Source: an uncultured Thermoplasmatales archaeon (GTDB taxonomy: Archaea > Thermoplasmatota > E2 > DHVEG-1). From it: a stretch of 64,000 nt of DNA. Every line of letters begins with the position of its first letter. Positions within the stretch are counted from its first letter, which is position 1. The notes under the pieces are model-generated. The model saw only the letters and a list, made by a program, of their open reading frames with translations, did no database searches and was not told the DNA's origin. Where the stretch lies: contig CAYFVP010000055.1 of the NCBI GenBank assembly GCA_964346655.1, positions 5,028 to 69,027 of the forward strand. The letters are read 5' to 3'. Below, piece by piece: positions 1-64,000 of this stretch. Both the position numbers and the translations under genes were made by a program.

Positions 1-585
1 AAAAGAGAGCGTATTAACAATTTCTTGGATGAGGAAAGAGATTATAGTGGAAACATCTCCGTATTACATCTTCTGGAATTTTTACGGGACGAAATTGGAT
101 TCGATAAGGTCAAAGACAAGGTTAAGAGGCCATTAAATGGCTTGAAGTTGTCCTCTTACTATGGTTGCCTTTTGTTGCGACCAGACGGCATAGGAATAGA
201 TGACATTGAAGCTCCAAGGGTAATGGAGAACCTTCTCGAGGCTTTGGGCGGCGAGGTGGTTGAAAGTCCATTTAAGATCGAATGTTGCGGCTCATACCAC
301 ACTGTTGATGATATCGAACCTGTAGTCGAGCGAACAAAAATTATAATCGACGCTATTAGTTCTAGGGGAGCAGAAGCCATTGTTGTTGCTTGCCCATTAT
401 GCTTTTTCAATCTAGATTATCGCCAAAAAAATGTGGAGTTGAAAAACAGAGTTTTCACTAGGATTCCGGTTTTTTATTTTACTCAACTTTTGGCAGTCGC
501 GTTGGGATTAGGCGACGATGTCTGTGATTTCGACCTTAATTATGTAGATCCACGACCTCTTTTAGTTAAAAAGAGATTGATTTAA
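1..585 (+). CDS. HdrB/SdhE/TfrB-like CCG-domain iron-sulfur protein (C-terminal part; frame open to window start, so probably 5'-partial)
   Basis: CCG cysteine-rich motif (ECCGSYH ... VVACPLCFFN); the frame has no stop back to position 1, and the first in-frame start is a TTG at 25. Confidence 0.55.
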   Translation, partial: KRERINNFLDEERDYSGNISVLHLLEFLRDEIGFDKVKDKVKRPLNGLKLSSYYGCLLLRPDGIGIDDIEAPRVMENLLEALGGEVVESPFKIECCGSYHTVDDIEPVVERTKIIIDAISSRGAEAIVVACPLCFFNLDYRQKNVELKNRVFTRIPVFYFTQLLAVALGLGDDVCDFDLNYVDPRPLLVKKRLI

Positions 586-603
586 AAAGAGAAATGATGA
601 AAA

Positions 604-1395
604 ATGAATAAAACAGGTCTTACTAAAGAAGGACATCCGGTGGATCCTCTGCTTAACACAGAATCAATACCATCTGGATGGTGTTCAGGCTGTGGAATTG
701 GCATGGTGGTCAATACCTTTGTTCAGGCAGTCAATAAAATGGATCTTGATGCTAAAAATATACATATAGTTTCGTCGGGTATCGGTTGCACAGGAAAGAT
801 TGACCAGCATTTAAGCTTTAAATCAGATAAGATAACCGATAGTAACGTAATTGCCTACGCAACAGATTTAGCAGCTAAAAAACCATATATAAAAGCGGTT
901 CTCTTCTTAAACGACACCGATTTCATTGCATCAAATATAGACGATTTTATAAAAGCTGGAAAGAAAGGAGCAAGAATCGTTGTGATATACATAAACAACT
1001 ACATCTATCGGATTTTTATGGAATGTAAAGGCCTGTCACAAACCCCATTTTTAAAAGAATCATCTAAAGATAAAATCGTATCCCCATTCAATATACCACA
1101 CTTAGCTAAATTGAGTGGTGCCGATTATATTGCAAGATGGACGCAATTACATATTCGTAGACTCATGTTTTCAATAAAAGATGCGCTTTCAACAGAGGGC
1201 TTTTCTGTGATCGAGGTTATAGCACCCTGCTTGATGTATTATATTAACACTATAAATTTAGGGAAAACGATTGATAGAATGGGGTTTTTTGAGGAAACTT
1301 CGATTATAAAACATCGCGAACCGACAGAGAATCTTGATCTTAGAAATCAGAAAGAGATCATAGTTGGAAGATTTGTGTGGAGGGAAGAGAATTGA
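604..1395 (+). CDS. KorB/PorB-like 2-oxoacid:ferredoxin oxidoreductase beta-subunit homolog, TPP-binding motif degenerate (paralog 1)
   Basis: WCSGCGIG, SGIGCTGK, YIARWT and IEVIAPC blocks align to the genuine KorB in this window, but GDGD is replaced by NDTD and YGMTGGQ is lost. Confidence 0.6.
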   Translation: MNKTGLTKEGHPVDPLLNTESIPSGWCSGCGIGMVVNTFVQAVNKMDLDAKNIHIVSSGIGCTGKIDQHLSFKSDKITDSNVIAYATDLAAKKPYIKAVLFLNDTDFIASNIDDFIKAGKKGARIVVIYINNYIYRIFMECKGLSQTPFLKESSKDKIVSPFNIPHLAKLSGADYIARWTQLHIRRLMFSIKDALSTEGFSVIEVIAPCLMYYINTINLGKTIDRMGFFEETSIIKHREPTENLDLRNQKEIIVGRFVWREEN

Positions 1396-2189
1396 GTGGA
1401 ACTAATATAACAACAGTAAGTCGCAAAGGACAACACCCAATCAATTCTTTTTTTTCACCAGATTTAATGCCATCTGTTTGGTGTCCAGGTTGTGGAATAG
1501 GTACAATTATATATACATTCGTTCAGGCAGTCGAAGAGATAAACGCTGATCCAGACAAAATATGTATAGTATCTGGCATCGGTTGCACAGGAAAAATTGC
1601 CATGTACTTGAATTTTGGTTCACATGAAACAACTGAGGGCAATGTAATTGCTTATGCCGCAGACTTGGCGGCTAAAAAAAAGGATATAAAGATAATTGTC
1701 TTTACAAATAATGCTGACTTTCTTTTATCCAGTAAAAAAGATTTTCTTGACATTGGAAAGAAAAGGACGAATCTTCTTGTGATACATATTAACAATATTA
1801 TATATTGCATTACAGAAAACAAAGCTATTCCAACATCACCATTCCTAAGAGCATCTTCCGATAATAATTTTGAGTTGCCATTCAACATTCCTCATTTAGC
1901 GAAATCGAGTGGGGCGGGGTATGTTGCACGATGGACACCACTCCGCGCAGGATGGTTGAAGTATTCAATTATTGAGGCCCTTTCAATGCGAGCCCTATCA
2001 GTAATTGAAGTGGTATCGCCTTGTATAGAGTATTATACATTTACAAATAAAATTGGAGATGCAGCTGATCGATTAAAGTTCTATAGTGATAATTCAGTAA
2101 TGAAACAATACGAACCTACTAAACACCTTGATCTCAGGTCTCAAAGCAAGGTCATTATAGGTAAGTTTGTAGATAAAAATGAGGGTTGA
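1377..2189 (+). CDS. KorB/PorB-like beta-subunit homolog, TPP-binding motif degenerate (paralog 2)
   Basis: WCPGCGIG, SGIGCTGK, YVARWT and IEVVSPC are conserved; GDGD is replaced by NNAD; overlaps the upstream paralog by 19 nt. Confidence 0.6.
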   Translation: MEGRELSGTNITTVSRKGQHPINSFFSPDLMPSVWCPGCGIGTIIYTFVQAVEEINADPDKICIVSGIGCTGKIAMYLNFGSHETTEGNVIAYAADLAAKKKDIKIIVFTNNADFLLSSKKDFLDIGKKRTNLLVIHINNIIYCITENKAIPTSPFLRASSDNNFELPFNIPHLAKSSGAGYVARWTPLRAGWLKYSIIEALSMRALSVIEVVSPCIEYYTFTNKIGDAADRLKFYSDNSVMKQYEPTKHLDLRSQSKVIIGKFVDKNEG

Positions 2190-2425
2190 ATAATCTTATG
2201 ACAGCCGAGATTCACATAATAAATGAACGATGCAAAGGATGCAAAATCTGCGTGGAAGTTTGTCAGACAAAAGTGTTAGATATAACCAAAGAGCCCAATC
2301 CTAGTGGATATAATCCTCCCTATGTTAAAAACCTTGAAGATTGCACCATTTGTGGACTTTGCGAAATGCTTTGCCCAGACTTTGCTATCCAAGTCTCTTA
2401 TATAGAGGAAGAAGATAATCTATGA
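2186..2425 (+). CDS. 2x[4Fe-4S] ferredoxin
   Basis: CKGCKICVEVCQ and CTICGLCEMLCP motifs; overlaps neighbours by 4 nt. Confidence 0.75.
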   Translation: MNNLMTAEIHIINERCKGCKICVEVCQTKVLDITKEPNPSGYNPPYVKNLEDCTICGLCEMLCPDFAIQVSYIEEEDNL

Positions 2426-3252
2426 AGCATACGATAACCCGTAAAGAAGCTCTAAACTCAGAGGATTTTTTAGTCGAAGTCAAAGCACCCTTAGTATCAA
2501 AAAAGTTTAAAGCCGGCCAATTTTTGATTTTGAGAATTCATGAAAAAGGCGAAAGGGTCCCACTGACTATCACTGATTGTAATCCAGAAAAAGGATTGGT
2601 AAGCATGATTGTTAAGGCAGTCGGAAAGACCACATTTGAATTGAGAAAGCTGGATAGAGGCAACTCTGTATTAGATATTGTCGGTCCTTTAGGCAATCCT
2701 TCCGAAATCGAGCAATTCGGAACTGTCGTTTGTGTCGGTGGCGGAACCGGAATCGCCTGTCTCTATCCCATCATCAAAGCCCTAAAAGCGGCTGGCAATT
2801 ATGTAATTACTATAATCGGTGCTAGAACCAAAGATAAATTGATTTGGGAGGATGAAATAAAGACAATTTGCGATGATATGATTGTAACTACTGATGACGG
2901 ATCATATGGTCATAAAGGCATTGTAACAGAATCATTGGAGGAGATACTAAAGAGTAAAACTGTCGACAGGGTAATAGCAATAGGCCCAATGATTATGATG
3001 AAATTTGTTGCTAAGATGACCAAGTCATATGGTGTAAAAACGGTGGTCAGTTTAAACACTATAATGATAGATGGTACAGGTATGTGCGGCGGATGTCGTG
3101 TATTTGTCGATGGCAAAATGAAATTCACGTGTATAGATGGACCGGAATTTGACGGACATAAGTTAAACTTTGATGAATTAATGAATCGACTAGACATGTT
3201 TAAAGAAAAAGAGAAACAAGCAATAGAACATTACAAAAGAGGTACAAAATAA
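2422..3252 (+). CDS. NfnA/SudB/PyrK-like FAD/NAD-binding oxidoreductase subunit with C-terminal 2Fe-2S (GMCGGCRV)
   Basis: ferredoxin-NADP reductase-like fold, GGGTGIA nucleotide motif, C-terminal CGGC cluster. Confidence 0.6.
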   Translation: MKHTITRKEALNSEDFLVEVKAPLVSKKFKAGQFLILRIHEKGERVPLTITDCNPEKGLVSMIVKAVGKTTFELRKLDRGNSVLDIVGPLGNPSEIEQFGTVVCVGGGTGIACLYPIIKALKAAGNYVITIIGARTKDKLIWEDEIKTICDDMIVTTDDGSYGHKGIVTESLEEILKSKTVDRVIAIGPMIMMKFVAKMTKSYGVKTVVSLNTIMIDGTGMCGGCRVFVDGKMKFTCIDGPEFDGHKLNFDELMNRLDMFKEKEKQAIEHYKRGTK

Positions 3253-4646
3253 TGGTAGATATAGGTGGAACTCGTATTCCAATGCGAGAGCAGCCGGTTC
3301 AAGATCGGATAAAAAATTTTCACTCCGTGCCGTTCGGCTACAACAAGGAAGAGGTGGTAGAAGAGGCACAGAGATGTATGATGTGTAAGCATGCCCCGTG
3401 TGAGATTAGCTGCCCAGTCCATCTGAAGATCAAGGCTATGATAAGAAAGATTGCCGAACGCAATTTTAAGGAAGCGTTTCTAATTGCTAAGCAGGATAAT
3501 CCAATCCCTGCAATCACAGGACGGGTTTGTCCGCAGGAAGATCAGTGCGAAGGTGTTTGTCCATTGGCAGAGACAAAAAACGGCATAAACATTGGTAAGT
3601 TGGAAGCATTCATAGCCGATTGGGCCATGGAACAAGGGATTACCGAGAAATTTCACATCAAGAATAGAGCAGAAAAGGTTGCAGTAATAGGTTCTGGACC
3701 TGCAGGCATTAGTTGTGCCGTGGACCTCCGTAAATTCGGTTATCAGGTAAAGATATTCGAGGCACTTCACAAAGCAGGCGGAGTACTCCAATACGGCATC
3801 CCAGCTTTTCGTTTGCCTAAGGATATTGTGGACTATGAGTTATCGTATCTAAAGGAAATAGGAGTAGATATACAGCTTAATAATATAATAGGACAAAACA
3901 TAAAGTTTAGTGAATTGCGTGATAACTTTGATGCAATTTTCATTGGTACAGGTGCAGGTGCCCCCCTGTTTGTAGGTATGGATGGAGAGAAACTCAATGG
4001 TGTTTATTCGGCCAACGAGTTTCTCATACGGGTAAATCTGATGAAAGCCTATAATTTCCCTAAACATGATACACCTATCGTTTGCGGAGATGAAGTGGGT
4101 GTTATCGGGGCAGGAAACGTTGCAATGGATGCTGCCAGATGCGCCCTTAGACTTGGTGCAAAGAATGTGTATATTTTATATAGAAGAACGAAACGAGAAT
4201 CACCAGCTAGGGATGAAGAATTACAACACGCACTTGAAGAGGGAATAATTTTCAAGGAATTAATTGCACCAACAAGGGTTTTGGGCAACAAAGAGGGTTG
4301 GGTGATAGGGATAAAACTGGCTAAAATGAAGCTTGGTGAACCTGATAAAAGCGGCCGCCCCAGACCCATAAAGATCGAGAATAGTGAGTTTACCATGAAA
4401 TTAGATACAGTTATAGAGGCTCTAGGATCCAGACCAAACAGGCTCTTTCTGGATAGAACACCTGAATTGGAAAGAAACAAATGGGGTGTGTTGGTAGTCG
4501 ACAAGGATCTTAATACGAATATAGGAGGAGTCTCTGCGGGTGGTGATGCGATAAGTGGTGGTGCTACCGTAATTCTCGCACTTGGAGAAGGAAGAGCAGC
4601 AGCAAAATCTATCCATAAATACTTATCAAAGGGGGATGATAAATGA
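3252..4646 (+). CDS. NfnB/SudA/GltD-like NAD(P)H-dependent FeS flavoprotein (glutamate synthase small-subunit family)
   Basis: N-terminal 4Fe-4S cysteines, two Rossmann GxGxxG/A motifs (VAVIGSGPAG, VGVIGAGNVA). Confidence 0.7.
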   Translation: MVDIGGTRIPMREQPVQDRIKNFHSVPFGYNKEEVVEEAQRCMMCKHAPCEISCPVHLKIKAMIRKIAERNFKEAFLIAKQDNPIPAITGRVCPQEDQCEGVCPLAETKNGINIGKLEAFIADWAMEQGITEKFHIKNRAEKVAVIGSGPAGISCAVDLRKFGYQVKIFEALHKAGGVLQYGIPAFRLPKDIVDYELSYLKEIGVDIQLNNIIGQNIKFSELRDNFDAIFIGTGAGAPLFVGMDGEKLNGVYSANEFLIRVNLMKAYNFPKHDTPIVCGDEVGVIGAGNVAMDAARCALRLGAKNVYILYRRTKRESPARDEELQHALEEGIIFKELIAPTRVLGNKEGWVIGIKLAKMKLGEPDKSGRPRPIKIENSEFTMKLDTVIEALGSRPNRLFLDRTPELERNKWGVLVVDKDLNTNIGGVSAGGDAISGGATVILALGEGRAAAKSIHKYLSKGDDK

Positions 4647-4945
4647 CGTCATTACAAGCCGCATTTGGTGCAGATAAAATCGAGATACCTTTAGGTAAAG
4701 TCCATATAGTTAAGGATAGGTGTAAAGGGTGTGGTTACTGTATAAAATATTGTCCAAGAGAGGTTTTGGAGGTTTCAGACAAGCTAAATAATAAAGGATA
4801 TTATTTTCCTCAAGTGAAAGATGAAGATACCTGCCTTAACTGTGGTCTCTGTGAACTAATTTGTCCAGAATTTGCTATTTGGTCTACATTAGAGGGGTAT
4901 ATAAAACCGAAATTGACGAAGGTGGTGGTTAATGAATCCCCCTAA
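4643..4945 (+). CDS. 2x[4Fe-4S] ferredoxin
   Basis: CKGCGYCIKYCP and CLNCGLCELICP. Confidence 0.75.
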   Translation: MTSLQAAFGADKIEIPLGKVHIVKDRCKGCGYCIKYCPREVLEVSDKLNNKGYYFPQVKDEDTCLNCGLCELICPEFAIWSTLEGYIKPKLTKVVVNESP

Positions 4946-6929
4946 ATCCGAGCCGGCAATTGGTATATTCATATGTCACTGCGGAAAGAACATCGCAACT
5001 ACCGTCGATGTTGATGAGGTAACACAGAACGTGGCAGGGCTTGAAGGTGTAGTATTTGCCGAGAATTATAAGTATATGTGTTCCGAACCAGGTCAAAAAT
5101 TGATACGCGATACGATTCGCGATAAGCGATTGACAGGGGTTGTAATCGCCGCATGTTCACCTCGCCTCCATGAAGTTACTTTTCAGCAGACCGTAGCTGC
5201 AGCAGATTTAAATCCATATCTATGTGAGATAGCTAATATCCGTGAGCAATGCAGCTGGGTGCATAAGGATAAAGAAAAGGCGACGAAAAAGGCTATTAAG
5301 ATAACTAGATCATTAGTGGAAAAGGTTAAACTCAACGACGTCCTCACACCGATTAGCATCCCTGTTATCAAAAAATGCCTGGTCATTGGAGCTGGGATAA
5401 GCGGGATGCAAGCTGCACTCGATATAGCTGACGCGGGTTTTAAGGTTATCCTAGTTGAAAAGAACTCATCGATTGGAGGGCACATGGCACAACTTTCCGA
5501 AACCTTCCCTACTCTCGATTGCTCGCAATGTATACTCACACCCAAGATGATGGAGGTTGGAAACCACCCAAATATCGAGTTATTAACTTATTCTGAAGTC
5601 GTAGAGGTCAACGGATATATTGGTAATTTCAATGTCAAGGTGAAAAAGAAACAAAGATATGTGGATATCGATAAATGTACTGGCTGTAATGAATGTACCA
5701 ACGTCTGCCCCGCTGTAGTCCCTAGTGAATTCGACGAAGGGCTTGGTTTGAGAAAGGCAATATATCTCCCCTTTCCACAAGCAGTGCCTCAAGCTTATGT
5801 TTTGGATGATCAAGCCTGCCTCGGCTTGCTTCCATTAGCATGTAGTAAGTGTATGGATGTCTGCGAGCCCGGTGCGATAGATCTAGATCAACATCCTGAA
5901 TATTTGGAAGTTGAGGTCGGCACGATTATTGTTGCTACTGGATACGAACTTCTACCAAAGGAGAATATAGGTGAGTACGGGTATGGAACATACAAAGACG
6001 TAGTCAATGGATTGCAATTTGAGCGGTTATTATCTGCTTCTGGCCCAACGTTTGGCGAGATTAGGAGGCCTTCTGATGGTAGGATCCCTAAAGAAGTTGT
6101 GTTCGTACAATGTGTTGGTTCTCGGGACCCAGAACATAGTATGCCTTATTGTTCCAAGATCTGTTGCATGTATACTGCCAAACACGCAAAGCTCTACAAA
6201 CATGCGGTTCCTGATGGTCAGGCATATGTTTTTTATATCGACATCCGCTCTGCTGGGAAGGGCTATGAAGAATTTGTGCAACAGACCATCGAAGAGGAAG
6301 GGGTCATATATTTGAGGGGCAAGGTCTCAAGAGTCTTCCGTGATGAAAAGGAAGATAAAATGATTGTCTGGGGTGTAGATACCCTTACAGGCAAGAAGAT
6401 AGAAATCGCAGCAGATATGGTGGTTCTTGCAATGGCATTGGTTCCAAGCGAGGGTATTAAGGAGCTTACTAAAAAATTGAAGATTTCAATGGACACATTT
6501 GGATTTATTACTGAAGCACATCCCAAACTGAGGCCCATCGACACTGCCACCCGAGGTATATTCCTGGCTGGTTGCAATCAAGCTCCAAAGGATATTCCAG
6601 ATACTGTTGCCCAGGCATCAGGAGCAGCTGCTAAGGCGTCGATACCGCTTCTGCAGGGAAAGATTGAACTTGATCCCCAAACCTGTACTGTAAATGAAGA
6701 TATGTGTAGTGGATGTGGAATGTGTGAATCCATATGCGGGTATGACGCTATTGAAATAATAGATGATCCGAACCATCCAAAAAAGAAAATAGCTAGAGTC
6801 AATGACGTACTATGCGAGGGTTGCGGTTCTTGTGCAGGAGCATGCCCAGCAGGTGCAATGGAACAGAAAGGATTCAAAAGCAATCAACTTCATGCGATGA
6901 TAGATGTATTTTTAACTAAAGGAGGATAA
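4932..6929 (+). CDS. hdrA: heterodisulfide reductase subunit A (HdrA) family FAD/FeS protein
   Basis: N-terminal CHCGxNI cysteine cluster, VIGAGISGMQAALD FAD motif, LDCSQCILTPKM, inserted ferredoxin domain; typical length of 665 aa. Confidence 0.8.
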   Translation: MNPPKSEPAIGIFICHCGKNIATTVDVDEVTQNVAGLEGVVFAENYKYMCSEPGQKLIRDTIRDKRLTGVVIAACSPRLHEVTFQQTVAAADLNPYLCEIANIREQCSWVHKDKEKATKKAIKITRSLVEKVKLNDVLTPISIPVIKKCLVIGAGISGMQAALDIADAGFKVILVEKNSSIGGHMAQLSETFPTLDCSQCILTPKMMEVGNHPNIELLTYSEVVEVNGYIGNFNVKVKKKQRYVDIDKCTGCNECTNVCPAVVPSEFDEGLGLRKAIYLPFPQAVPQAYVLDDQACLGLLPLACSKCMDVCEPGAIDLDQHPEYLEVEVGTIIVATGYELLPKENIGEYGYGTYKDVVNGLQFERLLSASGPTFGEIRRPSDGRIPKEVVFVQCVGSRDPEHSMPYCSKICCMYTAKHAKLYKHAVPDGQAYVFYIDIRSAGKGYEEFVQQTIEEEGVIYLRGKVSRVFRDEKEDKMIVWGVDTLTGKKIEIAADMVVLAMALVPSEGIKELTKKLKISMDTFGFITEAHPKLRPIDTATRGIFLAGCNQAPKDIPDTVAQASGAAAKASIPLLQGKIELDPQTCTVNEDMCSGCGMCESICGYDAIEIIDDPNHPKKKIARVNDVLCEGCGSCAGACPAGAMEQKGFKSNQLHAMIDVFLTKGG

Positions 6930-6932
6930 AAC

Positions 6933-7631
6933 ATGCCTAAAGACAAAAAAATGATTCCAATATATATTACCGGAAAAAAATATCTAGTCCCATATGGCCT
7001 AACCATTATGAAAGCAATGGAATATGCAGGTTATCGGTATATAAGAGGCTGTGGCTGTCGAGGTGGTTTCTGTGGCGGATGCGGGACTGTTTATAGATAT
7101 AAGGGCGACTACAAGCTTCAATCAGGTCTTGCATGTCAGACCATAGCAGAGGAGAACATGTATTTGGTCCAGATTCCGTTTTTTCCTGCAAATAAAGCTA
7201 ATTATAATTTAGATGAACTTAAGCCAGTAGGTAGCACACTCCTTAAATTATACCCTGAGCTAGCTAGATGTATTAGTTGCAATACTTGTACTAAAGTTTG
7301 CCCACAAGATATAGAGGTAATGGACTATATGCAGGCCGCACTTAAAGGTGACATCACAAGCGCCGCGGATGTATCATTCGATTGCATAATGTGCGGGTTA
7401 TGTGCAGCTCGATGTCCCGCTGAGATTGTGCAGTATAACATTGCGATACTTTGTCGTCGTTTGTATGGCAAATATATGACACCAAAAGCAGAGCATGTTA
7501 AGATAAAAGCAGCTGAAATTTCTGAGGAAAAATTCGATAAAGAACTAAAAAAACTTATGAAATCCGATATTAAGACACTTAAAAAATTGTATAATGAACG
7601 TAAAATAGAACCTGAGGAGAGTAAGAGGTAA
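6933..7631 (+). CDS. succinate dehydrogenase/fumarate reductase iron-sulfur subunit-like (FrdB/SdhB/HdrC-like)
   Basis: N-terminal 2Fe-2S-type cysteines (CGCRGGFCGGC...C), then CISCNTCTKVCP and CIMCGLCAARCP. Confidence 0.55.
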   Translation: MPKDKKMIPIYITGKKYLVPYGLTIMKAMEYAGYRYIRGCGCRGGFCGGCGTVYRYKGDYKLQSGLACQTIAEENMYLVQIPFFPANKANYNLDELKPVGSTLLKLYPELARCISCNTCTKVCPQDIEVMDYMQAALKGDITSAADVSFDCIMCGLCAARCPAEIVQYNIAILCRRLYGKYMTPKAEHVKIKAAEISEEKFDKELKKLMKSDIKTLKKLYNERKIEPEESKR

Positions 7632-7636
7632 CGAAC

Positions 7637-9256
7637 ATGTACACCAAAGATATGATAGATTCAATAAATCGCCTGAAGGAAACTCGTAGTAAAAGGATGA
7701 AGCAAGAGTTACCTTTTTTAACTTCTGAAGAGAAATATGATTTATTAAATAGATTCCATCCTGATTATAGAAAAGGGACTTTAAGAGAGCTAAAAATCGG
7801 TCCTAATAAAGGAGAGAGAGTGATACAAGAAATCGCCAACTTATTTGAAGCCTATAGCAAAATCGATCCCAATAATTTCGATATTTCAAAAATAGATTAT
7901 GACGCTGATGTTCTTGTAATCGGAGGGGGCGGTGCTGGTGCTTCAGCGGCTTTGATTGCTCAAGAGAATGGTGCGAATGTTTTGTTAGCTACCAAACTTC
8001 GATTTGGTGATTCGAATACAATGATGGCCCAAGGTGGAATTCAGGCTGCAGATAAACCGAACGACTCTCCATCCATACATTACTTAGACGTGGTTGGTGG
8101 TGGTGGATTCGATAATACGCCAGAATTAGTAAATGCTTTGGTTCGAGATGCACCTGAGGCTATTGCATGGCTCGAGGACCTTGGCGTTATGTTTGATAAA
8201 AAGAGTGATGGAACTATGATCACGATCCATGGTGGCGGCACTTCTAGAAAGAGAATGCATTCTGCTAGAGATTACACAGGTGGCGAGATAATGAAAACTT
8301 TACGGGATGAGGTCAAAAATCGGGGCATAGATGTTATTGAGTTTTCACCTGCAATCGAACTTTTAACTGATGATGGGAAATGTACAGGTGCAATATTATA
8401 TAATCTTGAGACTAATGAATATATTATAGTTCAAGCAAAAACAACTATTCTTGCTACGGGTGGTGCAGGCAGATTACATGTCCAAGATTTTCCAACATCC
8501 AACCATTACGGCGCAACAGCTGATGGATTAGTTATAGCATATCGCGCAGGCAATCCTGTCATCTTCATGGATAACATTCAATACCATCCAACAGGAGCAG
8601 CCTTTCCCGAACAAATCGTCGGTCTTCTCGTCACTGAGAAATGTAGGGGACTGGGTGCACAATTGGTAAATAACGATGGAGATAGATTCATTTATGAACT
8701 CGAAACAAGAGATATTGAATCTGCAGCCATAATTAAAGAATGTATCGAGAGAAAAAAAGGAATTAAAACACCAACTGGCATATTAGGTGTTTGGCTCGAT
8801 ACGCCCATGATCGAGATCATTCATGGGAAAGGTACAATCCAAAAGAAACTACCAGCCATGTACAGACAATATCAACGTTTCAATATAGATATGAGTAAAG
8901 AACCACTCCTTGTTTATCCGACCCAACACTTTCAGAATGGTGGGATAATTGTCAATGAAAAGGCTGAGACAAAGGTTGCAAACTTGTATGGGGCTGGAGA
9001 AGTCGAAGGCGGTGTTCACGGACGTAACAGATTAATGGGTAACTCGTTATTGGAATGCATCGTATTTGGGAGACGCGCAGGTAAGAACGCTGCTCAGAAA
9101 GCAAAAGAAATCGAGTTTAGAAAACTTACACTTCAGCATATCCAGAAATATCATATAGAATTAAAAATGGCAAATATAGCAGAGGATATAACGTCACCTA
9201 TGCTCTTACCAGATTATCGGCGAAATGAGACAATCGCAAGAATGATTGATATTTGA
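7637..9256 (+). CDS. fumarate reductase/succinate dehydrogenase flavoprotein subunit-like (FrdA/SdhA/TfrA family)
   Basis: VIGGGGAGASAAL FAD motif; C-terminal RLMGNSLLECIVFGRRAG block typical of this family. Confidence 0.75.
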   Translation: MYTKDMIDSINRLKETRSKRMKQELPFLTSEEKYDLLNRFHPDYRKGTLRELKIGPNKGERVIQEIANLFEAYSKIDPNNFDISKIDYDADVLVIGGGGAGASAALIAQENGANVLLATKLRFGDSNTMMAQGGIQAADKPNDSPSIHYLDVVGGGGFDNTPELVNALVRDAPEAIAWLEDLGVMFDKKSDGTMITIHGGGTSRKRMHSARDYTGGEIMKTLRDEVKNRGIDVIEFSPAIELLTDDGKCTGAILYNLETNEYIIVQAKTTILATGGAGRLHVQDFPTSNHYGATADGLVIAYRAGNPVIFMDNIQYHPTGAAFPEQIVGLLVTEKCRGLGAQLVNNDGDRFIYELETRDIESAAIIKECIERKKGIKTPTGILGVWLDTPMIEIIHGKGTIQKKLPAMYRQYQRFNIDMSKEPLLVYPTQHFQNGGIIVNEKAETKVANLYGAGEVEGGVHGRNRLMGNSLLECIVFGRRAGKNAAQKAKEIEFRKLTLQHIQKYHIELKMANIAEDITSPMLLPDYRRNETIARMIDI

Positions 9257-9565
9257 TGTACATTATGTATGGGTTATATGCTTATTTTAATAAAATTCTA
9301 GTATTACTAAATACGATCAGATGCTTAATCATAAATCTCCGCGATTTCAGAATATTTAATATATTTTTATCTTCCGTGAATTTGTACAACTTTCAAAGCC
9401 AGCAGATATAGCTATTGCTACAAAACATATATGAATCTCAGGTTTTAAGAATAACATTTAAATGAAAAAAAGAATAGCAAATTTAACATATAGTGATAAT
9501 ATACGGGGTCTAAATAGTTACACAATGAAACAGAATCATATAAGATATAGGAGTATAAGAATAAC

Positions 9566-10726
9566 ATGGAATACAATTTTGAGGACAGTGATCCTGCAAA
9601 ACGGAAATTTTGGCAGGGAAATATAGCAACAGCTGAAGGTGCTATTGATGCTGGTTGCCGTTTCTTTGCAGGTTATCCAATTACTCCTTCATCTGAGATT
9701 TTACATCATCTTTCTAATAGATTGCCTCAAATTGGCGGTGTATGTGTTCAAATGGAAGATGAAATCGCATCTCTGGGTGCTGTTATTGGAGCTAGTTGGG
9801 CCGGAGTAAAAGCAATGACTGCAACATCTGGTCCTGGTTTTTCATTGATGCAGGAAAACATTGGTTATGCTGTTATGACAGAGACACCTTGTGTGATTGT
9901 TGATGTGATGCGTGTCGGACCGAGCACAGGACAGGCAACTCTAGCTAGTCAGGGAGATGTATATCAAGCACGGTATGGATCGCATTGTGCAGATTATGAA
10001 ATTATCACAGTGGTTCCAAGTTCTGTAAAAGAAAGCTATGAGCTAATTATACAAGCTTTTAATCTTGCTGAGCAATATCGTACACCAGTTATTTTTCTTT
10101 CTGATGGACATTTATCACGCATGAGTGAAACATTTGAAATACAAGAGAAACAGCTTATTATAAATAGAAAAAAACCAACACATAAAGGCGAATCTATTTT
10201 TGGGTCTATTTATGACAGCGAGCTTGTTCCACCTATGCCTTCTTTAGGCGAAGGATATAATGTTTTGGTCACAGGTAGCACGCATGATATTAGGGGATTT
10301 AGAGACACTTTAAATGGAGAAATCCATAGAAAACTAATGCATCGTCTTGTCAAAAAAATAATTCATAATAGAGAGAAAATCATTAAAATCGAGGAAAATA
10401 AACCTGAAGACACAATAATTGGAATTATTAGTTATGGATCTGTTTCAAGAGCTGTCTGGGAGATGCAAGAATTAGCTGAAAAGGAGAATATAAAGCTGGC
10501 TCACTTAAGGCTAATTACTCTCTGGCCTTTCCCAGATGAAAAAGTAAAATCATTTTTAAGCGGACTAAAACATGTGATCGTCCCTGAGCAAAATTCTGGT
10601 TTAATTGTTAGAGAAATTGAGAGATGTACGAATGGAAATACAGATGTTCATTCATTATCAAAAATTGGTGGAGGAGAACCCATTACCCCTAGTGAATTAT
10701 TGGATTTAGTAGTGAGTTTATCATGA
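9566..10726 (+). CDS. korA: 2-oxoacid:ferredoxin oxidoreductase alpha subunit
   Basis: family-typical blocks GYPITPSSEI, TSGPGFSLM and VMRVGPSTG. Confidence 0.8.
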   Translation: MEYNFEDSDPAKRKFWQGNIATAEGAIDAGCRFFAGYPITPSSEILHHLSNRLPQIGGVCVQMEDEIASLGAVIGASWAGVKAMTATSGPGFSLMQENIGYAVMTETPCVIVDVMRVGPSTGQATLASQGDVYQARYGSHCADYEIITVVPSSVKESYELIIQAFNLAEQYRTPVIFLSDGHLSRMSETFEIQEKQLIINRKKPTHKGESIFGSIYDSELVPPMPSLGEGYNVLVTGSTHDIRGFRDTLNGEIHRKLMHRLVKKIIHNREKIIKIEENKPEDTIIGIISYGSVSRAVWEMQELAEKENIKLAHLRLITLWPFPDEKVKSFLSGLKHVIVPEQNSGLIVREIERCTNGNTDVHSLSKIGGGEPITPSELLDLVVSLS

Positions 10727-11454
10727 TCGAGGAAATATATGACAAATTTTTGCGGGTGACTCCAAAATTCTGCATGGGTTGTGGAAATGAAAAAGTAGTT
10801 GATTCTTTGATCCTTGCTATTGATAATTTATATGGTTCAATGGAAGGTTTTGTATTTCTAAGTGGTATTGGTTGTGCAGCATGGATACCAAGTCCTCATT
10901 TTAAAGCAGATACTATACATACAACACATGGGCGTCCAATAACTTTTGCAACTGGGATTAAACTAGCAAATCCTAATTTAAAAGTAGTGGTCATAAGTGG
11001 AGATGGAGACCTTGCTGGAATAGGTGGTAATCACCTTATTCATGCAGCTAGGAGAAACCTTGAGATTACGGTGATTTGCGTAAATAACCTAGTCTATGGT
11101 ATGACTGGTGGTCAATTTAGTCCTACAACACCTCGTGGGGCTATTACAAAAACAACATTAAAGGGTAACCTAGAGTATCCTTTTGATCTAGCAAGATTGG
11201 TAGCAAATGCAGGAGCCTCATATGCTGCTAGATGGACTACCGTTCATAAAACAGAACTCCAAAGTTCTATTGAAAAGGCATTGAAAAAAGGGCAAAAAGG
11301 ATTTGCTTTTATTGAAGTAATCTCACCGTGCCCTACACAATTCACACGTCGGAATCTTAAAGCCTTTCAGACAATAAAAAATCAACTAAATTTTGGAGAG
11401 TTCATTGATGTTGAACGGGACGGTTTTGCAGAGAAATTTCGAAAAAGTATTTGA
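10723..11454 (+). CDS. korB: 2-oxoacid:ferredoxin oxidoreductase beta subunit (intact TPP site)
   Basis: SGIGC, GDGD...NN TPP/Mg motif, YGMTGGQ, YAARWT, IEVISPC. Confidence 0.85.
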   Translation: MIEEIYDKFLRVTPKFCMGCGNEKVVDSLILAIDNLYGSMEGFVFLSGIGCAAWIPSPHFKADTIHTTHGRPITFATGIKLANPNLKVVVISGDGDLAGIGGNHLIHAARRNLEITVICVNNLVYGMTGGQFSPTTPRGAITKTTLKGNLEYPFDLARLVANAGASYAARWTTVHKTELQSSIEKALKKGQKGFAFIEVISPCPTQFTRRNLKAFQTIKNQLNFGEFIDVERDGFAEKFRKSI

Positions 11455-11531
11455 GATAATCATTCAATGGGGGTGAAACTATAAGGATCAAAATTTTAAT
11501 CGCTGGTAATGGAGGGCAAGGAATAATTCTT

Positions 11532-12002
11532 ATGGGAAATATAATTGGTACAGCCGCTACTCTCCATGGGTTGTTTGCAACCCAAGTTAGTACCTATGAT
11601 GCTTCACAGCGTGGCATGCTTGTTCATACTGATATAATTATTTCAAATGAACCTGTTAAGTTTGCTTTTGTAAATAAACCAGATTTCTTTATAGTCATGA
11701 CTCCTCAAGGATTTAATGAGTTCAGTAAAAGGATGGGTGAAGATACATTAGTTTTTATTAATTTGGATCGTATGAATGACTTTAAATTGAATTACCCAGG
11801 AAAAATTATTTCATTACCCGCATCAGAAATTGCAAAAGAAATAGGAAACCCTATTGGAGCAAATTTTGTGATGCTGGGGAAATTTTTGTCAACCACTCAA
11901 ATTATACCATTAGAGATTGTTGAAAAAGCAATAAAACAAAATATACCAGAAAAATTAATAATGAAAAATCTAGAAGCTGTGAGAATAGGAAGTACTATTT
12001 AA
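11532..12002 (+). CDS. korC: 2-oxoacid:ferredoxin oxidoreductase gamma subunit; the conserved N-terminus (IKILIAGNGGQG) lies upstream of the first in-frame start, so an apparent frameshift
   Basis: gamma-subunit GxGGQG motif is encoded in-frame at 11472-11531 but has no start codon; an ATG at 11467 is in another frame across a G5 run. Confidence 0.7.
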   Translation: MGNIIGTAATLHGLFATQVSTYDASQRGMLVHTDIIISNEPVKFAFVNKPDFFIVMTPQGFNEFSKRMGEDTLVFINLDRMNDFKLNYPGKIISLPASEIAKEIGNPIGANFVMLGKFLSTTQIIPLEIVEKAIKQNIPEKLIMKNLEAVRIGSTI

Positions 12003-12283
12003 CTCTAAACATTATACGATCACAAGTCATCTATTTACCACGATTCTCTGCTTCGCTGCAAACTTCTATTACTCTTTCTTTTAAATTGGTAGATTATTTA
12101 AAATCTGCAGCTATAAAATATTTCATAGAAAGTGTTGCCGCCTTTGTTGAAAAAACTAGTTTAAAATGATAAAAAAATTGGTTAAAACAAATGACTGTAA
12201 AACTTTAGAAACATTTATCTATTTAGCCTAACATCGCCATCTTAGGTTTGGCAATCATTAATTGCTTATCTGGGGGAGCAATA

Positions 12284-13066
12284 ATGAAATATGAAACCCT
12301 TGAAATACAAATAGAAAAAGATGTTGCAACAGTGTTTCTTAATAGACCAGAAGTTCACAATGCAATGAATGAAAAATTAATGAAAGAATTAACTGCATGT
12401 TTTAAAAAATTTACCATTGATCAAAGTATTAGAATTATAATTTTAACTGGTAAAGGTAAATCATTCTGCGCTGGTGCCGATCTAAACTGGATGAAAAGCA
12501 TGGCTAAATATGATAAAAATGAAAATATTAAGGATAGTCGGCTTTTATCAAATCTTTTTGAATCAATTTATAATTGTCCAAAACCTGTTATTGCCAGAGT
12601 AAATGGTCATGCTTTTGGTGGTGGATTAGGTTTATTTGTTGTATGTGATATAGTAATTGCTATATCAAATTGTAAGTTTGCGTTTAGTGAGGTAAAACTT
12701 GGAATCATTCCTTCTGTAATCTCAACATATATTGTAAGAAGGATAGGTCTTGCTAATATGAGAAGGCTTTTTGTAACAGGAGAGAGATTCAACTCAGATT
12801 ATGCGCAAAATATTGGTCTAATAGATTTTGTTGTTTCCGAAGATGAATTAAATGATAAAGTCAAGAAATATATTGAATTATTACGATCTTCTGGTCAAAT
12901 TGCAATTAAAGAAGTAAAAAAATTAGTAGATGCATGTGAAAATATGAATAGAAAAGATTATATCGAGTATACAATAAACAAGATTGCAGAACTTAGAGTA
13001 TCTAAAGAAGGACAAGAAGGTATAAATGCTTTTCTTGAAAAAAGAAAACCCGATTGGAGTGGATAG
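12284..13066 (+). CDS. enoyl-CoA hydratase/crotonase family protein
   Basis: crotonase blocks (GKGKSFCAGADL, NGHAFGGGLGL); GGGGGAG SD before the ATG at 12284. Confidence 0.75.
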   Translation: MKYETLEIQIEKDVATVFLNRPEVHNAMNEKLMKELTACFKKFTIDQSIRIIILTGKGKSFCAGADLNWMKSMAKYDKNENIKDSRLLSNLFESIYNCPKPVIARVNGHAFGGGLGLFVVCDIVIAISNCKFAFSEVKLGIIPSVISTYIVRRIGLANMRRLFVTGERFNSDYAQNIGLIDFVVSEDELNDKVKKYIELLRSSGQIAIKEVKKLVDACENMNRKDYIEYTINKIAELRVSKEGQEGINAFLEKRKPDWSG

Positions 13067-14574
13067 TTATTTTCAAAAAAATCCTTATTGCCAACCGTGG
13101 AGAAATTGCCGTCAGAATCATTAAAGCATGCCAGGAAATGGGTATTAAAACTGTTGCAATTTATTCTAATGTTGATAATAATGCTCCTCATGTTCAACTT
13201 GCTGATGAAACTATAAATTTAGGCGATCCAACTCCTATTGAAAGTTATTTAAATATTTCAAAAATTATTAAGATTGCCCAAGATGCTGGAGCAGAAGCAA
13301 TTCATCCGGGTTATGGTTTTCTTGCTGAAAATCCTGATTTTGCCAAATCCTGTAATGATATAGATATCAAGTTTATTGGTCCAAGCCCTGAGGTTATTAG
13401 TCTCATGGGCGATAAAATTGTTGCAAAAACAAAAATGGAAAATGCAGGTGTTCCAGTAATTCCAGGATATCATGGTGATGCTCAAGATAGCTCGTCCTTA
13501 ATAAATGTAGGTAAAAAAATTGGTTTTCCACTTCTAGTTAAAGCTGCAGCAGGTGGTGGTGGAAAAGGGATGAGAATTATATATTCTCAGGACCTTTTAG
13601 AAGAATCAATTGAAAGTGCAAAGCGTGAATCAAAATCTTCATTTGGTAATGACACAGTTTTTCTTGAAAAATATATTGATAAACCCAGACATATTGAGTT
13701 TCAAATTCTTGCAGATGAATATGGCAATACTATTCATCTCTTTGAAAGAGAATGCTCTATTCAAAGAAGGCATCAAAAGATAATCGAAGAAACACCATCT
13801 CCTGTTGTTACATCTGAACTTCGTAAAAAAATGGGAGATGCGGCAGTAGCTGCTGCAAAAGCAGTAGGCTATACAAATGCTGGAACTGTCGAATTTATGG
13901 TTGATGGTAATCTGAACTTCTATTTTATGGAGATGAATACTCGTCTTCAAGTGGAGCATCCCATTACTGAAATGACTACAGGTATTGATCTTGCCAAGTG
14001 GCAATTGAAAATTGCCAGTGGAGAAAAATTAACTATAAAACAAAATGATTTATTTCAAAGAGGTCATGCAATTGAATGTCGAATTTATGCAGAAGATCCT
14101 TCTAATGGTTTTCTTCCTAGTGTTGGAACTATTGGAAAAGTTGAAGCTACAACTGGACCTAATATCAGAAATGATACAGGAATATATTCTGGTATGGAGG
14201 TTACCTCATACTATGATCCGATGCTTGCAAAACTTATAACATATGCAGAAAATAGACTTGATAATATTAACAAGATGATATGGGCTCTTTCTCATTATAT
14301 CATTCTTGGAGTTACCACAAATATATCCTTTCTAAAAGAAGTTCTTGGCCATGTTGAATTTAAAAAAGCAAACATTACAACACATTTCATAGACAATTAT
14401 TTTCAAGATTGGACAGTTACAAAAAATGGTTTACCTATCGATGCGATTATTGCACTTGCAGTATACGATTCTATGCACTCAAAATCCCAAGAAATTGTAA
14501 GATACAAAGAAGCTGATCCTCATTCACCATGGAAGCATGTAGGTAGATGGCGAGTTGGTGGAAGGGAGGTGTAA
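13054..14574 (+). CDS. accC: biotin carboxylase subunit of acetyl/propionyl-CoA carboxylase (archaeal split type)
   Basis: ILIANRGEIAVR, ATP-grasp GGGGKGMR, EMNTRLQVEHPITE. Confidence 0.85.
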   Translation: MEWIVIFKKILIANRGEIAVRIIKACQEMGIKTVAIYSNVDNNAPHVQLADETINLGDPTPIESYLNISKIIKIAQDAGAEAIHPGYGFLAENPDFAKSCNDIDIKFIGPSPEVISLMGDKIVAKTKMENAGVPVIPGYHGDAQDSSSLINVGKKIGFPLLVKAAAGGGGKGMRIIYSQDLLEESIESAKRESKSSFGNDTVFLEKYIDKPRHIEFQILADEYGNTIHLFERECSIQRRHQKIIEETPSPVVTSELRKKMGDAAVAAAKAVGYTNAGTVEFMVDGNLNFYFMEMNTRLQVEHPITEMTTGIDLAKWQLKIASGEKLTIKQNDLFQRGHAIECRIYAEDPSNGFLPSVGTIGKVEATTGPNIRNDTGIYSGMEVTSYYDPMLAKLITYAENRLDNINKMIWALSHYIILGVTTNISFLKEVLGHVEFKKANITTHFIDNYFQDWTVTKNGLPIDAIIALAVYDSMHSKSQEIVRYKEADPHSPWKHVGRWRVGGREV

Positions 14575-14578
14575 ATAG

Positions 14579-15073
14579 TTGTTTATAAATTACGAGCATG
14601 AAAACCATGTTTTCAATGTTACAATTGAACACAAGGATAATTATTATTTTGTTATTTATGATAATACAGAATACAAGGTAGAAGCTGAGGAAATAAAACC
14701 AGGGCAATTGAAAATAAAGATTGGTGATAGAACAGTTAAATCAATTATTACAGAAGGTAATAAAGAAAAATATATTTTTATCGATGGAGCAGTTTTCAAA
14801 GTAAAACCTGTGGAACTTACTGGCCTTAAAAAACAAAAGAAAAAAGATAAAGGCGATCTTGGTTCACCAATATCTGGAAAGGTTGTAAGTGTTAAGGTAA
14901 AAAATGGTGATTCTGTCAAAAAAGGTGATGTTTTAATGATTATTGAGGCCATGAAAATGGAGTATCTTATAAGAGCCCCTTATCCTGGAGTTATAAAAAA
15001 GATAAATTTTAAAGAAAATGAACAAATTGAAATTGGACAGGTTACATTAGAACTCTTTAAAAAGGGAGGATAG
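14579..15073 (+). CDS. accB: biotin carboxyl carrier protein
   Basis: biotinyl-lysine motif IEAMKMEY near the C-terminus; TTG start directly after the accC stop. Confidence 0.8.
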   Translation: MFINYEHENHVFNVTIEHKDNYYFVIYDNTEYKVEAEEIKPGQLKIKIGDRTVKSIITEGNKEKYIFIDGAVFKVKPVELTGLKKQKKKDKGDLGSPISGKVVSVKVKNGDSVKKGDVLMIIEAMKMEYLIRAPYPGVIKKINFKENEQIEIGQVTLELFKKGG

Positions 15074-15077
15074 GTAA

Positions 15078-16685
15078 ATGGATGTTATTGAAAGTAATAT
15101 TGATTCATCTAGTAAGGAGTTTATTGATAATTACAAACATTATGAACTTTTAGTTAAAGATTTAAAGCAAAAAATTTCACAGTTTCAAATGGGTGGTGGT
15201 GAAGAAAAAATAAGGCTTCATAAATCAAGAAATAAAATGCTTGCCCGTGAAAGAATTGAAGCATTAGTTGATCATAATACACCCTTTATGGAATTTAATC
15301 CCCTTGCTGGTTTTGATATGTATAATAATAAAGCACCATGTGCAGGCATTGTTACAGGTATTGGTTTAATACATGGCCGTGAGGTAGTAATTATTGCAAA
15401 TGATGCAACTGTTTCTGGTGGAACGTATTATCCAATGACTGTTAAAAAACATCTTAGAGCTCAAGAAATTGCCCTAACTAACAATTTACCTTGTATATAT
15501 TTGGTAGATTCTGGTGGAGCATTTTTACCGATGCAAGATGAAGTTTTTCCTGATAGAGAGCATTTTGGTAGAATTTTTTATAATCAAGCTGTAATGTCAG
15601 CAAAAGGTATTCCACAAATCTCTTCCGTTATGGGTTCTTGCACTGCTGGAGGTGCGTATGTTCCAGCAATGTCAGATGAAACAATTATTGTAAAGGGAAC
15701 TGGAACAATTTTTTTAGGTGGTCCTCCTCTTGTAAAGGCAGCTACTGGTGAAGAGGTTTCTTCTGAAGATTTAGGTGGAGCAGATGTTCATTGTAGAGAA
15801 AGTGGTGTGTCTGATCATTATGCCCATAATGATACAGAGGCAATTCGCATGCTTAGAAATATTGTTGAAAATCTTAATCGCCCAGAAAAAACTCAACTTG
15901 ATGTTAGAAAACCTGAAGAGCCTAATTATGATATTAAAGAAATTTATGGTGTTATTCCAAAAGACTTGAGAAAACCTTTTGATGTACGAGAGATACTTGC
16001 TAGAGTTATTGACGGTTCAAAGTTTCATGAGTTTAAGTCTCTTTATGGTAAAACAATTGTTTGTGGTTTTGCACGAATTATGGGTTATCCTGTAGGGATT
16101 TTGGCTAATAACGGAGTTCTTTTTTCTGAATCTGCTTTGAAGGGATCACACTTTATTGAGGTATGTTGCCAACGAAAGATACCACTTGTTTTTTTCCAAA
16201 ATATCACTGGTTTTATGGTTGGTAGAAAATATGAAGCAGGTGGCATTGCAAAGGATGGTGCAAAGATGGTTAATGCAGTTGCAACTGCAAATGTTCCAAA
16301 GTTTACTGTTATTATTGGTGGGTCTTTTGGTGCTGGAAACTATGGAATGTGTGGTAGGGCCTATCAACCTAGACAGTTATGGATGTGGCCCAATGCCCGA
16401 ATATCAGTGATGGGTGGTGAGCAAGCAGCTAATGTTCTTTTAACTGTAAAACGTGATCAGCTTTGGAGGAAAGGAAAAGAGCTTACCAAAAAGGAGGAAA
16501 AGGAAATCACAGAGCCCATTTTAAAAAAGTATGAAAAAGAGGGGAATCCATATTATAGTACAGCTAGAATCTGGGACGAGGGTATCATTGATCCTATTGA
16601 TACAAGAATGGTTCTGGGTCTAGGAATTTCTGCCTCTCTTAACGCTCCAATTCCTGATTGGAAGCCTGGAGTATTTAGAATGTAA
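15078..16685 (+). CDS. pccB: acyl-CoA carboxylase carboxyltransferase (beta) subunit
   Basis: carboxyltransferase N and C domains; 535 aa. Confidence 0.85.
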
Positions 16686-16699
16686 AGAAAATAAATTTT

Positions 16700-17359
16700 T
16701 TATTCTATTTCTTTGATTAATTTTTCTAGTACTTTGTATCCTCTTATGGCATCTTTTTCTGTTACAATAAATATTATCTCAAGGTCGATTGTGATTAACT
16801 TAATTATATTAATATCGTCCCATGCAAAATTTCTTACAATTTGAAATAATACGCCAGCTGTTTCTGTTAATTTCTTACTGATTAATAAAGATAGAGAGAC
16901 TAGGTTTTTTTTAATATTTAATATTCTCTCACTGTTTAAAAAATTGCATATTTCTTTGTTGTATCGCTCGTTTGTTACAATACTTGCTGAGTTTCTACCA
17001 TAGATTATATGCAATATATCTCCATTTTCAAAATTGATTATATCATATATTTTTTTAAGTTTATCAAAAAGAGTCGGTGATCTTAAAACATTTATATAGA
17101 TTACATTGGTCTTAAGGTTTACTTCACAAGTATATTTATCAAATATTATATCTTTGAATTTTATTTGCATTTTTTCTGCATGTCTTCGTATTGCTGCAAC
17201 TATTGCATAGTGTGCCGCTTCTTTTCCTAGAATATCCTCTATATCAGGTTTTAATTTTTTTGCAACAGACCCATAAGATGCTATGCCCCTTCCTATCGCC
17301 TCTTGTAAATAAACGCTATCATTAATCAATTTATTTACCACATGACTGATGGTAACCAT
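16700..17359 (-). CDS. hypothetical regulatory protein with C-terminal ACT-like fold
   Basis: beta-alpha-beta-beta-alpha-beta hydrophobic periodicity at the C-terminus; no recognisable catalytic motif. Confidence 0.3.
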   Translation of the reverse strand: MVTISHVVNKLINDSVYLQEAIGRGIASYGSVAKKLKPDIEDILGKEAAHYAIVAAIRRHAEKMQIKFKDIIFDKYTCEVNLKTNVIYINVLRSPTLFDKLKKIYDIINFENGDILHIIYGRNSASIVTNERYNKEICNFLNSERILNIKKNLVSLSLLISKKLTETAGVLFQIVRNFAWDDINIIKLITIDLEIIFIVTEKDAIRGYKVLEKLIKEIE

Positions 17360-17594
17360 AGAACCCTGCCAAATATATATTAAAAAATATATATAAATTT
17401 TATGTAAAATATATCATTAATCTGTAATTTAAATGTAATATATTATAACAAATTGTTACACCAATAACTATTTATATAAAAATTGTATTAAAATAAAAAA
17501 TTATTCCAAAATTTTTGTAATAATTTAAGATTTAGAACTATTATTAACAAAAATTATTTACAACATAATAGCCTTTATAAATAAGAAAATTATA

Positions 17595-17894
17595 TTGCTT
17601 AAAGGATTGGGAAACTCTATGAAAGATAAAATATTAAAAGAGGTTCAAGCGTGGTATGACGAACATGAAGAAAAAAACGAAGTATTTTTTGAAGATTTTG
17701 TAGATATTGTTATATCAAAAACTGCCGATGTTTTATTTGAAGAAATAAAAGATGGATTCAAAGAAGAGTTTAATAAGGGAAATCTAAAGCATCCATTTGT
17801 AATTTCACCTGAATATTACCTATACCTAAAATTAAAAGAAATAAAAGAAAAATGTGTTCCTAGTGATTCGACAGATGAACCTTTTGAAGAATAA
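17595..17894 (+). CDS. hypothetical acidic protein
   Basis: ORF with upstream AT-rich promoter region; no motif recognised. Confidence 0.3.
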   Translation: MLKGLGNSMKDKILKEVQAWYDEHEEKNEVFFEDFVDIVISKTADVLFEEIKDGFKEEFNKGNLKHPFVISPEYYLYLKLKEIKEKCVPSDSTDEPFEE

Positions 17895-17953
17895 AATTTA
17901 TCTATTTTTTTCTATTTATATTTTTAAAAATCGAATTGATAGGAAATAAATAA

Positions 17954-18232
17954 ATGAAAATAAAAATAAAACTACTTAGGCCATTTTCAGATGTTGTTGG
18001 TAGAAAAGAATTTTACCTAGATTTTAAAGGACAAAATATTTCAGATCTAATAAAAACTTTAGTAAAAAAGTATCCAAAGTTAGAAAATGAATTTTATAAA
18101 GAGACAAAAGAATTATCTGAGTTTGTGTGTATTTTTGTAAATGATAAACCGATTACTGCATTAGATGGATTGGATACAATTTTAAAAGACGGCAATGAAC
18201 TTTTATTTTTCATGCCTGTTAGTGGTGGATAG
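17954..18232 (+). CDS. MoaD/ThiS/SAMP-like ubiquitin-fold protein ending in Gly-Gly
   Basis: 92 aa, C-terminal ...PVSGG, beta-grasp-like pattern. Confidence 0.7.
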   Translation: MKIKIKLLRPFSDVVGRKEFYLDFKGQNISDLIKTLVKKYPKLENEFYKETKELSEFVCIFVNDKPITALDGLDTILKDGNELLFFMPVSGG

Positions 18233-18556
18233 AGATTTTTTTTTAAAAAAAGAAATCAAAATATTAGTCTTTTTATGAAACAGATGCTTTAATAGTCTGT
18301 ATAAAGTATATATAGCACTAAAACATTTCCATTTACAATATTTTACGGGGAGGCAAGTTTTGGGAAAAAAGAATCCATTGATTTTATTATTAATAACTAT
18401 CTTAATATCATTTATTGATTCTGTTAGACAGAAGGTTTTCTTTTTTGTAAATTTTCAAGTAAATGATTTATATTGTTTTGACGGCCGAGACGGATTATTT
18501 ATGCCTAAAGGAACCTTTATCTCGGGAGGTCAAAAAAGATATCGAGGTGAAAAAAT

Positions 18557-19807
18557 ATGAAAAAAATATACTCTTTAATAACAGTTGGATTAATGATTGC
18601 AACTGCAATATTTTCAATGACCACCGTTTCTGCTGAATGGGAACCTAGCCCTCCATATCAACCAATGCCAATGATTAAAAATGTTAATAAAGATGATTGG
18701 CATGGACGTCCAACAGTGCCTGGGGATAAAAATATTTATTTTACTGCAACAGTAGATTATATGGAAGGACCATTTCATTGGATATATGAATTTACTTTTG
18801 TGGAAGGACAACTAGGTGCACCTGATAATCCTATCTTTGTAGAAAGTGATAATGATTTGGAATACAATAGAATGAATCCTACATGGTTTTTTACATATGG
18901 ATTTAATTTTGTTAGTACTTATACTGTAAAAATAAAAGTTTATAACGATACAGGAAAACAAGCATCTTGGCCACAGCTCATCCCAGCTGATAATTATACA
19001 TATATCGATTTAAATGTTAACGCTAATAGTGAAGATAGAAATTACGTTGGTATCTCTAATTGCACCTATGATTGGTTAAATTTGCCAGATGGTTTTTACC
19101 CTGAAAAATATGGGGTACCTGTACGCTTAAAAGGATCTGGAGAAATTGATGATCTCTATCAGTATTCTGGTTTTACGGAGGAAATAAGTTGGAAATTCGA
19201 AGGAGGTCCATACCTTGATGGTGACTGGGAATGTGAAAAAATGCATGATGTAAATATGACAGGTGATGATGATGCTTTATTTGATATAACCTTAAAATAT
19301 AAAGTCATTTGGGGTGACGAAGAACGGAATGAGTATTGGGAAGATGAAAATACAATAGAGAATGATGTTCTTATTTATTCTAATTGGTTTTGGATGGAAC
19401 TAGATGTTTATCATTGGAGATACGGAGATACATTTTTACATAATCAGCCAGCATGGTTTCGCGGAACCTATTATGTTTATCCTTCTATTACTGAACCACA
19501 AGGAATTCCTACATTTAGAAAAACACCTGAAGTTAAGGTAAATATATCTGTGTTTATCAATGTTAATCCACCATTTGCACAAGAAGATGAAAAGTTAATA
19601 GATTCAACTATCGATGAGTTAGGTAGAAGAAATCCAAGTCAAAATTATCAATGGTGCCAGGGAAATTTTAATATTGAAACATATTGGTGTGAACATACCG
19701 GTCATTGTCAATTAAGAGGTACTGTATATTTCCTTGACACATATCCAGAGTATAAAGACTTATTATGGCAAGATGAATATTACGATTTTTGGGTTATTGT
19801 ACTCTAG
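18557..19807 (+). CDS. secreted Trp/Tyr-rich hypothetical protein (signal peptide)
   Basis: N-terminal MKKIYSLITVGLMIATAIFSMTTVSA; GAGGTGA SD; many N-x-S/T sites. Confidence 0.5.
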   Translation: MKKIYSLITVGLMIATAIFSMTTVSAEWEPSPPYQPMPMIKNVNKDDWHGRPTVPGDKNIYFTATVDYMEGPFHWIYEFTFVEGQLGAPDNPIFVESDNDLEYNRMNPTWFFTYGFNFVSTYTVKIKVYNDTGKQASWPQLIPADNYTYIDLNVNANSEDRNYVGISNCTYDWLNLPDGFYPEKYGVPVRLKGSGEIDDLYQYSGFTEEISWKFEGGPYLDGDWECEKMHDVNMTGDDDALFDITLKYKVIWGDEERNEYWEDENTIENDVLIYSNWFWMELDVYHWRYGDTFLHNQPAWFRGTYYVYPSITEPQGIPTFRKTPEVKVNISVFINVNPPFAQEDEKLIDSTIDELGRRNPSQNYQWCQGNFNIETYWCEHTGHCQLRGTVYFLDTYPEYKDLLWQDEYYDFWVIVL

Positions 19808-19839
19808 AAATCCATCATAATTGATAAATAAATTATAAG

Positions 19840-19890
19840 CCCTCCTTTATGATCATTTATTGGTCATGGAAGAGGGAATCATTTTTTTTC
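19840..19890 (+). terminator. imperfect hairpin followed by a T8 run downstream of 18557..19807
   Basis: cctcctttATGATCAt...tggtcatggaagagg then attttttttc. Confidence 0.3.
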
Positions 19891-19941
19891 ATCGAAAAAG
19901 ATTATTTTTATATTGTTTTCTGTTTTTAAAAATTTTAAAAT

Positions 19942-20868
19942 TTAAAGGGAATGGATCATACCTCTTTTATAAAGTATCGTTGCATCAAGTATTTCCTCAT
20001 CAATAGAGGAAAGAAAATCAAGTGTCTGAACAATTATATCAAGCATATCTTGCTTTTCCTGAGGTAAAATACCATAAACACCTCTATAAATGATATTGCC
20101 ACCTGCCCAAATATAATTGGTAAAATGATCTGAAGCAAGTTCACATTGTTTGACATTTAGATTTTCAATAAATAATTTTACTTCCTTTAACTTTTCGACA
20201 GGGGATGTAGGTTTATAATTTCCATAATTCATCTCTTTTTCAAGAAGTGAGCCATGCTGAACAACAAGAGTTCTAAGCCTAATAAAATCAGGATTTACCA
20301 TATTACAAATCTTTGCAGATTCAATTGCATGTTTTTCAAGACGTCTCTTACCACCAGCACCAATTAAAATATAAAAAGAAAGCTCAAGACCTGCATCTTT
20401 CGCAGCCTTTCCTCCAGATTTTATTTCTTCGGGAGTAACACCTTTCTGCATGAATTTTAAAGTCTCTTCATCTCCAGATTCAAGACCGACATGGACTCTA
20501 GTAAGACCTGCCTTTTTAATCTTCCTTAACTTTTCAGAACCTATTTTCATTAATGATTTTGCTCTGGCGTAAGATGTTATTCTGTCAGCATCAGGAAAGC
20601 GGAGTTTGATATACTTAATTATTTCAACTATATCTTTCATAACAAGACTGTCAGAGTCAGCAATAAAAACAGTTTTTGCTCCCTCATAAATTTTTGCTGC
20701 AATGTCAATATCTCTTTTAATTTCATCAACAGATTTCGGTTGGAATTTAAAGGTCTTATACATCGTACAAAACAAACATCTATTCCATGGACAACCTCTA
20801 GAAGCACGTATCAAAGCAGAAGTTGCTTCATTTGGAGGTCTATAAGGTGGATAATCATAATCAAACAT
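19942..20868 (-). CDS. radical SAM domain protein with non-canonical Cx4Cx2C cluster spacing
   Basis: GCPWNRCLFCTMY, then FIADSDSL and VHVGLESGDEETL blocks; start placed at MFDYDY to avoid overlap with the upstream gene. Confidence 0.5.
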   Translation of the reverse strand: MFDYDYPPYRPPNEATSALIRASRGCPWNRCLFCTMYKTFKFQPKSVDEIKRDIDIAAKIYEGAKTVFIADSDSLVMKDIVEIIKYIKLRFPDADRITSYARAKSLMKIGSEKLRKIKKAGLTRVHVGLESGDEETLKFMQKGVTPEEIKSGGKAAKDAGLELSFYILIGAGGKRRLEKHAIESAKICNMVNPDFIRLRTLVVQHGSLLEKEMNYGNYKPTSPVEKLKEVKLFIENLNVKQCELASDHFTNYIWAGGNIIYRGVYGILPQEKQDMLDIIVQTLDFLSSIDEEILDATILYKRGMIHSL

Positions 20869-20873
20869 AAGAT

Positions 20874-21680
20874 CTACCCAAATTCTTTTGCATATAAAGC
20901 AGCACCAAAAGCGCCACAAAGTTGAGGATTTGGAGGAATTAATATTTCATTTCTAACAAATTTAGATAAGATCTTTAGTAGAATATCATTATAAGCAATA
21001 ACACCACCAGTAACAGCTACAGTTCCCTTTAATGTGTCCATCTCAATTACACGTCTTGCAACTGATTCAAAGGCACTTTTAATCATGTCCTCTTTTTTTT
21101 CGCCTTCTTTGATACGTGTAAGAATTTCGGTTGAAGCAAATACTGTACAAAAACTGCTAAGAGCAGTATCTTTCAAAGATTTTTCTGCAAGATTATTCAT
21201 TTCATTTATTGGTATATTTAATTTATATGCAATTTCTTCAAGAAATGAACCAGTTCCTGCAGCACATTTTCTGTTCATTTTGAATCCAATAATTCTTCCT
21301 TTTTTATCGATTTTAATGATTTTTGTGTCTTGACCACCGATATCAATGATTGTAATTTTTTTTGGAAAATAATAAAAAGCTCCTTTTGCATAAGTACTAA
21401 TTTCTGTTTTAATACTATTTGCATGAGTTACATTATTTCTTCCAAAACCTGTAGCAGTAACATGGCAAATATTATCCTTAGATGTATTTGCTGAAGCAAT
21501 TGCTCCTTTGAAAGCGTTATTAATTGATTTTTGTAAATCTGCATCTGTTTTTTCTATAAAGGATCCAGCAATTTCGCAATTTCCATCAATGATTACTATT
21601 TTAATGTAAGATGTGCCGACATCAATTCCTGCAAAATATTTTTTTGACATGAATTCACCGTGAATAATTAAAATAATCAA
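20874..21680 (-). CDS. BadF/BadG/BcrA/BcrD-type ATPase (2-hydroxyacyl-CoA dehydratase activator HgdC-like)
   Basis: GIDVGTSYIKIV, IGGQDTKIIKI, CAAGTGSFLEEIA. Confidence 0.75.
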   Translation of the reverse strand: MIILIIHGEFMSKKYFAGIDVGTSYIKIVIIDGNCEIAGSFIEKTDADLQKSINNAFKGAIASANTSKDNICHVTATGFGRNNVTHANSIKTEISTYAKGAFYYFPKKITIIDIGGQDTKIIKIDKKGRIIGFKMNRKCAAGTGSFLEEIAYKLNIPINEMNNLAEKSLKDTALSSFCTVFASTEILTRIKEGEKKEDMIKSAFESVARRVIEMDTLKGTVAVTGGVIAYNDILLKILSKFVRNEILIPPNPQLCGAFGAALYAKEFG

Positions 21681-21869
21681 ATATGAAATAATTAATAATA
21701 TATCATTGTTAGCATTAATTTATAAGAATCAGAGTAAAAAATAAAAAATAATAATAAGTTCTTCTATAATATGGAAATTGACATCAGCCTATCGTTTTAG
21801 TGAGCCGGGGGAGATATAATCTCAAATGAGGAAAAAAAACTTCGAAAAAAGTTCAGTGCAAGTACAGAT

Positions 21870-23066
21870 TTGAAACAGATTATGGCTGATTATTATTATG
21901 AACTAGATTCTGCTGTTAAAGATAAAACAAAAAAGGTTGCATGGTGTTCAAGTGTTGGACCTGCTGAGATTCTTAGAAGCCTAGGTTTTTATGTATATTT
22001 TCCAGAAAATCATAGTGCAATGCTAGGATCAAGCAGAATGGCAACAGATTTGATTCCCTATGCAAATGCTGTTGGGTATTCACCTGAAATTTGCTCCTAT
22101 TTAACAGCTGATATTGGCTCCTATTTAAAAAAGATCACACCTCTTTCAAAAGCATATGTTGGTATAAAGGGTATTCCTAAACCTGATGTAATAGTTTTTA
22201 ATACAAATCAATGTAGAGATGTACAAGACTGGTTTAACTGGTTCGCTAAAGAATTTAGAGTTCCTATTCTTGGAATTTACACTCATAGAGGTGTAAATGA
22301 AATTACCGATAGTCACATTCAATCTATCTCTCAGCAGTTCAAAGATCTAATCGAACCTTTAGAAAAGATTTCAGGAGACACTTTTGATTTAAATAATCTT
22401 AAAAAAGTGCTTTCTTTATCACGAAAATGTTCTGATTTATGGAAAAAAGTTTTAGATACTGCATCAACTATTCCTTCTCCTATAACATTTTTTGATGGAA
22501 CCATACAGATGGGACCTGCAGTGGTTTTGAGGGGAACACAAAAAGCAGTAGATTATTACAAATTACTACTATCTGAGTTACAGGAAAGAATACAAAATAA
22601 TATTAGTGCAGTTGATAATGAACGCTTTAGATTATATTGGGATGGAATGCCAATATGGGGAAGATTAAGAGCACATTCTGAATTATTCTACAAACAAAAT
22701 GCATGTGTTGTTGCTTCAACCTATTGTAATAGTTGGATTTTTTCGAGTTTTAATGAGGAAGATCCCTTTAAAAGTATGGCAAGAGCTTATACTGAATTGT
22801 TTATAGTGCGGTCAGATGAAGAAAAAGAAAAATACTTGAAAAAAATGATAGATTTCTTTAAAATTGACGGTTTAATTTTTCATGATGCAAAAACATGTCC
22901 AAATAATACAAATAGTAGATATGGAATGCCACAACGACTTGAAAAAGAAACAGGGATTCCAAATCTTGTTGTAAATGGAGATTTAAATGATTTAAGATGC
23001 CTATCTGATGAACAGTTCAGAACAAATGTTGAGGCATTTATTGAGCAGCTTGAAGATAAAAGATAA
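21870..23066 (+). CDS. 2-hydroxyacyl-CoA dehydratase / benzoyl-CoA reductase BcrC/BadD/HgdB-family subunit
   Basis: N-terminal KKVAWCSSVGPAEILRSLGF is typical of the family. Confidence 0.65.
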   Translation: MKQIMADYYYELDSAVKDKTKKVAWCSSVGPAEILRSLGFYVYFPENHSAMLGSSRMATDLIPYANAVGYSPEICSYLTADIGSYLKKITPLSKAYVGIKGIPKPDVIVFNTNQCRDVQDWFNWFAKEFRVPILGIYTHRGVNEITDSHIQSISQQFKDLIEPLEKISGDTFDLNNLKKVLSLSRKCSDLWKKVLDTASTIPSPITFFDGTIQMGPAVVLRGTQKAVDYYKLLLSELQERIQNNISAVDNERFRLYWDGMPIWGRLRAHSELFYKQNACVVASTYCNSWIFSSFNEEDPFKSMARAYTELFIVRSDEEKEKYLKKMIDFFKIDGLIFHDAKTCPNNTNSRYGMPQRLEKETGIPNLVVNGDLNDLRCLSDEQFRTNVEAFIEQLEDKR

Positions 23067-23097
23067 AAGACGTGAAATAGAAATGGAGGAAAAAATT

Positions 23098-24654
23098 ATG
23101 GCTTGCTGGTTGAACTTAGCAGAAATGGTTAAAATGAATGCAAAAAAGTTTCCAAATACCATTGCATTAAAGGATAGCAAACGAAGTTTTACTTATTCTG
23201 AATTAAATAGAAGGGTCAATAAACTTTCACATAGTCTTCTTTCACTGGGATTGAAAAAAGGAGATAAATTTGCTGTACTTCTTGAAAATTGTGTTGAAAT
23301 TGTTGAAGCATATTTGGCTGCTGCAAAAACAGGGCTTGTAATTGTTCCAGTTCACTTTCGTTTTGTTGGCAAAGAAATACTTAATTTAATGGAAAACTCA
23401 GATGCTGAAGCATTTATCGTTCATGATGAGTTTGTGCCTGTTGTCAATCCAATTAAAAAAGACCTAACAAATGTAAGAGAAGATAGATATATTGTTGTAG
23501 GAACGAAAGTTAAGGGATACAAAGAGTACGAAGAATTTATTCAAAACTCAAGTGATGACGAATCTAATATAAACATAGATTGTAAAGATCCATGGATAAT
23601 TCTATATACATCTGGAACAACAGGTGTCCCTAAAGGAGTAGTTCGGTCTCATGAATCATACATTGCATTCTTCTTAATCAATGCCGTTGATTTTGGATTT
23701 ACCAATCGTGATATATGTATAAATGTAATGCCTTTGTATCATGTTAATTCAACTTTCTATACCTTTTTATTCTTGTATTTAGGTGGAACAGCATACATTC
23801 ATCCAGCACGTCATTTTAGAGCTGATGAAATATTAGAAATTATCGAAAGAGAAAAAATTACCTATATATCTTTAATTCCTACACACTATAATTTAATTTT
23901 AAATGCATCAGAAAAGGCAAAAAAACGTAATGTCAAATCAATAAAAAAGCTTCTTTGTTCCTCAGCACCAGTTACAAAAAATATGAAAAAAGAGATTATG
24001 AAATTTTTTCCAGGTGTTGAGCTTTATGAAGCATATGGCTCAACTGAAGCAGGTTTAGTAACAATTCTTAAACCTGAGGATCAATTAAAAAAACTTGGAT
24101 CCATTGGTTATGAAGCTGTTGGAACTGATACAATTAAACTTTTAGATGAAAACGGTCATGAAGTAGGCATTGGTGAAGTAGGTGAACTATTTTCACGTGG
24201 ACCTATGATGTTTGAGAAGTACTATAAAATGCCTGAGAAAACAGAGAGCTCATTTAGAGGAGAATGGTTTAGTGCTAGAGATATGGCTATGCGTGATGAA
24301 GATGGTTTTTATTATATTGTTGATAGAAAGGATAATATGATTATTACAGGTGGGGAACATGTTTATCCAAGTGAAGTACAGGAGGTTATTACCCTGCATC
24401 CTGATGTTTTTGATGCTGCAGTAATTGGTCTTCATCATGAAAAATGGGGAGAACAAGTAACCGCTATTGTTGTGCCAAGAGATAATGTCAAAATTAATGA
24501 AAAGAAAATTATTGAATATTGTAAGGATAAAATGGCTGGATATAAACGTCCAAAACAAGTAATATTTATCAAAGATGAGGAAATGCCACGAACTCCAACT
24601 GGAAAAATACTTCATAGGAAACTTAGAGAACGTTTTAATAAATGCGAGGAATAA
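23098..24654 (+). CDS. AMP-forming acyl-CoA/aromatic-acid CoA ligase
   Basis: YTSGTTGVPKGV, GYGSTE, C-terminal PRTPTGKI lysine motif; GGAGG SD before the ATG at 23098. Confidence 0.8.
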   Translation: MACWLNLAEMVKMNAKKFPNTIALKDSKRSFTYSELNRRVNKLSHSLLSLGLKKGDKFAVLLENCVEIVEAYLAAAKTGLVIVPVHFRFVGKEILNLMENSDAEAFIVHDEFVPVVNPIKKDLTNVREDRYIVVGTKVKGYKEYEEFIQNSSDDESNINIDCKDPWIILYTSGTTGVPKGVVRSHESYIAFFLINAVDFGFTNRDICINVMPLYHVNSTFYTFLFLYLGGTAYIHPARHFRADEILEIIEREKITYISLIPTHYNLILNASEKAKKRNVKSIKKLLCSSAPVTKNMKKEIMKFFPGVELYEAYGSTEAGLVTILKPEDQLKKLGSIGYEAVGTDTIKLLDENGHEVGIGEVGELFSRGPMMFEKYYKMPEKTESSFRGEWFSARDMAMRDEDGFYYIVDRKDNMIITGGEHVYPSEVQEVITLHPDVFDAAVIGLHHEKWGEQVTAIVVPRDNVKINEKKIIEYCKDKMAGYKRPKQVIFIKDEEMPRTPTGKILHRKLRERFNKCEE

Positions 24655-24656
24655 AT

Positions 24657-25604
24657 ATGGATAAATATAGATTTGGAATAATTGGTGCTGGACCAGTAGG
24701 AAGTATAATGGCTGCTCATCTTGCAAAAGCAGGCCATAATGTTATCTTAATTGATATCTTAAAAGCACATATGGATGAAATAAAGAGAAATGGCCTTTCT
24801 ATTACTGGCTTTAGGAAAATGAATGTAAAATTTCCTGATGATAATATTTGCTATGGTATTGACGAGATAAGTGGAAAGGATTTTGATTATATTTTTATCT
24901 CTGTTAAAGCATCTGTTCTTCCTCAGATTTTACCTATAGTTAAAAAAGTTGTAAAGCCAGGTATTAATTTTATCAGCCTACAAAATGGCCTTGATAATGA
25001 GGAATTAATTGCAGATGTTTTTGGAAAGGCTAACACATTAAGAATTGTTGTAAATTATGCAGGAAACCTTATTGATAATGGAAAGATAAGAATGTCATTT
25101 TTTAATGCTCCAAATTATATTGGCATGATTGATCCAAGGGCTGAAAAAAAGTCAAAAGCTCTTGCAAAGGTTATTTCTGCAGCAGACCTGGAAACTTCAT
25201 TTACAAAAGAAATCAAGAAATATGAATGGGAAAAAATCATACTTAATGCAGCACTTAGTCCTGTGTGTGCGTTGACTCGAAAAACAATGAGACAAATGAT
25301 GGAATTTAATTATACAAGAGATCTAACAGAAGCTATTCTTAAAGAGGGAATTGAAGTTGCTGCAGCAAATGGGTTTCATTTTAAGCCAGATTTTTTAGAG
25401 TTCTGTATGAATTATTTGGACAAAGCAGGCCATCATAGAACTTCCATGCATGTTGATATTGAAAGAAAGAGTCCAACTGAGATAGGATTTATTAATGAAA
25501 AAATTGTAAAATATGGAGAAAAAAAGGGAATTCCCACTCCTTTTAACTCAACGATTGTTTCCCTTATTAAGGGCTCAGAACTTCCTGAATATATTGGGGC
25601 ATAA
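24657..25604 (+). CDS. ketopantoate reductase (PanE/ApbA) family NAD(P)H oxidoreductase
   Basis: N-terminal FGIIGAGPVGS Rossmann motif, size. Confidence 0.6.
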   Translation: MDKYRFGIIGAGPVGSIMAAHLAKAGHNVILIDILKAHMDEIKRNGLSITGFRKMNVKFPDDNICYGIDEISGKDFDYIFISVKASVLPQILPIVKKVVKPGINFISLQNGLDNEELIADVFGKANTLRIVVNYAGNLIDNGKIRMSFFNAPNYIGMIDPRAEKKSKALAKVISAADLETSFTKEIKKYEWEKIILNAALSPVCALTRKTMRQMMEFNYTRDLTEAILKEGIEVAAANGFHFKPDFLEFCMNYLDKAGHHRTSMHVDIERKSPTEIGFINEKIVKYGEKKGIPTPFNSTIVSLIKGSELPEYIGA

Positions 25605-25616
25605 AATGGTAAATTT

Positions 25617-26852
25617 GTGGATGGGGTCTTGTTGCATTATGTAATAATAGGTAATGGTGGTGCAGGGGTTAGCGCACTTCAAGTCATTCGTGAAGTTGAT
25701 AAAGTTTCAGATGTAACAATTATATCTAAAGAGAAGTATCCAGCTTATTCACCATGTTCACTACCAAATTTAATTGGTGGTGAAATTGATAAACCTACCA
25801 TTTTTCGATTTGATAAAGAATTCTATAAAAGATTAAACGCAGGTTTTATAAAAAATACACAAGTAATAAAGATTCACCCTGATAATAAATCAATAGAGTT
25901 TTCAAATGGTAAGGTTTTAAAGTTTGATAAGTTGTTAATTTCTGCAGGTGCAAATCCAATAACACCAAAAAATATTGATGGATTAAATCTAGTTGGAGTT
26001 CATATAATGGGCTCACTTGATTCTGCCCTAGGTATTATTGAACATATTAAGCAAGGTGTAAAACATGCAATAGTAATTGGTGGAGGTTTTATGGGTATTG
26101 AAACCGCTACCATGCTAAAAAAAAGAGGTATAAATGTAACAATTGTGGAGATGTTACCACAAATTCTAGCTAGAATGCTTGATTCAGATATGGCTGAAAA
26201 GATAACAGAAATACTAAAAGAAAATGGCATAAACCTTGTTTTAAATGATACAGTAAAAGCTGTAAATGGAAACAAAAAAGTAAAAAGTGTTACTTTGAAT
26301 AAAAAAACAATAAATTGTGATATGGTTGTTCTTGCAATAGGTGTTAAGCCCAATATTGAGCTTATTCAAGGTTCAGGGATAAATGTAAATCTAGGCATAA
26401 TAGTTGATTCAAAAATGCAGACAAATAAAAAAAATATTTTTGCAGCAGGTGACATTGCAGAGGTAAAAGAGCAAATTGAGGGAAGAAAAGGCTCTTTTGC
26501 AATATGGCCAAATGCAATAGAACAAGGACGAATTGCAGGTTTAAATATAGCTGGTAAACCAACAAAATATGATGGTGCAGAAGTGGTAAATGTTCTTGAT
26601 ATCTATGATATCCCAGTTGTTGCAATGGGCCAAATATCTAAAGAAATTGGAAAATGTGAAATGATATCACGATTTACCCCTCATTCATCTAAAAAAATTC
26701 TCATAAAAAATAATAGAATAATTGGCCTTCAATTTATTGGTACAATAAGAAATACTGGAGTTTTTTATAGCCTTATGAAAAAAGGAACTGATGTCAGAGA
26801 TATTAAGGATAGACTGCTAGATGATAATTTAATAATTGCTCCTGATATCTAG
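25617..26852 (+). CDS. pyridine nucleotide-disulfide oxidoreductase, NADH oxidase/CoA-disulfide reductase-like (single redox Cys)
   Basis: VIIGNGGAG, YSPCSLP redox-cysteine motif, second GxGxxG at VIGGGFMG. Confidence 0.7.
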   Translation: MDGVLLHYVIIGNGGAGVSALQVIREVDKVSDVTIISKEKYPAYSPCSLPNLIGGEIDKPTIFRFDKEFYKRLNAGFIKNTQVIKIHPDNKSIEFSNGKVLKFDKLLISAGANPITPKNIDGLNLVGVHIMGSLDSALGIIEHIKQGVKHAIVIGGGFMGIETATMLKKRGINVTIVEMLPQILARMLDSDMAEKITEILKENGINLVLNDTVKAVNGNKKVKSVTLNKKTINCDMVVLAIGVKPNIELIQGSGINVNLGIIVDSKMQTNKKNIFAAGDIAEVKEQIEGRKGSFAIWPNAIEQGRIAGLNIAGKPTKYDGAEVVNVLDIYDIPVVAMGQISKEIGKCEMISRFTPHSSKKILIKNNRIIGLQFIGTIRNTGVFYSLMKKGTDVRDIKDRLLDDNLIIAPDI

Positions 26853-27484
26853 ATATAAATTCCTGCTGCTCCTAAAATAAAATAGAAACCAAAAAAGATT
26901 AGAATTGCACTAAATATCAGCATTAACGGTTTGTACCATTTTAATCCCATAATATTTGTCCCTTTTTTTGAAAAATACGCAACACTTGTAAGCCATGCAT
27001 AATCCATCCAGACATGGCAAATAAACATAAAAATTACTCCAAGTAACCCTGCAAATAAAAGAGCATTAAAAATTAATATACCTCCAACGGTTAACCACCA
27101 TATAATAAAATAAGGATTAAGACCAGTAAAGGCAATTCCAATAAAAAATAGATATTTGTAAGAGGATTTTGGCTTTATTAATTCATCTGGTTTTGAAACA
27201 ATTATTTTTCTGATTTGAATAACACCAAATATTATTAGAACAATTCCCCCTGTGACACCTATTACAATTTTTACAACTGGTTCACTGGCAATGGTTAGTA
27301 GTCCTAAAGCAAAAAGCATGATAAGTGAAAATTCTACAAGTGTGTGGGCAATAGCAAAAATAAGACCAGATTTGGCACCATGTTTGGTTCCATGCGAGAT
27401 TGTTGCAATAAATAATGGACCTGGTGCAAGTGCACCAGAGGCAGAAATTATAATAATTGATGCAACAAAACCTAAAAGCTCCAT
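26849..27484 (-). CDS. LysE/RhtB-type amino-acid exporter family membrane protein
   Basis: six hydrophobic segments; LysE-like N-terminus. Confidence 0.55.
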   Translation of the reverse strand: MELLGFVASIIIISASGALAPGPLFIATISHGTKHGAKSGLIFAIAHTLVEFSLIMLFALGLLTIASEPVVKIVIGVTGGIVLIIFGVIQIRKIIVSKPDELIKPKSSYKYLFFIGIAFTGLNPYFIIWWLTVGGILIFNALLFAGLLGVIFMFICHVWMDYAWLTSVAYFSKKGTNIMGLKWYKPLMLIFSAILIFFGFYFILGAAGIYI

Positions 27485-27524
27485 AGTAAAACCAGTAAAT
27501 AAGAATTTTTTATAATACTATTGC

Positions 27525-27983
27525 CTATTTCTTTGAAATTTCTAAAAACCTTTCAGCCATTTTTTTACGTCGCTTTTCAAGTTCCTCTGTTTCATCCAGA
27601 TATTGAATCGCTCCAGTTGAACAGTATTTAACACATTTTGGTTCTCCATCACACAAATCGCATTTGATAATTTCATTATCAATTGTTGTTACTGCATTAT
27701 ATGGACAAAGAACTGCACAGAGTCTACAACCTATGCATCTATCTTCGTCTCTAAAGATAATACCATCTTTGATAGTGTAAGCGTTTTGATGGCAAAACTT
27801 TAAACAAACTGGATCATCGCATTGGAAACAAACAATGGGAAACTCATATCTATTGAATTCATCTCTAACAATATAAATAGCCGCTTTCTTTGGATTGCAT
27901 TCCCCAAACTTATTAAGTGAACAAGCAATCGAGCATTCCCTGCAACCAGTACATTTCTCAGGATACACATAGAGATGTTTCAC
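27525..27983 (-). CDS. polyferredoxin (4x[4Fe-4S]) electron-transfer partner of AOR
   Basis: four CxxCxxCxxxC(P) motifs; 4-nt overlap with the upstream AOR gene. Confidence 0.7.
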   Translation of the reverse strand: MKHLYVYPEKCTGCRECSIACSLNKFGECNPKKAAIYIVRDEFNRYEFPIVCFQCDDPVCLKFCHQNAYTIKDGIIFRDEDRCIGCRLCAVLCPYNAVTTIDNEIIKCDLCDGEPKCVKYCSTGAIQYLDETEELEKRRKKMAERFLEISKK

Positions 27984-29683
27984 AACAATTCCTCCAGTTC
28001 TCTAACACGTTTTTCTTCAACAAGTCCGTTACTGTCCCAACCTCTGAGTTTATAGTAACGCATAAGAAGACTATCAAATTCTTTTCTATCTATATGATGA
28101 CCTTTTGATAAACCAAGGGGCATAGGCTCATCAAAATAACGTTTTGGAAGTGTATCATCAGTTCTAGAAATTCCCTCTCTGTTATTGAACATTCTTTCAA
28201 CATCAATTATTCTTTTTCCAACTTCTTGAAGCTCTTTTTCTCTAAAATTCCAACCAGATGCACAATGAATCAGTTTTTTCATCCATGTATAATCGATAAA
28301 ATGTGGGCTGTTAAAACCATGACATATAAATTTGCATACACCTAAACTATCAATTACAGCAAAGATATTATCTGAAAAATAAACAGATTTTTCTTTGGCT
28401 TTATATGATGTAGGATCGTTATTTACTCCTTTACCATATATTTTTTCTTTGACCTCTAATGGTAATCGAAGAAATATTTCAAGTGTAGGTCTGCTTCTTA
28501 AATGATCTGCACCTCTAGATGAAGTTGCAATGCCTAATGCAAATGCCTTTATGTATCTACAATCATGTGGATCGCTTTGAGGTAAACCTTTAATAGCAAT
28601 TAGAAAGTCTTCAGATTTTTTACCAAATCGCTTAACGTTTTTGGTACTATCTGCTAAAATATCTCCAAATCCTTCCCTTCTAGATATTTTATAAAGTAAT
28701 TCTTTTGCTAATTCAAAATCCCCGAAATGTAGGTCCTCACCAGTCATCTTTTTATCAATAATTCCCCGTTCATAGAGTTCAAAGGCCCATGCAAGAATAG
28801 TTCCAGATGATGATATATCAAGACCCAGTTCATTACAAACATTGTTAAGTTCAATTACATGAGCAGTATTTTCTAGCCCTAAGTTTGCACCAAGAAGACC
28901 AACAGCTGTATATTCAGGACCCTCGCCGCCTAATTTATTTCTATGGCGACAATGTACCATACATGAGGAACAACTAATCATTTTTTCAACAAAGGTTTCA
29001 ATTACCTCAGCGTTTAATGAATCTGACCAAGCATTAAGCTGACTGTTTTTAGTTCTAATAGCACCAAGGGTATTGCTAACTTCATAGAGAAGTGGAGTTC
29101 CAACACTACCCAAAATAGAAGTAATTTTTGAACTCATCAAGTAATCCTTGAGTTGCTCTACAGTTTCAAGCATTTCTTCAGGATAAGCAATTTTAATACC
29201 TTGTGTTCCCCTTGCAGCAATTGCCTTTAAATTTTTTGAACCCATTACAGCTCCAAGTCCACAACGCCCTGCTGCATTTTTAACTCCAGTTCTGACACAT
29301 GCAAACCTTACAAGGTTTTCACCTGCAACACCACAAACAGCAGCTTCAACTTGCCCAAAATCCTTTTTTAAAGATTGTTGAACATCAGTTGTATCCATTC
29401 CCCAATATACACCTGCATCCTTAATTTCAATTTTTCCATCTGAAACATATAAAATACAAGGTTTCTTTGCCCTTCCAGTAATAATAAGTCTATCAAAACC
29501 TGCGTAGCGTAGTTCAGCTGCAAAGTAGCCTCCAGAGTTTGCATCTCCAAGAATGCCTGTTTCAGGTGATTTTGCAGAAACATTAAAACGACTGGAGTTT
29601 GGAACAAGCGTTCCAGTTAAAAAACCTGTTCCAAATATTAACACATTTTCAGGTGAAAAAGGATCAATTCCAGGCTTTAACAT
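27980..29683 (-). CDS. aor: tungsten-containing aldehyde:ferredoxin oxidoreductase (AOR family); the true 5' end is probably a GTG at 29819, separated from this frame by a 1-nt frameshift
   Basis: DPFSPEN...GTGFLTG N-domain, AOR family blocks throughout; 42 in-frame upstream codons encode the conserved N-terminus but have no start codon. Confidence 0.85.
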   Translation of the reverse strand: MLKPGIDPFSPENVLIFGTGFLTGTLVPNSSRFNVSAKSPETGILGDANSGGYFAAELRYAGFDRLIITGRAKKPCILYVSDGKIEIKDAGVYWGMDTTDVQQSLKKDFGQVEAAVCGVAGENLVRFACVRTGVKNAAGRCGLGAVMGSKNLKAIAARGTQGIKIAYPEEMLETVEQLKDYLMSSKITSILGSVGTPLLYEVSNTLGAIRTKNSQLNAWSDSLNAEVIETFVEKMISCSSCMVHCRHRNKLGGEGPEYTAVGLLGANLGLENTAHVIELNNVCNELGLDISSSGTILAWAFELYERGIIDKKMTGEDLHFGDFELAKELLYKISRREGFGDILADSTKNVKRFGKKSEDFLIAIKGLPQSDPHDCRYIKAFALGIATSSRGADHLRSRPTLEIFLRLPLEVKEKIYGKGVNNDPTSYKAKEKSVYFSDNIFAVIDSLGVCKFICHGFNSPHFIDYTWMKKLIHCASGWNFREKELQEVGKRIIDVERMFNNREGISRTDDTLPKRYFDEPMPLGLSKGHHIDRKEFDSLLMRYYKLRGWDSNGLVEEKRVRELEELL

Positions 29684-29833
29684 CTTATAAAGATAGTAAC
29701 TATTAAGTCCTCGCCCTCCTAAAAATAATTTCTTTAATGAATCTGGAGTTTTACTGATACTAATTTTTTCTTTAGATAAATCAACGATTCCAAGTTTTTT
29801 ATTAAAGATTTATTTTCACCTCAATTGTGACTC

Positions 29834-30472
29834 TTATCCTCTTACAAATGCATTAAATCTCTTTTCATCTCCTATGGTTGTGAGAGGTCCATGACCTGTA
29901 TAAACAATGGTATCATCAGGTAATGTGTAAAGGCGGGTTTTAATTGAATTAGCTAAATCTTCAAATGAACCTTTTCGAAAATCGGTTCTCCCGATACTTC
30001 CCTGAAAAAGGGTATCACCGCCAAACAACATTCGATTATAATGGAAACTTACTCCGCCAGGTGAATGTCCTGGTGTATGAATAACTGTGAGTTCATAATT
30101 ACCAACTTTAATCTTCTCTCCATCCTCAATATATCGATCTGGTTTGGGAGGTTGAGCAATTTCAATTCCCCAACGTCTAGCAGCATTTTCTCCATCTTCA
30201 ATAAAAAAGAAATCATCTTTATGTGCTAAAAACTCTGCTTTTAATTCTTTTTTAAGTGGAGCAACAGCCCCTACATGATCAAAATGACCATGTGTAGCAA
30301 GTATAAATTTAATTTCTATTCCAAGATTTTTTACCACTTTTAAAATAGTTTCTGCATCATCACCAGGATCAATTATTACTCCCTGGTTTGAATCCTCGTC
30401 CCATAAAATATAACAATTTGAAAATAAGGGACCAACAACGAGGGGTTCCACTTGTGGTTTAGAAGAGGTCAT
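29834..30472 (-). CDS. MBL-fold metallo-hydrolase (glyoxalase II-like)
   Basis: HGHFDHVG zinc motif; start placed at MTSSKPQ. Confidence 0.7.
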   Translation of the reverse strand: MTSSKPQVEPLVVGPLFSNCYILWDEDSNQGVIIDPGDDAETILKVVKNLGIEIKFILATHGHFDHVGAVAPLKKELKAEFLAHKDDFFFIEDGENAARRWGIEIAQPPKPDRYIEDGEKIKVGNYELTVIHTPGHSPGGVSFHYNRMLFGGDTLFQGSIGRTDFRKGSFEDLANSIKTRLYTLPDDTIVYTGHGPLTTIGDEKRFNAFVRG

Positions 30473-32972
30473 CGAGTTCATCACCTTCTCCATCACCTGC
30501 TGGCATTTTTCCAAATTGCTGGAGAAACTGTTGTATTAGCTCACTTTCTCGTTTGGTATACATAGGATCTGTTTCATACCAAAAATATCTTGCTTTAGTA
30601 TCTGAATTCAACTTTTCCTTAAGATCAGCTTGAATATTTTGTGTGCCTTTTATTACAATTATTACCTTGTTTTCATCTTTTAATTGATACACTCCTTCTT
30701 CAGCAGGAACCGCTAAAACATTTTCATTGTTGAGCTCCAGCCACTTATCAGGTGGAAATGTAACTGGACGTATATTCAAACGTAAATCACACCTTAAACA
30801 ACGTATTGATTCCTTTTTGGCTTGATCTTCATTGTAACAATTCTCCACTATTTCAAAATTATTTTTCCTTATATTTGGAGAAAGTTTTGGAGGATCTATT
30901 CTGTTCATATCTGCAAAACCTTCTAGAGGTCCAATATACGGATCTACCTTTATGGATGGAGCAAGTGTAGGATATATATTTCCATCTCCACCAAGGAACT
31001 TATCAATTGAAGTTGCTGCTGATGCTCCATCTGCAACAGCTTCTATTACTGAAGCTGGTCCCCTTACAACCTCACCACCTGCAAAAACACCAGGAAGATT
31101 TGTTTCCATATCTTTATTTACAGAAATCATCTCATTCTTACTATCAATTCCTTCTATCCATGAAAGATCTGAACTTTGACCAATGGCAAGTATTGCCTTA
31201 TCTGCTTCAATTATTTTAGTTACACAAGTGTTAAATTTTGGAGAAAATTTACCCTTCTCATCAAAAACAGAGGTGCATTTTATTAGCTCAATACCGGTGA
31301 TCTTTCCATTTTTGCTTAATATTTTATTTGGGCCCCAAGAAGGATGCATCACAACACCTTCATCCTTTGCATCTTTGATTTCCCAGTCATGTGCAGGCAT
31401 ATCTTTTTCACATTCTAGACAAGCAAGCTTGACATCACTGGCGCCCAAACGGATTGCGGTCCTTGCAACATCTATTGCAACATTGCCACCACCAATAACA
31501 ACCAACCGATCACTCATGGTTTTTACATTTTTCTTTTTTACATCTCTTAGAAAATCTAGGCCCCATTCTACTCCTTTCAGCTCTGAACCTTCAAGTGGGA
31601 TTTTCTTGCTAAGCCATGCTCCACTACCAATAAATATAGCATCAAAATCCTTACGAAGATCTGATAATTTTATCTTATTTCCAACTGAAGTATTGGTTTT
31701 AAACTCTACCTTTAAATCTTTTAACTTTCCAATTTCTTTATCAAGGACAGCTGGAGATAGACGGTAATCAGGAATTGCATATCTGAGCATACCACCAATA
31801 TTTCCTTCTGATTCAAAGATAGTTACACTATGACCTGATAAAGAAAGGTAATATGCAGCTGAAAGACCAGAGGGACCACTTCCAACAATAGCAACCTTTT
31901 TTCCAGTAGATTTTTTAGGTTTTAGTTTTAAAGAACCATTGTCATTATCTGTTGCAAACCATTTCAAAGCACATATGGACATTGGTTCATTTAGTTCCCC
32001 TCTACGACAAACATCCTCGCATGGATGAAAACAGACACGTCCTAGAATATCTGGGAAGGGTATCCTTTCTCTTATTACTGCTATTGCTTCAGAATAATTT
32101 CCCTTATTGATAAGATGTATATATCTAGGAATATCTACACCTGCAGGACAATTCGCAATGCAGGGAACAAGAACGTCTTCTCTTTCTTCACGAGGTAGGT
32201 CTTTGTCAGTTAAAGCTCCAGTTGGACAAACCTCAACACAATTACCACAGAACCTACAATCAGAATCATCATACATAGAACTCTTTGTAAGACCAACGAT
32301 TACCTTATCCTCATTAAAGACAAATCCCAAAGCATCAATACCCCTTAAATCACGGCAGGCCCTAACACATCTCAAGCAAGAAACACAGAAATTATAATCA
32401 CTTTCGAAAAGTGGTTCATTATTATGTTTTGGAAGGTTTTTAAAAATATATTTGGATAAATCCTGTCTAATACCAATGTATTGAGCAATCTTCTGTAACT
32501 CGCAGTAGCCAAGAAGTGGACAGCATCGCTCATCTTCTGGAACGTTAGTTGAACATTGAGTCCTTGAGCAACCATCCTGTTGGGCACATTGAAGACAAGC
32601 ATGTGGATGATCTCTTAATATCTCAGCAAGGTTGTCCCTACGTGCCTCTTTTACTATATCAGTTTCGGAGTTTACCTCCATTCCTTCTTCAGCAATAGTA
32701 TCACATGCGGTTACTAGATCTTCTCTACCCTTCATTTCAACAAGACATAACTGACAACCAGAAAACCCTTCTTTAGGACCTGAACCATCATTTCTATATT
32801 CACTGTTTTCTCTGAATATTTTTTCAACTGGTTTTTGACCATGTGAACTACCTAGACTAGGATGATAACATAATCTTGGGATATATATATCATTATCTTG
32901 AGCAGCCTCTAAAATTGTCATTCCTTCTTTACATTTGACACTATTACCATTAATATTTAATGTAATACTCAT
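30459..32972 (-). CDS. multi-domain FeS flavoprotein: N-terminal 2Fe-2S, then 4Fe-4S, then a GltD-like NAD(P)H/FAD module, then a C-terminal domain of unknown function (BzdV-like)
   Basis: MSITLNINGNSV...C...C 2Fe-2S N-terminus, multiple CxxC, VAIVGSGPSGLSAAYYL and VVIGGGNVAIDVA Rossmann motifs, acidic C-terminal tail. Confidence 0.6.
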   Translation of the reverse strand: MSITLNINGNSVKCKEGMTILEAAQDNDIYIPRLCYHPSLGSSHGQKPVEKIFRENSEYRNDGSGPKEGFSGCQLCLVEMKGREDLVTACDTIAEEGMEVNSETDIVKEARRDNLAEILRDHPHACLQCAQQDGCSRTQCSTNVPEDERCCPLLGYCELQKIAQYIGIRQDLSKYIFKNLPKHNNEPLFESDYNFCVSCLRCVRACRDLRGIDALGFVFNEDKVIVGLTKSSMYDDSDCRFCGNCVEVCPTGALTDKDLPREEREDVLVPCIANCPAGVDIPRYIHLINKGNYSEAIAVIRERIPFPDILGRVCFHPCEDVCRRGELNEPMSICALKWFATDNDNGSLKLKPKKSTGKKVAIVGSGPSGLSAAYYLSLSGHSVTIFESEGNIGGMLRYAIPDYRLSPAVLDKEIGKLKDLKVEFKTNTSVGNKIKLSDLRKDFDAIFIGSGAWLSKKIPLEGSELKGVEWGLDFLRDVKKKNVKTMSDRLVVIGGGNVAIDVARTAIRLGASDVKLACLECEKDMPAHDWEIKDAKDEGVVMHPSWGPNKILSKNGKITGIELIKCTSVFDEKGKFSPKFNTCVTKIIEADKAILAIGQSSDLSWIEGIDSKNEMISVNKDMETNLPGVFAGGEVVRGPASVIEAVADGASAATSIDKFLGGDGNIYPTLAPSIKVDPYIGPLEGFADMNRIDPPKLSPNIRKNNFEIVENCYNEDQAKKESIRCLRCDLRLNIRPVTFPPDKWLELNNENVLAVPAEEGVYQLKDENKVIIVIKGTQNIQADLKEKLNSDTKARYFWYETDPMYTKRESELIQQFLQQFGKMPAGDGEGDELDDLF

Positions 32973-33023
32973 GAAATTCCTCTTATTTTCAGGTAAAATG
33001 GGAAGAGATATTCCCAAATAGTC

Positions 33024-33311
33024 TCACCATGAATGCGAGATTGCGTCTTGTTTACATGCAGTTGTACAGGGTAAAGGTGGTCTGTTGGTCATTGGTTTAC
33101 AGGGAGCACAGGTATATTTAATCTTTTTTCGCTCTGCTTCAGTAACAAATGCTACTTCGTCATCAGAAAATGGGTCGTTTTCATCAGGTCCCACATCCAA
33201 AACACCATATGGACATGCGTTAATGCAATCCTTACAACCATTGCATTTATCTGTGTCTATTGCTATAAAATAATCCCCAGAACCATCCTTATATCCATAA
33301 TTTGCTATCAA
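33024..33311 (-). CDS. small 4Fe-4S ferredoxin
   Basis: CNGCKDCINACPYGV and a second cysteine cluster. Confidence 0.65.
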   Translation of the reverse strand: MIANYGYKDGSGDYFIAIDTDKCNGCKDCINACPYGVLDVGPDENDPFSDDEVAFVTEAERKKIKYTCAPCKPMTNRPPLPCTTACKQDAISHSW

Positions 33312-33326
33312 ATAAATTCCCCCAAG

Positions 33327-34238
33327 CTACTTTTTGCCTTTCTCCAGTAATGCCTTTGCAAAGAGAGCGGCACCTATTGCACCAGCGAGCTGTGTATCAT
33401 AATCTGTTTTCATTATAGGAATTCCAACTTCCTTTTCAAGTCTTACAACTACCCCCTTGTTTTTTGCAATTCCACCGGTTATGGCAAAATCTTCCTCAAT
33501 TCCTATTCTTTCAAGAAGTGTCATAATTCTATGAGCCATAGCAGAACAATAGGCAGCAAGGACTTTATTTTTAGGCCATCCCTCCCTTAGTAGACCAGTA
33601 GCCTCAGTTTTTGCATATACAACACAAGTGCTACTAACTGGTGGAGGTTCTTCCTTAACATCAAGTGAAAGATCTCCAACATCATTGATGGACACACCCA
33701 GAAGATCAGCAAACACCTCCATTCCACGACCTGTACCAGCAGCACATTTATCGTTCATAAGAAAATTTGTAACCTTTCCACGTTCGTCACAATGTATTGC
33801 TTTACAATCCTGCCCACCCATATCTAAAATTGTTCTAACTGTAGGTCCATACATAAAGTTACCGCCACGGGCATGACATGCAATCTCTGTTATTGCTCGT
33901 TGGCTAAAAGGAACATTTACACGGCCATAACCTGTTCCGACGGTATATTTTATATCCTCAAGTTTAAGTCCAGTATCTTCCATTGCCCAGTTTATCGCCT
34001 TCATTGCTGAATCAGGGCTGTCAGAGCCAGTTCTCATATTAGAATACGCATAAAGTTCACTATCTGCAAGAATAACTGCTTGTGAGCTAACAGAACCTAC
34101 ATCCACTCCAGAAGTAATCAGTTTGCCTTTCCAATCTAGATTAGGATTTGTCCAGCGGGATTCAGTCCATCTCCAAAATTCAAGTTTTTCAACCATTTTA
34201 CTTGCCTCCTTTCCAACCAGCTGCAGCAAGTGCTGCAC
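33327..34238 (-). CDS. benzoyl-CoA reductase BcrA/BcrD-type ATPase subunit (BadF/BadG/BcrA/BcrD family)
   Basis: GVDVGSVSSQAVIL, MGGQDCKAI, CAAGTGRGMEVFA. Confidence 0.7.
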   Translation of the reverse strand: MQHLLQLVGKEASKMVEKLEFWRWTESRWTNPNLDWKGKLITSGVDVGSVSSQAVILADSELYAYSNMRTGSDSPDSAMKAINWAMEDTGLKLEDIKYTVGTGYGRVNVPFSQRAITEIACHARGGNFMYGPTVRTILDMGGQDCKAIHCDERGKVTNFLMNDKCAAGTGRGMEVFADLLGVSINDVGDLSLDVKEEPPPVSSTCVVYAKTEATGLLREGWPKNKVLAAYCSAMAHRIMTLLERIGIEEDFAITGGIAKNKGVVVRLEKEVGIPIMKTDYDTQLAGAIGAALFAKALLEKGKK

Positions 34239-34977
34239 CTAATGCTCCAACATATTCAGGATCTTTTGGAACAACTACTTCAAGTCCAAGGTCTTTATTA
34301 AGCGAATCAACAAAACCTATATTTTTTGCAACACCTCCTGCAAGTAGCACATCTTTAGTAAAACCAATCTTTCTTATCATAGATGAAATCCTACTTGCCA
34401 TAGCATCATGAACCGCTTTTGCCATATTTGCTTTTGAAACCTTATTATGCACCATTGTTACAACTTCTGATTCTGCAAAAACAGTACACTGAGCATTCAT
34501 TGGAATATCCTCAGTCGCCTTTAAAGAGAGAGATCCAAGTTCTTCAAGATTGACTTCTAGTGCACGAGACATAGCTTCTGTAAATGCTCCTGCACCTGCT
34601 GCACATTTTTCATTTACCTCAAAATCTATTATTTTCCCAGTCTCATCACATCTCATACCTCTTCCTTCTTCAGCACCTACATCTATAACACTTCGAGTAG
34701 CTGGATGGAGAAATACACCACCAAGTGAATCACACCCTACAACAGATTTTGTTTCATCGTAAAAAGGAGCAAGTTTTTCACCTGTTCCAGTGGATATAGT
34801 CTTTTCAATGTCATCTTTTTTAATGCCTGCCTGTTTTAAAGCCTTTTCAACTGCTTCTTTTGCGCTTTTTTCCACTTCAAAACCTGCAAGAACATTTGTT
34901 TTTGCAAGAATTTTATTATCTTTCAAAATTACTACTTTAATATTTTTTGCACCTAAATCTATGCCCATAGTAATCAT
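34198..34977 (-). CDS. benzoyl-CoA reductase BcrD/BcrA-type ATPase subunit
   Basis: GIDLGAKNIKVVIL, CAAGAGAFTEAMS. Confidence 0.7.
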   Translation of the reverse strand: MITMGIDLGAKNIKVVILKDNKILAKTNVLAGFEVEKSAKEAVEKALKQAGIKKDDIEKTISTGTGEKLAPFYDETKSVVGCDSLGGVFLHPATRSVIDVGAEEGRGMRCDETGKIIDFEVNEKCAAGAGAFTEAMSRALEVNLEELGSLSLKATEDIPMNAQCTVFAESEVVTMVHNKVSKANMAKAVHDAMASRISSMIRKIGFTKDVLLAGGVAKNIGFVDSLNKDLGLEVVVPKDPEYVGALGAALAAAGWKGGK

Positions 34978-34991
34978 AATTATTTCCTCCG

Positions 34992-36332
34992 TTATTTCAC
35001 GCCAAGTGTCTCCATAAAAGCGTTAATCTTTGCCTTAGTTCGTGCTTCATCAAACTCCCTTTCATCTGCGTTGTTTCCTTCAAAAGCCATAACAGGAAAA
35101 CCTGCATTAAGAAGTGCAAGTCTATTTTCAGCTATGCCAACAGTTAATCCTTCACAACCTCTATTATAGTGAAGCATTACACCATTAAGTTTCCACTCTT
35201 TTGCAATCCTTATCATCATTTCACTTTTTAGGTGACATGAATAGAAATGCTGCCATTCAGGTTTATGTAATTCATATTTAACATATTCATAAAGAGCTTG
35301 ATCTCTACTTGAAAACTCTATATCTGGAATTGTTTTTGCACCCCAGGTTCCATCTTTTTTAACCTCCCATTGACCAATAAGTCCAAAAGTATAAAGTGAA
35401 CCAATTGAGATACATCCAAATTTTTCCAAATATCGAAATATACTTAAAAAACTCCATGGAGGTTGCGTATCTGACATAACTCTAACTCGTTCGTTGGGAA
35501 CTGCTGCAATACCTCTTTTGACTCTGTCTTTTACTTCTGGAAGAAGATCTTTTTCATAAAAATCTGCCACTTGTTTCCCTGATTTTTGTAGAGTTCCAAG
35601 GACATAGAGTGAGTAAATAGATTTTTCATCAAGTGGTGCAGGTATTGCCTTATTTAATACACAAATCTCTGCCCATTTTGAAGTTGATATAAAATGGTTT
35701 CTTATTGCTTTAAATAATAATTCATCATTGTAATTCCTGTGAGTTACCTTTTCTAAAAATTTAATTCCATCTTTCAACTGCTCTACTACATATTTTATTT
35801 TACTATCGGTAAGCTCGTTGGCAGGTCCAACAGCATTATCAACAGTAAACATAGGAATTCCACCTTCAAGGTCTGATACGACCTGATACCACTTTGCATG
35901 CGAACAACAGATATGATCCTGCCAAATAAAATCAGGTTTCGGAAATCCTAATGGTTTTGCCCCTTCAAATCTTGGGACAAACTCTCCATCCTTATACCCA
36001 AATGCAAATTTATCAGTAATAATAGAACCCCAATAATTCCGCATATAAGAACATAGATCCCGCGGATAACCCTTTACCTCTGTTGCTTCCATGCATTCCA
36101 ATGAAAGCTCCTTGTCAAATGCAATTGTAGCACTATAAGGTTCACTTGTGATAGGATAAACATCATCTCCCAATCCTGCTGGGATTGCATCAAATGTCCA
36201 GGCTCCACCTGCCCATCGTAATCCTCCTTTGTCCTGGGCTTCAGCATAGTCCTGATAGAATTTCATTCGAATATTTTTTGCTTTGTTCCAGCATTTTAAT
36301 TTCTCAGTTGGATATTTAGTCTCTAATTCCAT
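34992..36332 (-). CDS. bcrB: benzoyl-CoA reductase / 2-hydroxyacyl-CoA dehydratase BcrB/BadE-type subunit
   Basis: 446 aa; family-typical N-terminus and size. Confidence 0.7.
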
Positions 36333-36345
36333 CTATGTTCACCTC

Positions 36346-37479
36346 TTAAAATAAATCCTCCTCACCAATCATTTCAAGGAATGCTTCTACACGAATTTTG
36401 AACTGACCTATTGGAACAGTTACATCAAACTCTAAAAATAAAGTTGGTATTCCTGCATCTTCAAGCGCCTTTTTAATAGCGACAAAATCTAGCTCATGGG
36501 GATCGCAGAACTTCTGTTGCATAATTATTGCTCCATCAACCTTCCAATCTTTGCATAGGTTCAAAATATGGGGGATTCTCTTTCTTTCTTCCCAATCTTT
36601 AGAAGGGCATGGAATCCTATCAATATATCGTGCTGCAATAGATGCTAATTTATCTTTTCCGTTTTCTACTTCATTCCAAAAATATCTAGACCCTGTACAG
36701 TGGTCATCTATTACAAATGTTGCACCACAGTTTTCAACCATGTTCATAAAAACAGTATCATCATCCTCAGAACCAAGAATCATTAAACGACTTCCAACTT
36801 CGCGATTAGGTTTATATTTTTCAAGTTTGCTTATAAGATCCTTCAAGATTTTATTATGTTCTGCTTTGTCAGTCATCTGCATAGCTATTACAACTTCCAT
36901 TACCTCTTCACCTGTAATTGGGGGATTATCACGTTTCCTTAGATCATAGAGCTTTCTCATTAACCGTCGATTTTCATTGTAAACGTCTATTGCTTTTTCC
37001 AAATCCTTATCTGTGATTTTTTTACCTATCCAATCCTCAGTTTCTTTTTTAAAAATTCTATACTCTTCTGTTAAAAACTCATATGAATGTGGACTCTGAA
37101 CCTTATGCGGCATGCAGAGAAATTTTTCAAATTCAACTGGTCTATGTTTTATCCAACTGGTATAAGCTTGTCGAATATGAAGGCAGGATTGAGCTATCAT
37201 CAGGCCATCAAGATATTTGTATTTATTTTTAAGTCCCTGAGCAAGACAATCTCTGCAAAATGGACAAAACATACCAAAGATATGAGGTTCAGTTACATCC
37301 TGTGGTTCGTGACTACCTAGAATACGTACTGGTAAAACACCTGCAGCATACAATATTTCTTCAGGTACATATGTACAAAAATATCCTAAAACCTTACCAC
37401 CGGTTTTATTCTTCCATTCTTTAGCATAATCATGCCGATTCTTATCCCATTGCTTAAATTGCTCTATCAATTCTATCAT
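36346..37479 (-). CDS. bcrC: benzoyl-CoA reductase BcrC/BadD-type subunit
   Basis: 377 aa; HgdB/BcrC family. Confidence 0.7.
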   Translation of the reverse strand: MIELIEQFKQWDKNRHDYAKEWKNKTGGKVLGYFCTYVPEEILYAAGVLPVRILGSHEPQDVTEPHIFGMFCPFCRDCLAQGLKNKYKYLDGLMIAQSCLHIRQAYTSWIKHRPVEFEKFLCMPHKVQSPHSYEFLTEEYRIFKKETEDWIGKKITDKDLEKAIDVYNENRRLMRKLYDLRKRDNPPITGEEVMEVVIAMQMTDKAEHNKILKDLISKLEKYKPNREVGSRLMILGSEDDDTVFMNMVENCGATFVIDDHCTGSRYFWNEVENGKDKLASIAARYIDRIPCPSKDWEERKRIPHILNLCKDWKVDGAIIMQQKFCDPHELDFVAIKKALEDAGIPTLFLEFDVTVPIGQFKIRVEAFLEMIGEEDLF

Positions 37480-37499
37480 TCTCCCTTTTATTTTAATAA

Positions 37500-37949
37500 T
37501 TATTTATTTTTTAGTTTTAAATTAATGAAATTACTTTTTTCAAAACCAATTGATTTGAAGAAGGTAATCAAGTCTCCACTATCCCATTTCACTGTGGTAT
37601 ACACCTCTTTTATTCCTTCATTTACAAAGTATTTAATCAACGATTCTCCTAAGGTCTTACCAATACCTTCTCCCATAAATTTTGGATCAACTTCTATCAT
37701 CTCAATCCAACCAGAAAGATCTACTCCAAATCCCCATTCTTTAATACTTCCAATAATAAAACCTACAACTTTGTGTTCTTTTTCTGCAACAAAACATGTT
37801 TTTGGACTCTTTTTCATAAATGATTTAAATAAATCCTCAATTGCATAATCTGTAACTTGGCCTAATCCTTCTCTAATAACTTTTCGGTGAATATCAGCTG
37901 CCTGACTTATGTCATTTTTAACCATTGTTTTTATTGTTATTTCTGACAT
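37500..37949 (-). CDS. GNAT family N-acetyltransferase (ATG at 37949 with GAGGT SD; alternative TTG at 37964)
   Basis: acetyl-CoA binding GNAT fold; the predicted N-terminus from this ATG (MSEITIKTMVKND) is GNAT-like. Confidence 0.75.
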   Translation of the reverse strand: MSEITIKTMVKNDISQAADIHRKVIREGLGQVTDYAIEDLFKSFMKKSPKTCFVAEKEHKVVGFIIGSIKEWGFGVDLSGWIEMIEVDPKFMGEGIGKTLGESLIKYFVNEGIKEVYTTVKWDSGDLITFFKSIGFEKSNFINLKLKNK

Positions 37950-37960
37950 ATAAGCATACC

Positions 37961-38098
37961 TCAATCTACCCGAATAATTTTGACTTTCTTCTCAATCCAA
38001 TCAGGAGGAAGATAAATTCGACCACTATTTCCACACTTTTTTACTATTTTTTCAATCATTTCCTGACCATATACCTCAAACTTGGTTGAATTATCCAT
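37961..38098 (-). CDS. unannotated 45-aa AbrB/MazE/SpoVT-like swapped-hairpin DNA-binding protein
   Basis: KKCGNSGRIYLPPDW resembles the KxWGNSxAVRIP loop; GGGG SD at -9; stop lies 11 nt before the GNAT ATG. Confidence 0.4.
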   Translation of the reverse strand: MDNSTKFEVYGQEMIEKIVKKCGNSGRIYLPPDWIEKKVKIIRVD

Positions 38099-38108
38099 AA
38101 AAACCCCA

Positions 38109-38141
38109 TAGCTATATTATAGCTATATTATAACTATATTT
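38109..38141. repeat. three tandem 11-bp direct repeats TAGCTATATTA / TAGCTATATTA / TAACTATATTT
   Basis: read directly; sits -11 to -43 upstream of the small AbrB-like ORF in a divergent promoter region. Confidence 0.8.
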
Positions 38142-38318
38142 AAATTTTATCATAATATTGTTTTTTTACTAATATTTTTAATAAAAAATATAAAATTATT
38201 CAACTTAATAAATTTTTAAAATTTTCACACAAAAGTAAAATAATAGTGTAACATACTCATTTGAATCAGTTTTGCGGCCATAAAAATTCTAAAATTAAAT
38301 TGAATTGGAGGAGCAAAA

Positions 38319-39062
38319 ATGGAATTAGAAGGAAAAACAGCTATTGTTACAGGTGGAAGTATTGGAATTGGTGCAACTATAGCAATAGAACTTGCCCGTG
38401 AAGGAGCAAATATTGCCATTAATTATAGAAAACATGACGCAGAAGCAAAAGAAGTTGCAAAAGAAATTGAGAAGTTAGGTAAAAAATGTCTTGTTGTTAA
38501 AGCTGATGTAACAAGTTATTCCGATGCTGAAACAATGTTTAATAAAGTAAAAGAAAAATTTGGAGGAATAGATATTTTGGTTTGCAATGCAGGTATTAAC
38601 ATAGATCGAGTTATTTGGAAAATGAGTGAAAAAGATTGGGATAATGTAATAAATGTAAATCTCAAAGGATATTTTATTTATAATAAACTAGCAGCTGCTT
38701 ACTTTAAAGAACAAAGATCAGGTAAAATTGTAAACATTACATCTATCAATGGTCTTAGAGGAAAATTTGGTCAATGTAATTATTCTGCGTCAAAAGGAGG
38801 CATTATTTCACTTACCAAAGCTTTGGCAAAGGAAGTTGGTAAATTTAATGTCAATGTCAATGCTGTTGCTCCAGGTATGGTAATAACTGAAATGGCAAAA
38901 AACATACCACCTGAATTTCTCCAAAAAGCAATTGACGAAACTGTTTTAGGTCGGATTGCTACAACTAAAGATGTCGCAAATGTTGTAGTTTTTTTATGTA
39001 GTGAAAAATCAAGACATATAACAGGAACTGTTATACAGGTTGATGGAGGTCAATATATATAA
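38319..39062 (+). CDS. short-chain dehydrogenase/reductase (FabG / 3-hydroxyacyl-CoA dehydrogenase-like)
   Basis: TGGSIGIG, NAG, YxxxK (YSASK). Confidence 0.8.
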   Translation: MELEGKTAIVTGGSIGIGATIAIELAREGANIAINYRKHDAEAKEVAKEIEKLGKKCLVVKADVTSYSDAETMFNKVKEKFGGIDILVCNAGINIDRVIWKMSEKDWDNVINVNLKGYFIYNKLAAAYFKEQRSGKIVNITSINGLRGKFGQCNYSASKGGIISLTKALAKEVGKFNVNVNAVAPGMVITEMAKNIPPEFLQKAIDETVLGRIATTKDVANVVVFLCSEKSRHITGTVIQVDGGQYI

Positions 39063-39078
39063 AACGTAGGTGAAATAA

Positions 39079-40230
39079 GTGAAAGTAGGTATTGTTGGAA
39101 TTGGACATGGAAAATTTGGTAATCGAAGCGATTCAACTGTTCAGGAACTTGCATTTGAACCCTTTAAACAGGCAATTGAAGATGCCAAGAACCTCCGAAG
39201 AAAAGACATCGATGCATTAATCGTAGGTTCAGTTCCAGAGTACCACATGCAACGATCACTACCAGGTGTTGTTGCAGAGTATGTTGGAATGAATCCAAAA
39301 TCAACATGGCTTACTGAAGCAGCATGTGCCTCAGGTAGTGCTGCGATTAGAACTGCTTATATGTCCATTAAATCAGGAATGCATGATATCGTTGCTGTTA
39401 TCGGCGTTCAAAAGATGAGGGAACTATCAACTGAAGAAATCTTAGCATTAATGGGTAGAGTTGGAGATGTTCAATGGGAGTCAATTTTTGGAACTACATT
39501 TCCTGGTTACTATGCACTATATGCCAATAGACATATGCATGAATTTGGAACTACAAGAGAGCAAATGGCCCTTGTTGCAGTTAAAAATCATTATTATGGA
39601 TCAATGAATCCACATGCGTTTTTTCAAAAAGAAGTTACATTAGATCGTGTAATTGGTTCAGAAAATGTTGCTTATCCCGTAAGTGTCTTTGACTGTTGTG
39701 CTAACGCTGATGGCGCCGCATGTGTAATAATGACTAATGATAAATTAGCAAAAAAATTCAATGATACACCAATATGGTTTAATGGTCTTGGATCTTCCTC
39801 TGCTCAGATGTCACTTTTAAGGAGACCTAATCTTGTTGAAATTCCAAGTGCAGTAGAGGCTGCAAAACAAGCTTATAACCATGCAAAACTTAAGCCATCT
39901 GATATTCAGGTTGCTGATGTTCATGATTGTTTTACTATAGCAGAAATTATGGCATATGAAAACCTGGGATTCTGTCCAAAAGGCAAGGGTGGTAAGTTTA
40001 TAGAGGAAAAACAATCATATATCGGTGGTAAAACACCAGTCAATGTTGACGGGGGACTAAAGGCAAAGGGTCATCCAGTTGGTGCTACAGGTGTTTCAAT
40101 GACTGTGGAAATTGTAAAACAATTAAGAGGTGAAGCTGGAAAAAGACAGGTTCCTGGTGTAGAAATAGGACTTACACACAACGTTGGTGGTATAGGTCAA
40201 TATACCTTTGTGCAAATATTAGGGAGGTAA
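39079..40230 (+). CDS. archaeal-type thiolase (acetyl-CoA C-acyltransferase, SCP-x-like)
   Basis: thiolase fold with active-site Cys in AACASGSAA. Confidence 0.8.
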   Translation: MKVGIVGIGHGKFGNRSDSTVQELAFEPFKQAIEDAKNLRRKDIDALIVGSVPEYHMQRSLPGVVAEYVGMNPKSTWLTEAACASGSAAIRTAYMSIKSGMHDIVAVIGVQKMRELSTEEILALMGRVGDVQWESIFGTTFPGYYALYANRHMHEFGTTREQMALVAVKNHYYGSMNPHAFFQKEVTLDRVIGSENVAYPVSVFDCCANADGAACVIMTNDKLAKKFNDTPIWFNGLGSSSAQMSLLRRPNLVEIPSAVEAAKQAYNHAKLKPSDIQVADVHDCFTIAEIMAYENLGFCPKGKGGKFIEEKQSYIGGKTPVNVDGGLKAKGHPVGATGVSMTVEIVKQLRGEAGKRQVPGVEIGLTHNVGGIGQYTFVQILGR

Positions 40231-40235
40231 ATTAA

Positions 40236-40655
40236 ATGCCATTCAAATATTTTGGAAAAATAAACTTCACACCTTATACTAAAGTAGACAAATTTGCTGA
40301 CTATCTTCACAAGGGAAAGCTCATGGGAACTAGGTGTAAAAAATGCAATGAGAGATATTTCCCGCCCCGTGCAGATTGTCTCAAATGTATGAATGATACT
40401 TTTGAATGGATAGAATACTCTGGAAAAGGAACACTTCATAGCTTTACTAAAATATATGCCGCGCCTAAGGGCTTTGAAGACATAGCTCCATACACCTTGG
40501 GAGTTGCAGATCTTGAAGAAGGTGGGCGTGTAATTGCCTGGATTGAAAATATCTCAGATAAAGATATAAAAATCGGCATGCCAATCAAGATTGTTCCGAA
40601 AATATTTGAGGAAATTGAAGAAATCAAATTATACTATACAATTGAAAAACCTTAG
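40236..40655 (+). CDS. DUF35 OB-fold / zinc-ribbon protein partner of thiolase
   Basis: CKKCNERYFPPRADCLKC zinc ribbon; adjacent to and co-oriented with the thiolase. Confidence 0.75.
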   Translation: MPFKYFGKINFTPYTKVDKFADYLHKGKLMGTRCKKCNERYFPPRADCLKCMNDTFEWIEYSGKGTLHSFTKIYAAPKGFEDIAPYTLGVADLEEGGRVIAWIENISDKDIKIGMPIKIVPKIFEEIEEIKLYYTIEKP

Positions 40656-41794
40656 GATTCAGGTTTCTTTAATGGTTTTGGAAGAACTGCTTCTTTTAGT
40701 TTATCATTAAAGGGATGACCTTCAGCTAAAAGCTGGCGATATTTCACAAAATCAATAACATCTTTACCAGTTAATTTTTTATTATTAAATGCATGAAAAC
40801 CAAGAAACGCCTCTGTTGCCATGTTTGCAGCAAGCCAATGACGATTTGCAAGTTTTGTTTGATCCCAGAAGAATTTCTTTTTCATTCTAATTCCATCAAT
40901 GGATTTAATTAAACATCCTGGCATTAAATTGGTATAAGTCCAAAGTATCCTATCAATTGTCTTATCCAAAAGTTCAAAGTCTGTAGGATAAGATTTAATT
41001 AACTCCCTTGCTTTTTTAAAATCTTCACCTTTTAAAAATTCTCCATATACAATTTCACTGTCTTCTATATATTTATCTATGATAACTGTTGGATTTCTTA
41101 CAAATTTCGCGCCCTTTTTTAAAACAGGAACTACCTTACTAACAAGTCCTAATCTTTTCATTTTATATGCAGACCAAAGTTCACAGGAAATACAGTTCCA
41201 CATTGCGTCTTCTATTCCTAAATACCATGGAAGAAAATCTGTTGAACCACCATCTGGTGCAGAGCCATGTCTAGGACCAGCTTGACCGAAAATTGCTGTA
41301 TCTGAAGAAACAGAAATATCACAAGCCATCCCTATTTCTTGACCGCCTGCAACTCTCATGCCATTTACCCTACAAATTATTGGTTTTTTACAATTTAATA
41401 TAGCATCAACCATGGCATTGAATAAATCCATGTATTCTCCATATTCATTTGGTCTTCCAGAATAATATTCAGCATATTCCTTGGTATTTCCTCCAGTGCA
41501 AAAGGCTCTATCACCAACTGCAGTAAATATTGCTGCAACAACACTACGATCCATTGACGCTTTATGAAAACCTGCAATAACTCCTTTTACCATTTTTGTA
41601 GTGTATGAATTATATTGCTTAGGATTGTTAAGTATAATCCATGCTGAATTCAGTCCTTTTACTTTTTTTCCCTCAGAATCTACAATTGGCTTTAATTCAT
41701 AAATTATACTTGGAGGTTCTTTACTAAAGTATTCATCTCCCCATAGGTTATGATTTTTAATTTCATCATCTTTTGGTAACCAATCTAAAGGCAT
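40652..41794 (-). CDS. crotonase-superfamily enzyme, 380 aa; candidate 6-oxocyclohex-1-ene-1-carbonyl-CoA hydrolase (Oah/BamA-like)
   Basis: crotonase core (AIFTAVGDRAFCTGGN, NGMRVAGGQEIG) plus a long C-terminal extension; size matches Oah/BamA. Confidence 0.45.
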   Translation of the reverse strand: MPLDWLPKDDEIKNHNLWGDEYFSKEPPSIIYELKPIVDSEGKKVKGLNSAWIILNNPKQYNSYTTKMVKGVIAGFHKASMDRSVVAAIFTAVGDRAFCTGGNTKEYAEYYSGRPNEYGEYMDLFNAMVDAILNCKKPIICRVNGMRVAGGQEIGMACDISVSSDTAIFGQAGPRHGSAPDGGSTDFLPWYLGIEDAMWNCISCELWSAYKMKRLGLVSKVVPVLKKGAKFVRNPTVIIDKYIEDSEIVYGEFLKGEDFKKARELIKSYPTDFELLDKTIDRILWTYTNLMPGCLIKSIDGIRMKKKFFWDQTKLANRHWLAANMATEAFLGFHAFNNKKLTGKDVIDFVKYRQLLAEGHPFNDKLKEAVLPKPLKKPES

Positions 41795-42038
41795 TTTAAC
41801 CCTCCCTCATGATAGAAAGCTTAGAGCAGAATGATATTACATTATTTATATCTTTTTTAATTCCTAACTAAAAATTTAACAATATTTTATAATAAAATCA
41901 TAAATTCAATTTTCTTATATATTTAAGTTTAATAGAAGTTTATTTTAACTTTTCAAAAAATAGTTGTTATAATTTAGTAAAATAAAATAAATAAGATTAT
42001 ATACTCTCCACTATTTCACAAAATCCGGGGAGAAAGTT

Positions 42039-43211
42039 ATGAAAGCAGCAGTTTTATATGGAAAAGAAGAATTAAAAATAGTTCCTGATTTTGATGATCC
42101 TGTTATGAAAGAATCGGATGTTTTAATAAACTCGAAATATACTGGTTTATGTAGTACAGATAGAACACTGTATCGTGGTTTTGTTCCATTTACACCACCA
42201 TTAATAATAGGTCATGAAATCGCAGGAGTTGTAGAAGATGTTGGTAAATCTGCTAAAGGTTTAGATGTTGGTGATCATGTAATTGTCCCTCCAGTTTATC
42301 CAGGATGTGATAATGAAAATTGCCAAGCATGCAGAGAGGGACTTACAAACAGATGTAAAAATTCTATTTTTATAGGCCATGGAGTACATGGTGGTGATGC
42401 TGAATTAATTGCAGTCCCATCAAAATATACATTTAAAATTAAAGAGGGTGTTTCATTGGATGAGGCTTGTATTATACCAGATGCCGTGTCAACACCATTT
42501 CATGCATTAAAAAGTAGATCTATTCCACCACATATAATTCAAAATATACCAAATTCTAAAAGGTTATTTGAAAGACAAACCCATTGGTTAAAAGGAAAAA
42601 ATATTGTAATTTTTGGTGTAGGTGGTGTTGGAGGTCCAGCAGTAAACCTTGCTAAGCGTTATTTTCAAGCAAAAAATATTCTTGCTGTTGATATTTTTGA
42701 TAATAAACTTGAGTATGCAAAAAAACTTGGTGCAACCCATGTAGTTAATTCTTACACCTATTTTAAAGAAAATAATATTCAAATAAATGAACTAACTGGA
42801 AGAGAAAAAGCAAAGGCAATTTCTGGTCTTGCAAGAAATATTTCTTCCAATTTTTCAGAGGATAAATTCCAGGTTGATTGCGTTCTTGACTGCTCCGGTG
42901 TACCCGATACATTTCCAGTAGCCGTTGAAACTGTAAGTAAAAATAGAACTGTTATTCAAGTCGGATGGCCACCAAAACCAGTTAGTGAGTTTTTAAACCA
43001 AAAAATCATGGATAAATATCTTACAATTAACGGAACATGGGCATGTCCAATGGATGAAATGGAAGAAATTGTGAAAGCAGTTGAAGAAGAAACAGTTGAT
43101 TTAAATTTACTTGTAACAAACAAAGATTATTCTTTAGACAAATTAGAAACTGCAATTCATGATTTAGAAGCAGGAAAAATTCTTGGACGAGCAACCATTT
43201 GTGTTGAATAG
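42039..43211 (+). CDS. zinc-dependent medium-chain alcohol dehydrogenase family; candidate 6-hydroxycyclohex-1-ene-1-carbonyl-CoA dehydrogenase (Had-like)
   Basis: GHEIAGVVEDVG, structural-zinc cysteines CDNENCQACREGLTNRC, GVGGVG Rossmann motif. Confidence 0.6.
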   Translation: MKAAVLYGKEELKIVPDFDDPVMKESDVLINSKYTGLCSTDRTLYRGFVPFTPPLIIGHEIAGVVEDVGKSAKGLDVGDHVIVPPVYPGCDNENCQACREGLTNRCKNSIFIGHGVHGGDAELIAVPSKYTFKIKEGVSLDEACIIPDAVSTPFHALKSRSIPPHIIQNIPNSKRLFERQTHWLKGKNIVIFGVGGVGGPAVNLAKRYFQAKNILAVDIFDNKLEYAKKLGATHVVNSYTYFKENNIQINELTGREKAKAISGLARNISSNFSEDKFQVDCVLDCSGVPDTFPVAVETVSKNRTVIQVGWPPKPVSEFLNQKIMDKYLTINGTWACPMDEMEEIVKAVEEETVDLNLLVTNKDYSLDKLETAIHDLEAGKILGRATICVE

Positions 43212-43229
43212 ATATAAGGGGATTTTGTT

Positions 43230-43997
43230 ATGGATTATAAGACAATTATTGTTGATGAAAAAGATATGATCGGAAAAATCATATTCAATAGACAACCTTT
43301 AAATGTTTTGAATATTGAAATGATGAAAGAGATAAATCAGGCATTAAAAGATTTTCAAGGTAAAAATCTAAAAGTTTTAATATTCGCTGCCAATGGAAAG
43401 GCTTTTTCTGCAGGTGTTGATGTTTTAGATCATACAAAGGATAAAGTAAAAGATATGATACAGGTCTTTCATGATATTTTCAGAAATCTAAATAAAATCA
43501 ATGCTCCAACTGTTGCAATTGTAAATGGATCAGCACTTGGAGGTGGATGTGAAGTAGCAACTTTTTGTGATATAGTAATTGCATCAGAAAAATCTAAATT
43601 TGGACAACCAGAAATAAAAGTAGGAGTTTTTCCACCAGTTGCTGCTGCGTTCTTTCCAAAAATTATGTGGAATAAAAAAGCTCTAGAGCTTATTATGACC
43701 GGAGATATTATTGGTGCAAATGAAGCAAAAGAACTTGGCCTTGTAAATCATATACTTCCAGTTGAAAATTTTGAAGAAGCTGCGGATTTACTTATCAAAG
43801 AAAAACTTGCAAGTAATAGTGCAAAAATTCTTCAATTAACAAAGAGAGCTTTTTTTGAAGGTGTAACTAATAATTATTCTGAATCTATTAAAAAAATCGA
43901 GGATATTTACTTAAATGAGCTTATGAAGACCAATGATGCAAATGAAGGTCTTGCTGCATTTCTTGAAAAAAGGCAGCCTGTTTGGAAAAACAAATAA
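43230..43997 (+). CDS. enoyl-CoA hydratase; candidate cyclohexa-1,5-diene-1-carbonyl-CoA hydratase (Dch-like)
   Basis: FSAGVDV and NGSALGGGCE crotonase motifs; 255 aa. Confidence 0.65.
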   Translation: MDYKTIIVDEKDMIGKIIFNRQPLNVLNIEMMKEINQALKDFQGKNLKVLIFAANGKAFSAGVDVLDHTKDKVKDMIQVFHDIFRNLNKINAPTVAIVNGSALGGGCEVATFCDIVIASEKSKFGQPEIKVGVFPPVAAAFFPKIMWNKKALELIMTGDIIGANEAKELGLVNHILPVENFEEAADLLIKEKLASNSAKILQLTKRAFFEGVTNNYSESIKKIEDIYLNELMKTNDANEGLAAFLEKRQPVWKNK

Positions 43998-44132
43998 AGA
44001 AATATTTTCTTTAAATAAACTTTAATATTTTTTCAAGTAATATGGGTCAGCTATTGTTATTTTTAAAAGTTATAAGGATAAAAACTTAATACCTATTAAG
44101 AGATTATGGATTTGTATTCTGGGGAGACATAT

Positions 44133-47100
44133 ATGAAGAAAAAAATAATTGGGATTTTTATTATATTGTTAATGATCTGCAGTGTTCTTGCAAGTGCTTC
44201 TGTAAATATTAACATAGAAGCAAATATGTTAGGTGAAAAAGAAAATATTATAAAAGAAACTATCTCTGTTGGAGCTTATCAAATAGAAAGCACTGAGCAA
44301 GGCGTAAAAATTTGTGTTAATAATTTTGGTCGTTTATTGATACCTGGTAAACCTAATTTACCATCAAAGATATTTTCATTTGCTATTCCACCTGGTTCTG
44401 AGTTTGTTGATATCAACTATAAAATATTGGAACGCGAAATTCTTCCAGGTAATTATTATGTTCAACCTACTACTTTACCACGGGTAATAGGTCAGGAAAA
44501 ACCTGAAGTTTATATGCAAGAACAAAAAGTATATGAGGACAATTACAACAAGGTCTATTATAGCAAAGAACCGTATCCTTCTTCTGCTGTTGAATTTGTA
44601 AGGACTGCAGGTTATAGAAATTTTAATCTTGTTGATGTTAGAGTTAATCCTTTTTCATATAATCCACTATCTGGAATATTAGAATTTTTTTCAAATATTG
44701 ATATACAAATAACATATAAATTTCCTGATGGTTATCCAGATAATAATTTAATGATTGACGATAACATAAATGTCAATAAAATTGCAGAAAAAATCATTTT
44801 TAATTATGATCAAGCGAAAAACTGGTATAAAACCAGTTTAAGTGGAAGAGAATCTTATGATTTGGTAATAATTACAACCAGTACATTAACTTCAAAAGTT
44901 ACAGATTTAGTAGATTGGGAAGAAGAAAAGGGAAAAAGTGTAAAAGTTGTTACTACTTCTTGGATTAGTTCCAACTATGATGGGTATGACTTAGCAGAAA
45001 AGATGAGAAACTTTCTTAGAGATAAATATCCTTCAAATAAATGGGGTATTGAAGATGTTTTAATTGTAGGTGATTATGATGATGTTCCAATGCGACGTAC
45101 TGCCCAGGATACAGGTTATGGAAGACCTGAGACTGACTATTATTATGCAGAGCTTTCCCTTCCTGATAGTCAATCTTGGGATGCAGATGGTGATCATCAA
45201 TATGGTGAGGATTCAGATCCTATTGATTTTTATACCGAGGTAAATGTTGGAAGGATTCCCTGGAGTAGTACTTCAACTGTTGAAGATATTTGCGAAAAAT
45301 CTGTTGATTATGAACAGAATAATGATGTATCTTTTAAGAAAAATATTCTCCTTTTAGGTGCCTATTTTTGGCCAGATACTGACAATGCAGTATTGATGGA
45401 GGAAAAGGTTGATCAAGAATGGATGGTTGATTGGACTATGACTCGAATTTATGAACAAGGTCATTCCTCTTATCCATCTGATTACGACCTTACTTATTCA
45501 AATGTTGAATCAGTATGGTCATCAGGTAAATATGCTTTTGTGAACTGGGCAGGTCATGGCTCTCCTACTGGCTGTTATATTTACTATTCATCAGGACCTT
45601 TTGTTGATACACAAACATGTAATTCTTTAAATGATAACTATCCTGCTATTATCTTTGCTGATGCTTGCAGTAATTCAGATACAGACCATCTCAACCTTGG
45701 TCAGTCTATGTTAAGGAATGGTGCTGTTGGATTTGTAGGCGCAACAAAGGTTGCTTATGGTATGCCTGGCTGGAATAACCCATATGATGGCTCAAGTCAA
45801 TCAATGGATTATTTCTTCACGACATGTGTAACATCTGGTGAATATTCACAGGGTCAGGCTCATCAATGGGCATTACTTGAGATGTATACAAATGGACTTT
45901 GGTATTATAATAAATATGAAACATTTGAATGGGGAGCTTTATGGGGGCATCCTAATCTAGCTATGGAACCACCTCTCTTAAAAATTAAGCTACAAGATGA
46001 ATTACCTAAGTTGATAGAACCAGGAGTCTCAACATCCATTTCTGTTGAAATTGAAGAAAATACAGATAACTATATTCCTGGATCAGGTAAGCTTTATTAC
46101 AGATATGACAGTGCAACATTTATTGAATCACCTTTAGAGCATGTTAATGGTGAGCTATATGAGGCTACATTACCACCAGCATATTGTGGCGATATACCTG
46201 AGTATTATTTTAGCGCAGAAGGAGAAAAGGCTGGAACAATATTCAAACCATATGGTGCTCCAGACAATTTATATTCTGCACTTGTAGGAGAATTTATCAC
46301 AGTGTTTTCTGATGATTTTGAAATAGATAAAGGTTGGACTGTTGAAAATGATCCATATTTAACGATTGGTGCTTGGGAACGAGGAGTGCCAATTGGCGGT
46401 GGTGACCGAGGCGATCCGCCAGCAGACTATGATGGCTCAGGACAATGTTATCTAACATGTAATCAAGATGGAGACTCTGATATTGATGATGGAATTACTT
46501 GGCTTATATCTCCAACTTTTGATCTTAGTTATGGTTTAGATCATATTATTGAATATGCCTTATGGTATACCAATAACTATGGGAATGATCCAAATAATGA
46601 TTTATTTAACGTGTATGTTTCAAATGATGATGGCTCAAACTGGGTTTTAGCAGAAACCATTGGACCTGCATCTTCTTCAGGTTGGAAAGAACATAGTTTT
46701 GTAGTTAGCGATTATGTTACACCCAATAATGAGGTAAAGGTTCGCTTTGAAGCATCAGACTTAAATGCAGGATCAGTTGTTGAAGCAGGAATTGATGCAT
46801 TCCATATTTATATCCACGAATGTAATAATCCTCCAATGCCTCAGCTAAGTTGTAGTGGAAATCTTAATTGGAATAGGGTGCAACCAGAAGAAACGGTTAC
46901 AGGTTCTTTTACAGTTGAAAACTCAGGTGATCCTGATTCACTTTTGAGTTGGAATATTGAAATTCCCACAAGTTGGGGCTCATGGATTTTCAATCCTGAG
47001 TTTGGTATCGACTTAAAGCCTCAAGATGGACCAGTTACGATAAATGTTGAAGTTGTGGCTCCATCTGATCCACAAACAGAATTCAGAGAAAAAATTAAAA

Positions 47101-47258
47101 TATACAATCCGGAAGATGTTGGAGATTACTGTGAAATAGACGTTGTTTTAAATACTCCAAGAAACAGAGCCATTAATATGCCACTTTCTATTTTTAAAAA
47201 TAGAAATTTACAGATATTTACGTTTCTTCAGATGTTATTACATCTTTTAATTAAATAA
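44133..47258 (+). CDS. secreted clan-CD cysteine peptidase (C25 gingipain-like) with C-terminal beta-sandwich domains
   Basis: signal peptide; His-Gly ([10 protein letters not shown]) and Ala-Cys ([10 protein letters not shown]) catalytic blocks each preceded by a hydrophobic strand; GGGGAG SD at 44120. Confidence 0.6.
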
Positions 47259-47398
47259 AGACTTTAAGCTTTTTTTATTTTAATATTTCAAAATCCATAA
47301 TAAAATAATCTTTTATTATATATTACAAATTTTATTAAAATTAGACATACTAATTTATATACCTAAAATCTATTTATTATGTATTAAATACGGCGGAG

Positions 47399-48169
47399 GT
47401 GGAAAATTTGAAAAAAACAAGTTTTAGGAAAAAAGGCTTAGTAGTATCTATAATTATTTTATTTATTGGAGTTGGTATTTACCCTGCTATTGCGATATTC
47501 CCTGACAAATCTTCTGATATTTTCTTGGATAAAAATATCAAGCAAGGAAAAAATACAGAACCAAAAGAATATTTATTTCAAACTATTATTGATATAGCAA
47601 ACAATCCTGAAGTAAAGGATTTATTTGAACAAACAAAAAATAATGGTGAATGTATCAGTTGGGATTGTGATTTTAAAAGTGTTTTTCAAAAATTATTATT
47701 TAGAAAACCCATACTTATCATTTCTTTGATATTTTCTATACCTAGTATAACACATTCTTATCTTAATAATAATTTTAACAGAGGTTGTGAAATAACAAAA
47801 ATACTTGGAGAAGAAAAAGTAAGTAATATAGTTGAATCAACTGAGATTACTAATCCTGAATTTTTCATTGAATTAAATGACATCATTACAAATGATGAAG
47901 AATTGTCTAATAGGATTTCAATTCTATCGGAGATGAATGAAGAGTTAAAACCTGATGCACCTTTCCAGAATGATTCATCTATCTGTGTACTTTTATTTAT
48001 ACTTTGGTTTGTATATATTATTAGAACTGGGATATCAAAAATAATAGGTAATTTCTTCGAAGGCTCAATTTTATCAAAATTATTTGATTTGCTATGGTAT
48101 AAAAATTGGCGTATAGCAGGTATCATTGCATTAGTATTTGATTTAATGGATTGTGATCATATTATCTAA
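47399..48169 (+). CDS. secreted/membrane hypothetical protein with the IIILFIGVG leader
   Basis: N-terminal KKGLVVSIIILFIGVGIYPAIA; C-terminal TM segment. Confidence 0.4.
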   Translation: MENLKKTSFRKKGLVVSIIILFIGVGIYPAIAIFPDKSSDIFLDKNIKQGKNTEPKEYLFQTIIDIANNPEVKDLFEQTKNNGECISWDCDFKSVFQKLLFRKPILIISLIFSIPSITHSYLNNNFNRGCEITKILGEEKVSNIVESTEITNPEFFIELNDIITNDEELSNRISILSEMNEELKPDAPFQNDSSICVLLFILWFVYIIRTGISKIIGNFFEGSILSKLFDLLWYKNWRIAGIIALVFDLMDCDHII

Positions 48170-48394
48170 ATAATTATTACATAAAAATTATCAAGAGCTC
48201 AATTAAAAAAATCTATTTTTTTTTAAATTTTATATATTTAATTTTTTTTAAAACAAATTTTTTTAACAACATTTTTGTTTGGTTTTTTCCGAACATAGTA
48301 GTATAATATATAAACTATAAAAATGCTTCTTATTCGAATCTTGATACATAGGACGACATGAAATCACATAGAAATTCCATTGGTAGTAGAAATC

Positions 48395-48535
48395 ATGAAA
48401 AAGAAATATAAAATTATAATTGGTATTGTAATATTATTGGTTGGCATTATTGCATTATTTTTTGATAATGCAGTTACTGCTACATTATGCGTTCCAATTG
48501 GAGTTTCTCTTATTATATTTTCAAAAATAATATAA
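48395..48535 (+). CDS. unannotated 46-aa membrane mini-protein
   Basis: MKKKYKIIIGIVILLVGIIALFF...; a single TM. Confidence 0.25.
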   Translation: MKKKYKIIIGIVILLVGIIALFFDNAVTATLCVPIGVSLIIFSKII

Positions 48536-48721
48536 TTTTTGTTGAAAAAATTAAAAAAATATTTTAAAAAAGTTTATTTTCTAGTTATTTTTAATAAATA
48601 GTAATTATATTTATTTGAAGATAAAATTTAATTTTTAATAATAAGATTTATATATGATATATAGAGGTAAAAGTTATATACACTAATTGTCATATGATAA
48701 AATATAAGAGGGGGATAGAAA

Positions 48722-49567
48722 ATGAAAAAAGAATTATCCAAAAGGGCGCTGGTTATTGGAATTATAGTAATATTTATTGGTGTTTCTGTTTCACCAGTAA
48801 TTCAAGGATCAAATCTTAAAACAGATTCATATAAAATAAGGGTAAATAATGAAAATCAAGATACTTCTTTTATAACATTTCATACTTTTGATAAATCTGG
48901 TTCAAAAAAGTGTGGTGTTGAGCTATCTTATAATGCTGTTGAAGAAATCTCTTCCATGTTCGAAGATTTAGAACATAAAATTATTAATGAACCTTTTAGT
49001 TCGGAAACTAAAGCTTTAAAATCTGATTTTGTTGATCTATTAGAGTCGTATGACTTGTTTCCTGCTGGGATGTCCAAAAATAAGGTGCTTTCTTTGTTGA
49101 ATCCGTCCTGGCTTAGTTGGTTTGAAAAAAGACCATATTTTAAAACAAGTAAAGCCTTAAAAACAGGTTTTTTCAACATCTTTAATGTATTGGGAAATCT
49201 TCAAAGGTTTTTTGTTTCTTCTGATATCATTGAGTCGTTGGTAAGATATCCTGAGCCATCTTCTGCTGCCGCTGATGCATTTTTATGTAATATAATTAGT
49301 TGGGGTGTTGGGGTACCTATCCCTTTGTTTATGCTTCCTAGACCTCGTGGTATAGCTTTATGGTATGCTCCAAAAGAATCCCTAACTAATGTAGGTCAGC
49401 TAGTGATTGCAAGTGGATTTCAAGCAAAAGGCACTCAATACGGTATTGCTTTAGGTTTTGTTGGTCTTGGCCTTAGTTTTGCTGTTTTAGGTGAATTTCT
49501 ATATGGTATCATAGGTTATTCAGTTTATGTATATATTAATGCAGATGAAATTACATCGATTTCTTAA
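48722..49567 (+). CDS. secreted/membrane hypothetical protein with the IIVIFIGVSVSP leader
   Basis: N-terminal KRALVIGIIVIFIGVSVSPVIQG; AGGGGGA SD. Confidence 0.45.
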   Translation: MKKELSKRALVIGIIVIFIGVSVSPVIQGSNLKTDSYKIRVNNENQDTSFITFHTFDKSGSKKCGVELSYNAVEEISSMFEDLEHKIINEPFSSETKALKSDFVDLLESYDLFPAGMSKNKVLSLLNPSWLSWFEKRPYFKTSKALKTGFFNIFNVLGNLQRFFVSSDIIESLVRYPEPSSAAADAFLCNIISWGVGVPIPLFMLPRPRGIALWYAPKESLTNVGQLVIASGFQAKGTQYGIALGFVGLGLSFAVLGEFLYGIIGYSVYVYINADEITSIS

Positions 49568-49833
49568 TCCAATTAAAAATCCCTAAATTCTAGTTAATCT
49601 ATTTATAACATTGTAAATATTTCAACTTATCTAAATTCTTTTTTAGAATTCTTTTTTTTATAGTAAAATGTAAAGATTTTATCTTTATAAAAAAGCTTTG
49701 ATTTTTTACTTAATTAAGGGAATCAAAATTATTAGTAAGAAAACAGAACAATTTTAACAGATTCAAAATTATGCTATTAATAATGGTATATATTTAAATA
49801 CTTAAACAAATATAGATAATTATTGGGGGTAAT

Positions 49834-51402
49834 ATGCAAGGAAAAATAGGTTTTAGGAGAAGATTTTTTGTAATATTTGCAGTTTTAATATTAGCATGTG
49901 CTACTATTATTCCGAATGTGGTTGGTCAATCTTATGTTGATTCAAAAAAAGCTGAAGAAAAAGAAATTAAAAATTTGGCTAGTTTTAGATCACTTTTTAG
50001 AAACTTATTAATTAAAACACTTTCTAATAGATTTCAACCAGTAGGAATATTAAAAAGTACTCTTAACACAAATTGTGATGGTATTGAACTATCAACAGAG
50101 ATAATATTTGGTAGAACAAAAGAAATAGATATTGATAATAATTTAGATACTGGTGTTAATGGTAAAGACATTAAAGTTAATTATTTTATTTTACCTTATA
50201 TTAAATTTGACTTTGGTATTGGATTAGGATTAACATTTACGTTTTATATTGAGCGTATTGGTGCAGAAATAAAAGATAGCGATTTCAGTGCAAGTTTAGA
50301 AATTGCTCAGAAGACTATTGTTTTAGGATTCAAATCCCCTGCTGAAATTGGAAATGAAATCCCTTTTTCCACTCGAGTATCATTTAATTTATATTTTTAT
50401 TTGCTTAAGAGAACTCGTGGATTTGGTTTGGCATTGACTCCTGAATATTCTAGTGGAAATGATAATAAAAAGATTGAACTTTTTGCAGAATATTCTGGTG
50501 AAGAACCAAAACGGGAATTCTCGTTATTATTTGACCCTGCTATACAAACTGAAATAGGTTTTGAATCAACAAAGATAAAGGGCGTTTGGAACTATAATTT
50601 CTATCGTAAATCCTCAGATGATTGTCAACTTACATCTAATTTTAAATCAATAGAAAACGGTGCGTCAAAAGATACAACAATTACAATAGATAAATTGCCG
50701 AAAGAATTAAAATTTTCGCTAGGATTAACACCTCTTTCTCAAGGAGGTGGCCAGTTTTTATATGAAAGTAGTGATAAATACGATATTGAATTACAAATTA
50801 TAAGCAGTGAACTAGGAATCTGTGGTTATTCATATCTAAAAAATACTCCAAAAAGAATTTTTGCAGAATGGATTCCTACTTTCCTTAATGGAGAATACCA
50901 TATAGATATAGATTCAAATGGGACAGATTTTGGTATTAAGGATACATTAGTTAATCCATATATTAATCTTGAAGTAAAAAGCCTTAAAACAATTGAGGTA
51001 GATGCATATTGGAATCTTACAAATCCAGGGGATTTTACAGTTTACAAAGATACAGATATTCATGTTGACTTAGATTTTTCAATTGGAGAATGGGTTGCAA
51101 ACCTTGATGTTGAACCAATTGCAAAAAACATTTCAACATCCTGGTTTATAGATATATCCGGTTATTTGACAATTGATACAAATGGAGAGCCATTTAGTAT
51201 TATGGATTTAACTGTTAAAGGACCTTTAATAGGTCTTCGTATTATTGGAGAATCGTTTAAATCTGAGGATGCAAAAATTTCTTGGACTTTATGGCCACCT
51301 CAGGAATGGGATTTAACAATAACAGGCTGGGTTATTGCATCTGAAATAAGTTCCATTGATATATACTTAATAGATAGTTGGTATCATCTCTGGCCGTGGT
51401 AA
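49834..51402 (+). CDS. secreted hypothetical protein (522 aa)
   Basis: signal peptide RRRFFVIFAVLILACATIIPNVVGQ; GGGGG SD. Confidence 0.45.
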   Translation: MQGKIGFRRRFFVIFAVLILACATIIPNVVGQSYVDSKKAEEKEIKNLASFRSLFRNLLIKTLSNRFQPVGILKSTLNTNCDGIELSTEIIFGRTKEIDIDNNLDTGVNGKDIKVNYFILPYIKFDFGIGLGLTFTFYIERIGAEIKDSDFSASLEIAQKTIVLGFKSPAEIGNEIPFSTRVSFNLYFYLLKRTRGFGLALTPEYSSGNDNKKIELFAEYSGEEPKREFSLLFDPAIQTEIGFESTKIKGVWNYNFYRKSSDDCQLTSNFKSIENGASKDTTITIDKLPKELKFSLGLTPLSQGGGQFLYESSDKYDIELQIISSELGICGYSYLKNTPKRIFAEWIPTFLNGEYHIDIDSNGTDFGIKDTLVNPYINLEVKSLKTIEVDAYWNLTNPGDFTVYKDTDIHVDLDFSIGEWVANLDVEPIAKNISTSWFIDISGYLTIDTNGEPFSIMDLTVKGPLIGLRIIGESFKSEDAKISWTLWPPQEWDLTITGWVIASEISSIDIYLIDSWYHLWPW

Positions 51403-51634
51403 TCTCTTTTTTATTTTGAACCAATATACCCTAAATTCATAGGATTAAAAATCAAACACATCAACAGAAGGCATAATTTAAATGAGATAGACTTTTTACT
51501 CAACGTTCTAACCTCCTCAATAATTTTTACAGATCTAAAATATTTGAAACTTCAAGATGATTATCTCTGGGTTAATCTTTAATCTTGTAAATAAAAAGTG
51601 AAAAATCTATTTTGTAATAATAATTTTAGATTTA

Positions 51635-52147
51635 TTAAAAAGGTTCATCCCAACAATTAAACTCATAGCCAATTACCCAAGTTAATAACCAAATCTCAGC
51701 AAAAGGAACAGCAAGTAAAGTAAGTATAAAAGCCTTTAAAGGTTCTTCTCCCAATAAATTATTGTATACATCTTTCAAATAATACAAAGTGTCTTTAAAT
51801 GAAAAATAAATATTTTTTAAAATATCACAAATTGGTCTATCGTTATTTAAATCTTTTAATGCAGAAATTCTAATAGATAATTTTTCCCATTTCTCTAATA
51901 AATCAGGATTGTTTATATAGAAAAACTTTAATATCTTTGTATAAACCTCTAATCTATTAAACATCCTATCCAATTTAACAAGATAACTGTTGCTTATTTC
52001 TTGACAATCAAAATCCTCTTCACTTTTATTATTAACTATAAATAATTCAGTTTCAATAGATATAGCAGAAGAATAACTAACTCCAATAAATAATATAATG
52101 ATACCCAGAGTAAGGGTTTTACTTAATAGATTTTGTTTTATATACAT
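51635..52147 (-). CDS. secreted/membrane hypothetical protein with the IIILFIGVSYSS leader
   Basis: N-terminal SKTLTLGIIILFIGVSYSSAISIE. Confidence 0.4.
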   Translation of the reverse strand: MYIKQNLLSKTLTLGIIILFIGVSYSSAISIETELFIVNNKSEEDFDCQEISNSYLVKLDRMFNRLEVYTKILKFFYINNPDLLEKWEKLSIRISALKDLNNDRPICDILKNIYFSFKDTLYYLKDVYNNLLGEEPLKAFILTLLAVPFAEIWLLTWVIGYEFNCWDEPF

Positions 52148-52449
52148 ACCTCCTCTTATCTTAGATATTTACAATTATTTGTAAATGTTTAAATTTATGC
52201 ATGAATTTTTTGATAAAATACCGATATTTAATATTTAAAATCCTAGTTTTGCACTTAAAATAAATAAAAAATTCGATTATAAATTAAAAATTGAAAAGTA
52301 TAGTTAAATCAGCTTATCAAGTAATTAAATTTTTTATATTATGAAGTATTAAAAGTTAAATATAGAATTATTACAAAATACGAATTATCAATAAAAAATC
52401 AGGTTGGTTTTATATTGATTTCTTATTGACCCTTTTTTTGAAAATGTTT

Positions 52450-52581
52450 TTAGATGGTTTCTAAGTCTTCTTCTGTGAAAAATTTTAATTCTGTCCCATC
52501 TGGAAGAATTGCAATTTTTACTTTTTCTCCTGTTTTTGGATCAACTTCATCTCGAAATATTGTTCCTTTAGGAAAATCCAT
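52450..52581 (-). CDS. unannotated 43-aa hypothetical protein
   Basis: strong GAGGGG SD 6 nt upstream of the ATG. Confidence 0.25.
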   Translation of the reverse strand: MDFPKGTIFRDEVDPKTGEKVKIAILPDGTELKFFTEEDLETI

Positions 52582-52719
52582 TTTTTCCCCTCACAAAATA
52601 CTATAATACATATTTGTTTTAAAAACTATACGACGATATCTATATATACATATAAATATACATTTGATAACCTTTTTACTATTGGTTTTGCATTTTTATT
52701 TAATACATAATTATGCAGA

Positions 52720-52741
52720 TGCATATGCAATTGCATATGCA
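52720..52741. repeat. 22-bp perfect palindrome TGCATATGCAATTGCATATGCA
   Basis: read directly; sits about 50 nt upstream of the wHTH regulator gene. Confidence 0.8.
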
Positions 52742-52792
52742 GGTATTTATACATAGAAGAATAATAATATAAATAGGGACTCACATCTACAT

Positions 52793-53140
52793 ATGGACGG
52801 GATGCAGGAAGATAATCAATTAGAGTCTTCTATCAATATCAGAAGACCCTTGGTTATTAGAGCTTTAAGGCGAAGCAATGTAAGAAAGAAAATAGCAGAA
52901 TATTTATTTGAAATTAGTCCTAGTAGTAGCTATACCTCTGAAATTGCTTATAATGTTAAAACCACCCCAACAAATGTAATTGGTGCAATTAGAGGAATGG
53001 GATCAAGGTATAAGGTTGATGAATCACTTTTAAATTTAAAAATTATTGAAGAAAAAAGCACTGGAAAAAATATTAAATTATATTGTTTAACTCCTTTTGG
53101 AAGAGAAATAATTTCATCTTTATTAAAAAAAGATATATAA
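52793..53140 (+). CDS. small winged-helix (MarR/ArsR-like) transcriptional regulator
   Basis: helix-turn-helix-like stretch VRKKIAEYLFEISPSSSYTSEIAYNV followed by a wing. Confidence 0.35.
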   Translation: MDGMQEDNQLESSINIRRPLVIRALRRSNVRKKIAEYLFEISPSSSYTSEIAYNVKTTPTNVIGAIRGMGSRYKVDESLLNLKIIEEKSTGKNIKLYCLTPFGREIISSLLKKDI

Positions 53141-53194
53141 TTTTTTTAATATTATTTAAAAAACATTACAAAAAAACATAAAAAACATGTATTA

Positions 53195-53344
53195 CTCATC
53201 TTGAAATTGCTCTCTCATTTCTTGTCTTTCTGCCAATATTTCCTCACTGTAATATTTGCTTCTACAATTTGGGCATGTAATTGGGGATTCCTCTGAACTT
53301 CTCACCCATCTATGTCCACAAAATGGACAATTTTCTTTTTTCAA
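53195..53344 (-). CDS. unannotated 49-aa zinc-ribbon protein (TTG start)
   Basis: CPFC...17 aa...CPNC; GGGGG SD before the TTG. Confidence 0.3.
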
Positions 53345-53566
53345 TTTGAAGCCCCCGTGTAAAGAATATAATATAGGCAGTTTAAAAATATATCTGTTAT
53401 ATTAATTTTTTTACATTTTTTTATTTGTTTTAAAATTTTGAAATTTTGAATTTTTAAAGAGTCAATCTAATTAAAGAATCTAAATATAAAAGATAAATAT
53501 CATTGAATTAAATATGAATTTTGATATATTTATTTTTTCAAAGATATTTTTTATTTATTTGATAGT

Positions 53567-53704
53567 TTAATTAGAACCGTTTTTCCACTTATATTCTAAT
53601 TTTTTCAGGTGAGGGGGAACCTTTTTACCATTCTTTTTTCTAAAACCTTCTACTGGTTGCCATTTTATTCCATACTCTCCGATTTTACTATATTTATGTT
53701 TCAT
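53567..53704 (-). CDS. unannotated 45-aa basic protein
   Basis: AGGAGG SD 7 nt upstream of the ATG; Lys-rich. Confidence 0.3.
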   Translation of the reverse strand: MKHKYSKIGEYGIKWQPVEGFRKKNGKKVPPHLKKLEYKWKNGSN

Positions 53705-53821
53705 TTTTTTCCTCCTAACTTCTTCTCATGCTATTTAATAACACGCTTACCTTTTGAATTTATTTATATATAAAGCTAATGTGGAAAAATGTCAAAATGA
53801 AAAAAAATTTAGGAATAAAAT

Positions 53822-54643
53822 CTATAGTTCAGACAGTTTATTCCTTGCAATTTTTACATAAGATTCATCTATTTCAAAGCCAATAAAATCCAACCTTAAT
53901 CTTTTACATGCAATAGCAGTTGAACCAATCCCCATGAATGGATCTAATACAAGTTTTACTTTTTCAACACCATGCAATTTTAAACATGTCTCAGGTAATC
54001 TTATAGGAAAAACAGAGGGATGCGGGCGGGATACTTGAATTGTTTCATAAGGAATAAACCACGTATTTCCACGAGGACGTAAATCATCAATTGCTTTTTT
54101 CCATCGACCAATGTTACTTTTATCTTGGTAACAAACGCCTATCGCCATTTTATTTAATTTTACATCTCCACTTAATGTAAAATGAAAAACATACTCATGA
54201 CAGCCACTCAAATATCTTTCACTATTTACTGGTTGGTAATGACCAACAGAAATATCATTATTTATATTTGTATAATTTCCAACATCTTGTTTTGAAATAG
54301 AAATTGATTTTATCCAATGAATTACATTTTGTAAAATAAAATATTTTCTAAAACGCTGAGCAATATCAAATGGAATCCAAAGGTCAGTTGGTTTCCCGCC
54401 AACATTTAAAAAAAATGAAGAATTGTCATTCATTACATCTTTACATTCTTTTGCCAAATGTTCCAACCAATTAAGATACTCTTCTCTTGGTTTTTCATCA
54501 TAATAATTACTATATTTTTTACCAATATTATAGGGTGGTGAAGTAACAATTACATCTGAAAATAAAGACTGCTCTTTCATAAGGCCAATTCCTTTTATGC
54601 AGTCCATTAAATATATATTATTTAACTCAAGTTGAAGATACAT
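53822..54643 (-). CDS. beta-class DNA amino-methyltransferase (N6-adenine or N4-cytosine), orphan
   Basis: motif [13 protein letters not shown] followed later by motif [11 protein letters not shown] (beta order). Confidence 0.75.
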
Positions 54644-54659
54644 ATTATCTAAAATTTTT

Positions 54660-56117
54660 TTATTTTTTGTTTTTTTCAATATTGATATCTTCAGTAATAT
54701 TGGCAAGACGTTTTGCAAGTTTTATATAATGATTAATATCTGTTTTTGCATTTATTACTAACTTTGCACTATCTGGAGAACCACCTCCATGCATGCATCC
54801 CGGAACTCCTGCACCCAAGGTAAGCCACTCTACTAACCTTGCTATTTTTGCTCGGGTTTCCCCTGAACAGTTTGCCTGTAAATATTTCTTTAATAACTTT
54901 CCATATTTTGGATCATTAATATCTTTACATGAAGGTAAACAACCAGTTTCAGCAATTCCTCCTGCAATATCCTGAGTAATTCTTTTTGTTTCATAGGGAA
55001 GTTTTGCCACATGAACCTTATTAATGTTTGAAAGAAGTTGATCTGGAATCCAGACACCAGAGGGATGTTTTTTCCCAAGAACGCCTGCTGCAATTCCCAT
55101 ACCAAAGGTTGTTTCATTGTTAATTATCATTTGAGTAATTTTTTCTCTAAACACTTTTTCAGAAAGACCATTTGCTCGAGCCATAAGAACGGCTGCACCA
55201 ACCATTACATCTCCTTGACCTGCTACGCAACCGCCAATTGCAGCTCTATATGGAGCAATAAAATTCATTATAGCTTTTGTTGAATAATCAAATTCACCAC
55301 ACATAAAAACTCTTTCATTTGGAATAAATACATCTTCAAACAATAGATATGCTTGAGTTATACCACCAATATCAACAGGGATATCAAAACCATTTTCTAG
55401 TTCTCTATTATCACTTGGTCTTCTGGTTTCCACGATTGTTAGGTTTTTAATATCTCGAGGAATAACAAAAGAAATTGCATAATCTTTATCAACTTCTTTA
55501 TATCCAGATCCCGGCATTATAAAAATCTCATTTGCTGCAGCAACCCCACAGATCATGACCTTTGCACCGCGGACAATAATTCCATTATCTTTTTTTTCAA
55601 TAACATGTAAACACAAATCAGGATCTTTTTGATTGGACGGAGATTTAGTTCGATTTCCCTTTGGATCAGTAAGTGCACCCGAAATAGTAATATCGCGATC
55701 TTGGGCAGATTTCAGCCAATTATGAATTCTTTTATGATACACAGTTCCAAGATCTTTATCCATATCAAAGGTTGTTGCCCACATTGAATTAAATGCATTA
55801 AACCCTGCACATCTACCTCCAGTACAAGTACCAGTAAGATTAAACATCAATCTTTTCATATGCAGATTTGCAATCATATCTTGAGCACTAGTAATAATAG
55901 AAAGATATCTTGATACCTGTTTACCACTTATACTTGATTTAGTAGTTAGAATATCTTTATACTCATCTTTAAAAGATGCATCAAAAATCTGGGCATGTCC
56001 TGCAACTGTTCTCTTAGTTGCAGGGTGAATTGTTACATCTTTTATAAGTTCACCAAATTTGTAAATATTTGGTTTCATTTTTCGAAGGCTTTCTTTGTAA
56101 TCCTTACCTGTTTTCAT
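54660..56117 (-). CDS. abfD: 4-hydroxybutyryl-CoA dehydratase / vinylacetyl-CoA delta-isomerase
   Basis: near-colinear blocks with Clostridium aminobutyricum AbfD ([67 protein letters not shown]). Confidence 0.85.
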
Positions 56118-56321
56118 ATTTATTTTTTCCCTTTCACTTTAAATTCCCATTTTGGAAAAGTTAACTTGATTTAATTTTTTTGATTTACTAGTGTTTTCTC
56201 ATTATTATTTTATATTTTTTTAAGATGTCAATCAAGTCCTATTATTTAACTTTTTAATTTATGATAATTTTTTTTCTTGTTTTTTTATCAAATTATATAG
56301 GGTTGTAAGCCTAAAAAATTG

Positions 56322-57254
56322 ATGAGTCAATCTTTTGAAAATTTATTCTATAAGCAGCAATTAATCCCTGATTCATTGGTGGATGGTGGGGATGGTGTTC
56401 AATGTGTGGGCGGAGCCACCATTGAACAGGATTCCTTCTCAGATTCTTATGATAAAAGTTCATTATGTTCTCCTTTAGGAACTTTTGTAAATTTAGAATA
56501 TATTTTTGAAACGTATCCTGTTGTTAAAAGAATTTTTGATAAGATCTCTAGGTGTGGTATTATTTATCCAGAGTTTCTAAATATTAAAACCTTGGATACA
56601 ATTAATATTAAGGCTTTTTGTGATAATCGTGTGTGTAAAAATCCTGAATGTCAGAAACATCGTCTTTTAAAGTTTATGAAGGAGCATATGTATCAGATAT
56701 TTGATATTCAGAAAGATATGAGGAAGCCTAAGGCTTGGATTTTTACTGTTCCTCATAAAAAATATCCTATTGATAGGAAATATTGTATGAATAAACTAAA
56801 ATTTCTTTTTTATCTCTTATCGAAGGATAAACATTCAAGTTTTGGATCTAGTTCTTTATTTTCAGTTCATATGGAGATTAAGTCTAGTGTTAATAGTTGG
56901 TTTTTACATTTTCATATTGTTAGTGGTGGTATTACTAATCTTAGGTTTATTAAAAAAAAGTGGAAATATATGATTAGATATCAAGTGGCAATTAGTCCTA
57001 AGCAGCTTTCTCGTTATGTTTCAAAATATGCTTCTAAAACACCTTTTTTTCCAAATAAATTGGCTTTCTTTGAGTATGCTCAAGCTGTTTATAAACTTCA
57101 GATGCATCGTTTTTCAACGAAGATAAAAAAATCTAAAATTGTATCTGATTGGGTTCTTATTGGTATTAGTGGATATAGTAAATCCAATGATTTATTTAGT
57201 GATATGAGTCAGTATTTGGATAGATATGTTGATGATTTTGGTTATGGGAGTTAA
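56322..57254 (+). CDS. HUH-endonuclease rolling-circle Rep (superfamily I, phiX174 gpA-like two-Tyr motif) with a Cys/His zinc finger
   Basis: motif I AWIFTVP, motif II LHFHIVS, motif III YVSKYASK (compare phiX174 YVAKYVNK), CDNRVCKNPECQKH. Confidence 0.55.
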   Translation: MSQSFENLFYKQQLIPDSLVDGGDGVQCVGGATIEQDSFSDSYDKSSLCSPLGTFVNLEYIFETYPVVKRIFDKISRCGIIYPEFLNIKTLDTINIKAFCDNRVCKNPECQKHRLLKFMKEHMYQIFDIQKDMRKPKAWIFTVPHKKYPIDRKYCMNKLKFLFYLLSKDKHSSFGSSSLFSVHMEIKSSVNSWFLHFHIVSGGITNLRFIKKKWKYMIRYQVAISPKQLSRYVSKYASKTPFFPNKLAFFEYAQAVYKLQMHRFSTKIKKSKIVSDWVLIGISGYSKSNDLFSDMSQYLDRYVDDFGYGS

Positions 57255-57343
57255 TTAAGAATCAAAATTGTTCTCCTATTATTCTAATTTAGGTTGTTAA
57301 ATATTTCCTCGTTATATAATCAAATGATTCATTCTTTGAAATT

Positions 57344-59287
57344 TTAAAAGAGTTTCAGTACCCTTATGTTTTTTATTATAGTTTTATCATATATTCCATT
57401 GCATATCAGCTTAATATTATGAAATCCAAATTTTACTTCATCCCATGAATAGGTGTATAATGAAAATCTATCTGCTCGTTTAAATTTCTCATCAATGTAA
57501 AACTCTACTTCGGCTAGATTTTCAGATCCATTGACCTCAATATTTATTTTACCTATTATTATCGGGAAGATAAACGGAATTAATTTTTTATTATTCAAAT
57601 ATATTCCAGGTTTTGGTTTTTCGACACTGATGTTCAATAAAACAGGTTGCATTACAAAATCAATTTGTAAGGTTTCACCATCTTGAATTGGATATTTTTC
57701 AGTTCCTGAAGGATAGTGTCCATCTGCAGTAGCATGAAGTCTTACTTCTCCAGCGGCAACATTCATCTCATAATATCCTGAATTATCTGTTTCTGTGTGA
57801 TTTCCTCCGCAATAATCTCCATTTTCATCATATGAAGAAGCTGAAACATAGGCACCTTTAATTTCTGGATGAGTAGTAGTATCGCTTTTAATATAACCTT
57901 TTACAACTGAATTTTTAGGAGGATATGGGTCTAATGAGATATTCAGCAATATGGTTTCATCTTCTCCTATCATGTAGGTATCAGATCTAAAACTATAATA
58001 TTCTCCACTTGAAGCAGAAACATAAATTGAGATATTCCCAGGTGCAATATTCATTTCGTAAAATCCTAGATTATCTGCCAAAGTATTTTTACTAAAGTGA
58101 TGACCTTGTCCATCAAACCAAATACACCTTATATGAGCCTCTTCTATTGGATCATTTGTATTATTGTCAGTAATATATCCCGTTATTTTTGCTGTTTGGG
58201 GAGGAATTTCATATAGTGTTTGGTCCCAATAATATGTTTCACCTTCATTTATATGATCGTGAAGGCCATAAGAGGAAGTATGGTGATATGTAAATGCATC
58301 AATCCAAAAATCAGATTCTGCAACCATTATTTCATAGTATCCATCTGCATCTGTAAAAGTGAAATTCCAATCAAAATGAGGAATTTCATAATTATCTGAC
58401 ATTACTTCTATTAAGACATTTTCTATTGGTTCACCTGATTGTTCTTCTGTTACATATCCACATATCATCGCGGAATCTGGATATCTAGGATAAAGGTGGA
58501 TGATAAACTCTGTCGTCTCTCCATCTCCAACTAGTTTTTCTCTTTTATATGTTTCATAATAATCCTCTGCATAAACCCATGGCATTGCCTCTCCTGCAGC
58601 AACGTTTACACTGAAAAAACCATTATCATCAGTAACTGTATATAACCATTCTCCATGATCATTGTTATCACTCCAGGTTATATCAACAACAGCGCCTTCA
58701 ATAGGATCTGCGTTATCAGCATGATATACATATCCATTAACAACAGAATTCTTTGCAGGAGCTCCAGGTGTTAATGTTTTATTTATCCAATTAATCTCCT
58801 CGTCATGTAAATGAAGAATATCACGAAAGCCATAGTAACCTTCAGCACTAACAAAATAAATTACCTCACCATAAAAGATTTTTTCTAAATTTATTTCATA
58901 ATATCCTGTTGAATCAGTAGTTGTTTCATCTCTATCAAAACTTAAATGTTTACCAATTGAAATTATTAAAATAGTTGCATCTTCAATAGGTAAACCGTTA
59001 TTTTCATCTGTGATAAAACCTTTTAGTGTATAATCAAAATAACCTTGATAAAAAATAGGTTCATTGGAATTTTCATAAAAAAGTGTGTCTTTTATTTTTA
59101 AATCATAAAATTTACATACTTCTTCTATAGGTCGTAAGTTTTTTTGCTCTTCAATATTAAGATATTTTGTTTCAGTTATGATGTGATTAATAGATATTGG
59201 ATTATTCTTTACCAGCCCCATTATTGTTGGAGATAAACTAGTCCCAATAAACAATAATATAATCATATAAGCAATTTTTTTCTTCAT
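57344..59287 (-). CDS. secreted surface protein with about six CarboxypepD_reg-like repeats and the IILLFIGTSLSP leader
   Basis: recurring G(Y/F)YE(M/I)N(V/I)AAGE blocks roughly every 95 aa; N-terminal signal peptide. Confidence 0.55.
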   Translation of the reverse strand: MKKKIAYMIILLFIGTSLSPTIMGLVKNNPISINHIITETKYLNIEEQKNLRPIEEVCKFYDLKIKDTLFYENSNEPIFYQGYFDYTLKGFITDENNGLPIEDATILIISIGKHLSFDRDETTTDSTGYYEINLEKIFYGEVIYFVSAEGYYGFRDILHLHDEEINWINKTLTPGAPAKNSVVNGYVYHADNADPIEGAVVDITWSDNNDHGEWLYTVTDDNGFFSVNVAAGEAMPWVYAEDYYETYKREKLVGDGETTEFIIHLYPRYPDSAMICGYVTEEQSGEPIENVLIEVMSDNYEIPHFDWNFTFTDADGYYEIMVAESDFWIDAFTYHHTSSYGLHDHINEGETYYWDQTLYEIPPQTAKITGYITDNNTNDPIEEAHIRCIWFDGQGHHFSKNTLADNLGFYEMNIAPGNISIYVSASSGEYYSFRSDTYMIGEDETILLNISLDPYPPKNSVVKGYIKSDTTTHPEIKGAYVSASSYDENGDYCGGNHTETDNSGYYEMNVAAGEVRLHATADGHYPSGTEKYPIQDGETLQIDFVMQPVLLNISVEKPKPGIYLNNKKLIPFIFPIIIGKINIEVNGSENLAEVEFYIDEKFKRADRFSLYTYSWDEVKFGFHNIKLICNGIYDKTIIKNIRVLKLF

Positions 59288-59561
59288 ATTGTTCCTCCCT
59301 TTTCTTATTATATATTAAAATTGCAATATATAAGATTTATTAAGATATTTATAGTCAAATCTTGAAAAAAATAAAATAATTTACTATTTTGCACAAAAAT
59401 AGAACAATGATATTCATTTATTGAACATTATCTTAGAGATTATTTTAAACACAAATAAATATAATTTTAAAAAAATATTATATTCAAAACTCTTTACTTG
59501 TTCATATTGCCAGTAAATATGCACTTTATATGATGAGGATAAACCTAATTAAACTGAATGA

Positions 59562-60101
59562 TTATATTGTAAATTCCCATTCGCACCACAAATTATTAGG
59601 ATGCATATCAGGAGGACAAACATTACATCTAACTTTTATATCAGGATTAAACTCTTTGGCAAATGCCTTTAAAAAACCATATCTAACAGGTTTACATCCA
59701 AACTCAACAAGGCCTTTTTTAATCCTTGTATTTTGAACACGACATTTAACATTTCTAATTATTGCCCTGTTAGTTTCAACAATTATTTCTTTATCTTCAA
59801 GATCAAGAGCCCAACCAGAATAACTAAGTGCTTTTATTAGAGAAGGAATATCATTTTTTTTAATTTCGAATAATTCTTTAATTCTACGAGATTCAATCTT
59901 TCCCATTACTTCCCATACTTTTTTATCAATTTCGGTTGCAGCATTAGTTCCAAATTTTTCTTCAATTCCAAGATAATAAAGCCCATCAACTGTCCACAGA
60001 TTCCTTAAATGCATAAAGATAAAATCAGCAAGTTTATCACTAGGAATTTCTTCTATTAACTTTTTATCCTTAACTCGACTAATAATTAAACACCTCATCA
60101 A
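59562..60101 (-). CDS. hypothetical Cys-containing protein downstream of etfA
   Basis: ORF only; C-terminal CNVCPP...WCEWEF. Confidence 0.25.
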   Translation of the reverse strand: MMRCLIISRVKDKKLIEEIPSDKLADFIFMHLRNLWTVDGLYYLGIEEKFGTNAATEIDKKVWEVMGKIESRRIKELFEIKKNDIPSLIKALSYSGWALDLEDKEIIVETNRAIIRNVKCRVQNTRIKKGLVEFGCKPVRYGFLKAFAKEFNPDIKVRCNVCPPDMHPNNLWCEWEFTI

Positions 60102-60135
60102 GATTTTAATTTATTAATAAATAAAAATCAGGATA

Positions 60136-61092
60136 TTATACCAATTTTTCTTTAACAGCATTTGTAAGTTTTGGAAGAACCTGATAAAGATCTCCAACTA
60201 TCCCATAATCTGCGGATTTGAATATAAGTGCCTCAGGATCTTTATTAATTGCAACAATTATTCCTGAGTCTCTCATACCAGCTATATGTTGAATCTGACC
60301 AGATATTCCTGCAGCAATATATAGTTTGGGCTTAACTTTATGACCGGATAGTCCAATCCAATGATCCTCAGATAGCCATTTAAGGTCAGCTGCAATAGGC
60401 CTACTGCAACCAACAGTTTTTCCTTTTAGAACGTCAGCAAGTTCCTGTACCAATTTTATATCGTCCTTGTTTTTAAATCCTCGACCACAGGATACAATTA
60501 TTTCCGCATCTTCAACATTAACTTCACCTGTTTTCATCTCTTGAACCTTTAATATTTTAGAATCAGATTTTTCAATATCAAATTTCTTTTTGGTAATGTC
60601 GCCTTTGCGTTTATCATCTTTTGGAAGAGGATCAAATACTTTTGGTGGAATTGTGATAATTTCAGGTTTGGAATTGAATTGTTTAACAGCTATAGCATTA
60701 CCACTATATACAACACGTTCGACAGTGAGTTTTTTATCTTTTAAATATACATTTATACAATCAATTTCACAACCTGCATTAAGTTTACCTGCTAGTCTTG
60801 AGGCAAGTTCTTTACCATTTTTATTAGACCCAATTAAAATTGTATCAATTTTAGTTTCTTTGACAATATTTTCTAAAATATCTGCAAATTCCTCTGCTTT
60901 GAATGAATTAAGATTTGTTTCTGCAACAAGCACATTTTCTGCTCCATAGGAAATATATTCTTTTGCTAGAGCATCATCGCTTTTTCCAATTATTATTGCT
61001 GTGAGCTTTGTTTTAAGTTCTTTTGCAAGTTCACTACCCTTATTTAAAAGCTCAAAAGTCAATTTTTTATCATCAGAATAAACCAGAACCAT
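60136..61092 (-). CDS. etfA: electron transfer flavoprotein alpha subunit
   Basis: C-terminal FAD-binding blocks of the Etf alpha family. Confidence 0.8.
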   Translation of the reverse strand: MVLVYSDDKKLTFELLNKGSELAKELKTKLTAIIIGKSDDALAKEYISYGAENVLVAETNLNSFKAEEFADILENIVKETKIDTILIGSNKNGKELASRLAGKLNAGCEIDCINVYLKDKKLTVERVVYSGNAIAVKQFNSKPEIITIPPKVFDPLPKDDKRKGDITKKKFDIEKSDSKILKVQEMKTGEVNVEDAEIIVSCGRGFKNKDDIKLVQELADVLKGKTVGCSRPIAADLKWLSEDHWIGLSGHKVKPKLYIAAGISGQIQHIAGMRDSGIIVAINKDPEALIFKSADYGIVGDLYQVLPKLTNAVKEKLV

Positions 61093-61098
61093 TTGAAA

Positions 61099-61860
61099 TC
61101 ACCTCAAAACTCCCTCTTTAGCAAGACTATCGATAAGTTTATTTACAGATTCATCTAAATCATCTTGATAAATAATATTTTTTCTTTCCATAGGAACTCC
61201 TTTTAATTCAATAGTTTCAACAAGTGGTTTCATTCCACTTTCAATAGAATCAGCAGTCCACTCGTTAATTGGTTTATTTGCAGCACCTAATATTTGCATA
61301 AGACTAGGAAGTCTTGGCTCATTTATTTCTTTAGTAACAGTAATAAGAACAGGATATGTTGACTCCTCTGTTACTGCTGTATCACCCATATTTCTTTCAG
61401 CTGTAAGTTTGGTCTTTTCAGCATTAACACTTTGTGCATAAGTGATTTGTGGAATATTTAAAAGGCCTGCAAGACGAGGACCAATTTGACCAGAAAACAT
61501 ATCAATAGATGCTTCACCACATAAGATAAGGTCGTATTCGCCTATTTTTTTAATAGCCCCTGCTAATAGATTTGATACAATATGATAATCATGTTTTTCT
61601 GGAGGAATTACAAGTACCCCTTCATCTGCACCCATAGCCAAAAGTTCCTTTATTCGTTCTTTAGCATCAGCCGGTCCGATAGTTACAACTGTTATCTTAC
61701 CACCATGTTTATCCTTGATTTTTATTGCCTCCTCCAGTGCGTTCTTATCAATGTCACTTATTTTCTGTGGAACTCCTTGAAAAATTGGCTTTTTTGTATT
61801 TGTATCAATTTTCATTTCAGATACATCAACAACTTGTTTTGCACAAACAATTATATTCAT
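61099..61860 (-). CDS. etfB: electron transfer flavoprotein beta subunit
   Basis: N-terminal MNIIVCAKQV; Etf beta family. Confidence 0.8.
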   Translation of the reverse strand: MNIIVCAKQVVDVSEMKIDTNTKKPIFQGVPQKISDIDKNALEEAIKIKDKHGGKITVVTIGPADAKERIKELLAMGADEGVLVIPPEKHDYHIVSNLLAGAIKKIGEYDLILCGEASIDMFSGQIGPRLAGLLNIPQITYAQSVNAEKTKLTAERNMGDTAVTEESTYPVLITVTKEINEPRLPSLMQILGAANKPINEWTADSIESGMKPLVETIELKGVPMERKNIIYQDDLDESVNKLIDSLAKEGVLR

Positions 61861-63488
61861 TTTATCACAACTCCTTTTTTTTCAAATTCTAACTCCCTTA
61901 ATTCCTTTCTTTTTATTTTGCCACTTTGAGTTTTAGGAAGCTTATCAACAAATTCAACCTCTTTAGGATACTTATAAGGAGCCGCAACCATTTTGACATG
62001 ATCTTGAATCTCCTTTACAAGATCTTCAGAAGCCTTTGAATTATCATGAAGAATAACAAATGCCTTAATAATAACACCAAGAACTTTATCAGGACTTGCA
62101 ACAACTGCACATTCAAGAACTTCGGGATGTGAAATAATTGCTGATTCAACTTCAAAAGATGATATTTTATAACCCTCAGATATGATTAAATTATCATCTC
62201 TACCACTGTACCAAAAATAACCATCCTTATCCTGATATAAAACATCACCACTTAAAAACCAGCCATTTTTAAAACTCTTTTTTGTTTTATCTGGTTTGTT
62301 CCAATATTCTCTAAATAGACCTGGATCAGTTTCTTTAATGCCTAAAATTCCATGTTCACCAAAAGGAAGAGTTTTTCCATTGTGATCAACAATTGCACAA
62401 ATTTTTCCAGGTTGAGGTTTACCACATGAACCTGGTTTTATTTTCAAACCCTCAAAGTTGGAAAGAAAAACCATGATTTCTGTCATACCTATACCATCAT
62501 ATATATCAAGACCAAAACGTTGTTTCCATTTTTTTATTATCTCTGGATTTAGCGGTTCTCCAGCAGATATACAATGTCTGAGTGAAGATAAATCATATTT
62601 TTTTTCAGCATCCTTAACTGCTAAAAACAATCTATATGCAGTTGGAACAGATGCAAGATTAGTAACTTTGTATTTTTCTAATAATTTTAACCAATTTTCA
62701 GGATTAAATCGACCATCATAAATAAGGGTAGAAAATCCCCATCTCCATGGATATAGAAAGCCATTTCCAAGTGGAAAAATCCAATTAAGATCACCAGTAT
62801 GAGCAAGTAAGTCATCATCTCTTCCTTGCTGCCAAAAAAGCACACTAGGATCATTTCCTGGAACCCATCGATGCAAATGCACAGCACCTTTAGGATTACC
62901 GGTTGTTCCAGATGTATAACAAAAAAAGGCAATATCATCCTTATTTGTTGGTTCAAGGTCCAAATTGCCAGAAGCTTCTTTCATTAATTCATCATATGAA
63001 AGTTGATCACTATAGGCATCATCAAGAACAATAATATATTCTAAAGAGGGACAATCATCCTTAATTTCATTAATTTCTTTAACATATTTTGAAGTGGTAA
63101 TAACAGCTCTGGATTCGCTATCATTAATTCTATATTCAATTTCATGGGCTCTAAACATTACAGACGAAGGAATAGGAACAGCACCAATTTTTGTTCCTCC
63201 TAAAAATGAAATTTGAAACTCTGGAAGGTTAGGAAGACGAATTAAAAATCTATCACCCTTTTTAAATCCAATATTTTTCAAGGCATTTCCAAATTTATTA
63301 GTAAGTCTTTTCATTTCATTATAAGTAAATTTATCTGATTCACCGTCAGAATTTTCCCAATATAAAGCTATTTTATTTTTCTTATCGGTAAGAGTATGTT
63401 TATCAACACAATCAAAACCGATATTATATTTTTTAGGGATATCCCATTTCCAATTATCGTATTCTTTTTTATAATTGAACTCCCCCAT
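61857..63488 (-). CDS. AMP-forming acyl-CoA synthetase
   Basis: YTSGTTGNPKG, GIGMTE, C-terminal PKTQSGKIKRKELR. Confidence 0.75.
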   Translation of the reverse strand: MGEFNYKKEYDNWKWDIPKKYNIGFDCVDKHTLTDKKNKIALYWENSDGESDKFTYNEMKRLTNKFGNALKNIGFKKGDRFLIRLPNLPEFQISFLGGTKIGAVPIPSSVMFRAHEIEYRINDSESRAVITTSKYVKEINEIKDDCPSLEYIIVLDDAYSDQLSYDELMKEASGNLDLEPTNKDDIAFFCYTSGTTGNPKGAVHLHRWVPGNDPSVLFWQQGRDDDLLAHTGDLNWIFPLGNGFLYPWRWGFSTLIYDGRFNPENWLKLLEKYKVTNLASVPTAYRLFLAVKDAEKKYDLSSLRHCISAGEPLNPEIIKKWKQRFGLDIYDGIGMTEIMVFLSNFEGLKIKPGSCGKPQPGKICAIVDHNGKTLPFGEHGILGIKETDPGLFREYWNKPDKTKKSFKNGWFLSGDVLYQDKDGYFWYSGRDDNLIISEGYKISSFEVESAIISHPEVLECAVVASPDKVLGVIIKAFVILHDNSKASEDLVKEIQDHVKMVAAPYKYPKEVEFVDKLPKTQSGKIKRKELRELEFEKKGVVIK

Positions 63489-63509
63489 TATAGTCCACCT
63501 GATCAATTA

Positions 63510-64000
63510 TTATCTTAACAGACTACTAGAAATGACAAGGCGTTGAACCTCAGAAGTTCCTTCATAGATTTCAGTTATTTTCGAATCTCTAAATAAACGC
63601 TCAACAGTATATTCCTTGGTATAACCATAGCCACCATGAATCTGAACTGCTTTTATTGCTGAATCTACTGCTGTTTCAGAGGCAAAAAGTTTTGCCATAG
63701 CCGCTTCTTTACTTATTCTTTCTCCTGAATCCTTTTTGTAAGCTGCATTATAAACTAAATAACGTGCTGCTTCGATTCTTGTAGCAATATCAGCAATCAT
63801 CCATTGTATAGCTTGGAATTGGGCAAGAGATTTTCCAAATTGTTGTCTTTGTTTTGAATACTCAATACTTTCGTCAAGAGATGCTTGAGCAATACCAACT
63901 GCTTGAGCAGCAATACCAATTCTTCCACCATCGAGAGCACTTAGGGCAATTTTAAAACCGTCACCTTCTTTTCCAAGAAGATTTTCTTTAGGAACCTCCA
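63510..64000 (-). CDS. acyl-CoA dehydrogenase, C-terminal part (5' end beyond the window)
   Basis: C-terminal IHGGYGYTKEY...IYEGTSEVQRLVI is typical of ACAD; the frame stays open to position 64000. Confidence 0.75.
   Translation of the reverse strand, partial: EVPKENLLGKEGDGFKIALSALDGGRIGIAAQAVGIAQASLDESIEYSKQRQQFGKSLAQFQAIQWMIADIATRIEAARYLVYNAAYKKDSGERISKEAAMAKLFASETAVDSAIKAVQIHGGYGYTKEYTVERLFRDSKITEIYEGTSEVQRLVISSSLLR

Follow-up and report, generated by a model that had tools for sequence, protein, structure and literature searches.

A Thermoplasmatota operon joining HdrABC, FrdAB-like and NfnAB-type genes as a candidate bifurcating fumarate reductase system

Introduction

The first genes of a 64,000-nucleotide stretch of DNA from a Thermoplasmatota archaeon (the window hereafter) raise the question whether Hdr, Nfn, fumarate reductase-like and OFOR-derived proteins encoded side by side work together. 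A sequence-only reading had suggested that they could form a fumarate-, NAD(P)H- and ferredoxin-linked bifurcating or confurcating assembly, and our analysis supports the idea of such a bifurcating system. We propose, at a probability of roughly 0.5, that the operon encodes a cytoplasmic, quinone-independent, NAD(P)H/ferredoxin-linked bifurcating fumarate reductase system of the HdrABC type. If true, the archaeon would reduce fumarate with soluble enzymes that conserve energy through electron bifurcation. In this archaeal version two copies of a 2-oxoacid oxidoreductase subunit, both apparently disabled, form part of an unusual module for handling NAD(P)H.

Gene content and extent of the operon

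Ten open reading frames on the + strand fill positions 1-9256 of the window, with gaps or overlaps of -19 to +18 nt between adjacent genes throughout. An AT-rich spacer and the genes of a genuine OFOR follow.

1..585, + strand: HdrB-like CCG protein, C-terminal 194 of 291 residues (98-291); Pfam CCG, TIGR03288 HdrB 122 bits
604..1395, + strand: KorB-like 1, OFOR beta-subunit paralogue; [4Fe-4S] Cys ligands kept, TPP motifs lost
1377..2189, + strand: KorB-like 2, OFOR beta-subunit paralogue; four invariant Cys, TPP motifs lost
2186..2425, + strand: Fd1, 2x[4Fe-4S] ferredoxin of the OFOR delta (KorD) type; best match NF042987 OGOR_delta
2422..3252, + strand: NfnA/NfnS-type FAD/NAD(H)/[2Fe-2S] subunit; PRK06222 412 bits (cut-off 220)
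3252..4646, + strand: NfnB/NfnL-type bifurcating FAD/NADPH/2x[4Fe-4S] subunit; TIGR01316 552 bits (cut-off 471.75)
4643..4945, + strand: Fd2, second KorD-type 2x[4Fe-4S] ferredoxin, immediately before HdrA
4932..6929, + strand: HdrA of the canonical bifurcating type; 743 bits to 5ODC_A
6933..7631, + strand: FrdB-like Fe-S subunit; N-terminal [2Fe-2S] domain, two 4-Cys [4Fe-4S] motifs, C-terminal helical tail
7637..9256, + strand: FrdA-like flavoprotein (PF00890); FAD_binding_2 270 bits
9257..9565, no strand: AT-rich spacer, 309 nt, between the FrdA-like and KorA genes
9566..12002, + strand: genuine three-subunit OFOR, 3' of the spacer; KorA 9566-10726, KorB 10723-11454, gamma subunit (KorG) 11532-12002

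The genes, coordinates and operon-like packing given by the sequence-only reading were all recovered, and Pfam and NCBIfam models reproduced every domain call but that of the FrdB-like protein, which has Cys-motif architecture and weak profile matches as its support. Its ten-gene extent fell short. The window edge cuts the unit, the remaining 5' part of which lies upstream on contig JABAOF010009932.1 (GCA_012974965.1; locus L001). There the unit begins with an HdrC-like gene (260 aa) 1,080 nt upstream of the window, and the HdrB gene begins at L001 position 9107, 290 nt upstream; the window lacks the former and the first 97 codons of the latter. The unit is counted as 12 genes on the contig, and the order as listed names 11: HdrC-HdrB-KorBl1-KorBl2-Fd1-NfnA-NfnB-Fd2-HdrA-FrdBl-FrdAl. 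One junction depends on the start chosen for Fd1, TTG at 2186 giving a -4 overlap and ATG at 2198 (the public gene call) a +8 nt gap. The 309-nt spacer, which the public record gives as N throughout and which measures 147 nt in the relative L082, probably comprises the end of the 12-gene unit and the promoter region of korABG. The tight junctions across the whole unit support the bifurcating fumarate reductase reading.

Cofactor sites of the subunits

The bifurcating type assigned to HdrA is borne out by its end-to-end alignment with M. wolfeii HdrA (residues 6-658 to 2-647 of 5ODC_A, ~60% identical), in which K417 pairs with K409 of 5ODC_A; every cluster-ligand Cys is conserved across 44 orthologues. 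Full-length HdrB aligns over residues 1-287 to solved HdrB chains, and, in line with its call as a CCG protein, neither of its two CX31-39CCX35-36CXXC motifs lacks a residue, conservation among 45 syntenic orthologues being 98-100%. HdrC combines a dicluster domain with an extra winged-helix domain. The intact HdrA ligands with K409 and both HdrB non-cubane motifs support the bifurcating reading. The methanogen MvhAGD-HdrABC complex (5ODC and later structures) shares with the operon all HdrA clusters and the flavin-contact Lys, the two non-cubane motifs and the HdrC dicluster domain. In contrast to that complex, the operon has neither hydrogenase nor MvhD, its Hdr proteins score under the NCBIfam equivalog cut-offs, and its presumed high-potential acceptor is fumarate via the FrdAB-like pair, not CoM-S-S-CoB.

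Both Nfn subunits are full length, above the NCBIfam cut-offs and ~57-58% identical to the proven bifurcating NfnI, as the NfnA- and NfnB-like calls implied (334 bits to the P. furiosus small subunit 5JCA_S and 530 bits to 5JCA_L; compare also 4YRY). NfnB keeps R187 (FRLP), the flavin-N5 contact, a residue named in PMC6405883. Whereas classical NfnAB works as a heterodimer by itself and draws on free ferredoxin, the operon pair stands behind two KorB paralogues without TPP motifs and a KorD-like ferredoxin.

The two KorB-like proteins (49% identical to each other) have indeed lost the TPP motifs: NDTD replaces GDGD and the YGMTGGQ loop is absent in the first, and NNAD and YCITENK take these places in the second, whereas the genuine KorB keeps SGDGD...NN...YGMTGGQ. 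Both miss all OFOR-beta HMM cut-offs by a factor of more than 2. In an AF2 model of KorB-like 2 (pLDDT 83) the nearest folds are OFOR beta subunits (8ys5_C, TM 0.71), and in an exhaustive search the KorB-like family made up 42 of the 150 top representatives. In the proposed reading both would be catalytically dead OFOR remnants. The H. pylori OFOR OorDABC (8YS5) offers the same beta fold, four [4Fe-4S] Cys ligands and a delta subunit resembling Fd1 and Fd2 (43% identical to each other), but the operon proteins lack GDGD and YGMTGGQ, have no alpha (PYR-domain) partner and stand as two beta paralogues side by side. The Fd2 homologue in bacterial clusters is the KorD of a real OGOR.

The FrdB-like gene invariably adjoins the FrdA-like gene. 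Its product carries C42-x4-C47-x2-C50-x17-C68, C113/116/119/123 and C151/154/157/161, all 100% conserved in 30 orthologues; these motifs and weak profile matches to E. coli and W. succinogenes FrdB, correct in order, are the only support for its putative SdhB/FrdB homology, and its AF2 model is of poor quality. The FrdA-like flavoprotein, with an N-terminal extension of 87-90 aa and no helical or C-terminal domains, is matched by SdhA/FrdA structures up to ~residue 420 only. Its fumarate site is intact: H317, T333, E334, R337, R358, H431 and R465 are invariant in 29 orthologues, and this complete set of fumarate/succinate catalytic residues supports the fumarate reductase reading. Fumarate is the presumed substrate; L-aspartate oxidase has the same catalytic residues.

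N127, invariant in the same 29 orthologues, stands in place of the flavinylated His, and the FAD is predicted to be non-covalent. Non-covalent FAD in E. coli FrdA H44 variants permits fumarate reduction and not succinate oxidation; the prediction favours the reductase direction, and N127 supports the bifurcating fumarate reductase reading. The system might instead run in reverse as an electron-confurcating succinate dehydrogenase, with succinate and reduced ferredoxin together reducing NAD(P)+; against this, the His that carries covalent FAD, which classical enzymes need to oxidise succinate, is the invariant Asn here. Such an enzyme would overcome the uphill oxidation of succinate when propionate is oxidised by the methylmalonyl-CoA pathway, and succinate oxidation would fit the genes directly upstream of the operon (methylmalonyl-CoA mutase, epimerase and acyl-CoA carboxylase), with a second carboxylase downstream. 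Carboxyltransferase genes also come after the KorB-like/Nfn genes in Cloacimonetes (L086/87), proposed propionate oxidisers (PMC12590816), and Hdr-type bifurcation is reversible in principle. However, this neighbourhood is unconserved, L082 and L084 having other flanks, and the cultured and symbiont analogues act in fumarate-reducing pathways; we consider reverse operation very unlikely.

We likewise give little credence to coupling through a thiol/disulfide carrier in place of direct wiring. The carrier, DsrC-like or CoM/CoB-like, would then be reduced by HdrABC as a heterodisulfide or protein disulfide. Its thiols would be re-oxidised with fumarate by the FrdAB-like pair together with the CCG protein, in the manner of thiol:fumarate reductase. 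The substrate-binding non-cubane motifs of HdrB are fully intact, and a DsrC-like intermediary is allowed in the Endoriftia model (PMC11636981). Methanothermobacter TfrAB, likewise a soluble fumarate reductase from an archaeon, consists of an FrdA-like flavoprotein, an FrdB-like Fe-S part and an HdrB-like CCG part, TfrB being a fusion of FrdB-like and HdrB-like halves that are separate genes here, each with weak TfrB matches. Yet TfrA and TfrB equivalog scores lie far under cut-off, a single CCG protein would serve two thiol-handling roles, the FrdB-like protein has no CCG domain, and the cluster contains no carrier or thiol-cofactor biosynthesis gene. Among NCBIfam models the FrdA-like protein scores best with TfrA, at half the cut-off (360 bits against 718, model positions 6-425 of 546); it lacks ~120 C-terminal residues and has the new N-terminal extension. 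The presence of HdrA, HdrC and Nfn also sets the operon apart from TfrAB.

Two separately conserved modules

Synteny across 168 loci reveals the operon as a composite of two modules, each conserved on its own. Module (a) is HdrCBA with the FrdB/FrdA-like pair, in bacteria usually accompanied by TPP-competent KorDABG and FlxABCD; the pair is syntenic with HdrCBA in ~35 of the 168 loci, in many phyla and at 45-87% identity, and this synteny supports the bifurcating fumarate reductase reading. The mix of Hdr, Tfr/Frd-like and OFOR parts, which the sequence-only reading did not recognise from elsewhere, is therefore widespread in bacteria and already discussed in the literature. The core is found with FlxDCBA in 11 loci, with MvhD only in five and with neither in five. 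Module (b) comprises KorB-like 1, KorB-like 2, the KorD-like ferredoxin, NfnA and NfnB, a five-gene set of which our literature search found no description. Across ~14 other loci, too, NfnAB without exception follows a KorD-like ferredoxin and one or two KorB paralogues that lack TPP motifs, and often it is joined to HdrA; Fd1 invariably lies between the KorB-like and NfnA genes.

The archaeal lineage has module (b) at the position of bacterial KorDAB(G), between hdrB and hdrA, and no Flx genes at the cluster. It is fused into the operon in L001, L082, L084 and L089, the same gene order recurring at 64-87% aa identity in three or more genomes or contigs besides our own (L089 ends at Fd2; the genes flanking L082 and L084 differ), which argues against chance. 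No characterised complex with the full order was found. KorABG genes also come after the cluster in L082. Elsewhere module (b) is divergently adjacent in WOR-3 (L017), leads directly to HdrA in L088, L090 and L091, and accompanies an MvhD-domain polyferredoxin in the Cloacimonetes. In MAG CAYSQW01 it is unlinked to a Flx-less core (L011 and L020), as it is to the core locus in MAG DASRVI01 (L004 and L046), where the core contig ends before the Flx position. The two NAD(P)H modules, Flx and KorB-like/Fd/NfnAB, look exchangeable, which supports the bifurcating fumarate reductase reading; the Nfn/KorB-like variant of the cluster and the five-gene module itself appear to be undescribed.

A single complex is nonetheless insecure, as module (b) is a self-contained operon among unrelated genes in five MAGs (L003-L006, L011). 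It is possible, if rather doubtful, that two enzymes are only co-transcribed: a five-subunit Nfn variant acting as NADH/NADPH/ferredoxin transhydrogenase and bringing its own Fe-S acceptor subunits, and an HdrABC-Fd2-FrdAB fumarate reductase whose donor, such as MvhAGD hydrogenase or formate dehydrogenase, is encoded elsewhere. NfnAB being a complete bifurcating enzyme alone, module (b) need not bind Hdr; its NfnA and NfnB are 57-58% identical to self-sufficient NfnI, and ~30 bacterial loci have module (a) without it. L084 carries MvhD, the usual hydrogenase adaptor, between HdrA and FrdB-like, and group 3c hydrogenases are reported in Thermoprofundales MAGs (PMC11287216). Against this, module (b) is repeatedly and independently tied to HdrA or to genes with an MvhD domain (four arrangements, 9 of 14 distinct loci), lies inside the operon with hdrB and hdrA on either side instead of at one end, and appears complementary to Flx.

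Proposed mechanism

Gene content, cofactor-site conservation, conserved synteny and the modular exchange with Flx are observed; in the bifurcating fumarate reductase reading, physical association, electron path, direction and substrate are inferred. The NfnAB-type module would oxidise NAD(P)H. One or both KorD-like ferredoxins and the two KorB-like proteins, which have [4Fe-4S] clusters only and would serve as wire or scaffold, would carry the electrons on to the flavin of HdrA, where the electron pair would be split. The high-potential electron would travel via HdrC, the non-cubane clusters of HdrB and the FrdB-like protein to the non-covalent FAD of the FrdA-like protein, whose site would reduce fumarate to succinate; the low-potential electron would reach ferredoxin through the HdrA ferredoxin domains and Fd2. 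Reduced ferredoxin may feed the adjacent KorABG, probably a ferredoxin-consuming or ferredoxin-producing partner, or energy-converting systems. The net reaction would be 2 NAD(P)H + fumarate + 2 Fd(ox) -> 2 NAD(P)+ + succinate + 2 Fd(red), at ~ -43 kJ as computed from textbook potentials of +30, -320 and about -450 mV. If NfnB bifurcates as usual, HdrA would receive ferredoxin-level electrons, and a simple input-module role is energetically odd. The absence of an MvhD adaptor gene from the window, the tentative FrdB-like homology, the presumptive FrdA-like substrate and the fit of the nearby methylmalonyl-CoA genes with succinate oxidation also weigh against the bifurcating reading.

Comparison with known fumarate-reducing systems

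Papers on tubeworm symbionts (PMC6315080, PMC11636981, PMC13147460) and on Pseudoclostridium thermosuccinogenes (PMC7282089, which cites a 2019 preprint devoted to the cluster) discuss bacterial clusters of HdrCBA, FrdBA-like and KorDAB(G) (+FlxABCD) genes as encoding a putative bifurcating fumarate reductase/OGOR-feeding complex; the complex is hypothetical and has never been purified. The 'succinate operon' of P. thermosuccinogenes, a succinate producer in culture, holds Flx-Hdr, a two-gene fumarate reductase and fumarate hydratase; Flx-Hdr and the fumarate reductase are ~4-fold up-regulated as a unit, and the physiology fits ferredoxin-coupled succinate formation (PMC7282089). A flxABCD-hdrABC/korABCD/tfrAB rTCA cluster occurs in Ca. 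Endoriftia, Thioflavicoccus mobilis and relatives and is co-expressed in Endoriftia (PMC11636981). This operon and this co-expression support the bifurcating fumarate reductase reading. The bacterial clusters share with the archaeal one the HdrC-HdrB...HdrA-FrdB-like-FrdA-like backbone (orthologues 45-67% identical), a KorD-type ferredoxin before HdrA, an OFOR in or next to the cluster and the proposed chemistry from NAD(P)H to fumarate and ferredoxin. The archaeal cluster differs in its host, in the winged-helix domain of HdrC, in having module (b) at the KorDAB(G) position and no FlxABCD, and in that TPP motifs are missing from its embedded 'Kor' proteins, the real KorABG being encoded outside the unit.

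The five-subunit FrdABCDE of Hydrogenobacter thermophilus (Miura et al. 2008) is a soluble NADH-dependent enzyme that reduces fumarate in the rTCA cycle (PMC13147460). It resembles the proposed system in being soluble, NAD(P)H-linked and multi-subunit. Among its extra subunits, one reportedly resembles GltD/NfnB and others HdrB/C; HdrA, NfnA or KorB-like subunits are not reported for the enzyme, which is described as non-bifurcating and irreversible.

Extent of the operon

The ten plus-strand open reading frames (ORFs) that the sequence-only reading had assigned to a ten-gene operon are found at exactly the positions it gave, their domain assignments are reproduced by Pfam and NCBIfam searches, and their junctions range from -19 to +18 nt, one of these values depending on the start codon picked for the first ferredoxin. 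The gene total, however, needs to be revised. Window position 1 lies inside hdrB, and a public contig carrying the same locus together with upstream DNA (JABAOF010009932.1, GCA_012974965.1; here L001) contains the remaining part of hdrB (291 aa in total) and one further gene:

HdrC-like gene, 260 aa, upstream of hdrB on L001, with a 105-nt spacer before the gene

On the 3' side, the operon is followed by a 309-nt AT-rich spacer and then by korA, korB and a gamma subunit gene, and this downstream korB encodes a complete SGDGD...NN...YGMTGGQ signature. With the hdrC-like gene included, the operon-like unit comprises 11–12 genes and adjoins a genuine OFOR, KorABG. The encoded proteins are, in order, HdrC, HdrB, KorB-like 1, KorB-like 2, the ferredoxin Fd1, NfnA, NfnB, the ferredoxin Fd2, HdrA, FrdB-like and FrdA-like. 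Gaps within the unit do not exceed 18 nt, compared with 105 nt before and 309 nt after it, and Shine-Dalgarno-like motifs precede most of the start codons; from the spacing alone, we infer that all 11–12 genes may be carried on one transcript. A scan for sigma-70 promoters and terminators, a model unsuited to an archaeon, gave nothing beyond shuffled controls. Farther upstream on L001 are genes for an acyl-CoA carboxylase, a thiolase, methylmalonyl-CoA epimerase and mutase, and an enoyl-CoA hydratase, and the nearest named relatives are MAGs labelled Thermoplasmatales or Thermoplasmata archaeon.

The spacer between the FrdA-like gene and korA (window 9272–9535; L001 ~18669–18875) is represented by a stretch of N in the public GenBank entry, whereas the window has real bases there. 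A 57-nt indel between the two was considered and rejected, because the apparent length difference is due to this N gap.

Hdr and Nfn subunits

HdrA, which had been described as of the bifurcating type, indeed aligns end to end with the bifurcating HdrA of M. wolfeii (5ODC_A; 743 bits, residues 6–658 to 2–647). The flavin-N5-contacting Lys is kept (K417, equivalent to K409 [PMC6405883]), as are all cluster-ligand Cys residues in 44 orthologues, and the protein combines N-terminal, inserted and C-terminal ferredoxin-type cluster sites with a thioredoxin-reductase-like FAD domain. HdrB has two complete CCG motifs for non-cubane [4Fe-4S] clusters (C9/41/42/78/81 and C153/192/193/228/231), which are kept in 98–100% of 45 syntenic orthologues, and the HdrC-like protein contains a two-[4Fe-4S] Fer4_8/Fer4_17 domain (residues 153–215). 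The features of HdrABC thus appear to be present save for the equivalog cut-offs: the NCBIfam HdrA2 model scores 835 bits against a cut-off of 1100, and the HdrB model 122 bits against 345, in the latter case with the 194-aa window fragment and not the full-length protein as query. Since these cut-offs are missed, the proteins are best described as an Hdr-like enzyme and not as an annotated CoM-S-S-CoB reductase.

The assignment of the NfnA-like and NfnB/GltD-like subunits is borne out by scores above the model cut-offs (PRK06222, 412 bits, cut-off 220; TIGR01316, 552 bits, cut-off 471.75), and both proteins are ~57–58% identical to P. furiosus NfnI over their full length. NfnB (530 bits to the large subunit, 5JCA_L) is a GltD/NfnB family protein with two [4Fe-4S] clusters, FAD, an NADPH site and the flavin-N5 Arg (R187), and NfnA (334 bits to 5JCA_S, with the DGTGMCGGCR motif in the alignment) is a PyrK/NfnA family protein with FAD, an NAD(H) site and a [2Fe-2S] cluster. 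Fd1 and Fd2 are 2x[4Fe-4S] ferredoxins of the KorD type, with the OGOR delta subunit as their best model.

KorB-like proteins lacking the TPP motifs

KorB-like 1 and KorB-like 2 share 49% identity with each other and 27% with the window's own KorB, and are recognised in Pfam as TPP_enzyme_C proteins that score far under every OFOR-beta cut-off. With the OFOR beta subunit (KorB) they have in common the TPP-binding fold and the proximal [4Fe-4S] Cys residues: the ligands C36/C39/C70/C216 are invariant across the KorB-like family, and a confident KorB-like model (pLDDT 83) folds like an OFOR beta subunit, with a TM-score of 0.71 to H. pylori OorB (8ys5_C). However, the TPP motif, the YG(M/L)TGGQ loop and the pairing with an alpha subunit that characterise OFOR beta are all missing. 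In place of the Mg-TPP motif GDGD, KorB-like 1 has x-D-x-D (NDTD) and KorB-like 2 has N-N-A-D (NNAD), the YGMTGGQ loop reads YRIFMEC and YCITENK, respectively, and KorA is absent from the five-gene unit to which the two proteins belong, leaving them without an alpha partner there. When 1.84 billion cluster representatives were searched exhaustively by profile, the degenerate signature was seen in 42 of the best 150 sequences, and all remaining complete sequences among these 150 keep both GDGD and YGMTGGQ. Based on the lost motifs, the fold and this distribution, the proposal that both KorB homologs are TPP-less is well supported at the sequence level. Descent from an Hdr-embedded KorB was considered and dropped, because the KorB-like proteins are equally distant from Hdr-embedded and from ordinary KorB (0.66–0.67) and an NJ tree on the origin of the KorB-like proteins was uninformative.

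Another type of degenerate OFOR was observed in WOR-3, Stahlbacteria, Zixibacteria and others, in which a second KorA'-KorB' pair directly follows a normal KorA-KorB pair and often adjoins HdrA (loci L007, L008, L009, L013, L015, L016, L092, L095–L097 and L123). KorB' has neither the GDG motif nor the cluster Cys ligands (e.g. IGDLxTL, no CxGCG).

The FrdA-like and FrdB-like pair

FrdA-like is a PF00890 (FAD_binding_2) protein (270 bits) and shares with the SdhA/FrdA family the His/Arg/Thr-Glu set for fumarate/succinate (H317, T333, E334, R337, R358, H431 and R465, invariant in 29 orthologues). In contrast to SdhA/FrdA of complex II, which has a covalent 8-alpha-histidyl FAD as well as helical and C-terminal domains, FrdA-like has an Asn (N127, invariant in the 29 orthologues) at the place of the flavinylated His and lacks both domains; its alignment to SdhA/FrdA structures ends at about residue 420 of 588–602, and it has an 87–90-residue N-terminal extension. 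The best model is that of TfrA (NF004900), of which neither the equivalog score (360 bits versus a cut-off of 718) nor the full-length architecture is reached, with positions 6–425 of 546 matched. Similarly, TfrB joins an FrdB-like Fe-S domain with two CCG domains in a single protein, whereas FrdB-like (232 aa) has no CCG domain, and the TfrB model NF004898 gives 28.7 and 18.1 bits versus a cut-off of 385. In FrdB-like, the SdhB-type C-x4-C-x2-C-x17-C motif and both complete 4-Cys motifs are invariant, and profile matches to FrdB are weak (1kf6_B and 1e7p_B, E ~1e-4). The AF2 model of FrdB-like (pLDDT 64) was uninformative in Foldseek (TM <= 0.3), and only the 2Fe-2S-like N-domain was used.

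Fumarate is the probable substrate of FrdA-like, and the residues alone would also fit L-aspartate oxidase. The latter was rejected as the main identity, because the flavoprotein gene always adjoins that of an Fe-S subunit and Hdr genes. All proteins of the unit fall in known superfamilies; judged by their sequences, the features of HdrABC and NfnAB are predicted to be present, and at least one defining feature each of TfrAB, classical SdhA/FrdA and OFOR beta is lacking.

Few genes of these clusters are as conserved as the FrdA/FrdB-like pair: its best public matches, from several lineages of archaea and bacteria, are 66–91% identical to the window proteins and carry only generic annotations. 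Better names for this pair would change metabolic reconstructions for Thermoprofundales, Bathyarchaeia, Methanomassiliicoccales, Aminicenantes and others. In an assembly labelled [Eubacterium] cellulosolvens (L169 6221–9867), the pair follows MvhD and a 392-aa Fe-S protein, whose C-terminus faintly matches FrhB/FdhB, instead of HdrA; this is possibly another electron-input variant.

A composite of two gene modules

Relatives were collected by scanning species-representative genomes and metagenome contigs with the KorB-like alignment as query, and 13 proteins of the region were compared with all ORFs of 168 loci. The scans kept the best 80 of 555 confirmed relatives, and co-occurrence counts are therefore samples and not censuses. 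Two modules can be distinguished, of which module (a) consists of HdrCBA and the FrdB/FrdA-like pair. It was seen, in this sample of the best 80 of 555 relatives, at about 35 of the 168 loci in the order HdrC-HdrB-KorD-KorA-KorB(-KorG)-HdrA-[MvhD/FlxD-FlxC-FlxB-FlxA]-FrdB-like-FrdA-like, with orthologues 45–87% identical, in Eubacteriales, Aminicenantes, Coatesbacteria, Planctomycetota, WOR-3 and Alpha-, Beta- and Gammaproteobacteria, and its KorB is TPP-competent in every case. Within the same sample, hdrA and frdB-like of the Hdr-Frd core are separated by genes for the NADH-dehydrogenase module FlxABCD at 11 loci, by MvhD only at five and by nothing at five. Tubeworm symbionts and Thioflavicoccus have korABCD and tfrAB mixed in with flxABCD-hdrABC, and for this cluster a bifurcation from NADH to fumarate and to ferredoxin/OGOR has been proposed [PMC6315080, PMC11636981, PMC13147460]. 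P. thermosuccinogenes, a succinate producer in culture, has a form without Kor, the 'succinate operon', which is up-regulated as a unit [PMC7282089]; as cited in that article, a new type of bifurcating fumarate reductase was proposed for it in a 2019 preprint. The operon described here has the hdrCBA and FrdB/FrdA-like synteny in common with this putative bifurcating Flx-Hdr cluster; however, only a 4-nt gap lies between hdrA and frdB-like where the bacterial cluster has FlxABCD, and an Nfn/KorB-like module is present instead.

Module (b) is formed by KorB-like 1, KorB-like 2, Fd, NfnA and NfnB. Degenerate KorB-like genes that retain the Cys codons are followed by Fd-NfnA-NfnB in every locus that is long enough, and the five genes occur alone in five MAGs. 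At three of these stand-alone module (b) loci (L005, L006 and L011), the neighbouring genes are unrelated: the upstream flanks encode a sigma-54 two-component system or an ECF-type sigma factor, and the downstream flanks carry RadC, formate-tetrahydrofolate ligase or thiolase genes. The archaeal operon is a composite, in which module (b) is placed between hdrB and the ferredoxin gene preceding hdrA, that is, in the position of KorA-KorB in bacteria, and Flx is absent. The composite order recurs at three of the 168 loci: in Thermoplasmatales bin45, whose chromosome is complete (L082, CP070724.1; 77–92% identity, followed by korA-korB), on a contig that ends at Fd2 (L089; 82–93%), and in a more distant organism (L084; 45–80%), where the flanks differ, an MvhD gene is added and HdrC lacks the extra domain. 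The bin45 chromosome carries the front part of the cluster twice (L083 11861–12542 and 15338–16894 versus L082); the truncated copy lies beside methylmalonyl-CoA genes, breaks off within nfnB (227 aa) and has a DDE transposase nearby, and the complete copy is ~560 kb away, without methylmalonyl-CoA context.

Besides its fusion into the operon in archaea, module (b) and Hdr genes are divergent neighbours in WOR-3 (L017), form the order Fd-KorB-like-Fd-NfnA-NfnB-HdrA-KorB-like at L088 and L090 (Fd-NfnA-NfnB-HdrA-KorB-like at L091), and in Cloacimonetes (L086/87) occur with an MvhD-domain polyferredoxin between Fd and NfnA. Several independent arrangements thus indicate that module (b) is often a partner of Hdr. 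One MAG (CAYSQW01) has a Flx-less core (L020) and a separate stand-alone module (b) (L011), and a second (DASRVI01) has module (b) (L004) as well as a core (L046), the contig of the latter ending short of the Flx position. These arrangements, the varied Flx/MvhD cores and the two MAGs support, without proving it, the view that KorB-like/Fd/NfnAB serves HdrA complexes as an exchangeable module for NAD(P)H.

Proposed mechanism

The best-supported model is that of an Hdr-type bifurcating fumarate reductase. NAD(P)H would enter through the Nfn-type module, and the KorD-like ferredoxins and the two cluster-only KorB-like proteins would serve as a wire or scaffold towards HdrA. From HdrA, one electron would pass through HdrC, HdrB and FrdB-like to the FrdA-like flavin and fumarate, and the other to ferredoxin, which could be used by the adjacent KorABG or by energy-converting enzymes. 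Based on textbook potentials, the overall reaction is roughly 43 kJ exergonic per fumarate; plain NADH:fumarate reduction dissipates ~58 kJ/mol unless coupled [PMC13147460].

A weak point of the bifurcating fumarate reductase model is that NfnAB alone is a complete bifurcating enzyme, so that a simple input role is not obvious; the operon might instead encode two co-transcribed enzymes. The classical NfnAB transhydrogenase is a self-sufficient heterodimer working with free ferredoxin; in this lineage the pair is accompanied by KorB-like and KorD-like genes in every case. A second rival is a reverse, confurcating succinate dehydrogenase that serves propionate oxidation. Loss of the flavinylated His is the subject of established work on E. 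coli FrdA H44 variants, and by analogy the Asn at this place argues for the reductase direction. Another weak point of the bifurcating fumarate reductase model is that the MvhD adaptor is absent from this operon; electrons are presumed to pass directly from HdrB to FrdB-like, and thiol-mediated coupling is a third rival reading. That all 11–12 proteins assemble into a single supercomplex seems unlikely to us. In such an assembly, the b-FAD of NfnB and the FAD of HdrA would be placed in series via a dead OFOR remnant (the KorB-like heterodimer and the KorD-like ferredoxins), coupling NADPH, NADH, ferredoxin and fumarate, and KorB-like/Fd/NfnAB would be an unrecognised exchangeable NAD(P)H module for HdrA in many uncultured phyla.

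We know of no way in which quinone-less organisms, for example many sediment archaea, conserve the energy of fumarate reduction. An Hdr-type bifurcating fumarate reductase would conserve it as reduced ferredoxin, as proposed for bacteria, and the archaeal operon would be an independent, compact version of this idea, with a modular NAD(P)H-input part that is Flx in most bacteria and Nfn-based here. The claim that the combination is undescribed holds only in part: an Hdr-coupled, ferredoxin-reducing soluble fumarate reductase has already been hypothesised for bacteria, but the archaeal variant with an Nfn-based module in place of Flx appears to be new. Neither an archaeal or Nfn/KorB-like version nor a purified enzyme or structure of an Hdr-coupled soluble fumarate reductase was found in the literature searched. 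The five-gene KorB-like/Fd/NfnAB unit, which is conserved and would permanently associate NfnAB, proven to bifurcate, with two TPP-less OFOR beta subunits, likewise appears new, as does the family of TPP-motif-less OFOR beta paralogues, the KorB-like proteins being a candidate case of a catalytic subunit reused as an electron wire.

Sequence context

The G+C content is 40% in the cluster (window 1–9256) versus 32% in window 9257–64000, and the FrdA/FrdB-like proteins are 66–70% identical to homologues in Bathyarchaeia, Methanomassiliicoccales and bacteria; both observations are compatible with strong constraint, lateral transfer, or both. On L001, a TATA-like CTTATAAG followed by a perfect 22-bp palindrome, ACAATTGTAATATTACAATTGT, is located ~20 nt 5' of the first operon gene (region 8268–8297, outside the window and ~1.1 kb upstream of its position 1). 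The product of this gene is the HdrC-like Fe-S protein, which has an N-terminal winged-helix (Penicillinase_R/FUR-like) domain. At the related locus L083 (7478–7520) the box is kept together with a palindromic core, GTAATATTAC, whereas L084, with an HdrC that lacks the winged helix, has neither box nor palindrome. The joint occurrence of palindrome and winged helix, and the absence of both in L084, suggests a putative Fe-S-containing autoregulator fused to HdrC.

ARAGORN predicted 0 tRNA genes in the whole 64-kb window. Two acyl-CoA carboxylase sets (carboxyltransferase, biotin carboxylase and BCCP), each with an enoyl-CoA hydratase gene nearby, lie one on either side of the operon (window 12248–16685; L001 4599–8211). 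A further block on the minus strand (window 27980–37479) encodes an aldehyde:ferredoxin oxidoreductase, two BcrAD/BadFG-type ATPases, two HGD-D subunits and an 852-aa fusion of Fer2_4, Nqo3-type Fer4, GltD/NfnB-like and DUF7508 domains, and may represent a system resembling benzoyl-CoA reductase or 2-hydroxyacyl-CoA dehydratase that has an NfnB-related electron module of its own.

Follow-up and report, generated by a model that had tools for sequence, protein, structure and literature searches.

Flavin-based electron bifurcation holds a central place in how anaerobes balance their energy, and few types of module are known to supply electrons to the bifurcating flavoproteins or to draw them off. 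In a 64,000-nucleotide stretch of DNA from an uncultured Thermoplasmatales archaeon (the window), two adjacent genes resembling the beta subunit of 2-oxoglutarate:ferredoxin oxidoreductase (KorB) stand directly ahead of genes for a ferredoxin and the bifurcating enzyme Nfn, which raises the question of what KorB-like proteins do in such a place. The initial annotation took both to be KorB derivatives that had kept their Fe-S cysteines and lost the TPP/Mg site, repurposed as a non-catalytic subunit of an Hdr/Nfn/Frd operon. We asked how much of this view holds, and what kind of complex the genes may encode.

The two genes are KBL1, a KorB-like paralog of the N-D-x-D type (604..1395, forward strand, 263 aa), and KBL2, of the N-N-A-D type (1377..2189, forward strand, 270 aa, GTG start). 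Their ORFs overlap by 19 nt and the proteins are 49% identical (BLASTP, E 6e-90). Both also match the KorB encoded further along the window (10723-11454), KBL1 with 32% identity (E 2e-27) and KBL2 with 27% (E 1e-28); judged by these alignments, the likeness to KorB is true homology rather than chance, as first proposed. Both proteins score above the Pfam TPP_enzyme_C cut-off of 21.9 bits (35.8 and 28 bits), as expected of a PP-domain (ThDP-binding) fold, and phmmer matched 8ys5_C (OorB) at E 1e-28. Fold comparison was performed on the AF2 model of KBL2 (pLDDT 84.7), for which Foldseek again returned 8ys5_C as the best PDB match (TM 0.71). The closest solved structures, by sequence for the pair and also by fold for KBL2, are all OFOR beta chains: 8ys5_C from H. 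pylori OorDABC, 5b46_B from S. tokodaii StOFOR (5b46/5b48) and 6n2n_B from M. marinus OGOR. Against the curated NCBIfam models for KorB and PorB, in contrast, the proteins score far under every cut-off, with 82 and 111 bits for TIGR02177 (cut-off 261.9) and 102 and 132 bits for PRK09628 (cut-off 364). Existing annotation labels these genes "2-oxoglutarate ferredoxin oxidoreductase subunit beta" or "thiamine pyrophosphate-dependent enzyme".

Translation and alignment to KorB and to the solved OFOR beta chains were used to verify the motifs, and bear out the retention of the cysteines. WCSGCGIG in KBL1 (679-702) and WCPGCGIG in KBL2 (1479-1502) are followed by GIGC (778-789 and 1575-1586) and by APC in KBL1 (1222-1230) or SPC in KBL2 (2016-2024), the cluster cysteines being C27, C30, C62 and C209 in KBL1 and C36, C39, C70 and C216 in KBL2. 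All four are 100% conserved among 136 family members and align to Cys19/22/53/202 of H. pylori OorB, the ligands of the proximal [4Fe-4S] cluster; they also match Cys12b-Cys15b, the CXGC motif of StOFOR (PMC12307629, PMC5020499). The conserved blocks WCxGCGIG, SGIGCxG, ARWT and IEVxxPC are common to KBL and OFOR beta chains, and an OorB-type C-terminal tail is present.

Most of the ThDP pocket, on the other hand, has been lost. The Gly-Asp-Gly...Asn-Asn motif that binds ThDP/Mg2+ (89b-91b and Asn118b in StOFOR; PMC5020499) reads NDT in KBL1 and NNA in KBL2 in place of GDG, with the NN pair retained at 994-999 and 1791-1796. NDTD (910-921) and NNAD (1707-1718) lie gap-free under G-D-G-D in HMM alignments, and no GDG occurs anywhere in the translation of either protein, which rules out a shifted motif. 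The YGMTGGQ loop is likewise gone, replaced by YRIFMECK in KBL1, with a one-residue insertion, and by YCITENK in KBL2. The loss is wider than originally described and extends to HTTHGR, IGGNH..H..RRN and a 3-residue loop. Both glycines of GDG, HTTHGR, IGGNH..H..RRN and MTGGQ are conserved at levels of at least 85-100% in 68 GDGD-bearing sister KorBs, and in both KBL clades these cradle motifs are replaced, mostly by variable or acidic residues. The claim of a lost TPP/Mg site thus stands for the canonical TPP cradle and fails in part for the metal: KBL1 retains the Mg-ligand Asp (N-D-T-D under G-D-G-D), NN is present in both paralogs, and on alignment the Mg-ligand side chains are lost only in part.

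Loss of catalytic motifs from both copies could also be read as decay, that is, as a duplicated korB drifting after loss of function or as an annotation artefact, and at one locus (L004) KBL1 is indeed divided into two ORFs. We give this reading almost no credence. The split falls in an A10 homopolymer and is for that reason probably an assembly error, and the ORFs are intact at all other loci examined, in archaea and bacteria alike. Compared with the orthologs at locus L005, dN/dS is 0.149 for KBL1 and 0.182 for KBL2; these values of 0.15-0.18 resemble those of neighbouring genes (0.06-0.13) and confirm the purifying selection suspected at the outset. The 120 best-matching clusters (90% identity) include 117 full-length matches, all of which lack GDG and carry the cysteines, and the genes are translationally coupled within their operon. 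The low dN/dS, the intact orthologs and the homopolymer at the sole split copy effectively refute decay. KBL1 and KBL2 combine loss of catalytic or cofactor residues with purifying selection, the pattern of a pseudoenzyme.

Phylogenetically, 137 GDG-less sequences form a single clade with separate KBL1 and KBL2 subclades, and its sister clade consists of KorBs with GDGD that the KBL profile also retrieved, mostly located in Hdr/Kor/Tfr clusters. The tree indicates that KBL1 and KBL2 have stood side by side since before the split between archaeal and bacterial carriers. The best 150 representatives include no natural KBL1-KBL2 fusion; the long matches are GDGD-bearing KorBs with KorG-like, KorA-derived or low-complexity extensions.

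In the window, the pair is embedded in a cluster of the known Hdr/Kor/Tfr type, all on the forward strand. Upstream lies the C-terminal part of an HdrB-like/SdhE-like CCG-domain protein (25..585; Pfam CCG, with NCBIfam CoB_CoM_SS_B / MFR_anch_SdhE below cut-off), cut by the window start; at locus L001 it is full length (291 aa), with an HdrC-like gene upstream of it, beyond the window. KBL2 is followed by Fd79 (2186..2425, with the start placed at 2198 by the gene caller), a small 2x[4Fe-4S] ferredoxin of the OFOR delta-subunit type, with two CxxCxxCxxxC motifs and OGOR_delta as best NCBIfam match (60 bits, below cut-off). Next come a bona fide NfnA (2422..3252; PRK06222, 412 bits against a cut-off of 220) and NfnB, or NfnL, the large subunit with the bifurcating FAD (3252..4646; TIGR01316, 552 bits against 471.75). 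A second delta-type 2x[4Fe-4S] ferredoxin, Fd100 (4643..4945), is of the type found immediately upstream of KorA in canonical clusters. Beyond it lie an HdrA-like flavoprotein (4932..6929; HdrA2, 835 bits, below cut-off), a ferredoxin-type iron-sulfur protein (6933..7631) with dicluster Fer4 domains and a weak N-terminal Fer2_4 match, and a TfrA/SdhA-like fumarate reductase flavoprotein (7637..9256; Pfam FAD_binding_2, 270 bits; NCBIfam TfrA, 360 bits, below cut-off). The iron-sulfur protein, of a type that co-occurs with TfrA in Hdr/Kor/Tfr clusters, is possibly a TfrB/SdhB counterpart. After a 310-nt gap follow bona fide KorA (9566-10726), KorB (GDGD..NN) and KorG (11532-12002), which served as internal reference.

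This context agrees with the Hdr/Nfn/Frd operon of the initial annotation, whereas the partners that persist across lineages are the delta-type ferredoxin and NfnAB, not Hdr or fumarate reductase. The gene order KBL1-KBL2-delta-type Fd-(MvhD-like)-NfnA-NfnB recurs in about five phylum-level lineages, namely Thermoplasmatales, Cloacimonetes, an Aminicenantes/Acidobacteriota group, WOR-3 and one unassigned metagenome scaffold (L004), and these five genes are the only ones common to all; the HdrA-like gene of the window falls outside this core. Delta ferredoxin and NfnAB are present at every KBL locus with sufficient contig extent. Two loci (L086 and L087) carry a stand-alone five-gene operon with overlapping stop and start codons, and neither these nor the rest of the Aminicenantes group have an Hdr component within 10 kb. 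Elsewhere, an MvhD/FlpD-containing polyferredoxin lies inside the operon (L002-L004), or hdr genes lie within 10 kb of the pair (the window, L005, L085, L004, L021 and the P0112 contig). A search across lineages for further conserved neighbours that would name a substrate returned only lineage-specific synteny: ECF sigma, RadC and thiolase genes in the Aminicenantes group, acyl-CoA dehydrogenase and ETF in L004, and a carboxyltransferase in Thermoplasmatales and Cloacimonetes. Scans for promoters and terminators, for tRNAs and against Rfam gave nothing informative. At one Stahlbacteria locus on a short contig (L018), considered as a possible evolutionary intermediate, a GDGD KorB stands beside NfnAB; here an AsnC-type gene separates NfnA from NfnB, and a DUF4258 gene lies upstream.

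The distribution of alpha subunits bears on whether KBL1 and/or KBL2 serve as alternative OFOR beta subunits, pairing with the downstream KorA (9566-10726) or another alpha in a regulatory or variant role. We regard this as very improbable, even though KorA-KorB-KorG and the KBL pair share one run of genes, both in the window and in L085, and the sister-clade GDGD KorBs sit mostly within Hdr/Kor/Tfr clusters. No locus has KorA directly beside the KBL pair; in the Thermoplasmatales operons (the window and L085) korA lies ~7 kb downstream, and in the window it is already paired with its own intact GDGD KorB through overlapping stop and start codons. No POR_N/KorA occurs within ~10 kb of KBL in Cloacimonetes, the Aminicenantes group, WOR-3, L004 or L005, and the TIGR02177 scores given above (82 and 111 bits against 261.9) also speak against it. 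Partnership with KorA was rejected, most lineages having no alpha subunit nearby.

Compared with OFOR beta chains, then, KBL shares the fold, the four ligands of the proximal cluster and a delta-type 2x[4Fe-4S] ferredoxin gene alongside, and differs in having no adjacent alpha (PYR) or gamma subunit gene, in the replaced GDG (N-D-x or N-N-A) and lost HTTHGR, IGGNH..RRN and MTGGQ, and in being a fixed pair of diverged paralogs encoded with NfnAB. The module's Nfn subunits are close orthologs of P. furiosus NfnI (333 bits for NfnA to 5jca_S, 530 bits for NfnB to 5jca_L) and of T. maritima Nfn (526 bits for NfnB to 4ylf_B). Those solved enzymes consist of two Nfn chains only and use free ferredoxin, whereas the module operon adds three Fe-S subunit genes (KBL1, KBL2 and delta), and in some lineages an MvhD-like polyferredoxin. 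The NADH-dependent phenylglyoxylate dehydrogenase of Azoarcus, PadEFGHI, offers a precedent, since its OFOR-type Fe-S/ThDP core is in permanent union with a flavoprotein subunit linked to NAD. Pad, however, is a full alpha/beta/gamma/delta ThDP enzyme with the catalytic GDG, and the KBL module has neither alpha subunit nor GDG; KBL-locus proteins match the Pad NCBIfam models (NF0457xx) weakly. Interspersed korABCD/tfrAB/flxABCD-hdrABC clusters of the rTCA type have been described previously (Rubin-Blum et al. 2019, PMC6315080), and the window has the same set of Hdr, delta ferredoxin, KorABG and fumarate reductase (TfrA plus Fe-S subunit) genes. It differs in that no Flx genes, which would provide Flx-type NADH input, were seen in the operon, in that an inserted KBL1-KBL2-Fd-NfnAB separates hdrB from the delta ferredoxin, and in that korABG is displaced downstream of tfrA. 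A search of the literature found no description of the KBL-Fd-NfnAB module, which is conserved and apparently undescribed.

What might the module do? The linkage of KBL1, KBL2, ferredoxin and NfnAB suggests an undescribed five-subunit redox complex, and we posit, at even chances, that its KBL part works without TPP, as an Fe-S wire or docking module on the low-potential branch of Nfn. KBL1 and KBL2 would go back to an ancient duplication, their source being the beta (PP-domain) subunit of a 2-oxoglutarate:ferredoxin oxidoreductase of the four-subunit OorDABC type. They would have retained the proximal [4Fe-4S] site and the pairing with a delta-type 2x[4Fe-4S] ferredoxin, and lost the alpha (PYR-domain) partner together with most of the ThDP/substrate cradle, so that ThDP-dependent 2-oxoacid chemistry would no longer be possible. 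The ThDP-activating Glu of OFORs is itself an alpha-subunit residue (PMC5020499). Together, KBL1, KBL2 and the delta ferredoxin are predicted to hold four [4Fe-4S] clusters. Because these genes and bona fide NfnAB appear to be co-translated in a conserved, translationally coupled order, we infer that the proteins associate and exchange electrons, the module probably lying on the ferredoxin side of Nfn and acting there as a built-in acceptor of low potential, as a wire or as a docking platform. It may be joined to HdrA-type complexes in several lineages, through the MvhD-like subunit or through hdr genes nearby, and in the window it would give NAD(P)H a connection to the fumarate reductase / 2-oxoglutarate oxidoreductase system centred on Hdr. 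Set against the link to Hdr are the stand-alone operons, which have no Hdr component within 10 kb. Geometry raises a further point: if delta binds KBL as it binds an OFOR beta subunit, the KBL cluster would be the end of the chain, beside the old pocket, and hence a dead end unless a ligand binds there or an external partner docks.

The residues of that pocket are the main counterweight to a wire. The former Mg-site Asp and Asn positions rank among the best conserved residues of the family (94-100%): N111 (94%), N112 (97%), D114 (100%), N139 (100%) and N140 (99%) in KBL2, and N103 (95%), D104 (98%), D106 (100%) and N131 (100%) in KBL1. New clade-specific residues have become fixed as well, K142 (95%) and E140 (86%) in KBL1 and R158 (96%) in KBL2. 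These may be the marks of a ligand site, since a pure wire would not obviously need them. The label "non-catalytic" in the initial annotation therefore goes beyond what sequence can show, and a remodelled ligand site is possible. PYR and PP domains share one fold, and for that reason a KBL1/KBL2 heterodimer could mimic the PYR:PP pair; we consider it possible, on the unlikely side, that N-[ND]-x-D and N-N form a metal (Mg2+)/ligand site in this way. Non-canonical ThDP, or a different cofactor or substrate, might then occupy the pocket, a suggestion we make tentatively. With similar reserve, low-potential electrons from the bifurcating FAD of Nfn could serve to reduce or oxidise the ligand by way of the [4Fe-4S] cluster next to it, and the five-subunit complex, instead of a wire, could conceivably be a new enzyme dependent on NAD(P)H. 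Such a site would fit the long-standing adjacency of the two genes, which suggests an obligate asymmetric heterodimer, and the stand-alone operons, which suggest a self-sufficient enzyme. It sits less well with the disappearance of the His/Arg-rich HTTHGR and GGNH..H..RR and of MTGGQ, positions now variable or acidic that would have lined the diphosphate/substrate site. In several bacterial KBL1 proteins, moreover, NN has changed its second Asn for S, G or T, and the neighbourhoods, differing by lineage, yield no candidate substrate. Stated in full, the proposal would be a new class of five-subunit Nfn-type bifurcating enzyme, built on an OFOR-derived PP:PP pseudo-heterodimer whose ThDP/Mg pocket became a new cofactor or substrate site, and in that form we find it rather doubtful. 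Equally doubtful are its component claims, that the very low-potential electron of the Nfn bifurcating FAD drives the pocket site, and that the class acts as an NAD(P)H-dependent low-potential reductase, or in reverse, in Thermoplasmatota, Cloacimonadota, Aminicenantes/Acidobacteriota and WOR-3.

Taken together, two OFOR beta paralogs without the ThDP motif and a delta ferredoxin make up a module fixed to NfnAB in several uncultured phyla, carried by uncultured anaerobes of sediment and digester. Whether wire or enzyme, present annotations of these genes will mislead metabolic reconstructions, for example where TCA/rTCA capacity is inferred. If the pocket is a new active site, the complex would be a new enzyme. 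If instead the wire or dock reading is true, the Fe-S half of an enzyme has been recycled as a low-potential adaptor between bifurcating modules, from Nfn to Hdr, which would suggest how the Hdr/Kor/Tfr system of these archaea could be coupled to NAD(P)H.

KBL1 (604-1395, + strand, 263 aa) and KBL2 (1377-2189, + strand, 270 aa, GTG start) are adjacent KorB-like open reading frames overlapping by 19 nt, part of an eleven-gene string in which neighbours overlap or lie at most 18 nt apart, seen complete in L001, the source contig of the window. The string starts with HdrC-like and HdrB-like genes, of which only the C-terminal part of HdrB (25-585) falls inside the window; after KBL2 come a small 2x[4Fe-4S] ferredoxin (2186-2425), NfnA (2422-3252), NfnB (3252-4646), a second ferredoxin (4643-4945), HdrA (4932-6929), a ferredoxin-type Fe-S protein (6933-7631) and a TfrA/SdhA-like flavoprotein (7637-9256), followed after a 310-nt gap by KorA, KorB and KorG (9566-12002). 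The closest named relative, a Thermoplasmatales archaeon MAG (80-86% amino-acid identity), has two copies of the operon, one in the gene order of the window, which itself is probably Thermoplasmatota DNA. Immediately before the window start, L001 8317-9099 encodes the HdrC-like protein (260 aa), which has a two-cluster ferredoxin domain and, unusually for HdrC, weak N-terminal winged-helix matches (FUR, weak; Penicillinase_R; Sta1 family, E 1e-5). GC content is 25-29% in window 48001-54000 versus 32-42% in its remainder, and no tRNA genes or Rfam matches were found in the whole 64 kb.

By sequence comparison, both KBLs are clearly homologous to the bona fide KorB of the window (10723-11454, GDGD..NN). 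BLASTP gave 49% identity between KBL1 and KBL2 (E 6e-90), and 32% (KBL1, E 2e-27) and 27% (KBL2, E 1e-28) to KorB. Pfam TPP_enzyme_C matched only weakly (35.8 bits for KBL1 and 28 for KBL2, versus 117.5 for KorB), and all NCBIfam KorB/PorB models scored the KBLs far below cut-off (e.g. TIGR02177, 82 and 111 bits versus 261.9). The nearest solved structures are beta chains of 2-oxoacid:ferredoxin oxidoreductases (OFORs), namely H. pylori OorB 8ys5_C (E 1e-28), StOFOR 5b46_B/5b48_B and MmOGOR 6n2n_B, and the AlphaFold2 model of KBL2 (pLDDT 84.7, pTM 0.85) returned the same chains as its top PDB fold matches (TM 0.71 to 8ys5_C).

The initial annotation had described two pseudo-enzymes with Fe-S cysteines kept and the TPP/Mg site lost, and translation and alignment located all its named motifs where it had placed them: WCSGCGIG (KBL1) or WCPGCGIG (KBL2), SGIGC, Y[IV]ARWT and IEV..PC around the cluster, NDTD (KBL1) and NNAD (KBL2) under GDGD with NN retained, and YRIFMECK (KBL1) and YCITENK (KBL2) in place of YGMTGGQ. 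The four KBL cysteines align with published proximal-cluster ligand positions, Cys19/22/53/202 in OorB (PMC12307629) and the CXGC motif Cys12b-Cys15b in StOFOR (PMC5020499). A search of the translated sequences found GDG nowhere else in either KBL, and a shifted motif therefore does not account for its absence. We then followed into both KBLs those alignment columns whose conservation reached 85% or more among the 68 sequences classed as GDG-type. The four cysteines and the second Asp of GDGD (each 100%), WCxGCGIG, SGIGCxG, NN, the next Tyr, ARWT and E..PC are kept; both Gly of GDG, HTTHGR, IGGNH..H..RRN, MTGGQ and R209/N211 of the window KorB are replaced, mostly by variable or acidic residues, and a 3-residue loop is deleted. 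The ThDP cradle has therefore been taken apart well past the motifs first noted. The claimed loss is well supported for TPP but not for the Mg site, whose former Asp/Asn cluster is among the best-conserved parts of the family. The position aligned with Asp90b, the Mg-ligand Asp in the StOFOR GDG/NN motif (PMC5020499), is Asp in 98% of KBL1 and Asn in 97% of KBL2 sequences, and the second Asn of NN (Asn118b) is present in 99% of KBL2 and 84% of KBL1, with S, G or T in some bacterial KBL1. E140 and K142 (KBL1) and R158 (KBL2) are newly fixed, clade-specific residues. In the main rival reading, which we hold to be possible but less likely than our best model below, the conserved N-[ND]-x-D/N-N cluster and the new invariant residues would belong to a remodelled metal or ligand site where KBL1 and KBL2 meet in a pseudo PYR:PP interface, and the complex would be a new enzyme.

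We aligned 205 sequences (best matches from a search of 5.8 billion proteins, KorB-family ORFs of 80 loci and the three window proteins) and built a neighbour-joining tree rooted on the window KorB. In this tree the 137 GDG-less sequences form a single clade, sister to 65 GDGD-bearing KorBs and divided into KBL1 (n=43, N-D-x-D) and KBL2 (n=93, N-N-A-D) subclades, with one WOR-3 KBL1 sequence in neither. The tree thus places the duplication before the spread of the pair through archaea and bacteria. Purifying selection, as initially proposed, was borne out by dN/dS of 0.149 (KBL1) and 0.182 (KBL2) against the orthologs in L005, a second Thermoplasmatales locus; flanking hdr and nfn genes gave 0.06-0.13. 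GDG is absent, and the cysteines are retained, in every one of the 117 full-length sequences from the best 120 clusters. Given the low dN/dS, the retained cysteines and the absence of GDG throughout full-length relatives, decay into pseudogenes is effectively excluded, with next to no probability left to it. The sole split copy, KBL1 of L004 (an unassigned scaffold), breaks into two ORFs in an A10 homopolymer (L004 9530-9545), probably a sequencing or assembly indel and not a true frameshift.

To describe neighbourhoods, ORFs of fetched loci were classed by BLASTP against window proteins, and called genes were read in further contigs. All GDG-less loci show, up to contig ends, the order KBL1-KBL2-small 2x[4Fe-4S] ferredoxin-(MvhD/FlpD polyferredoxin)-NfnA-NfnB, the 400-aa polyferredoxin being optional. 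These loci belong to Thermoplasmatales (window/L001, L005, L085), Cloacimonetes (L002, L003), the unassigned scaffold L004, an Aminicenantes/Acidobacteriota-type group (L006-L010, L015, L086, L087) and WOR-3 (L021, P0112 contig). All-against-all flank comparison left only KBL1, KBL2, ferredoxin, NfnA and NfnB common to all lineages; in L086 and L087 these five genes, with stop codons overlapping the next start, stand alone amid unrelated genes, and such solitary operons are a further point for the remodelled site. Of the Hdr/Nfn/Frd operon named in the initial annotation, it is Nfn that forms the conserved context, and not Hdr/Frd. Genes for hdr lie within 10 kb of the KBLs in the window, L005, L085, L004, L021 and the P0112 contig, and L002-L004 have an MvhD-like subunit within the operon; MvhD is the adaptor docking hydrogenase onto HdrA in methanogens. 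In loci of the Aminicenantes-type group no Hdr component was found up to 10 kb away, so that such components are recurrent near KBLs but not universal. No KorA (POR_N) gene adjoins the KBL pair in any locus, and in the Thermoplasmatales operon KorA lies ~7 kb downstream with its own GDGD KorB; pairing of the KBLs with KorA is very improbable and effectively excluded. A short Stahlbacteria MAG contig (L018 1473-5287) carries a GDGD-bearing KorB with a KBL-type C-terminal tail, preceded by a DUF4258 gene in place of KorA and followed by NfnA, an AsnC-type gene and an NfnB-like gene; this locus could represent either an intermediate state or a rearranged one.

NfnA and NfnB scored 333 and 530 bits against P. 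furiosus NfnI, and each also passes its NCBIfam cut-off; both are closely orthologous to the Nfn enzymes with crystal structures, P. furiosus NfnI and T. maritima Nfn; the top family match of the small ferredoxin is the delta subunit of 2-oxoglutarate:ferredoxin oxidoreductase (OGOR). Predicted cofactors are one [4Fe-4S] cluster per KBL, two in delta, two plus FAD in NfnB, and [2Fe-2S] plus FAD in NfnA. In OFORs, ThDP is located at the alpha/beta interface, and electrons pass from it to the proximal cluster (beta) and on to medial and distal clusters (delta) at spacings of 10-13 Å (PMC12307629). The KBL module has neither a PYR-domain partner nor a ThDP cradle. Our best model, to which we give roughly even odds, is that KBL1, KBL2 and delta would retain the low-potential wire of OFORs minus the chemistry. 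Joined to NfnAB on its ferredoxin-side branch, they would serve both as a built-in low-potential acceptor and as a platform on which HdrA-type partners could dock. A point in favour of the remodelled site is that, if delta binds as in OFORs, the KBL cluster would lead nowhere without such a site.

GDGD-bearing KorBs found with the KBL profile are 36-48% identical to KBL2 and lie mostly in a widespread Hdr/Kor/Tfr cluster, ordered HdrC-HdrB-delta Fd-KorA-KorB-KorG-HdrA-(MvhD)-(Flx-like)-FeS-TfrA (window 25-12002; L014, L017, L019-L026, L028, L030, L031, L036, L039, L044-L046, L049-L051, L053, L058, L060, L062-L064, L067, L069, L072, L074, L075, L080). Such a cluster points to an Hdr-type link between the reduction of fumarate and the synthesis of 2-oxoglutarate. 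It occurs, among others, in Aminicenantes, Coatesbacteria, Planctomycetota, Nitrosomonadales, Gallionella and Alphaproteobacteria. Tubeworm symbionts also carry the cluster, and Rubin-Blum et al. 2019 (PMC6315080) reported korABCD and tfrAB conservedly interspersed with flxABCD-hdrABC, proposing a complex whose role would be to deliver electrons to OGOR and thiol:fumarate reductase. Related clusters of WOR-3, Stahlbacteria and other uncultured bacteria have a second KorA'-KorB' pair (L011, L012, L013, L017, L019, L020; e.g. L012 8098-8898, L013 9328-10167), whose KorB' degenerates in the opposite way to the KBLs: HTT(R/H)GR and GGNH are retained and GDG is cut to GD, while the Fe-S cysteines are gone where these regions are covered (L012, L013; SGIGC to SDIPF, SPC to APG). 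It seems that the OFOR beta scaffold has been put to new use at least twice.

The window operon is flanked (L001 1-8300, upstream; window 12248-16685) by methylmalonyl-CoA mutase, an epimerase-type glyoxalase, thiolase, carboxyltransferase, biotin carboxylase and carrier protein, and enoyl-CoA hydratase, jointly a succinyl-CoA/methylmalonyl-CoA/propionyl-CoA set; a homologous carboxyltransferase also adjoins the KBL module in Cloacimonetes (L003) and L005.

No description of the KBL-Nfn module was found in the literature searched, and source annotations call the KBLs '2-oxoglutarate ferredoxin oxidoreductase subunit beta', 'thiamine pyrophosphate-dependent enzyme' or 'hypothetical'. OFOR beta and Nfn are the nearest known kinds, and the module is probably an undescribed, bifurcation-associated one, solid and testable, its function being predicted. 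The window shares the gene set of the Rubin-Blum cluster and departs from it in three ways: no Flx genes were seen in its operon, KBL1-KBL2-Fd-NfnAB separates hdrB from the delta ferredoxin, and korABG is displaced to behind tfrA. Judging by this placement, KBL/Nfn may serve the Hdr system of this archaeon as its pyridine-nucleotide-linked module.

What the first reader, a model, noticed from the sequence alone, without database searches (positions are those of the whole stretch)
30459..43997. Apparently complete anaerobic benzoyl-CoA route: class I BCR-like bcrCB plus two ATPases and ferredoxin, with Oah-, Had- and Dch-like genes, in a low-GC archaeon
On the minus strand, a BcrC-type gene (36346..37479), a BcrB-type gene (34992..36332), two ATPase genes (34198..34977, 33327..34238) and a ferredoxin (33024..33311) follow the Thauera bcrCBAD-fdx arrangement. 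Within 5 kb lie a 380-aa crotonase with C-terminal extension (Oah/BamA size), a Zn-ADH (Had family) and a 255-aa enoyl-CoA hydratase (Dch size). KorABC, which can regenerate reduced ferredoxin, lies at 9.5-12 kb, and an aromatic-acid-type CoA ligase at 23098..24654. The same subunit families also build 2-hydroxyacyl-CoA dehydratases, so the substrate is inferred, not demonstrated.
Basis: partly seen in the sequence, partly recalled or inferred. Interest (0 to 1): 0.6.

Follow-up and report, generated by a model that had tools for sequence, protein, structure and literature searches.

The report
Archaeal bzd-type benzoyl-CoA degradation gene island
This stretch of a low-GC sediment archaeon (Thermoplasmatota) carries a real gene set for breaking down benzoate-type aromatic rings without oxygen; such clusters are already reported from related uncultured archaea, so it is a well-supported but largely known finding.

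Summary
All ORFs are at the stated coordinates. [quoted passage not shown] It is the Azoarcus/Aromatoleum bzdNOPQ type, not the Thauera bcrCBAD type. BzdN, BzdO and BzdQ pass NCBI equivalog cut-offs. 16 of the 18 BzdO active-site and neighbouring residues checked against the 2025 BzdNO crystal structure are conserved, including every cluster, catalytic and ring-contact residue. The 380-aa crotonase passes the Oah equivalog model over its full length. The Zn-ADH and the 255-aa hydratase fail the Had and Dch equivalog cut-offs. They are supported by synteny: one Desulfohalobiaceae operon holds the same six-gene lower module. The nearest relatives are Thermoplasmatales/MBG-D MAGs (BzdO 90-95% aa, about 80% nt). 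Class I BCR with dch/had/oah in Thermoplasmata MAGs was published in 2019, so this is a new member of a known kind. Completeness is not shown: no ligase passes the benzoate-CoA ligase model, and no acyl-CoA dehydrogenase domain turned up among the window ORFs scanned. The more novel point is a side observation. A 45-aa DUF2080 protein plus a GNAT, preceded by three TAGCTA-N5 repeats, heads the operon. The same pair sits in front of class I BCR genes, class II BCR genes or lower-pathway genes in every context sampled.

The parts
38109..38141 (.). Three tandem 11-bp units (TAGCTA-N5), a candidate operator or promoter element upstream of the first gene of the bzd operon
   Evidence: Read from the sequence. 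It is the only site in the window matching TAGCTAYAATRTAGCTA with up to 3 mismatches. The same motif lies at the same position in MBG-D loci, and a degenerate form (ACAATGTAGYY) occurs in GC-richer Thermoplasmatota loci.
37961..38098 (-). 45-aa DUF2080/AbrB-MazE-like small protein, a candidate DNA-binding partner of the GNAT
   Evidence: Weak Pfam DUF2080 match of 20.7 bits, and PGAP names homologs DUF2080. It is 65-98% identical in Thermoplasmatota loci and 52-55% in Heimdall/Hod/Hermod loci, always upstream of GNAT-bzdN. All seven unrelated contexts sampled show DUF2080-GNAT next to BCR or lower-pathway genes.
37500..37949 (-). GNAT acetyltransferase, a candidate BadL-like regulatory enzyme or acyl-CoA sensor
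   Evidence: Pfam Acetyltransf_1. It lies immediately upstream of bzdN in 33 loci. It is 145-174 aa in archaea and 217-241 aa, with an N-terminal winged-helix domain, in bacteria. BadL provides a precedent (PMC6191541).
36346..37479 (-). BzdN, the BCR subunit carrying the [8Fe-9S] double-cubane cluster
   Evidence: TIGR03190 scores 485.4 bits (cut-off 453.8). PDB 8S02_B gives E=5.7e-137 at 53% identity. Seven Cys plus R53, R267, R290, H330, S239 and Q324 are conserved. It falls in the BzdN clade of the NJ tree.
34992..36332 (-). BzdO, the catalytic BCR subunit with the aqua-[4Fe-4S] cluster and the benzoyl-CoA site
   Evidence: TIGR03191 scores 619.2 bits (cut-off 448.6). PDB 8S02_A gives E=9.5e-176 at 58% identity. 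C95, C128, C380, E65, H131, W46, Y97, Q274, Y298, L302 and L383 are conserved, and S44 is replaced by Gly.
34198..34977 (-). BzdP-like ATPase (BcrD-like)
   Evidence: PF01869. TIGR00241 scores 209 bits (cut-off 125), and BcrD (151 bits) scores above BcrA (106 bits). The cluster Cys residues C125 and C164 are present. It is 52-58% identical to the P subunit in bzd loci of many phyla.
33327..34196 (-). BzdQ ATPase (BcrA-like)
   Evidence: TIGR03192 scores 435.2 bits (cut-off 380.2). The cluster Cys residues C165 and C205 (numbering of the 303-aa ORF) are present. The ATG at 34196 gives a 1-nt gap after bzdP.
33024..33311 (-). 8-Cys 2x[4Fe-4S] ferredoxin in the BzdM position
   Evidence: Pfam Fer4 families. 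Cys residues lie at 23, 26, 29, 33, 68, 71, 82 and 86. It follows bzdQ in nearly all related loci at 54-92% identity.
30459..33017 (-). 852-aa BzdV-like iron-sulfur flavoprotein: 2Fe-2S and 4Fe-4S domains, a GltD/NfnB-like NAD(P)H-FAD module, and DUF7508
   Evidence: Pfam and NCBIfam domain hits and PDB hits to NfnB-like modules. It follows the ferredoxin in most loci, and it follows bzdPQ directly in L087, L089 and L092. BzdV is annotated as a putative NADPH:ferredoxin oxidoreductase (PMC5658619).
29834..30514 (-). MBL-fold hydrolase (glyoxalase-II-like) of unknown role, possibly a thioesterase
   Evidence: Pfam Lactamase_B; GloB model at 102 bits, below its cut-off. It is conserved downstream of the BzdV-like gene in MBG-D loci.
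27980..29809 (-). Tungsten-type aldehyde:ferredoxin oxidoreductase (AorB-like) with an ATC start; not BamB
   Evidence: AFOR_N and AFOR_C domains. The best PDB hit is 1AOR at 1e-117, while BamB 4Z3W reaches only 1e-61. The upstream in-frame sequence and the Shine-Dalgarno site support the ATC start.
27525..27983 (-). 17-Cys poly-[4Fe-4S] electron-transfer subunit (AorA-like)
   Evidence: Matches the N-terminal region of the PadI model and DmsB-like models. It has 17 Cys and overlaps the AOR gene by 4 nt.
25617..26852 (+). FAD/NAD(P) oxidoreductase (AorC/PadH-like)
   Evidence: The best PDB hit is 8C0Z_E, the AOR-associated FAD subunit, at 5e-49. The PadH model scores 283 bits, below its cut-off of 475.
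38319..39062 (+). SDR, a candidate 3-hydroxypimelyl-CoA dehydrogenase
   Evidence: FabG/acetoacetyl-CoA reductase-like. Homologs lie inside Oah-containing operons in L048, L075, L077 and L086.
39079..40230 (+). SCP-x-type thiolase, a candidate 3-oxopimelyl-CoA thiolase
   Evidence: NF004720 scores 498 bits (cut-off 420). It is 51% identical to the thiolase in the L086 lower-pathway operon.
40236..40655 (+). DUF35 / OB-fold zinc-ribbon thiolase partner (BbsA-like)
   Evidence: Pfam zf-ChsH2 and OB_ChsH2_C; the BbsA model scores 53 bits. It is syntenic with the thiolase in L075 and L086.
40652..41794 (-). [quoted passage not shown]
   Evidence: TIGR03200 scores 569.2 bits (cut-off 464.45) over profile positions 1-360 of 360. 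It is 57-75% identical to Oah genes in bacterial loci.
42039..43211 (+). Divergent Zn-dependent medium-chain dehydrogenase, the Had candidate
   Evidence: ADH_N and ADH_zinc_N domains. TIGR03201 scores only 112 bits (cut-off 339). Residues at the catalytic Cys38/His59 and the structural four-Cys positions are present. It is 31% identical to the Had-like gene of the Hermodarchaeota bzd cluster and carries two insertions. The block Oah | ZnADH-ECH is conserved in MBG-D loci, and a Zn-ADH sits beside Oah in L086.
43230..43997 (+). [quoted passage not shown]
   Evidence: TIGR03189 scores 158 bits (cut-off 292.5). Glu108 and Glu128 lie in GGGCE and QPEIKVG, the canonical crotonase contexts (motif assignment from my own knowledge). 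It is 57% identical to the hydratase next to bzdN in Hermodarchaeota and 53% to the one in the L086 operon.

Best explanation
The region is a catabolic island for anaerobic degradation of benzoyl-CoA in an uncultured Thermoplasmatota (MBG-D-like) archaeon. One minus-strand operon (38098 down to about 27525) encodes a small DUF2080 protein, a GNAT, the four subunits of a bzd-type ATP-dependent class I benzoyl-CoA reductase (BzdN, O, P, Q), an 8-Cys ferredoxin, a BzdV-like NAD(P)H-linked iron-sulfur flavoprotein, an MBL-fold hydrolase and a tungsten-type aldehyde oxidoreductase with its FeS subunit. The proposed mechanism follows, with steps marked as shown or inferred. Reduced ferredoxin, regenerated by the BzdV-like protein, by the nearby 2-oxoacid:ferredoxin oxidoreductase or by AOR, donates electrons to the [4Fe-4S] cluster bridging BzdP and BzdQ. 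ATP hydrolysis lowers the potential. Electrons pass through the [8Fe-9S] cluster of BzdN to the water-bearing [4Fe-4S] cluster of BzdO. That cluster reduces benzoyl-CoA to cyclohexa-1,5-diene-1-carbonyl-CoA by hydrogen-atom transfer; this mechanism is taken from the Aromatoleum BzdNO structure, and the residues are shown to be conserved here. The adjacent module then completes the route. The 255-aa hydratase hydrates the dienoyl-CoA (Dch step, inferred). The Zn-ADH oxidises the 6-hydroxy product (Had step, inferred and the weakest link). Oah opens the ring to 3-hydroxypimelyl-CoA (family membership shown). The SDR and the thiolase/DUF35 pair convert that to glutaryl-CoA and acetyl-CoA (inferred). 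The DUF2080-GNAT pair with the TAGCTA repeats probably regulates the operon. The activating CoA ligase and the glutaryl-CoA steps are not identified with confidence.
For: BzdN, BzdO, BzdQ and Oah pass NCBI equivalog cut-offs. BzdO and BzdN match the solved Aromatoleum BzdNO chains at E=1e-175 and 6e-137. The three cluster Cys, Glu65, His131 and the benzoyl-ring and thioester contacts of BzdO are conserved, as are seven Cys and the Arg/His shell of BzdN (residues from PMC11971306). The NJ tree places the N subunit inside the BzdN clade, away from HadC, the Thauera-type MbdN and DCCP. The ATPases carry the two cluster Cys each. The order N-O-P-Q-ferredoxin-BzdV-like is conserved in more than 60 loci from archaea and bacteria. 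The six genes SDR, thiolase, DUF35, Oah, Zn-ADH and hydratase recur as one operon, next to a TRAP transporter and an aryl-CoA-ligase-like gene, in a Desulfohalobiaceae contig. They also recur as blocks in MBG-D MAGs. An Aminicenantes homolog locus also carries xanthine-dehydrogenase-family Mo-enzyme subunits that I read as 4-hydroxybenzoyl-CoA-reductase-like, though no Hcr model was scored. Published MAG studies reached the same reading for Thermoplasmata and Asgard archaea (PMC6472368; PMC8163825; bioRxiv 763623).
Against: There is no biochemical or expression evidence for this lineage. The Zn-ADH (112 bits against 339) and the hydratase (158 bits against 292.5) fail the Had and Dch equivalog cut-offs. 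No ligase passes the benzoate-CoA ligase model: 61857..63506 scores 355 bits against 375, and 23008..24654 does not list TIGR02262 among its best 25 families. No acyl-CoA (glutaryl-CoA) dehydrogenase domain turned up among the window ORFs scanned. Ser44 of BzdO, which contacts Glu65 and lies near C3 of the ring, is Gly here, and BzdO carries an insertion of about 15 aa. An ATP-consuming class I BCR in a presumably fermentative, energy-limited archaeon is energetically puzzling, as noted in PMC6472368.
Confidence: 0.8

Rival explanations
1. The reductase is a genuine bzd-type aryl-CoA reductase, but its physiological substrate is not plain benzoyl-CoA. It could be a substituted benzoyl-CoA or another aryl-CoA derived from aromatic amino acids or lignin monomers, with the downstream enzymes adapted to match.
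For: The Had and Dch candidates are divergent and fail the equivalog cut-offs. BzdO has Ser44 replaced by Gly next to the ring C3 position and carries a lineage-specific insertion. An AOR complex and a lone HGD-D plus ligase module are associated with the cluster.
Against: All residues lining the benzoyl ring (W46, Y97, L302, L383) and the thioester (Y97, Y298, Q274) are identical to those of the benzoyl-CoA-bound structure. Oah passes its equivalog model.
Confidence: 0.12
2. The pathway is partial, or serves another purpose than growth on benzoate. It might dispose of benzoyl-CoA formed during phenylalanine or phenylpropanoid fermentation, or act as a ferredoxin-oxidising electron sink.
For: No confident benzoate-CoA ligase and no acyl-CoA dehydrogenase domain were found in the window. 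MBG-D-type hallmarks of protein degradation lie next door, including an extracellular C25 peptidase. A ligase, lone HGD-D and activase module is present in the window, and in an Asgard locus the homologous ligase and HGD-D sit with MaoC hydratases and a thiolase, suggesting side-chain beta-oxidation. The energetic problem of a class I BCR in fermenters remains.
Against: The missing genes may lie elsewhere in the genome, since the window covers only 64 kb. The lower module down to glutaryl-CoA is present and syntenic.
Confidence: 0.1
3. The N and O subunits with their ATPases form a 2-hydroxyacyl-CoA dehydratase with its activator.
For: They share the Pfam family HGD-D and the BcrAD_BadFG ATPases.
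Against: The HadB and HadC equivalog scores are 127 and 202 bits against cut-offs of 750 and 700. The tree separates the N subunit from HadC. His131, which is Ala in HadB, and the double-cubane Cys set are present. Two different ATPase subunits are encoded in the operon, as in BCRs; 2-hydroxyacyl-CoA dehydratase activators such as HgdC are, from my own knowledge, homodimers.
Confidence: 0.02
4. The window is bacterial DNA, or a chimeric contig, mis-assigned to an archaeon.
For: Bzd clusters are patchily distributed and clearly exchanged between archaea and bacteria. The window contains no rRNA, tRNA or ribosomal-protein gene.
Against: More than ten independent Thermoplasmatales/Thermoplasmatota MAGs, including four records deposited as chromosomes, share 10-20 kb of synteny at 70-95% aa and about 80% nt identity. 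The flanking genes (HdrA2-like, C25 peptidase) fit MBG-D.
Confidence: 0.03

Closest known systems
[quoted passage not shown] CIB (BzdNO structures, PDB 8S02 as listed by the PDB search, 8S1T, 8S2R)
   Same: The subunit order is N-O-P-Q followed by a ferredoxin and a BzdV-like oxidoreductase. BzdO is 58% and BzdN 53% identical. All cluster ligands, Glu65/His131 and the ring and thioester contacts are conserved. Oah is present.
   Different: There is no BzdR regulator; a DUF2080 protein plus a GNAT stands in its place. There are no bzdSTU genes. Ser44 is Gly, and BzdO has an insertion of about 15 aa. The Had and Dch candidates are divergent. AOR genes are co-transcribed. The host is an archaeon and presumably a strict anaerobe.
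Bzd-type BCR clusters reported from MAGs of Thermoplasmata, Bathyarchaeota and Asgard archaea (Dong et al. 2019, PMC6472368; Zhang et al. 2021, PMC8163825; Farag et al., bioRxiv 763623; Zheng et al. 2022, PMC9239135)
   Same: It is the same kind of cluster in the same kind of organism and habitat. BzdO is 90-95% identical to Thermoplasmatales MAG proteins that PGAP already names 'benzoyl-CoA reductase, bzd-type, subunit O'.
   Different: It is a different species-level genome, about 80% nt identical to the nearest representative genomes. Loki/Hermod-type Asgard clusters carry a 322-aa BadI/MenB-like hydrolase instead of a true Oah, and they place dch and had directly upstream of bzdN.
Ferroglobus placidus benzoyl-CoA pathway; according to the papers read here, the cultured archaeon that couples benzoate degradation via a class I BCR with iron reduction (PMC6472368; PMC5736913)
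   Same: An archaeal ATP-dependent class I BCR in a strict anaerobe.
   Different: It is a hyperthermophilic iron reducer of the Archaeoglobi.
Thauera aromatica BcrCBAD and T. chlorobenzoica MbdONQP (Thauera-type class I BCR)
   Same: The same enzyme class and overall architecture.
   Different: Only about 30% identity to MbdN. The TIGR02259-02263 scores are far below their cut-offs. The ATPase order is D-like then A-like, not A then D.
BadL (GNAT) / BadM (Rrf2 repressor) control of badDEFGAB in Rhodopseudomonas palustris, with homologs in Geobacter and Magnetospirillum (PMC6191541)
   Same: A small GNAT encoded beside a small DNA-binding protein at a BCR operon.
   Different: The partner here is a 45-aa DUF2080/AbrB-like protein, or a fused winged helix in some bacteria, and not an Rrf2 protein. 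Homology of this GNAT to BadL was not tested because no BadL sequence was available.

Membership tests
Class I benzoyl-CoA reductase, bzd type (BzdNOPQ) | BzdN, BzdO and BzdQ reach the NCBIfam equivalog cut-offs (TIGR03190, TIGR03191, TIGR03192) | tested here: met
   485.4 bits against 453.8, 619.2 against 448.6, and 435.2 against 380.2.
Class I benzoyl-CoA reductase, bzd type (BzdNOPQ) | A fourth subunit, BzdP: a second, different BcrAD-type ATPase encoded between O and Q | tested here: inconclusive
   No BzdP-specific model appeared among the hits. The domain model TIGR00241 is passed (209 against 125). BcrD is the best full-length model at 151 bits, below its cut-off. The position is conserved, and identity to the P subunits of other bzd loci is 52-58%.
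Class I benzoyl-CoA reductase, bzd type (BzdNOPQ) | BzdO active site: three Cys ligands of the aqua-[4Fe-4S] cluster (C95, C128, C380), Glu65 and His131 | tested here: met
   All five are conserved in the alignment to 8S02_A. The residues come from PMC11971306.
Class I benzoyl-CoA reductase, bzd type (BzdNOPQ) | Benzoyl ring and thioester contacts (W46, Y97, L302, L383, Y298, Q274, S44) | tested here: met
   Six of the seven are identical, and S44 is replaced by Gly43 (residues).
Class I benzoyl-CoA reductase, bzd type (BzdNOPQ) | BzdN double-cubane [8Fe-9S] site: six Cys ligands and the shell R53, R267, R290, H330 | tested here: met
   Seven of the nine Cys of the reference are conserved (36, 73, 76, 100, 263, 293, 327), together with all four shell residues and S239 and Q324. 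Which six Cys are the ligands was not stated in the text I read.
Class I benzoyl-CoA reductase, bzd type (BzdNOPQ) | ATP-dependent reduction of benzoyl-CoA to cyclohexa-1,5-diene-1-carbonyl-CoA | not testable with these tools
   This needs an enzyme assay.
Class I BCR, Thauera type (BcrCBAD) | Equivalog models TIGR02263 (C), TIGR02260 (B), TIGR02259 (A), TIGR02261 (D) | tested here: not met
   C scores 148 bits against 421. The B model is not listed for BzdO at E<=1e-5. A scores 149 against 578 and D scores 151 against 313. MbdN lies outside the clade in the tree.
2-hydroxyacyl-CoA dehydratase (HadBC/HgdAB/FldBC) | Alpha and beta subunits reach the HadB/HadC equivalog scores and group with the dehydratases | tested here: not met
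   127 bits against 750 and 202 against 700. Identity to HadC is 30%, and the tree separates them. His131 is present where HadB has Ala.
[quoted passage not shown] | Full-length match to TIGR03200, including the C-terminal extension beyond the crotonase core | tested here: met
   569.2 bits against 464.45, over profile positions 1-360 of 360 and residues 12-371.
[quoted passage not shown] | TIGR03201 equivalog cut-off | tested here: not met
   111.9 bits against 338.65, ranking seventh among the Zn-ADH models. The assignment rests on conserved adjacency to Oah and the hydratase and on Cys/His residues at the canonical Zn-ADH positions (positions assigned from my own knowledge).
[quoted passage not shown] | TIGR03189 equivalog cut-off | tested here: not met
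   158.2 bits against 292.5. The protein is 57% and 53% identical to the hydratases inside the Hermodarchaeota bzd cluster and the Desulfohalobiaceae lower-pathway operon. The Hermodarchaeota protein has Dch as its best model, at 174 bits.
Class II BCR (BamB) | The AOR-family subunit is closest to BamB (PDB 4Z3W) | tested here: not met
   The window AOR is closest to P. furiosus AOR (1e-117), with BamB at 1e-61. By contrast, the L081 protein matches BamB at 4.5e-301.
Benzoate-CoA ligase family (TIGR02262) | Subfamily cut-off of 375.25 bits | tested here: not met
   61857..63506 scores 354.9 bits, with MbcS-like and acetate-CoA ligase models scoring higher. For 23008..24654 the model is not among the best 25, which are fatty-acid-type ligases.
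BadL/BadM-type regulation of BCR operons | A GNAT paired with an Rrf2-family repressor at the BCR operon | tested here: not met
   The GNAT is present, but its partner is a DUF2080-like 45-aa protein and not an Rrf2 protein. The resemblance is functional and by analogy only.

The most novel reading that the evidence does not exclude
The 45-aa DUF2080-like protein and the adjacent GNAT form a widespread regulatory module for benzoyl-CoA pathway operons that I found described in none of the papers searched. In some bacteria the same unit appears as a single winged-helix-GNAT fusion. The module occurs in archaea and bacteria. It heads class I (bzd) BCR operons, class II (bamB) BCR operons and Oah/Had/Dch/thiolase operons alike. 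The small protein would bind the TAGCTA-N5 direct repeats. The GNAT would sense an acyl-CoA or make a small-molecule effector, making the pair a non-orthologous counterpart of BadL/BadM and BzdR.
Probability: 0.4. Interest if true: 0.55.

Novelty: new member of a known kind. Interest (0 to 1): 0.32.

Why it matters
The result confirms, with residue-level evidence from the 2025 BzdNO structure, that abundant sediment archaea of the MBG-D/Thermoplasmatales group carry an intact ATP-dependent ring-reducing enzyme and the ring-opening hydrolase. This supports the view from MAG surveys that archaea take part in anaerobic turnover of aromatic carbon. It also sharpens the open question of how energy-limited fermenters can afford a class I BCR. 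It is not a new discovery. The practical value lies in a corrected annotation: bzd type, which steps are solid and which are weak, and which ligase claim is unsupported. The DUF2080-GNAT pair and its repeat operator give a testable lead on how these operons are controlled.

Tried and rejected
(1) Thauera-type BCR was rejected on HMM scores and the tree. (2) A 2-hydroxyacyl-CoA dehydratase was rejected. (3) The neighbouring AOR as a class II BCR (BamB) was rejected, because it is closest to P. furiosus AOR. (4) The SDR as the Had-equivalent was considered because Oah-SDR-hydratase-bzdN is contiguous in a Brocadiaceae locus. It was made less likely by the Desulfohalobiaceae operon, which holds both a Zn-ADH and an SDR, but it is not excluded. 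(5) The 416-aa ORF at 18557..19807 as the missing second subunit of the lone HGD-D protein showed no similarity, and the Asgard neighbour gene is a thiolase, not a second HGD-D. (6) A search for the TAGCTA repeat motif elsewhere in the window, for example in the Oah/Zn-ADH intergenic region, found no other site. (7) tRNA and Rfam scans for taxonomic markers found nothing. (8) In the NJ tree, the L066 sequence was mis-extracted, with only 14 aligned residues, and should be ignored. (9) A direct test of GNAT homology to the characterised BadL failed, because the homolog search returned only close Thermoplasmatales relatives. (10) No structure prediction or fold search was run, because sequence-level matches to solved structures were already decisive.

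Full report
OBSERVATION. The window has 27-42% GC, mostly about 33%. Three starts were refined. BzdQ most likely begins at the ATG at 34196, because the TIGR03192 alignment starts at residue 12 of the longer ORF. The GNAT begins at the ATG at 37949, as also called in the public record. The AOR gene upstream of the MBL gene reads in frame back to an ATC at 29809, which lies behind a GAGGTGA Shine-Dalgarno site; this restores the 40 N-terminal residues missing from the AFOR_N match. From 38098 down to 27525 the eleven minus-strand genes are separated by -56 to +24 nt, and most are preceded by a GGAGG- or GGTGA-like site. The LysE gene follows after a further 40 nt. This looks like one operon.

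WHAT THE REDUCTASE IS. NCBIfam equivalog models assign 36346..37479 to BzdN (485 bits, cut-off 454), 34992..36332 to BzdO (619, cut-off 449) and 33327..34238 to BzdQ (435, cut-off 380). The Thauera-type models (BcrC 148 against 421, BcrA 149 against 578, BcrD 151 against 313) and the 2-hydroxyisocaproyl-CoA dehydratase models (HadB 127 against 750, HadC 202 against 700) fall far below their cut-offs. The closest solved structures are the Aromatoleum sp. CIB chains BzdO (8S02_A, E=9.5e-176, 58% identity) and BzdN (8S02_B, E=5.7e-137, 53% identity). HadBC and the Thauera-type MbdON are distant.

I took the functional residues from the structure paper (PMC11971306). The three Cys ligands of the water-bearing [4Fe-4S] cluster (C95, C128, C380) are conserved. 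So are the acid/base pair Glu65/His131 (His131 is Ala in HadB), the ring contacts W46, Y97, L302 and L383, and the thioester contacts Y97, Y298 and Q274. Only Ser44 is replaced by Gly and Thr125 by Asp. In BzdN, seven Cys and R53, R267, R290, H330, S239 and Q324 around the [8Fe-9S] cluster are conserved. BzdO also has an insertion of about 15 residues after position 113. This matches the 446-452 aa length of its closest relatives, against about 437 aa elsewhere.

A neighbour-joining tree places the window's N subunit within a Thermoplasmatota subclade of the BzdN clade, with Aromatoleum BzdN basal. HadC, MbdN and the double-cubane protein DCCP lie outside (the L066 row is an extraction artefact). 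Both ATPases have the KCAAG and CxV[FY]A cysteines expected for the inter-subunit [4Fe-4S] cluster (the role of these Cys is from my own knowledge of HgdC-type ATPases). The first ATPase is BcrD-like and the second BcrA-like. The order is therefore C-B-D-A, which is bzdNOPQ and not bcrCBAD. The dehydratase rival is rejected at the sequence level.

THE REST OF THE ROUTE. The 255-aa hydratase scores 158 bits on the Dch model (cut-off 292.5). The Zn-ADH scores 112 bits on the Had model (cut-off 339). By the family test neither is a member.

Context, however, supports both roles. The block Oah | Zn-ADH-hydratase and the block SDR-thiolase-DUF35 are conserved next to bzd in MBG-D MAGs. The hydratase is 57% identical to the one beside bzdN in a Hermodarchaeota cluster, whose own best model is Dch. 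In a Desulfohalobiaceae contig, a single operon holds thiolase (51% identity), DUF35 (38%), Zn-ADH (26%), Oah (57%), SDR (45%) and hydratase (53%), downstream of a TRAP transporter and a PaaK-type aryl-CoA-ligase-like gene. That operon contains both a Zn-ADH and an SDR. This argues that the two have separate roles: Had, and 3-hydroxypimelyl-CoA dehydrogenase working with the thiolase/DUF35 pair. An Oah-SDR-hydratase-bzdN arrangement in a Brocadiaceae locus keeps the alternative (SDR as Had) alive.

The ferredoxin has eight Cys. It is followed by an 852-aa protein with 2Fe-2S, 4Fe-4S and GltD/NfnB-like NAD(P)H-FAD domains. This protein occupies the BzdV role; BzdV is a putative NADPH:ferredoxin oxidoreductase (PMC5658619). 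It follows the ferredoxin or bzdPQ in most related loci.

The 'KorABC' genes pass only the generic 2-oxoacid:acceptor oxidoreductase alpha model (501 against 411) and fail the 2-oxoglutarate-specific one (335 against 579). In two Planctomycetota-type loci, homologs of the alpha and beta subunits lie a few kb downstream of the BzdV-like gene.

The ligase at 23008..24654 matches fatty-acid-type ligase models best. Even so, 47-58% homologs recur within a few kb of bzd clusters in Asgard loci and one Acidobacteriota locus. A second ligase at 61857..63506 comes closer to the benzoate-CoA ligase family (355 against 375 bits) but still fails. No acyl-CoA dehydrogenase domain turned up among the window ORFs scanned, so 'complete' is not established.

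ORGANISM AND PRIOR KNOWLEDGE. The best genome matches for BzdO (90-95% aa) are Thermoplasmatales/Thermoplasmata MAGs, including SG8-52-3 and SM1-50 and four records deposited as chromosomes. Asgard and various bacterial phyla follow at about 65-70%. Ten to twenty kb of synteny at 70-95% aa and about 80% nt identity links the window to these MAGs. A 100% identical GNAT lies on a 78-kb contig of assembly GCA_012974965.1. No tRNA or Rfam family was found in the window.

Class I bcr genes with dch, had and oah in Thermoplasmata MAGs were reported in 2019 (PMC6472368). Bzd-type clusters with BzdV, ferredoxin, Dch and Had were reported in Asgard archaea (PMC8163825; bioRxiv 763623). bcr genes were reported in 'Ca. 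Yaplasmales' (PMC9239135). PGAP already names the close homologs 'benzoyl-CoA reductase, bzd-type, subunit O'. The finding is therefore a correct rediscovery. What remains open is biochemical proof in these archaea and the energetic puzzle of an ATP-dependent BCR in presumed fermenters.

SIDE OBSERVATION WITH MORE NOVELTY. A 45-aa ORF (37961..38098, minus strand) lies 11 nt upstream of the GNAT, and the GNAT lies 20 nt upstream of bzdN. It is a weak DUF2080/MazE-AbrB match. It is up to 98% identical in Thermoplasmatota loci, and in several of them more conserved than the neighbouring enzymes. It is 52-55% identical in Heimdall/Hod/Hermod loci, always in the same position. In 33 loci a GNAT sits immediately upstream of bzdN. 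The archaeal GNATs are 145-174 aa. The bacterial ones are 217-241 aa and carry an N-terminal winged-helix domain, a Rosetta-stone link between a DNA-binding module and this GNAT.

I sampled seven DUF2080 homologs from unrelated contigs, and each showed DUF2080-GNAT followed by benzoyl-CoA pathway genes. The downstream genes were:
- bamB (E=4.5e-301 to PDB 4Z3W) with bamCDE-like genes in Deltaproteobacteria;
- Oah in a Spirochaetes contig;
- the six-gene lower operon in Desulfohalobiaceae;
- bzdP-bzdQ-BzdV-like genes in three contigs;
- a 259-aa crotonase in one contig.

Directly upstream of the small gene lie three 11-bp units, TAGCTA-N5 (38109..38141). This site is unique in the window and is conserved in position and sequence in related loci. 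In R. palustris, the GNAT BadL makes acetamidobenzoates that release the Rrf2 repressor BadM from the BCR operon, and BadL/BadM pairs occur in Geobacter and Magnetospirillum (PMC6191541). The pair found here would be an analogous module with a different DNA-binding partner. DUF2080 proteins also act as antitoxins (PMC10440598), so a toxin-antitoxin reading is a rival. The strict pathway association and the fusion argue against that rival. None of the four library papers that mention DUF2080 concerns benzoyl-CoA metabolism.

OTHER CONTEXT. The AOR (closest to P. furiosus AOR, not BamB) appears to be co-transcribed with its 17-Cys FeS subunit. An AorC-like FAD protein lies nearby (best PDB hit 8C0Z_E). 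The trio resembles the AorABC aldehyde oxidoreductase of Aromatoleum. It could link aldehyde oxidation to ferredoxin reduction for the BCR; this is an inference.

VERDICT. Novelty: a new member of a known kind. Interest is modest at 0.32. The most novel reading not excluded is the DUF2080-GNAT regulator (probability about 0.4).

Noticed in passing
window 37961..38098 (-), 37500..37949 (-), 38109..38141: A 45-aa DUF2080/AbrB-like protein plus a GNAT head the bzd operon, preceded by three TAGCTA-N5 direct repeats. The same pair, or a winged-helix-GNAT fusion in bacteria, precedes class I BCR, class II BCR (bamB) or Oah/Had/Dch/thiolase operons in every context sampled. It is a candidate pathway regulator, analogous to BadL/BadM.
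   Followed up: yes
window 27525..29809 (-) and 25617..26852 (+): A tungsten-type aldehyde:ferredoxin oxidoreductase with a non-canonical ATC start, a 17-Cys FeS subunit and an AorC-like FAD protein form an AorABC-like set. The first two appear co-transcribed with the bzd operon. The set is conserved next to bzd in about half of the MBG-D loci, and at about 45% identity in Hod/Hermod loci. It is not BamB.
   Followed up: partly
window 19942..24654: A lone HGD-D family protein (21870..23066; HadB-like at 229 bits, with no second subunit) lies next to an AMP-ligase and is divergent from an activase-type ATPase (20874..21680) and a radical SAM gene (19942..20919). A 70% homolog of the HGD-D protein and a 55% homolog of the ligase lie beside the bzd cluster in Promethearchaeota, together with MaoC hydratases and a thiolase. 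The function is unknown; side-chain beta-oxidation feeding benzoyl-CoA is possible.
   Followed up: partly
window 34992..36332 (-): BzdO has Gly in place of Ser44, a residue near ring C3 that hydrogen-bonds Glu65 in the solved structure. It also has an insertion of about 15 aa ([17 protein letters not shown]) after residue 113. The insertion appears typical of the 446-452-aa MBG-D clade.
   Followed up: partly
L087, L089, L090, L092 (metagenome contigs): Some contigs carry DUF2080-GNAT-bzdP-bzdQ-BzdV-like with no bzdN or bzdO between them. In these the ATPase module and its putative electron-donor protein form a unit separate from the catalytic subunits.
   Followed up: no
L019 5859..8787 (Hermodarchaeota) and similar Asgard loci: The gene taken as 'Oah' in Asgard bzd clusters is a 322-aa BadI/MenB-like crotonase (BadI 203 bits, Oah 187 bits, both failing their cut-offs). 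It lacks the Oah C-terminal part. Ring cleavage in those clusters may therefore differ from that in this window.
   Followed up: partly
window 25..12002: A dense set of low-potential redox genes lies here: a CCG-domain protein, two OFOR-beta-like paralogs, an NfnAB-like pair (2422..4646), an HdrA2-like protein (4932..6929; 835 bits), a TfrA-like flavoprotein (7637..9256) and a three-subunit 2-oxoacid:ferredoxin oxidoreductase. These are possible sources of reduced ferredoxin.
   Followed up: partly
window 12248..16685: A methylglutaconyl/gamma-carboxygeranoyl-CoA-hydratase-like crotonase, a biotin carboxylase, a BCCP and a carboxyltransferase lie together. The set looks like an acyl-CoA carboxylase set (leucine/isovalerate-type catabolism) and not part of the benzoyl-CoA route.
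   Followed up: no
window 44106..47258 (+): A 1050-aa protein with a hydrophobic N-terminal segment (read from the translation, not tested with a signal-peptide tool) carries a C25 (gingipain-like) peptidase domain and propeptide. It lies directly downstream of the Dch candidate and fits the protein-degrading lifestyle proposed for MBG-D.
   Followed up: no
window 54660..63506 (-): An HpaB-family protein (4-hydroxyphenylacetate hydroxylase family, which from my own knowledge also includes 4-hydroxybutyryl-CoA dehydratase), DUF6125, EtfAB and a second acyl-CoA ligase lie here. The ligase is the closest in the window to the benzoate-CoA ligase family, at 355 bits against 375. The ORF of a DNA methylase (53822..54718) overlaps the start of the HpaB-family ORF.
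   Followed up: partly
L075 4256..8004 (Aminicenantes): An FAD subunit and a fused 2Fe-2S/molybdopterin subunit of the xanthine dehydrogenase family lie between the lower-pathway genes and HTH-GNAT-bzdN. I read them as 4-hydroxybenzoyl-CoA-reductase-like, which would support the aromatic context of the homologous bacterial clusters. Only Pfam domains were scored.
   Followed up: no
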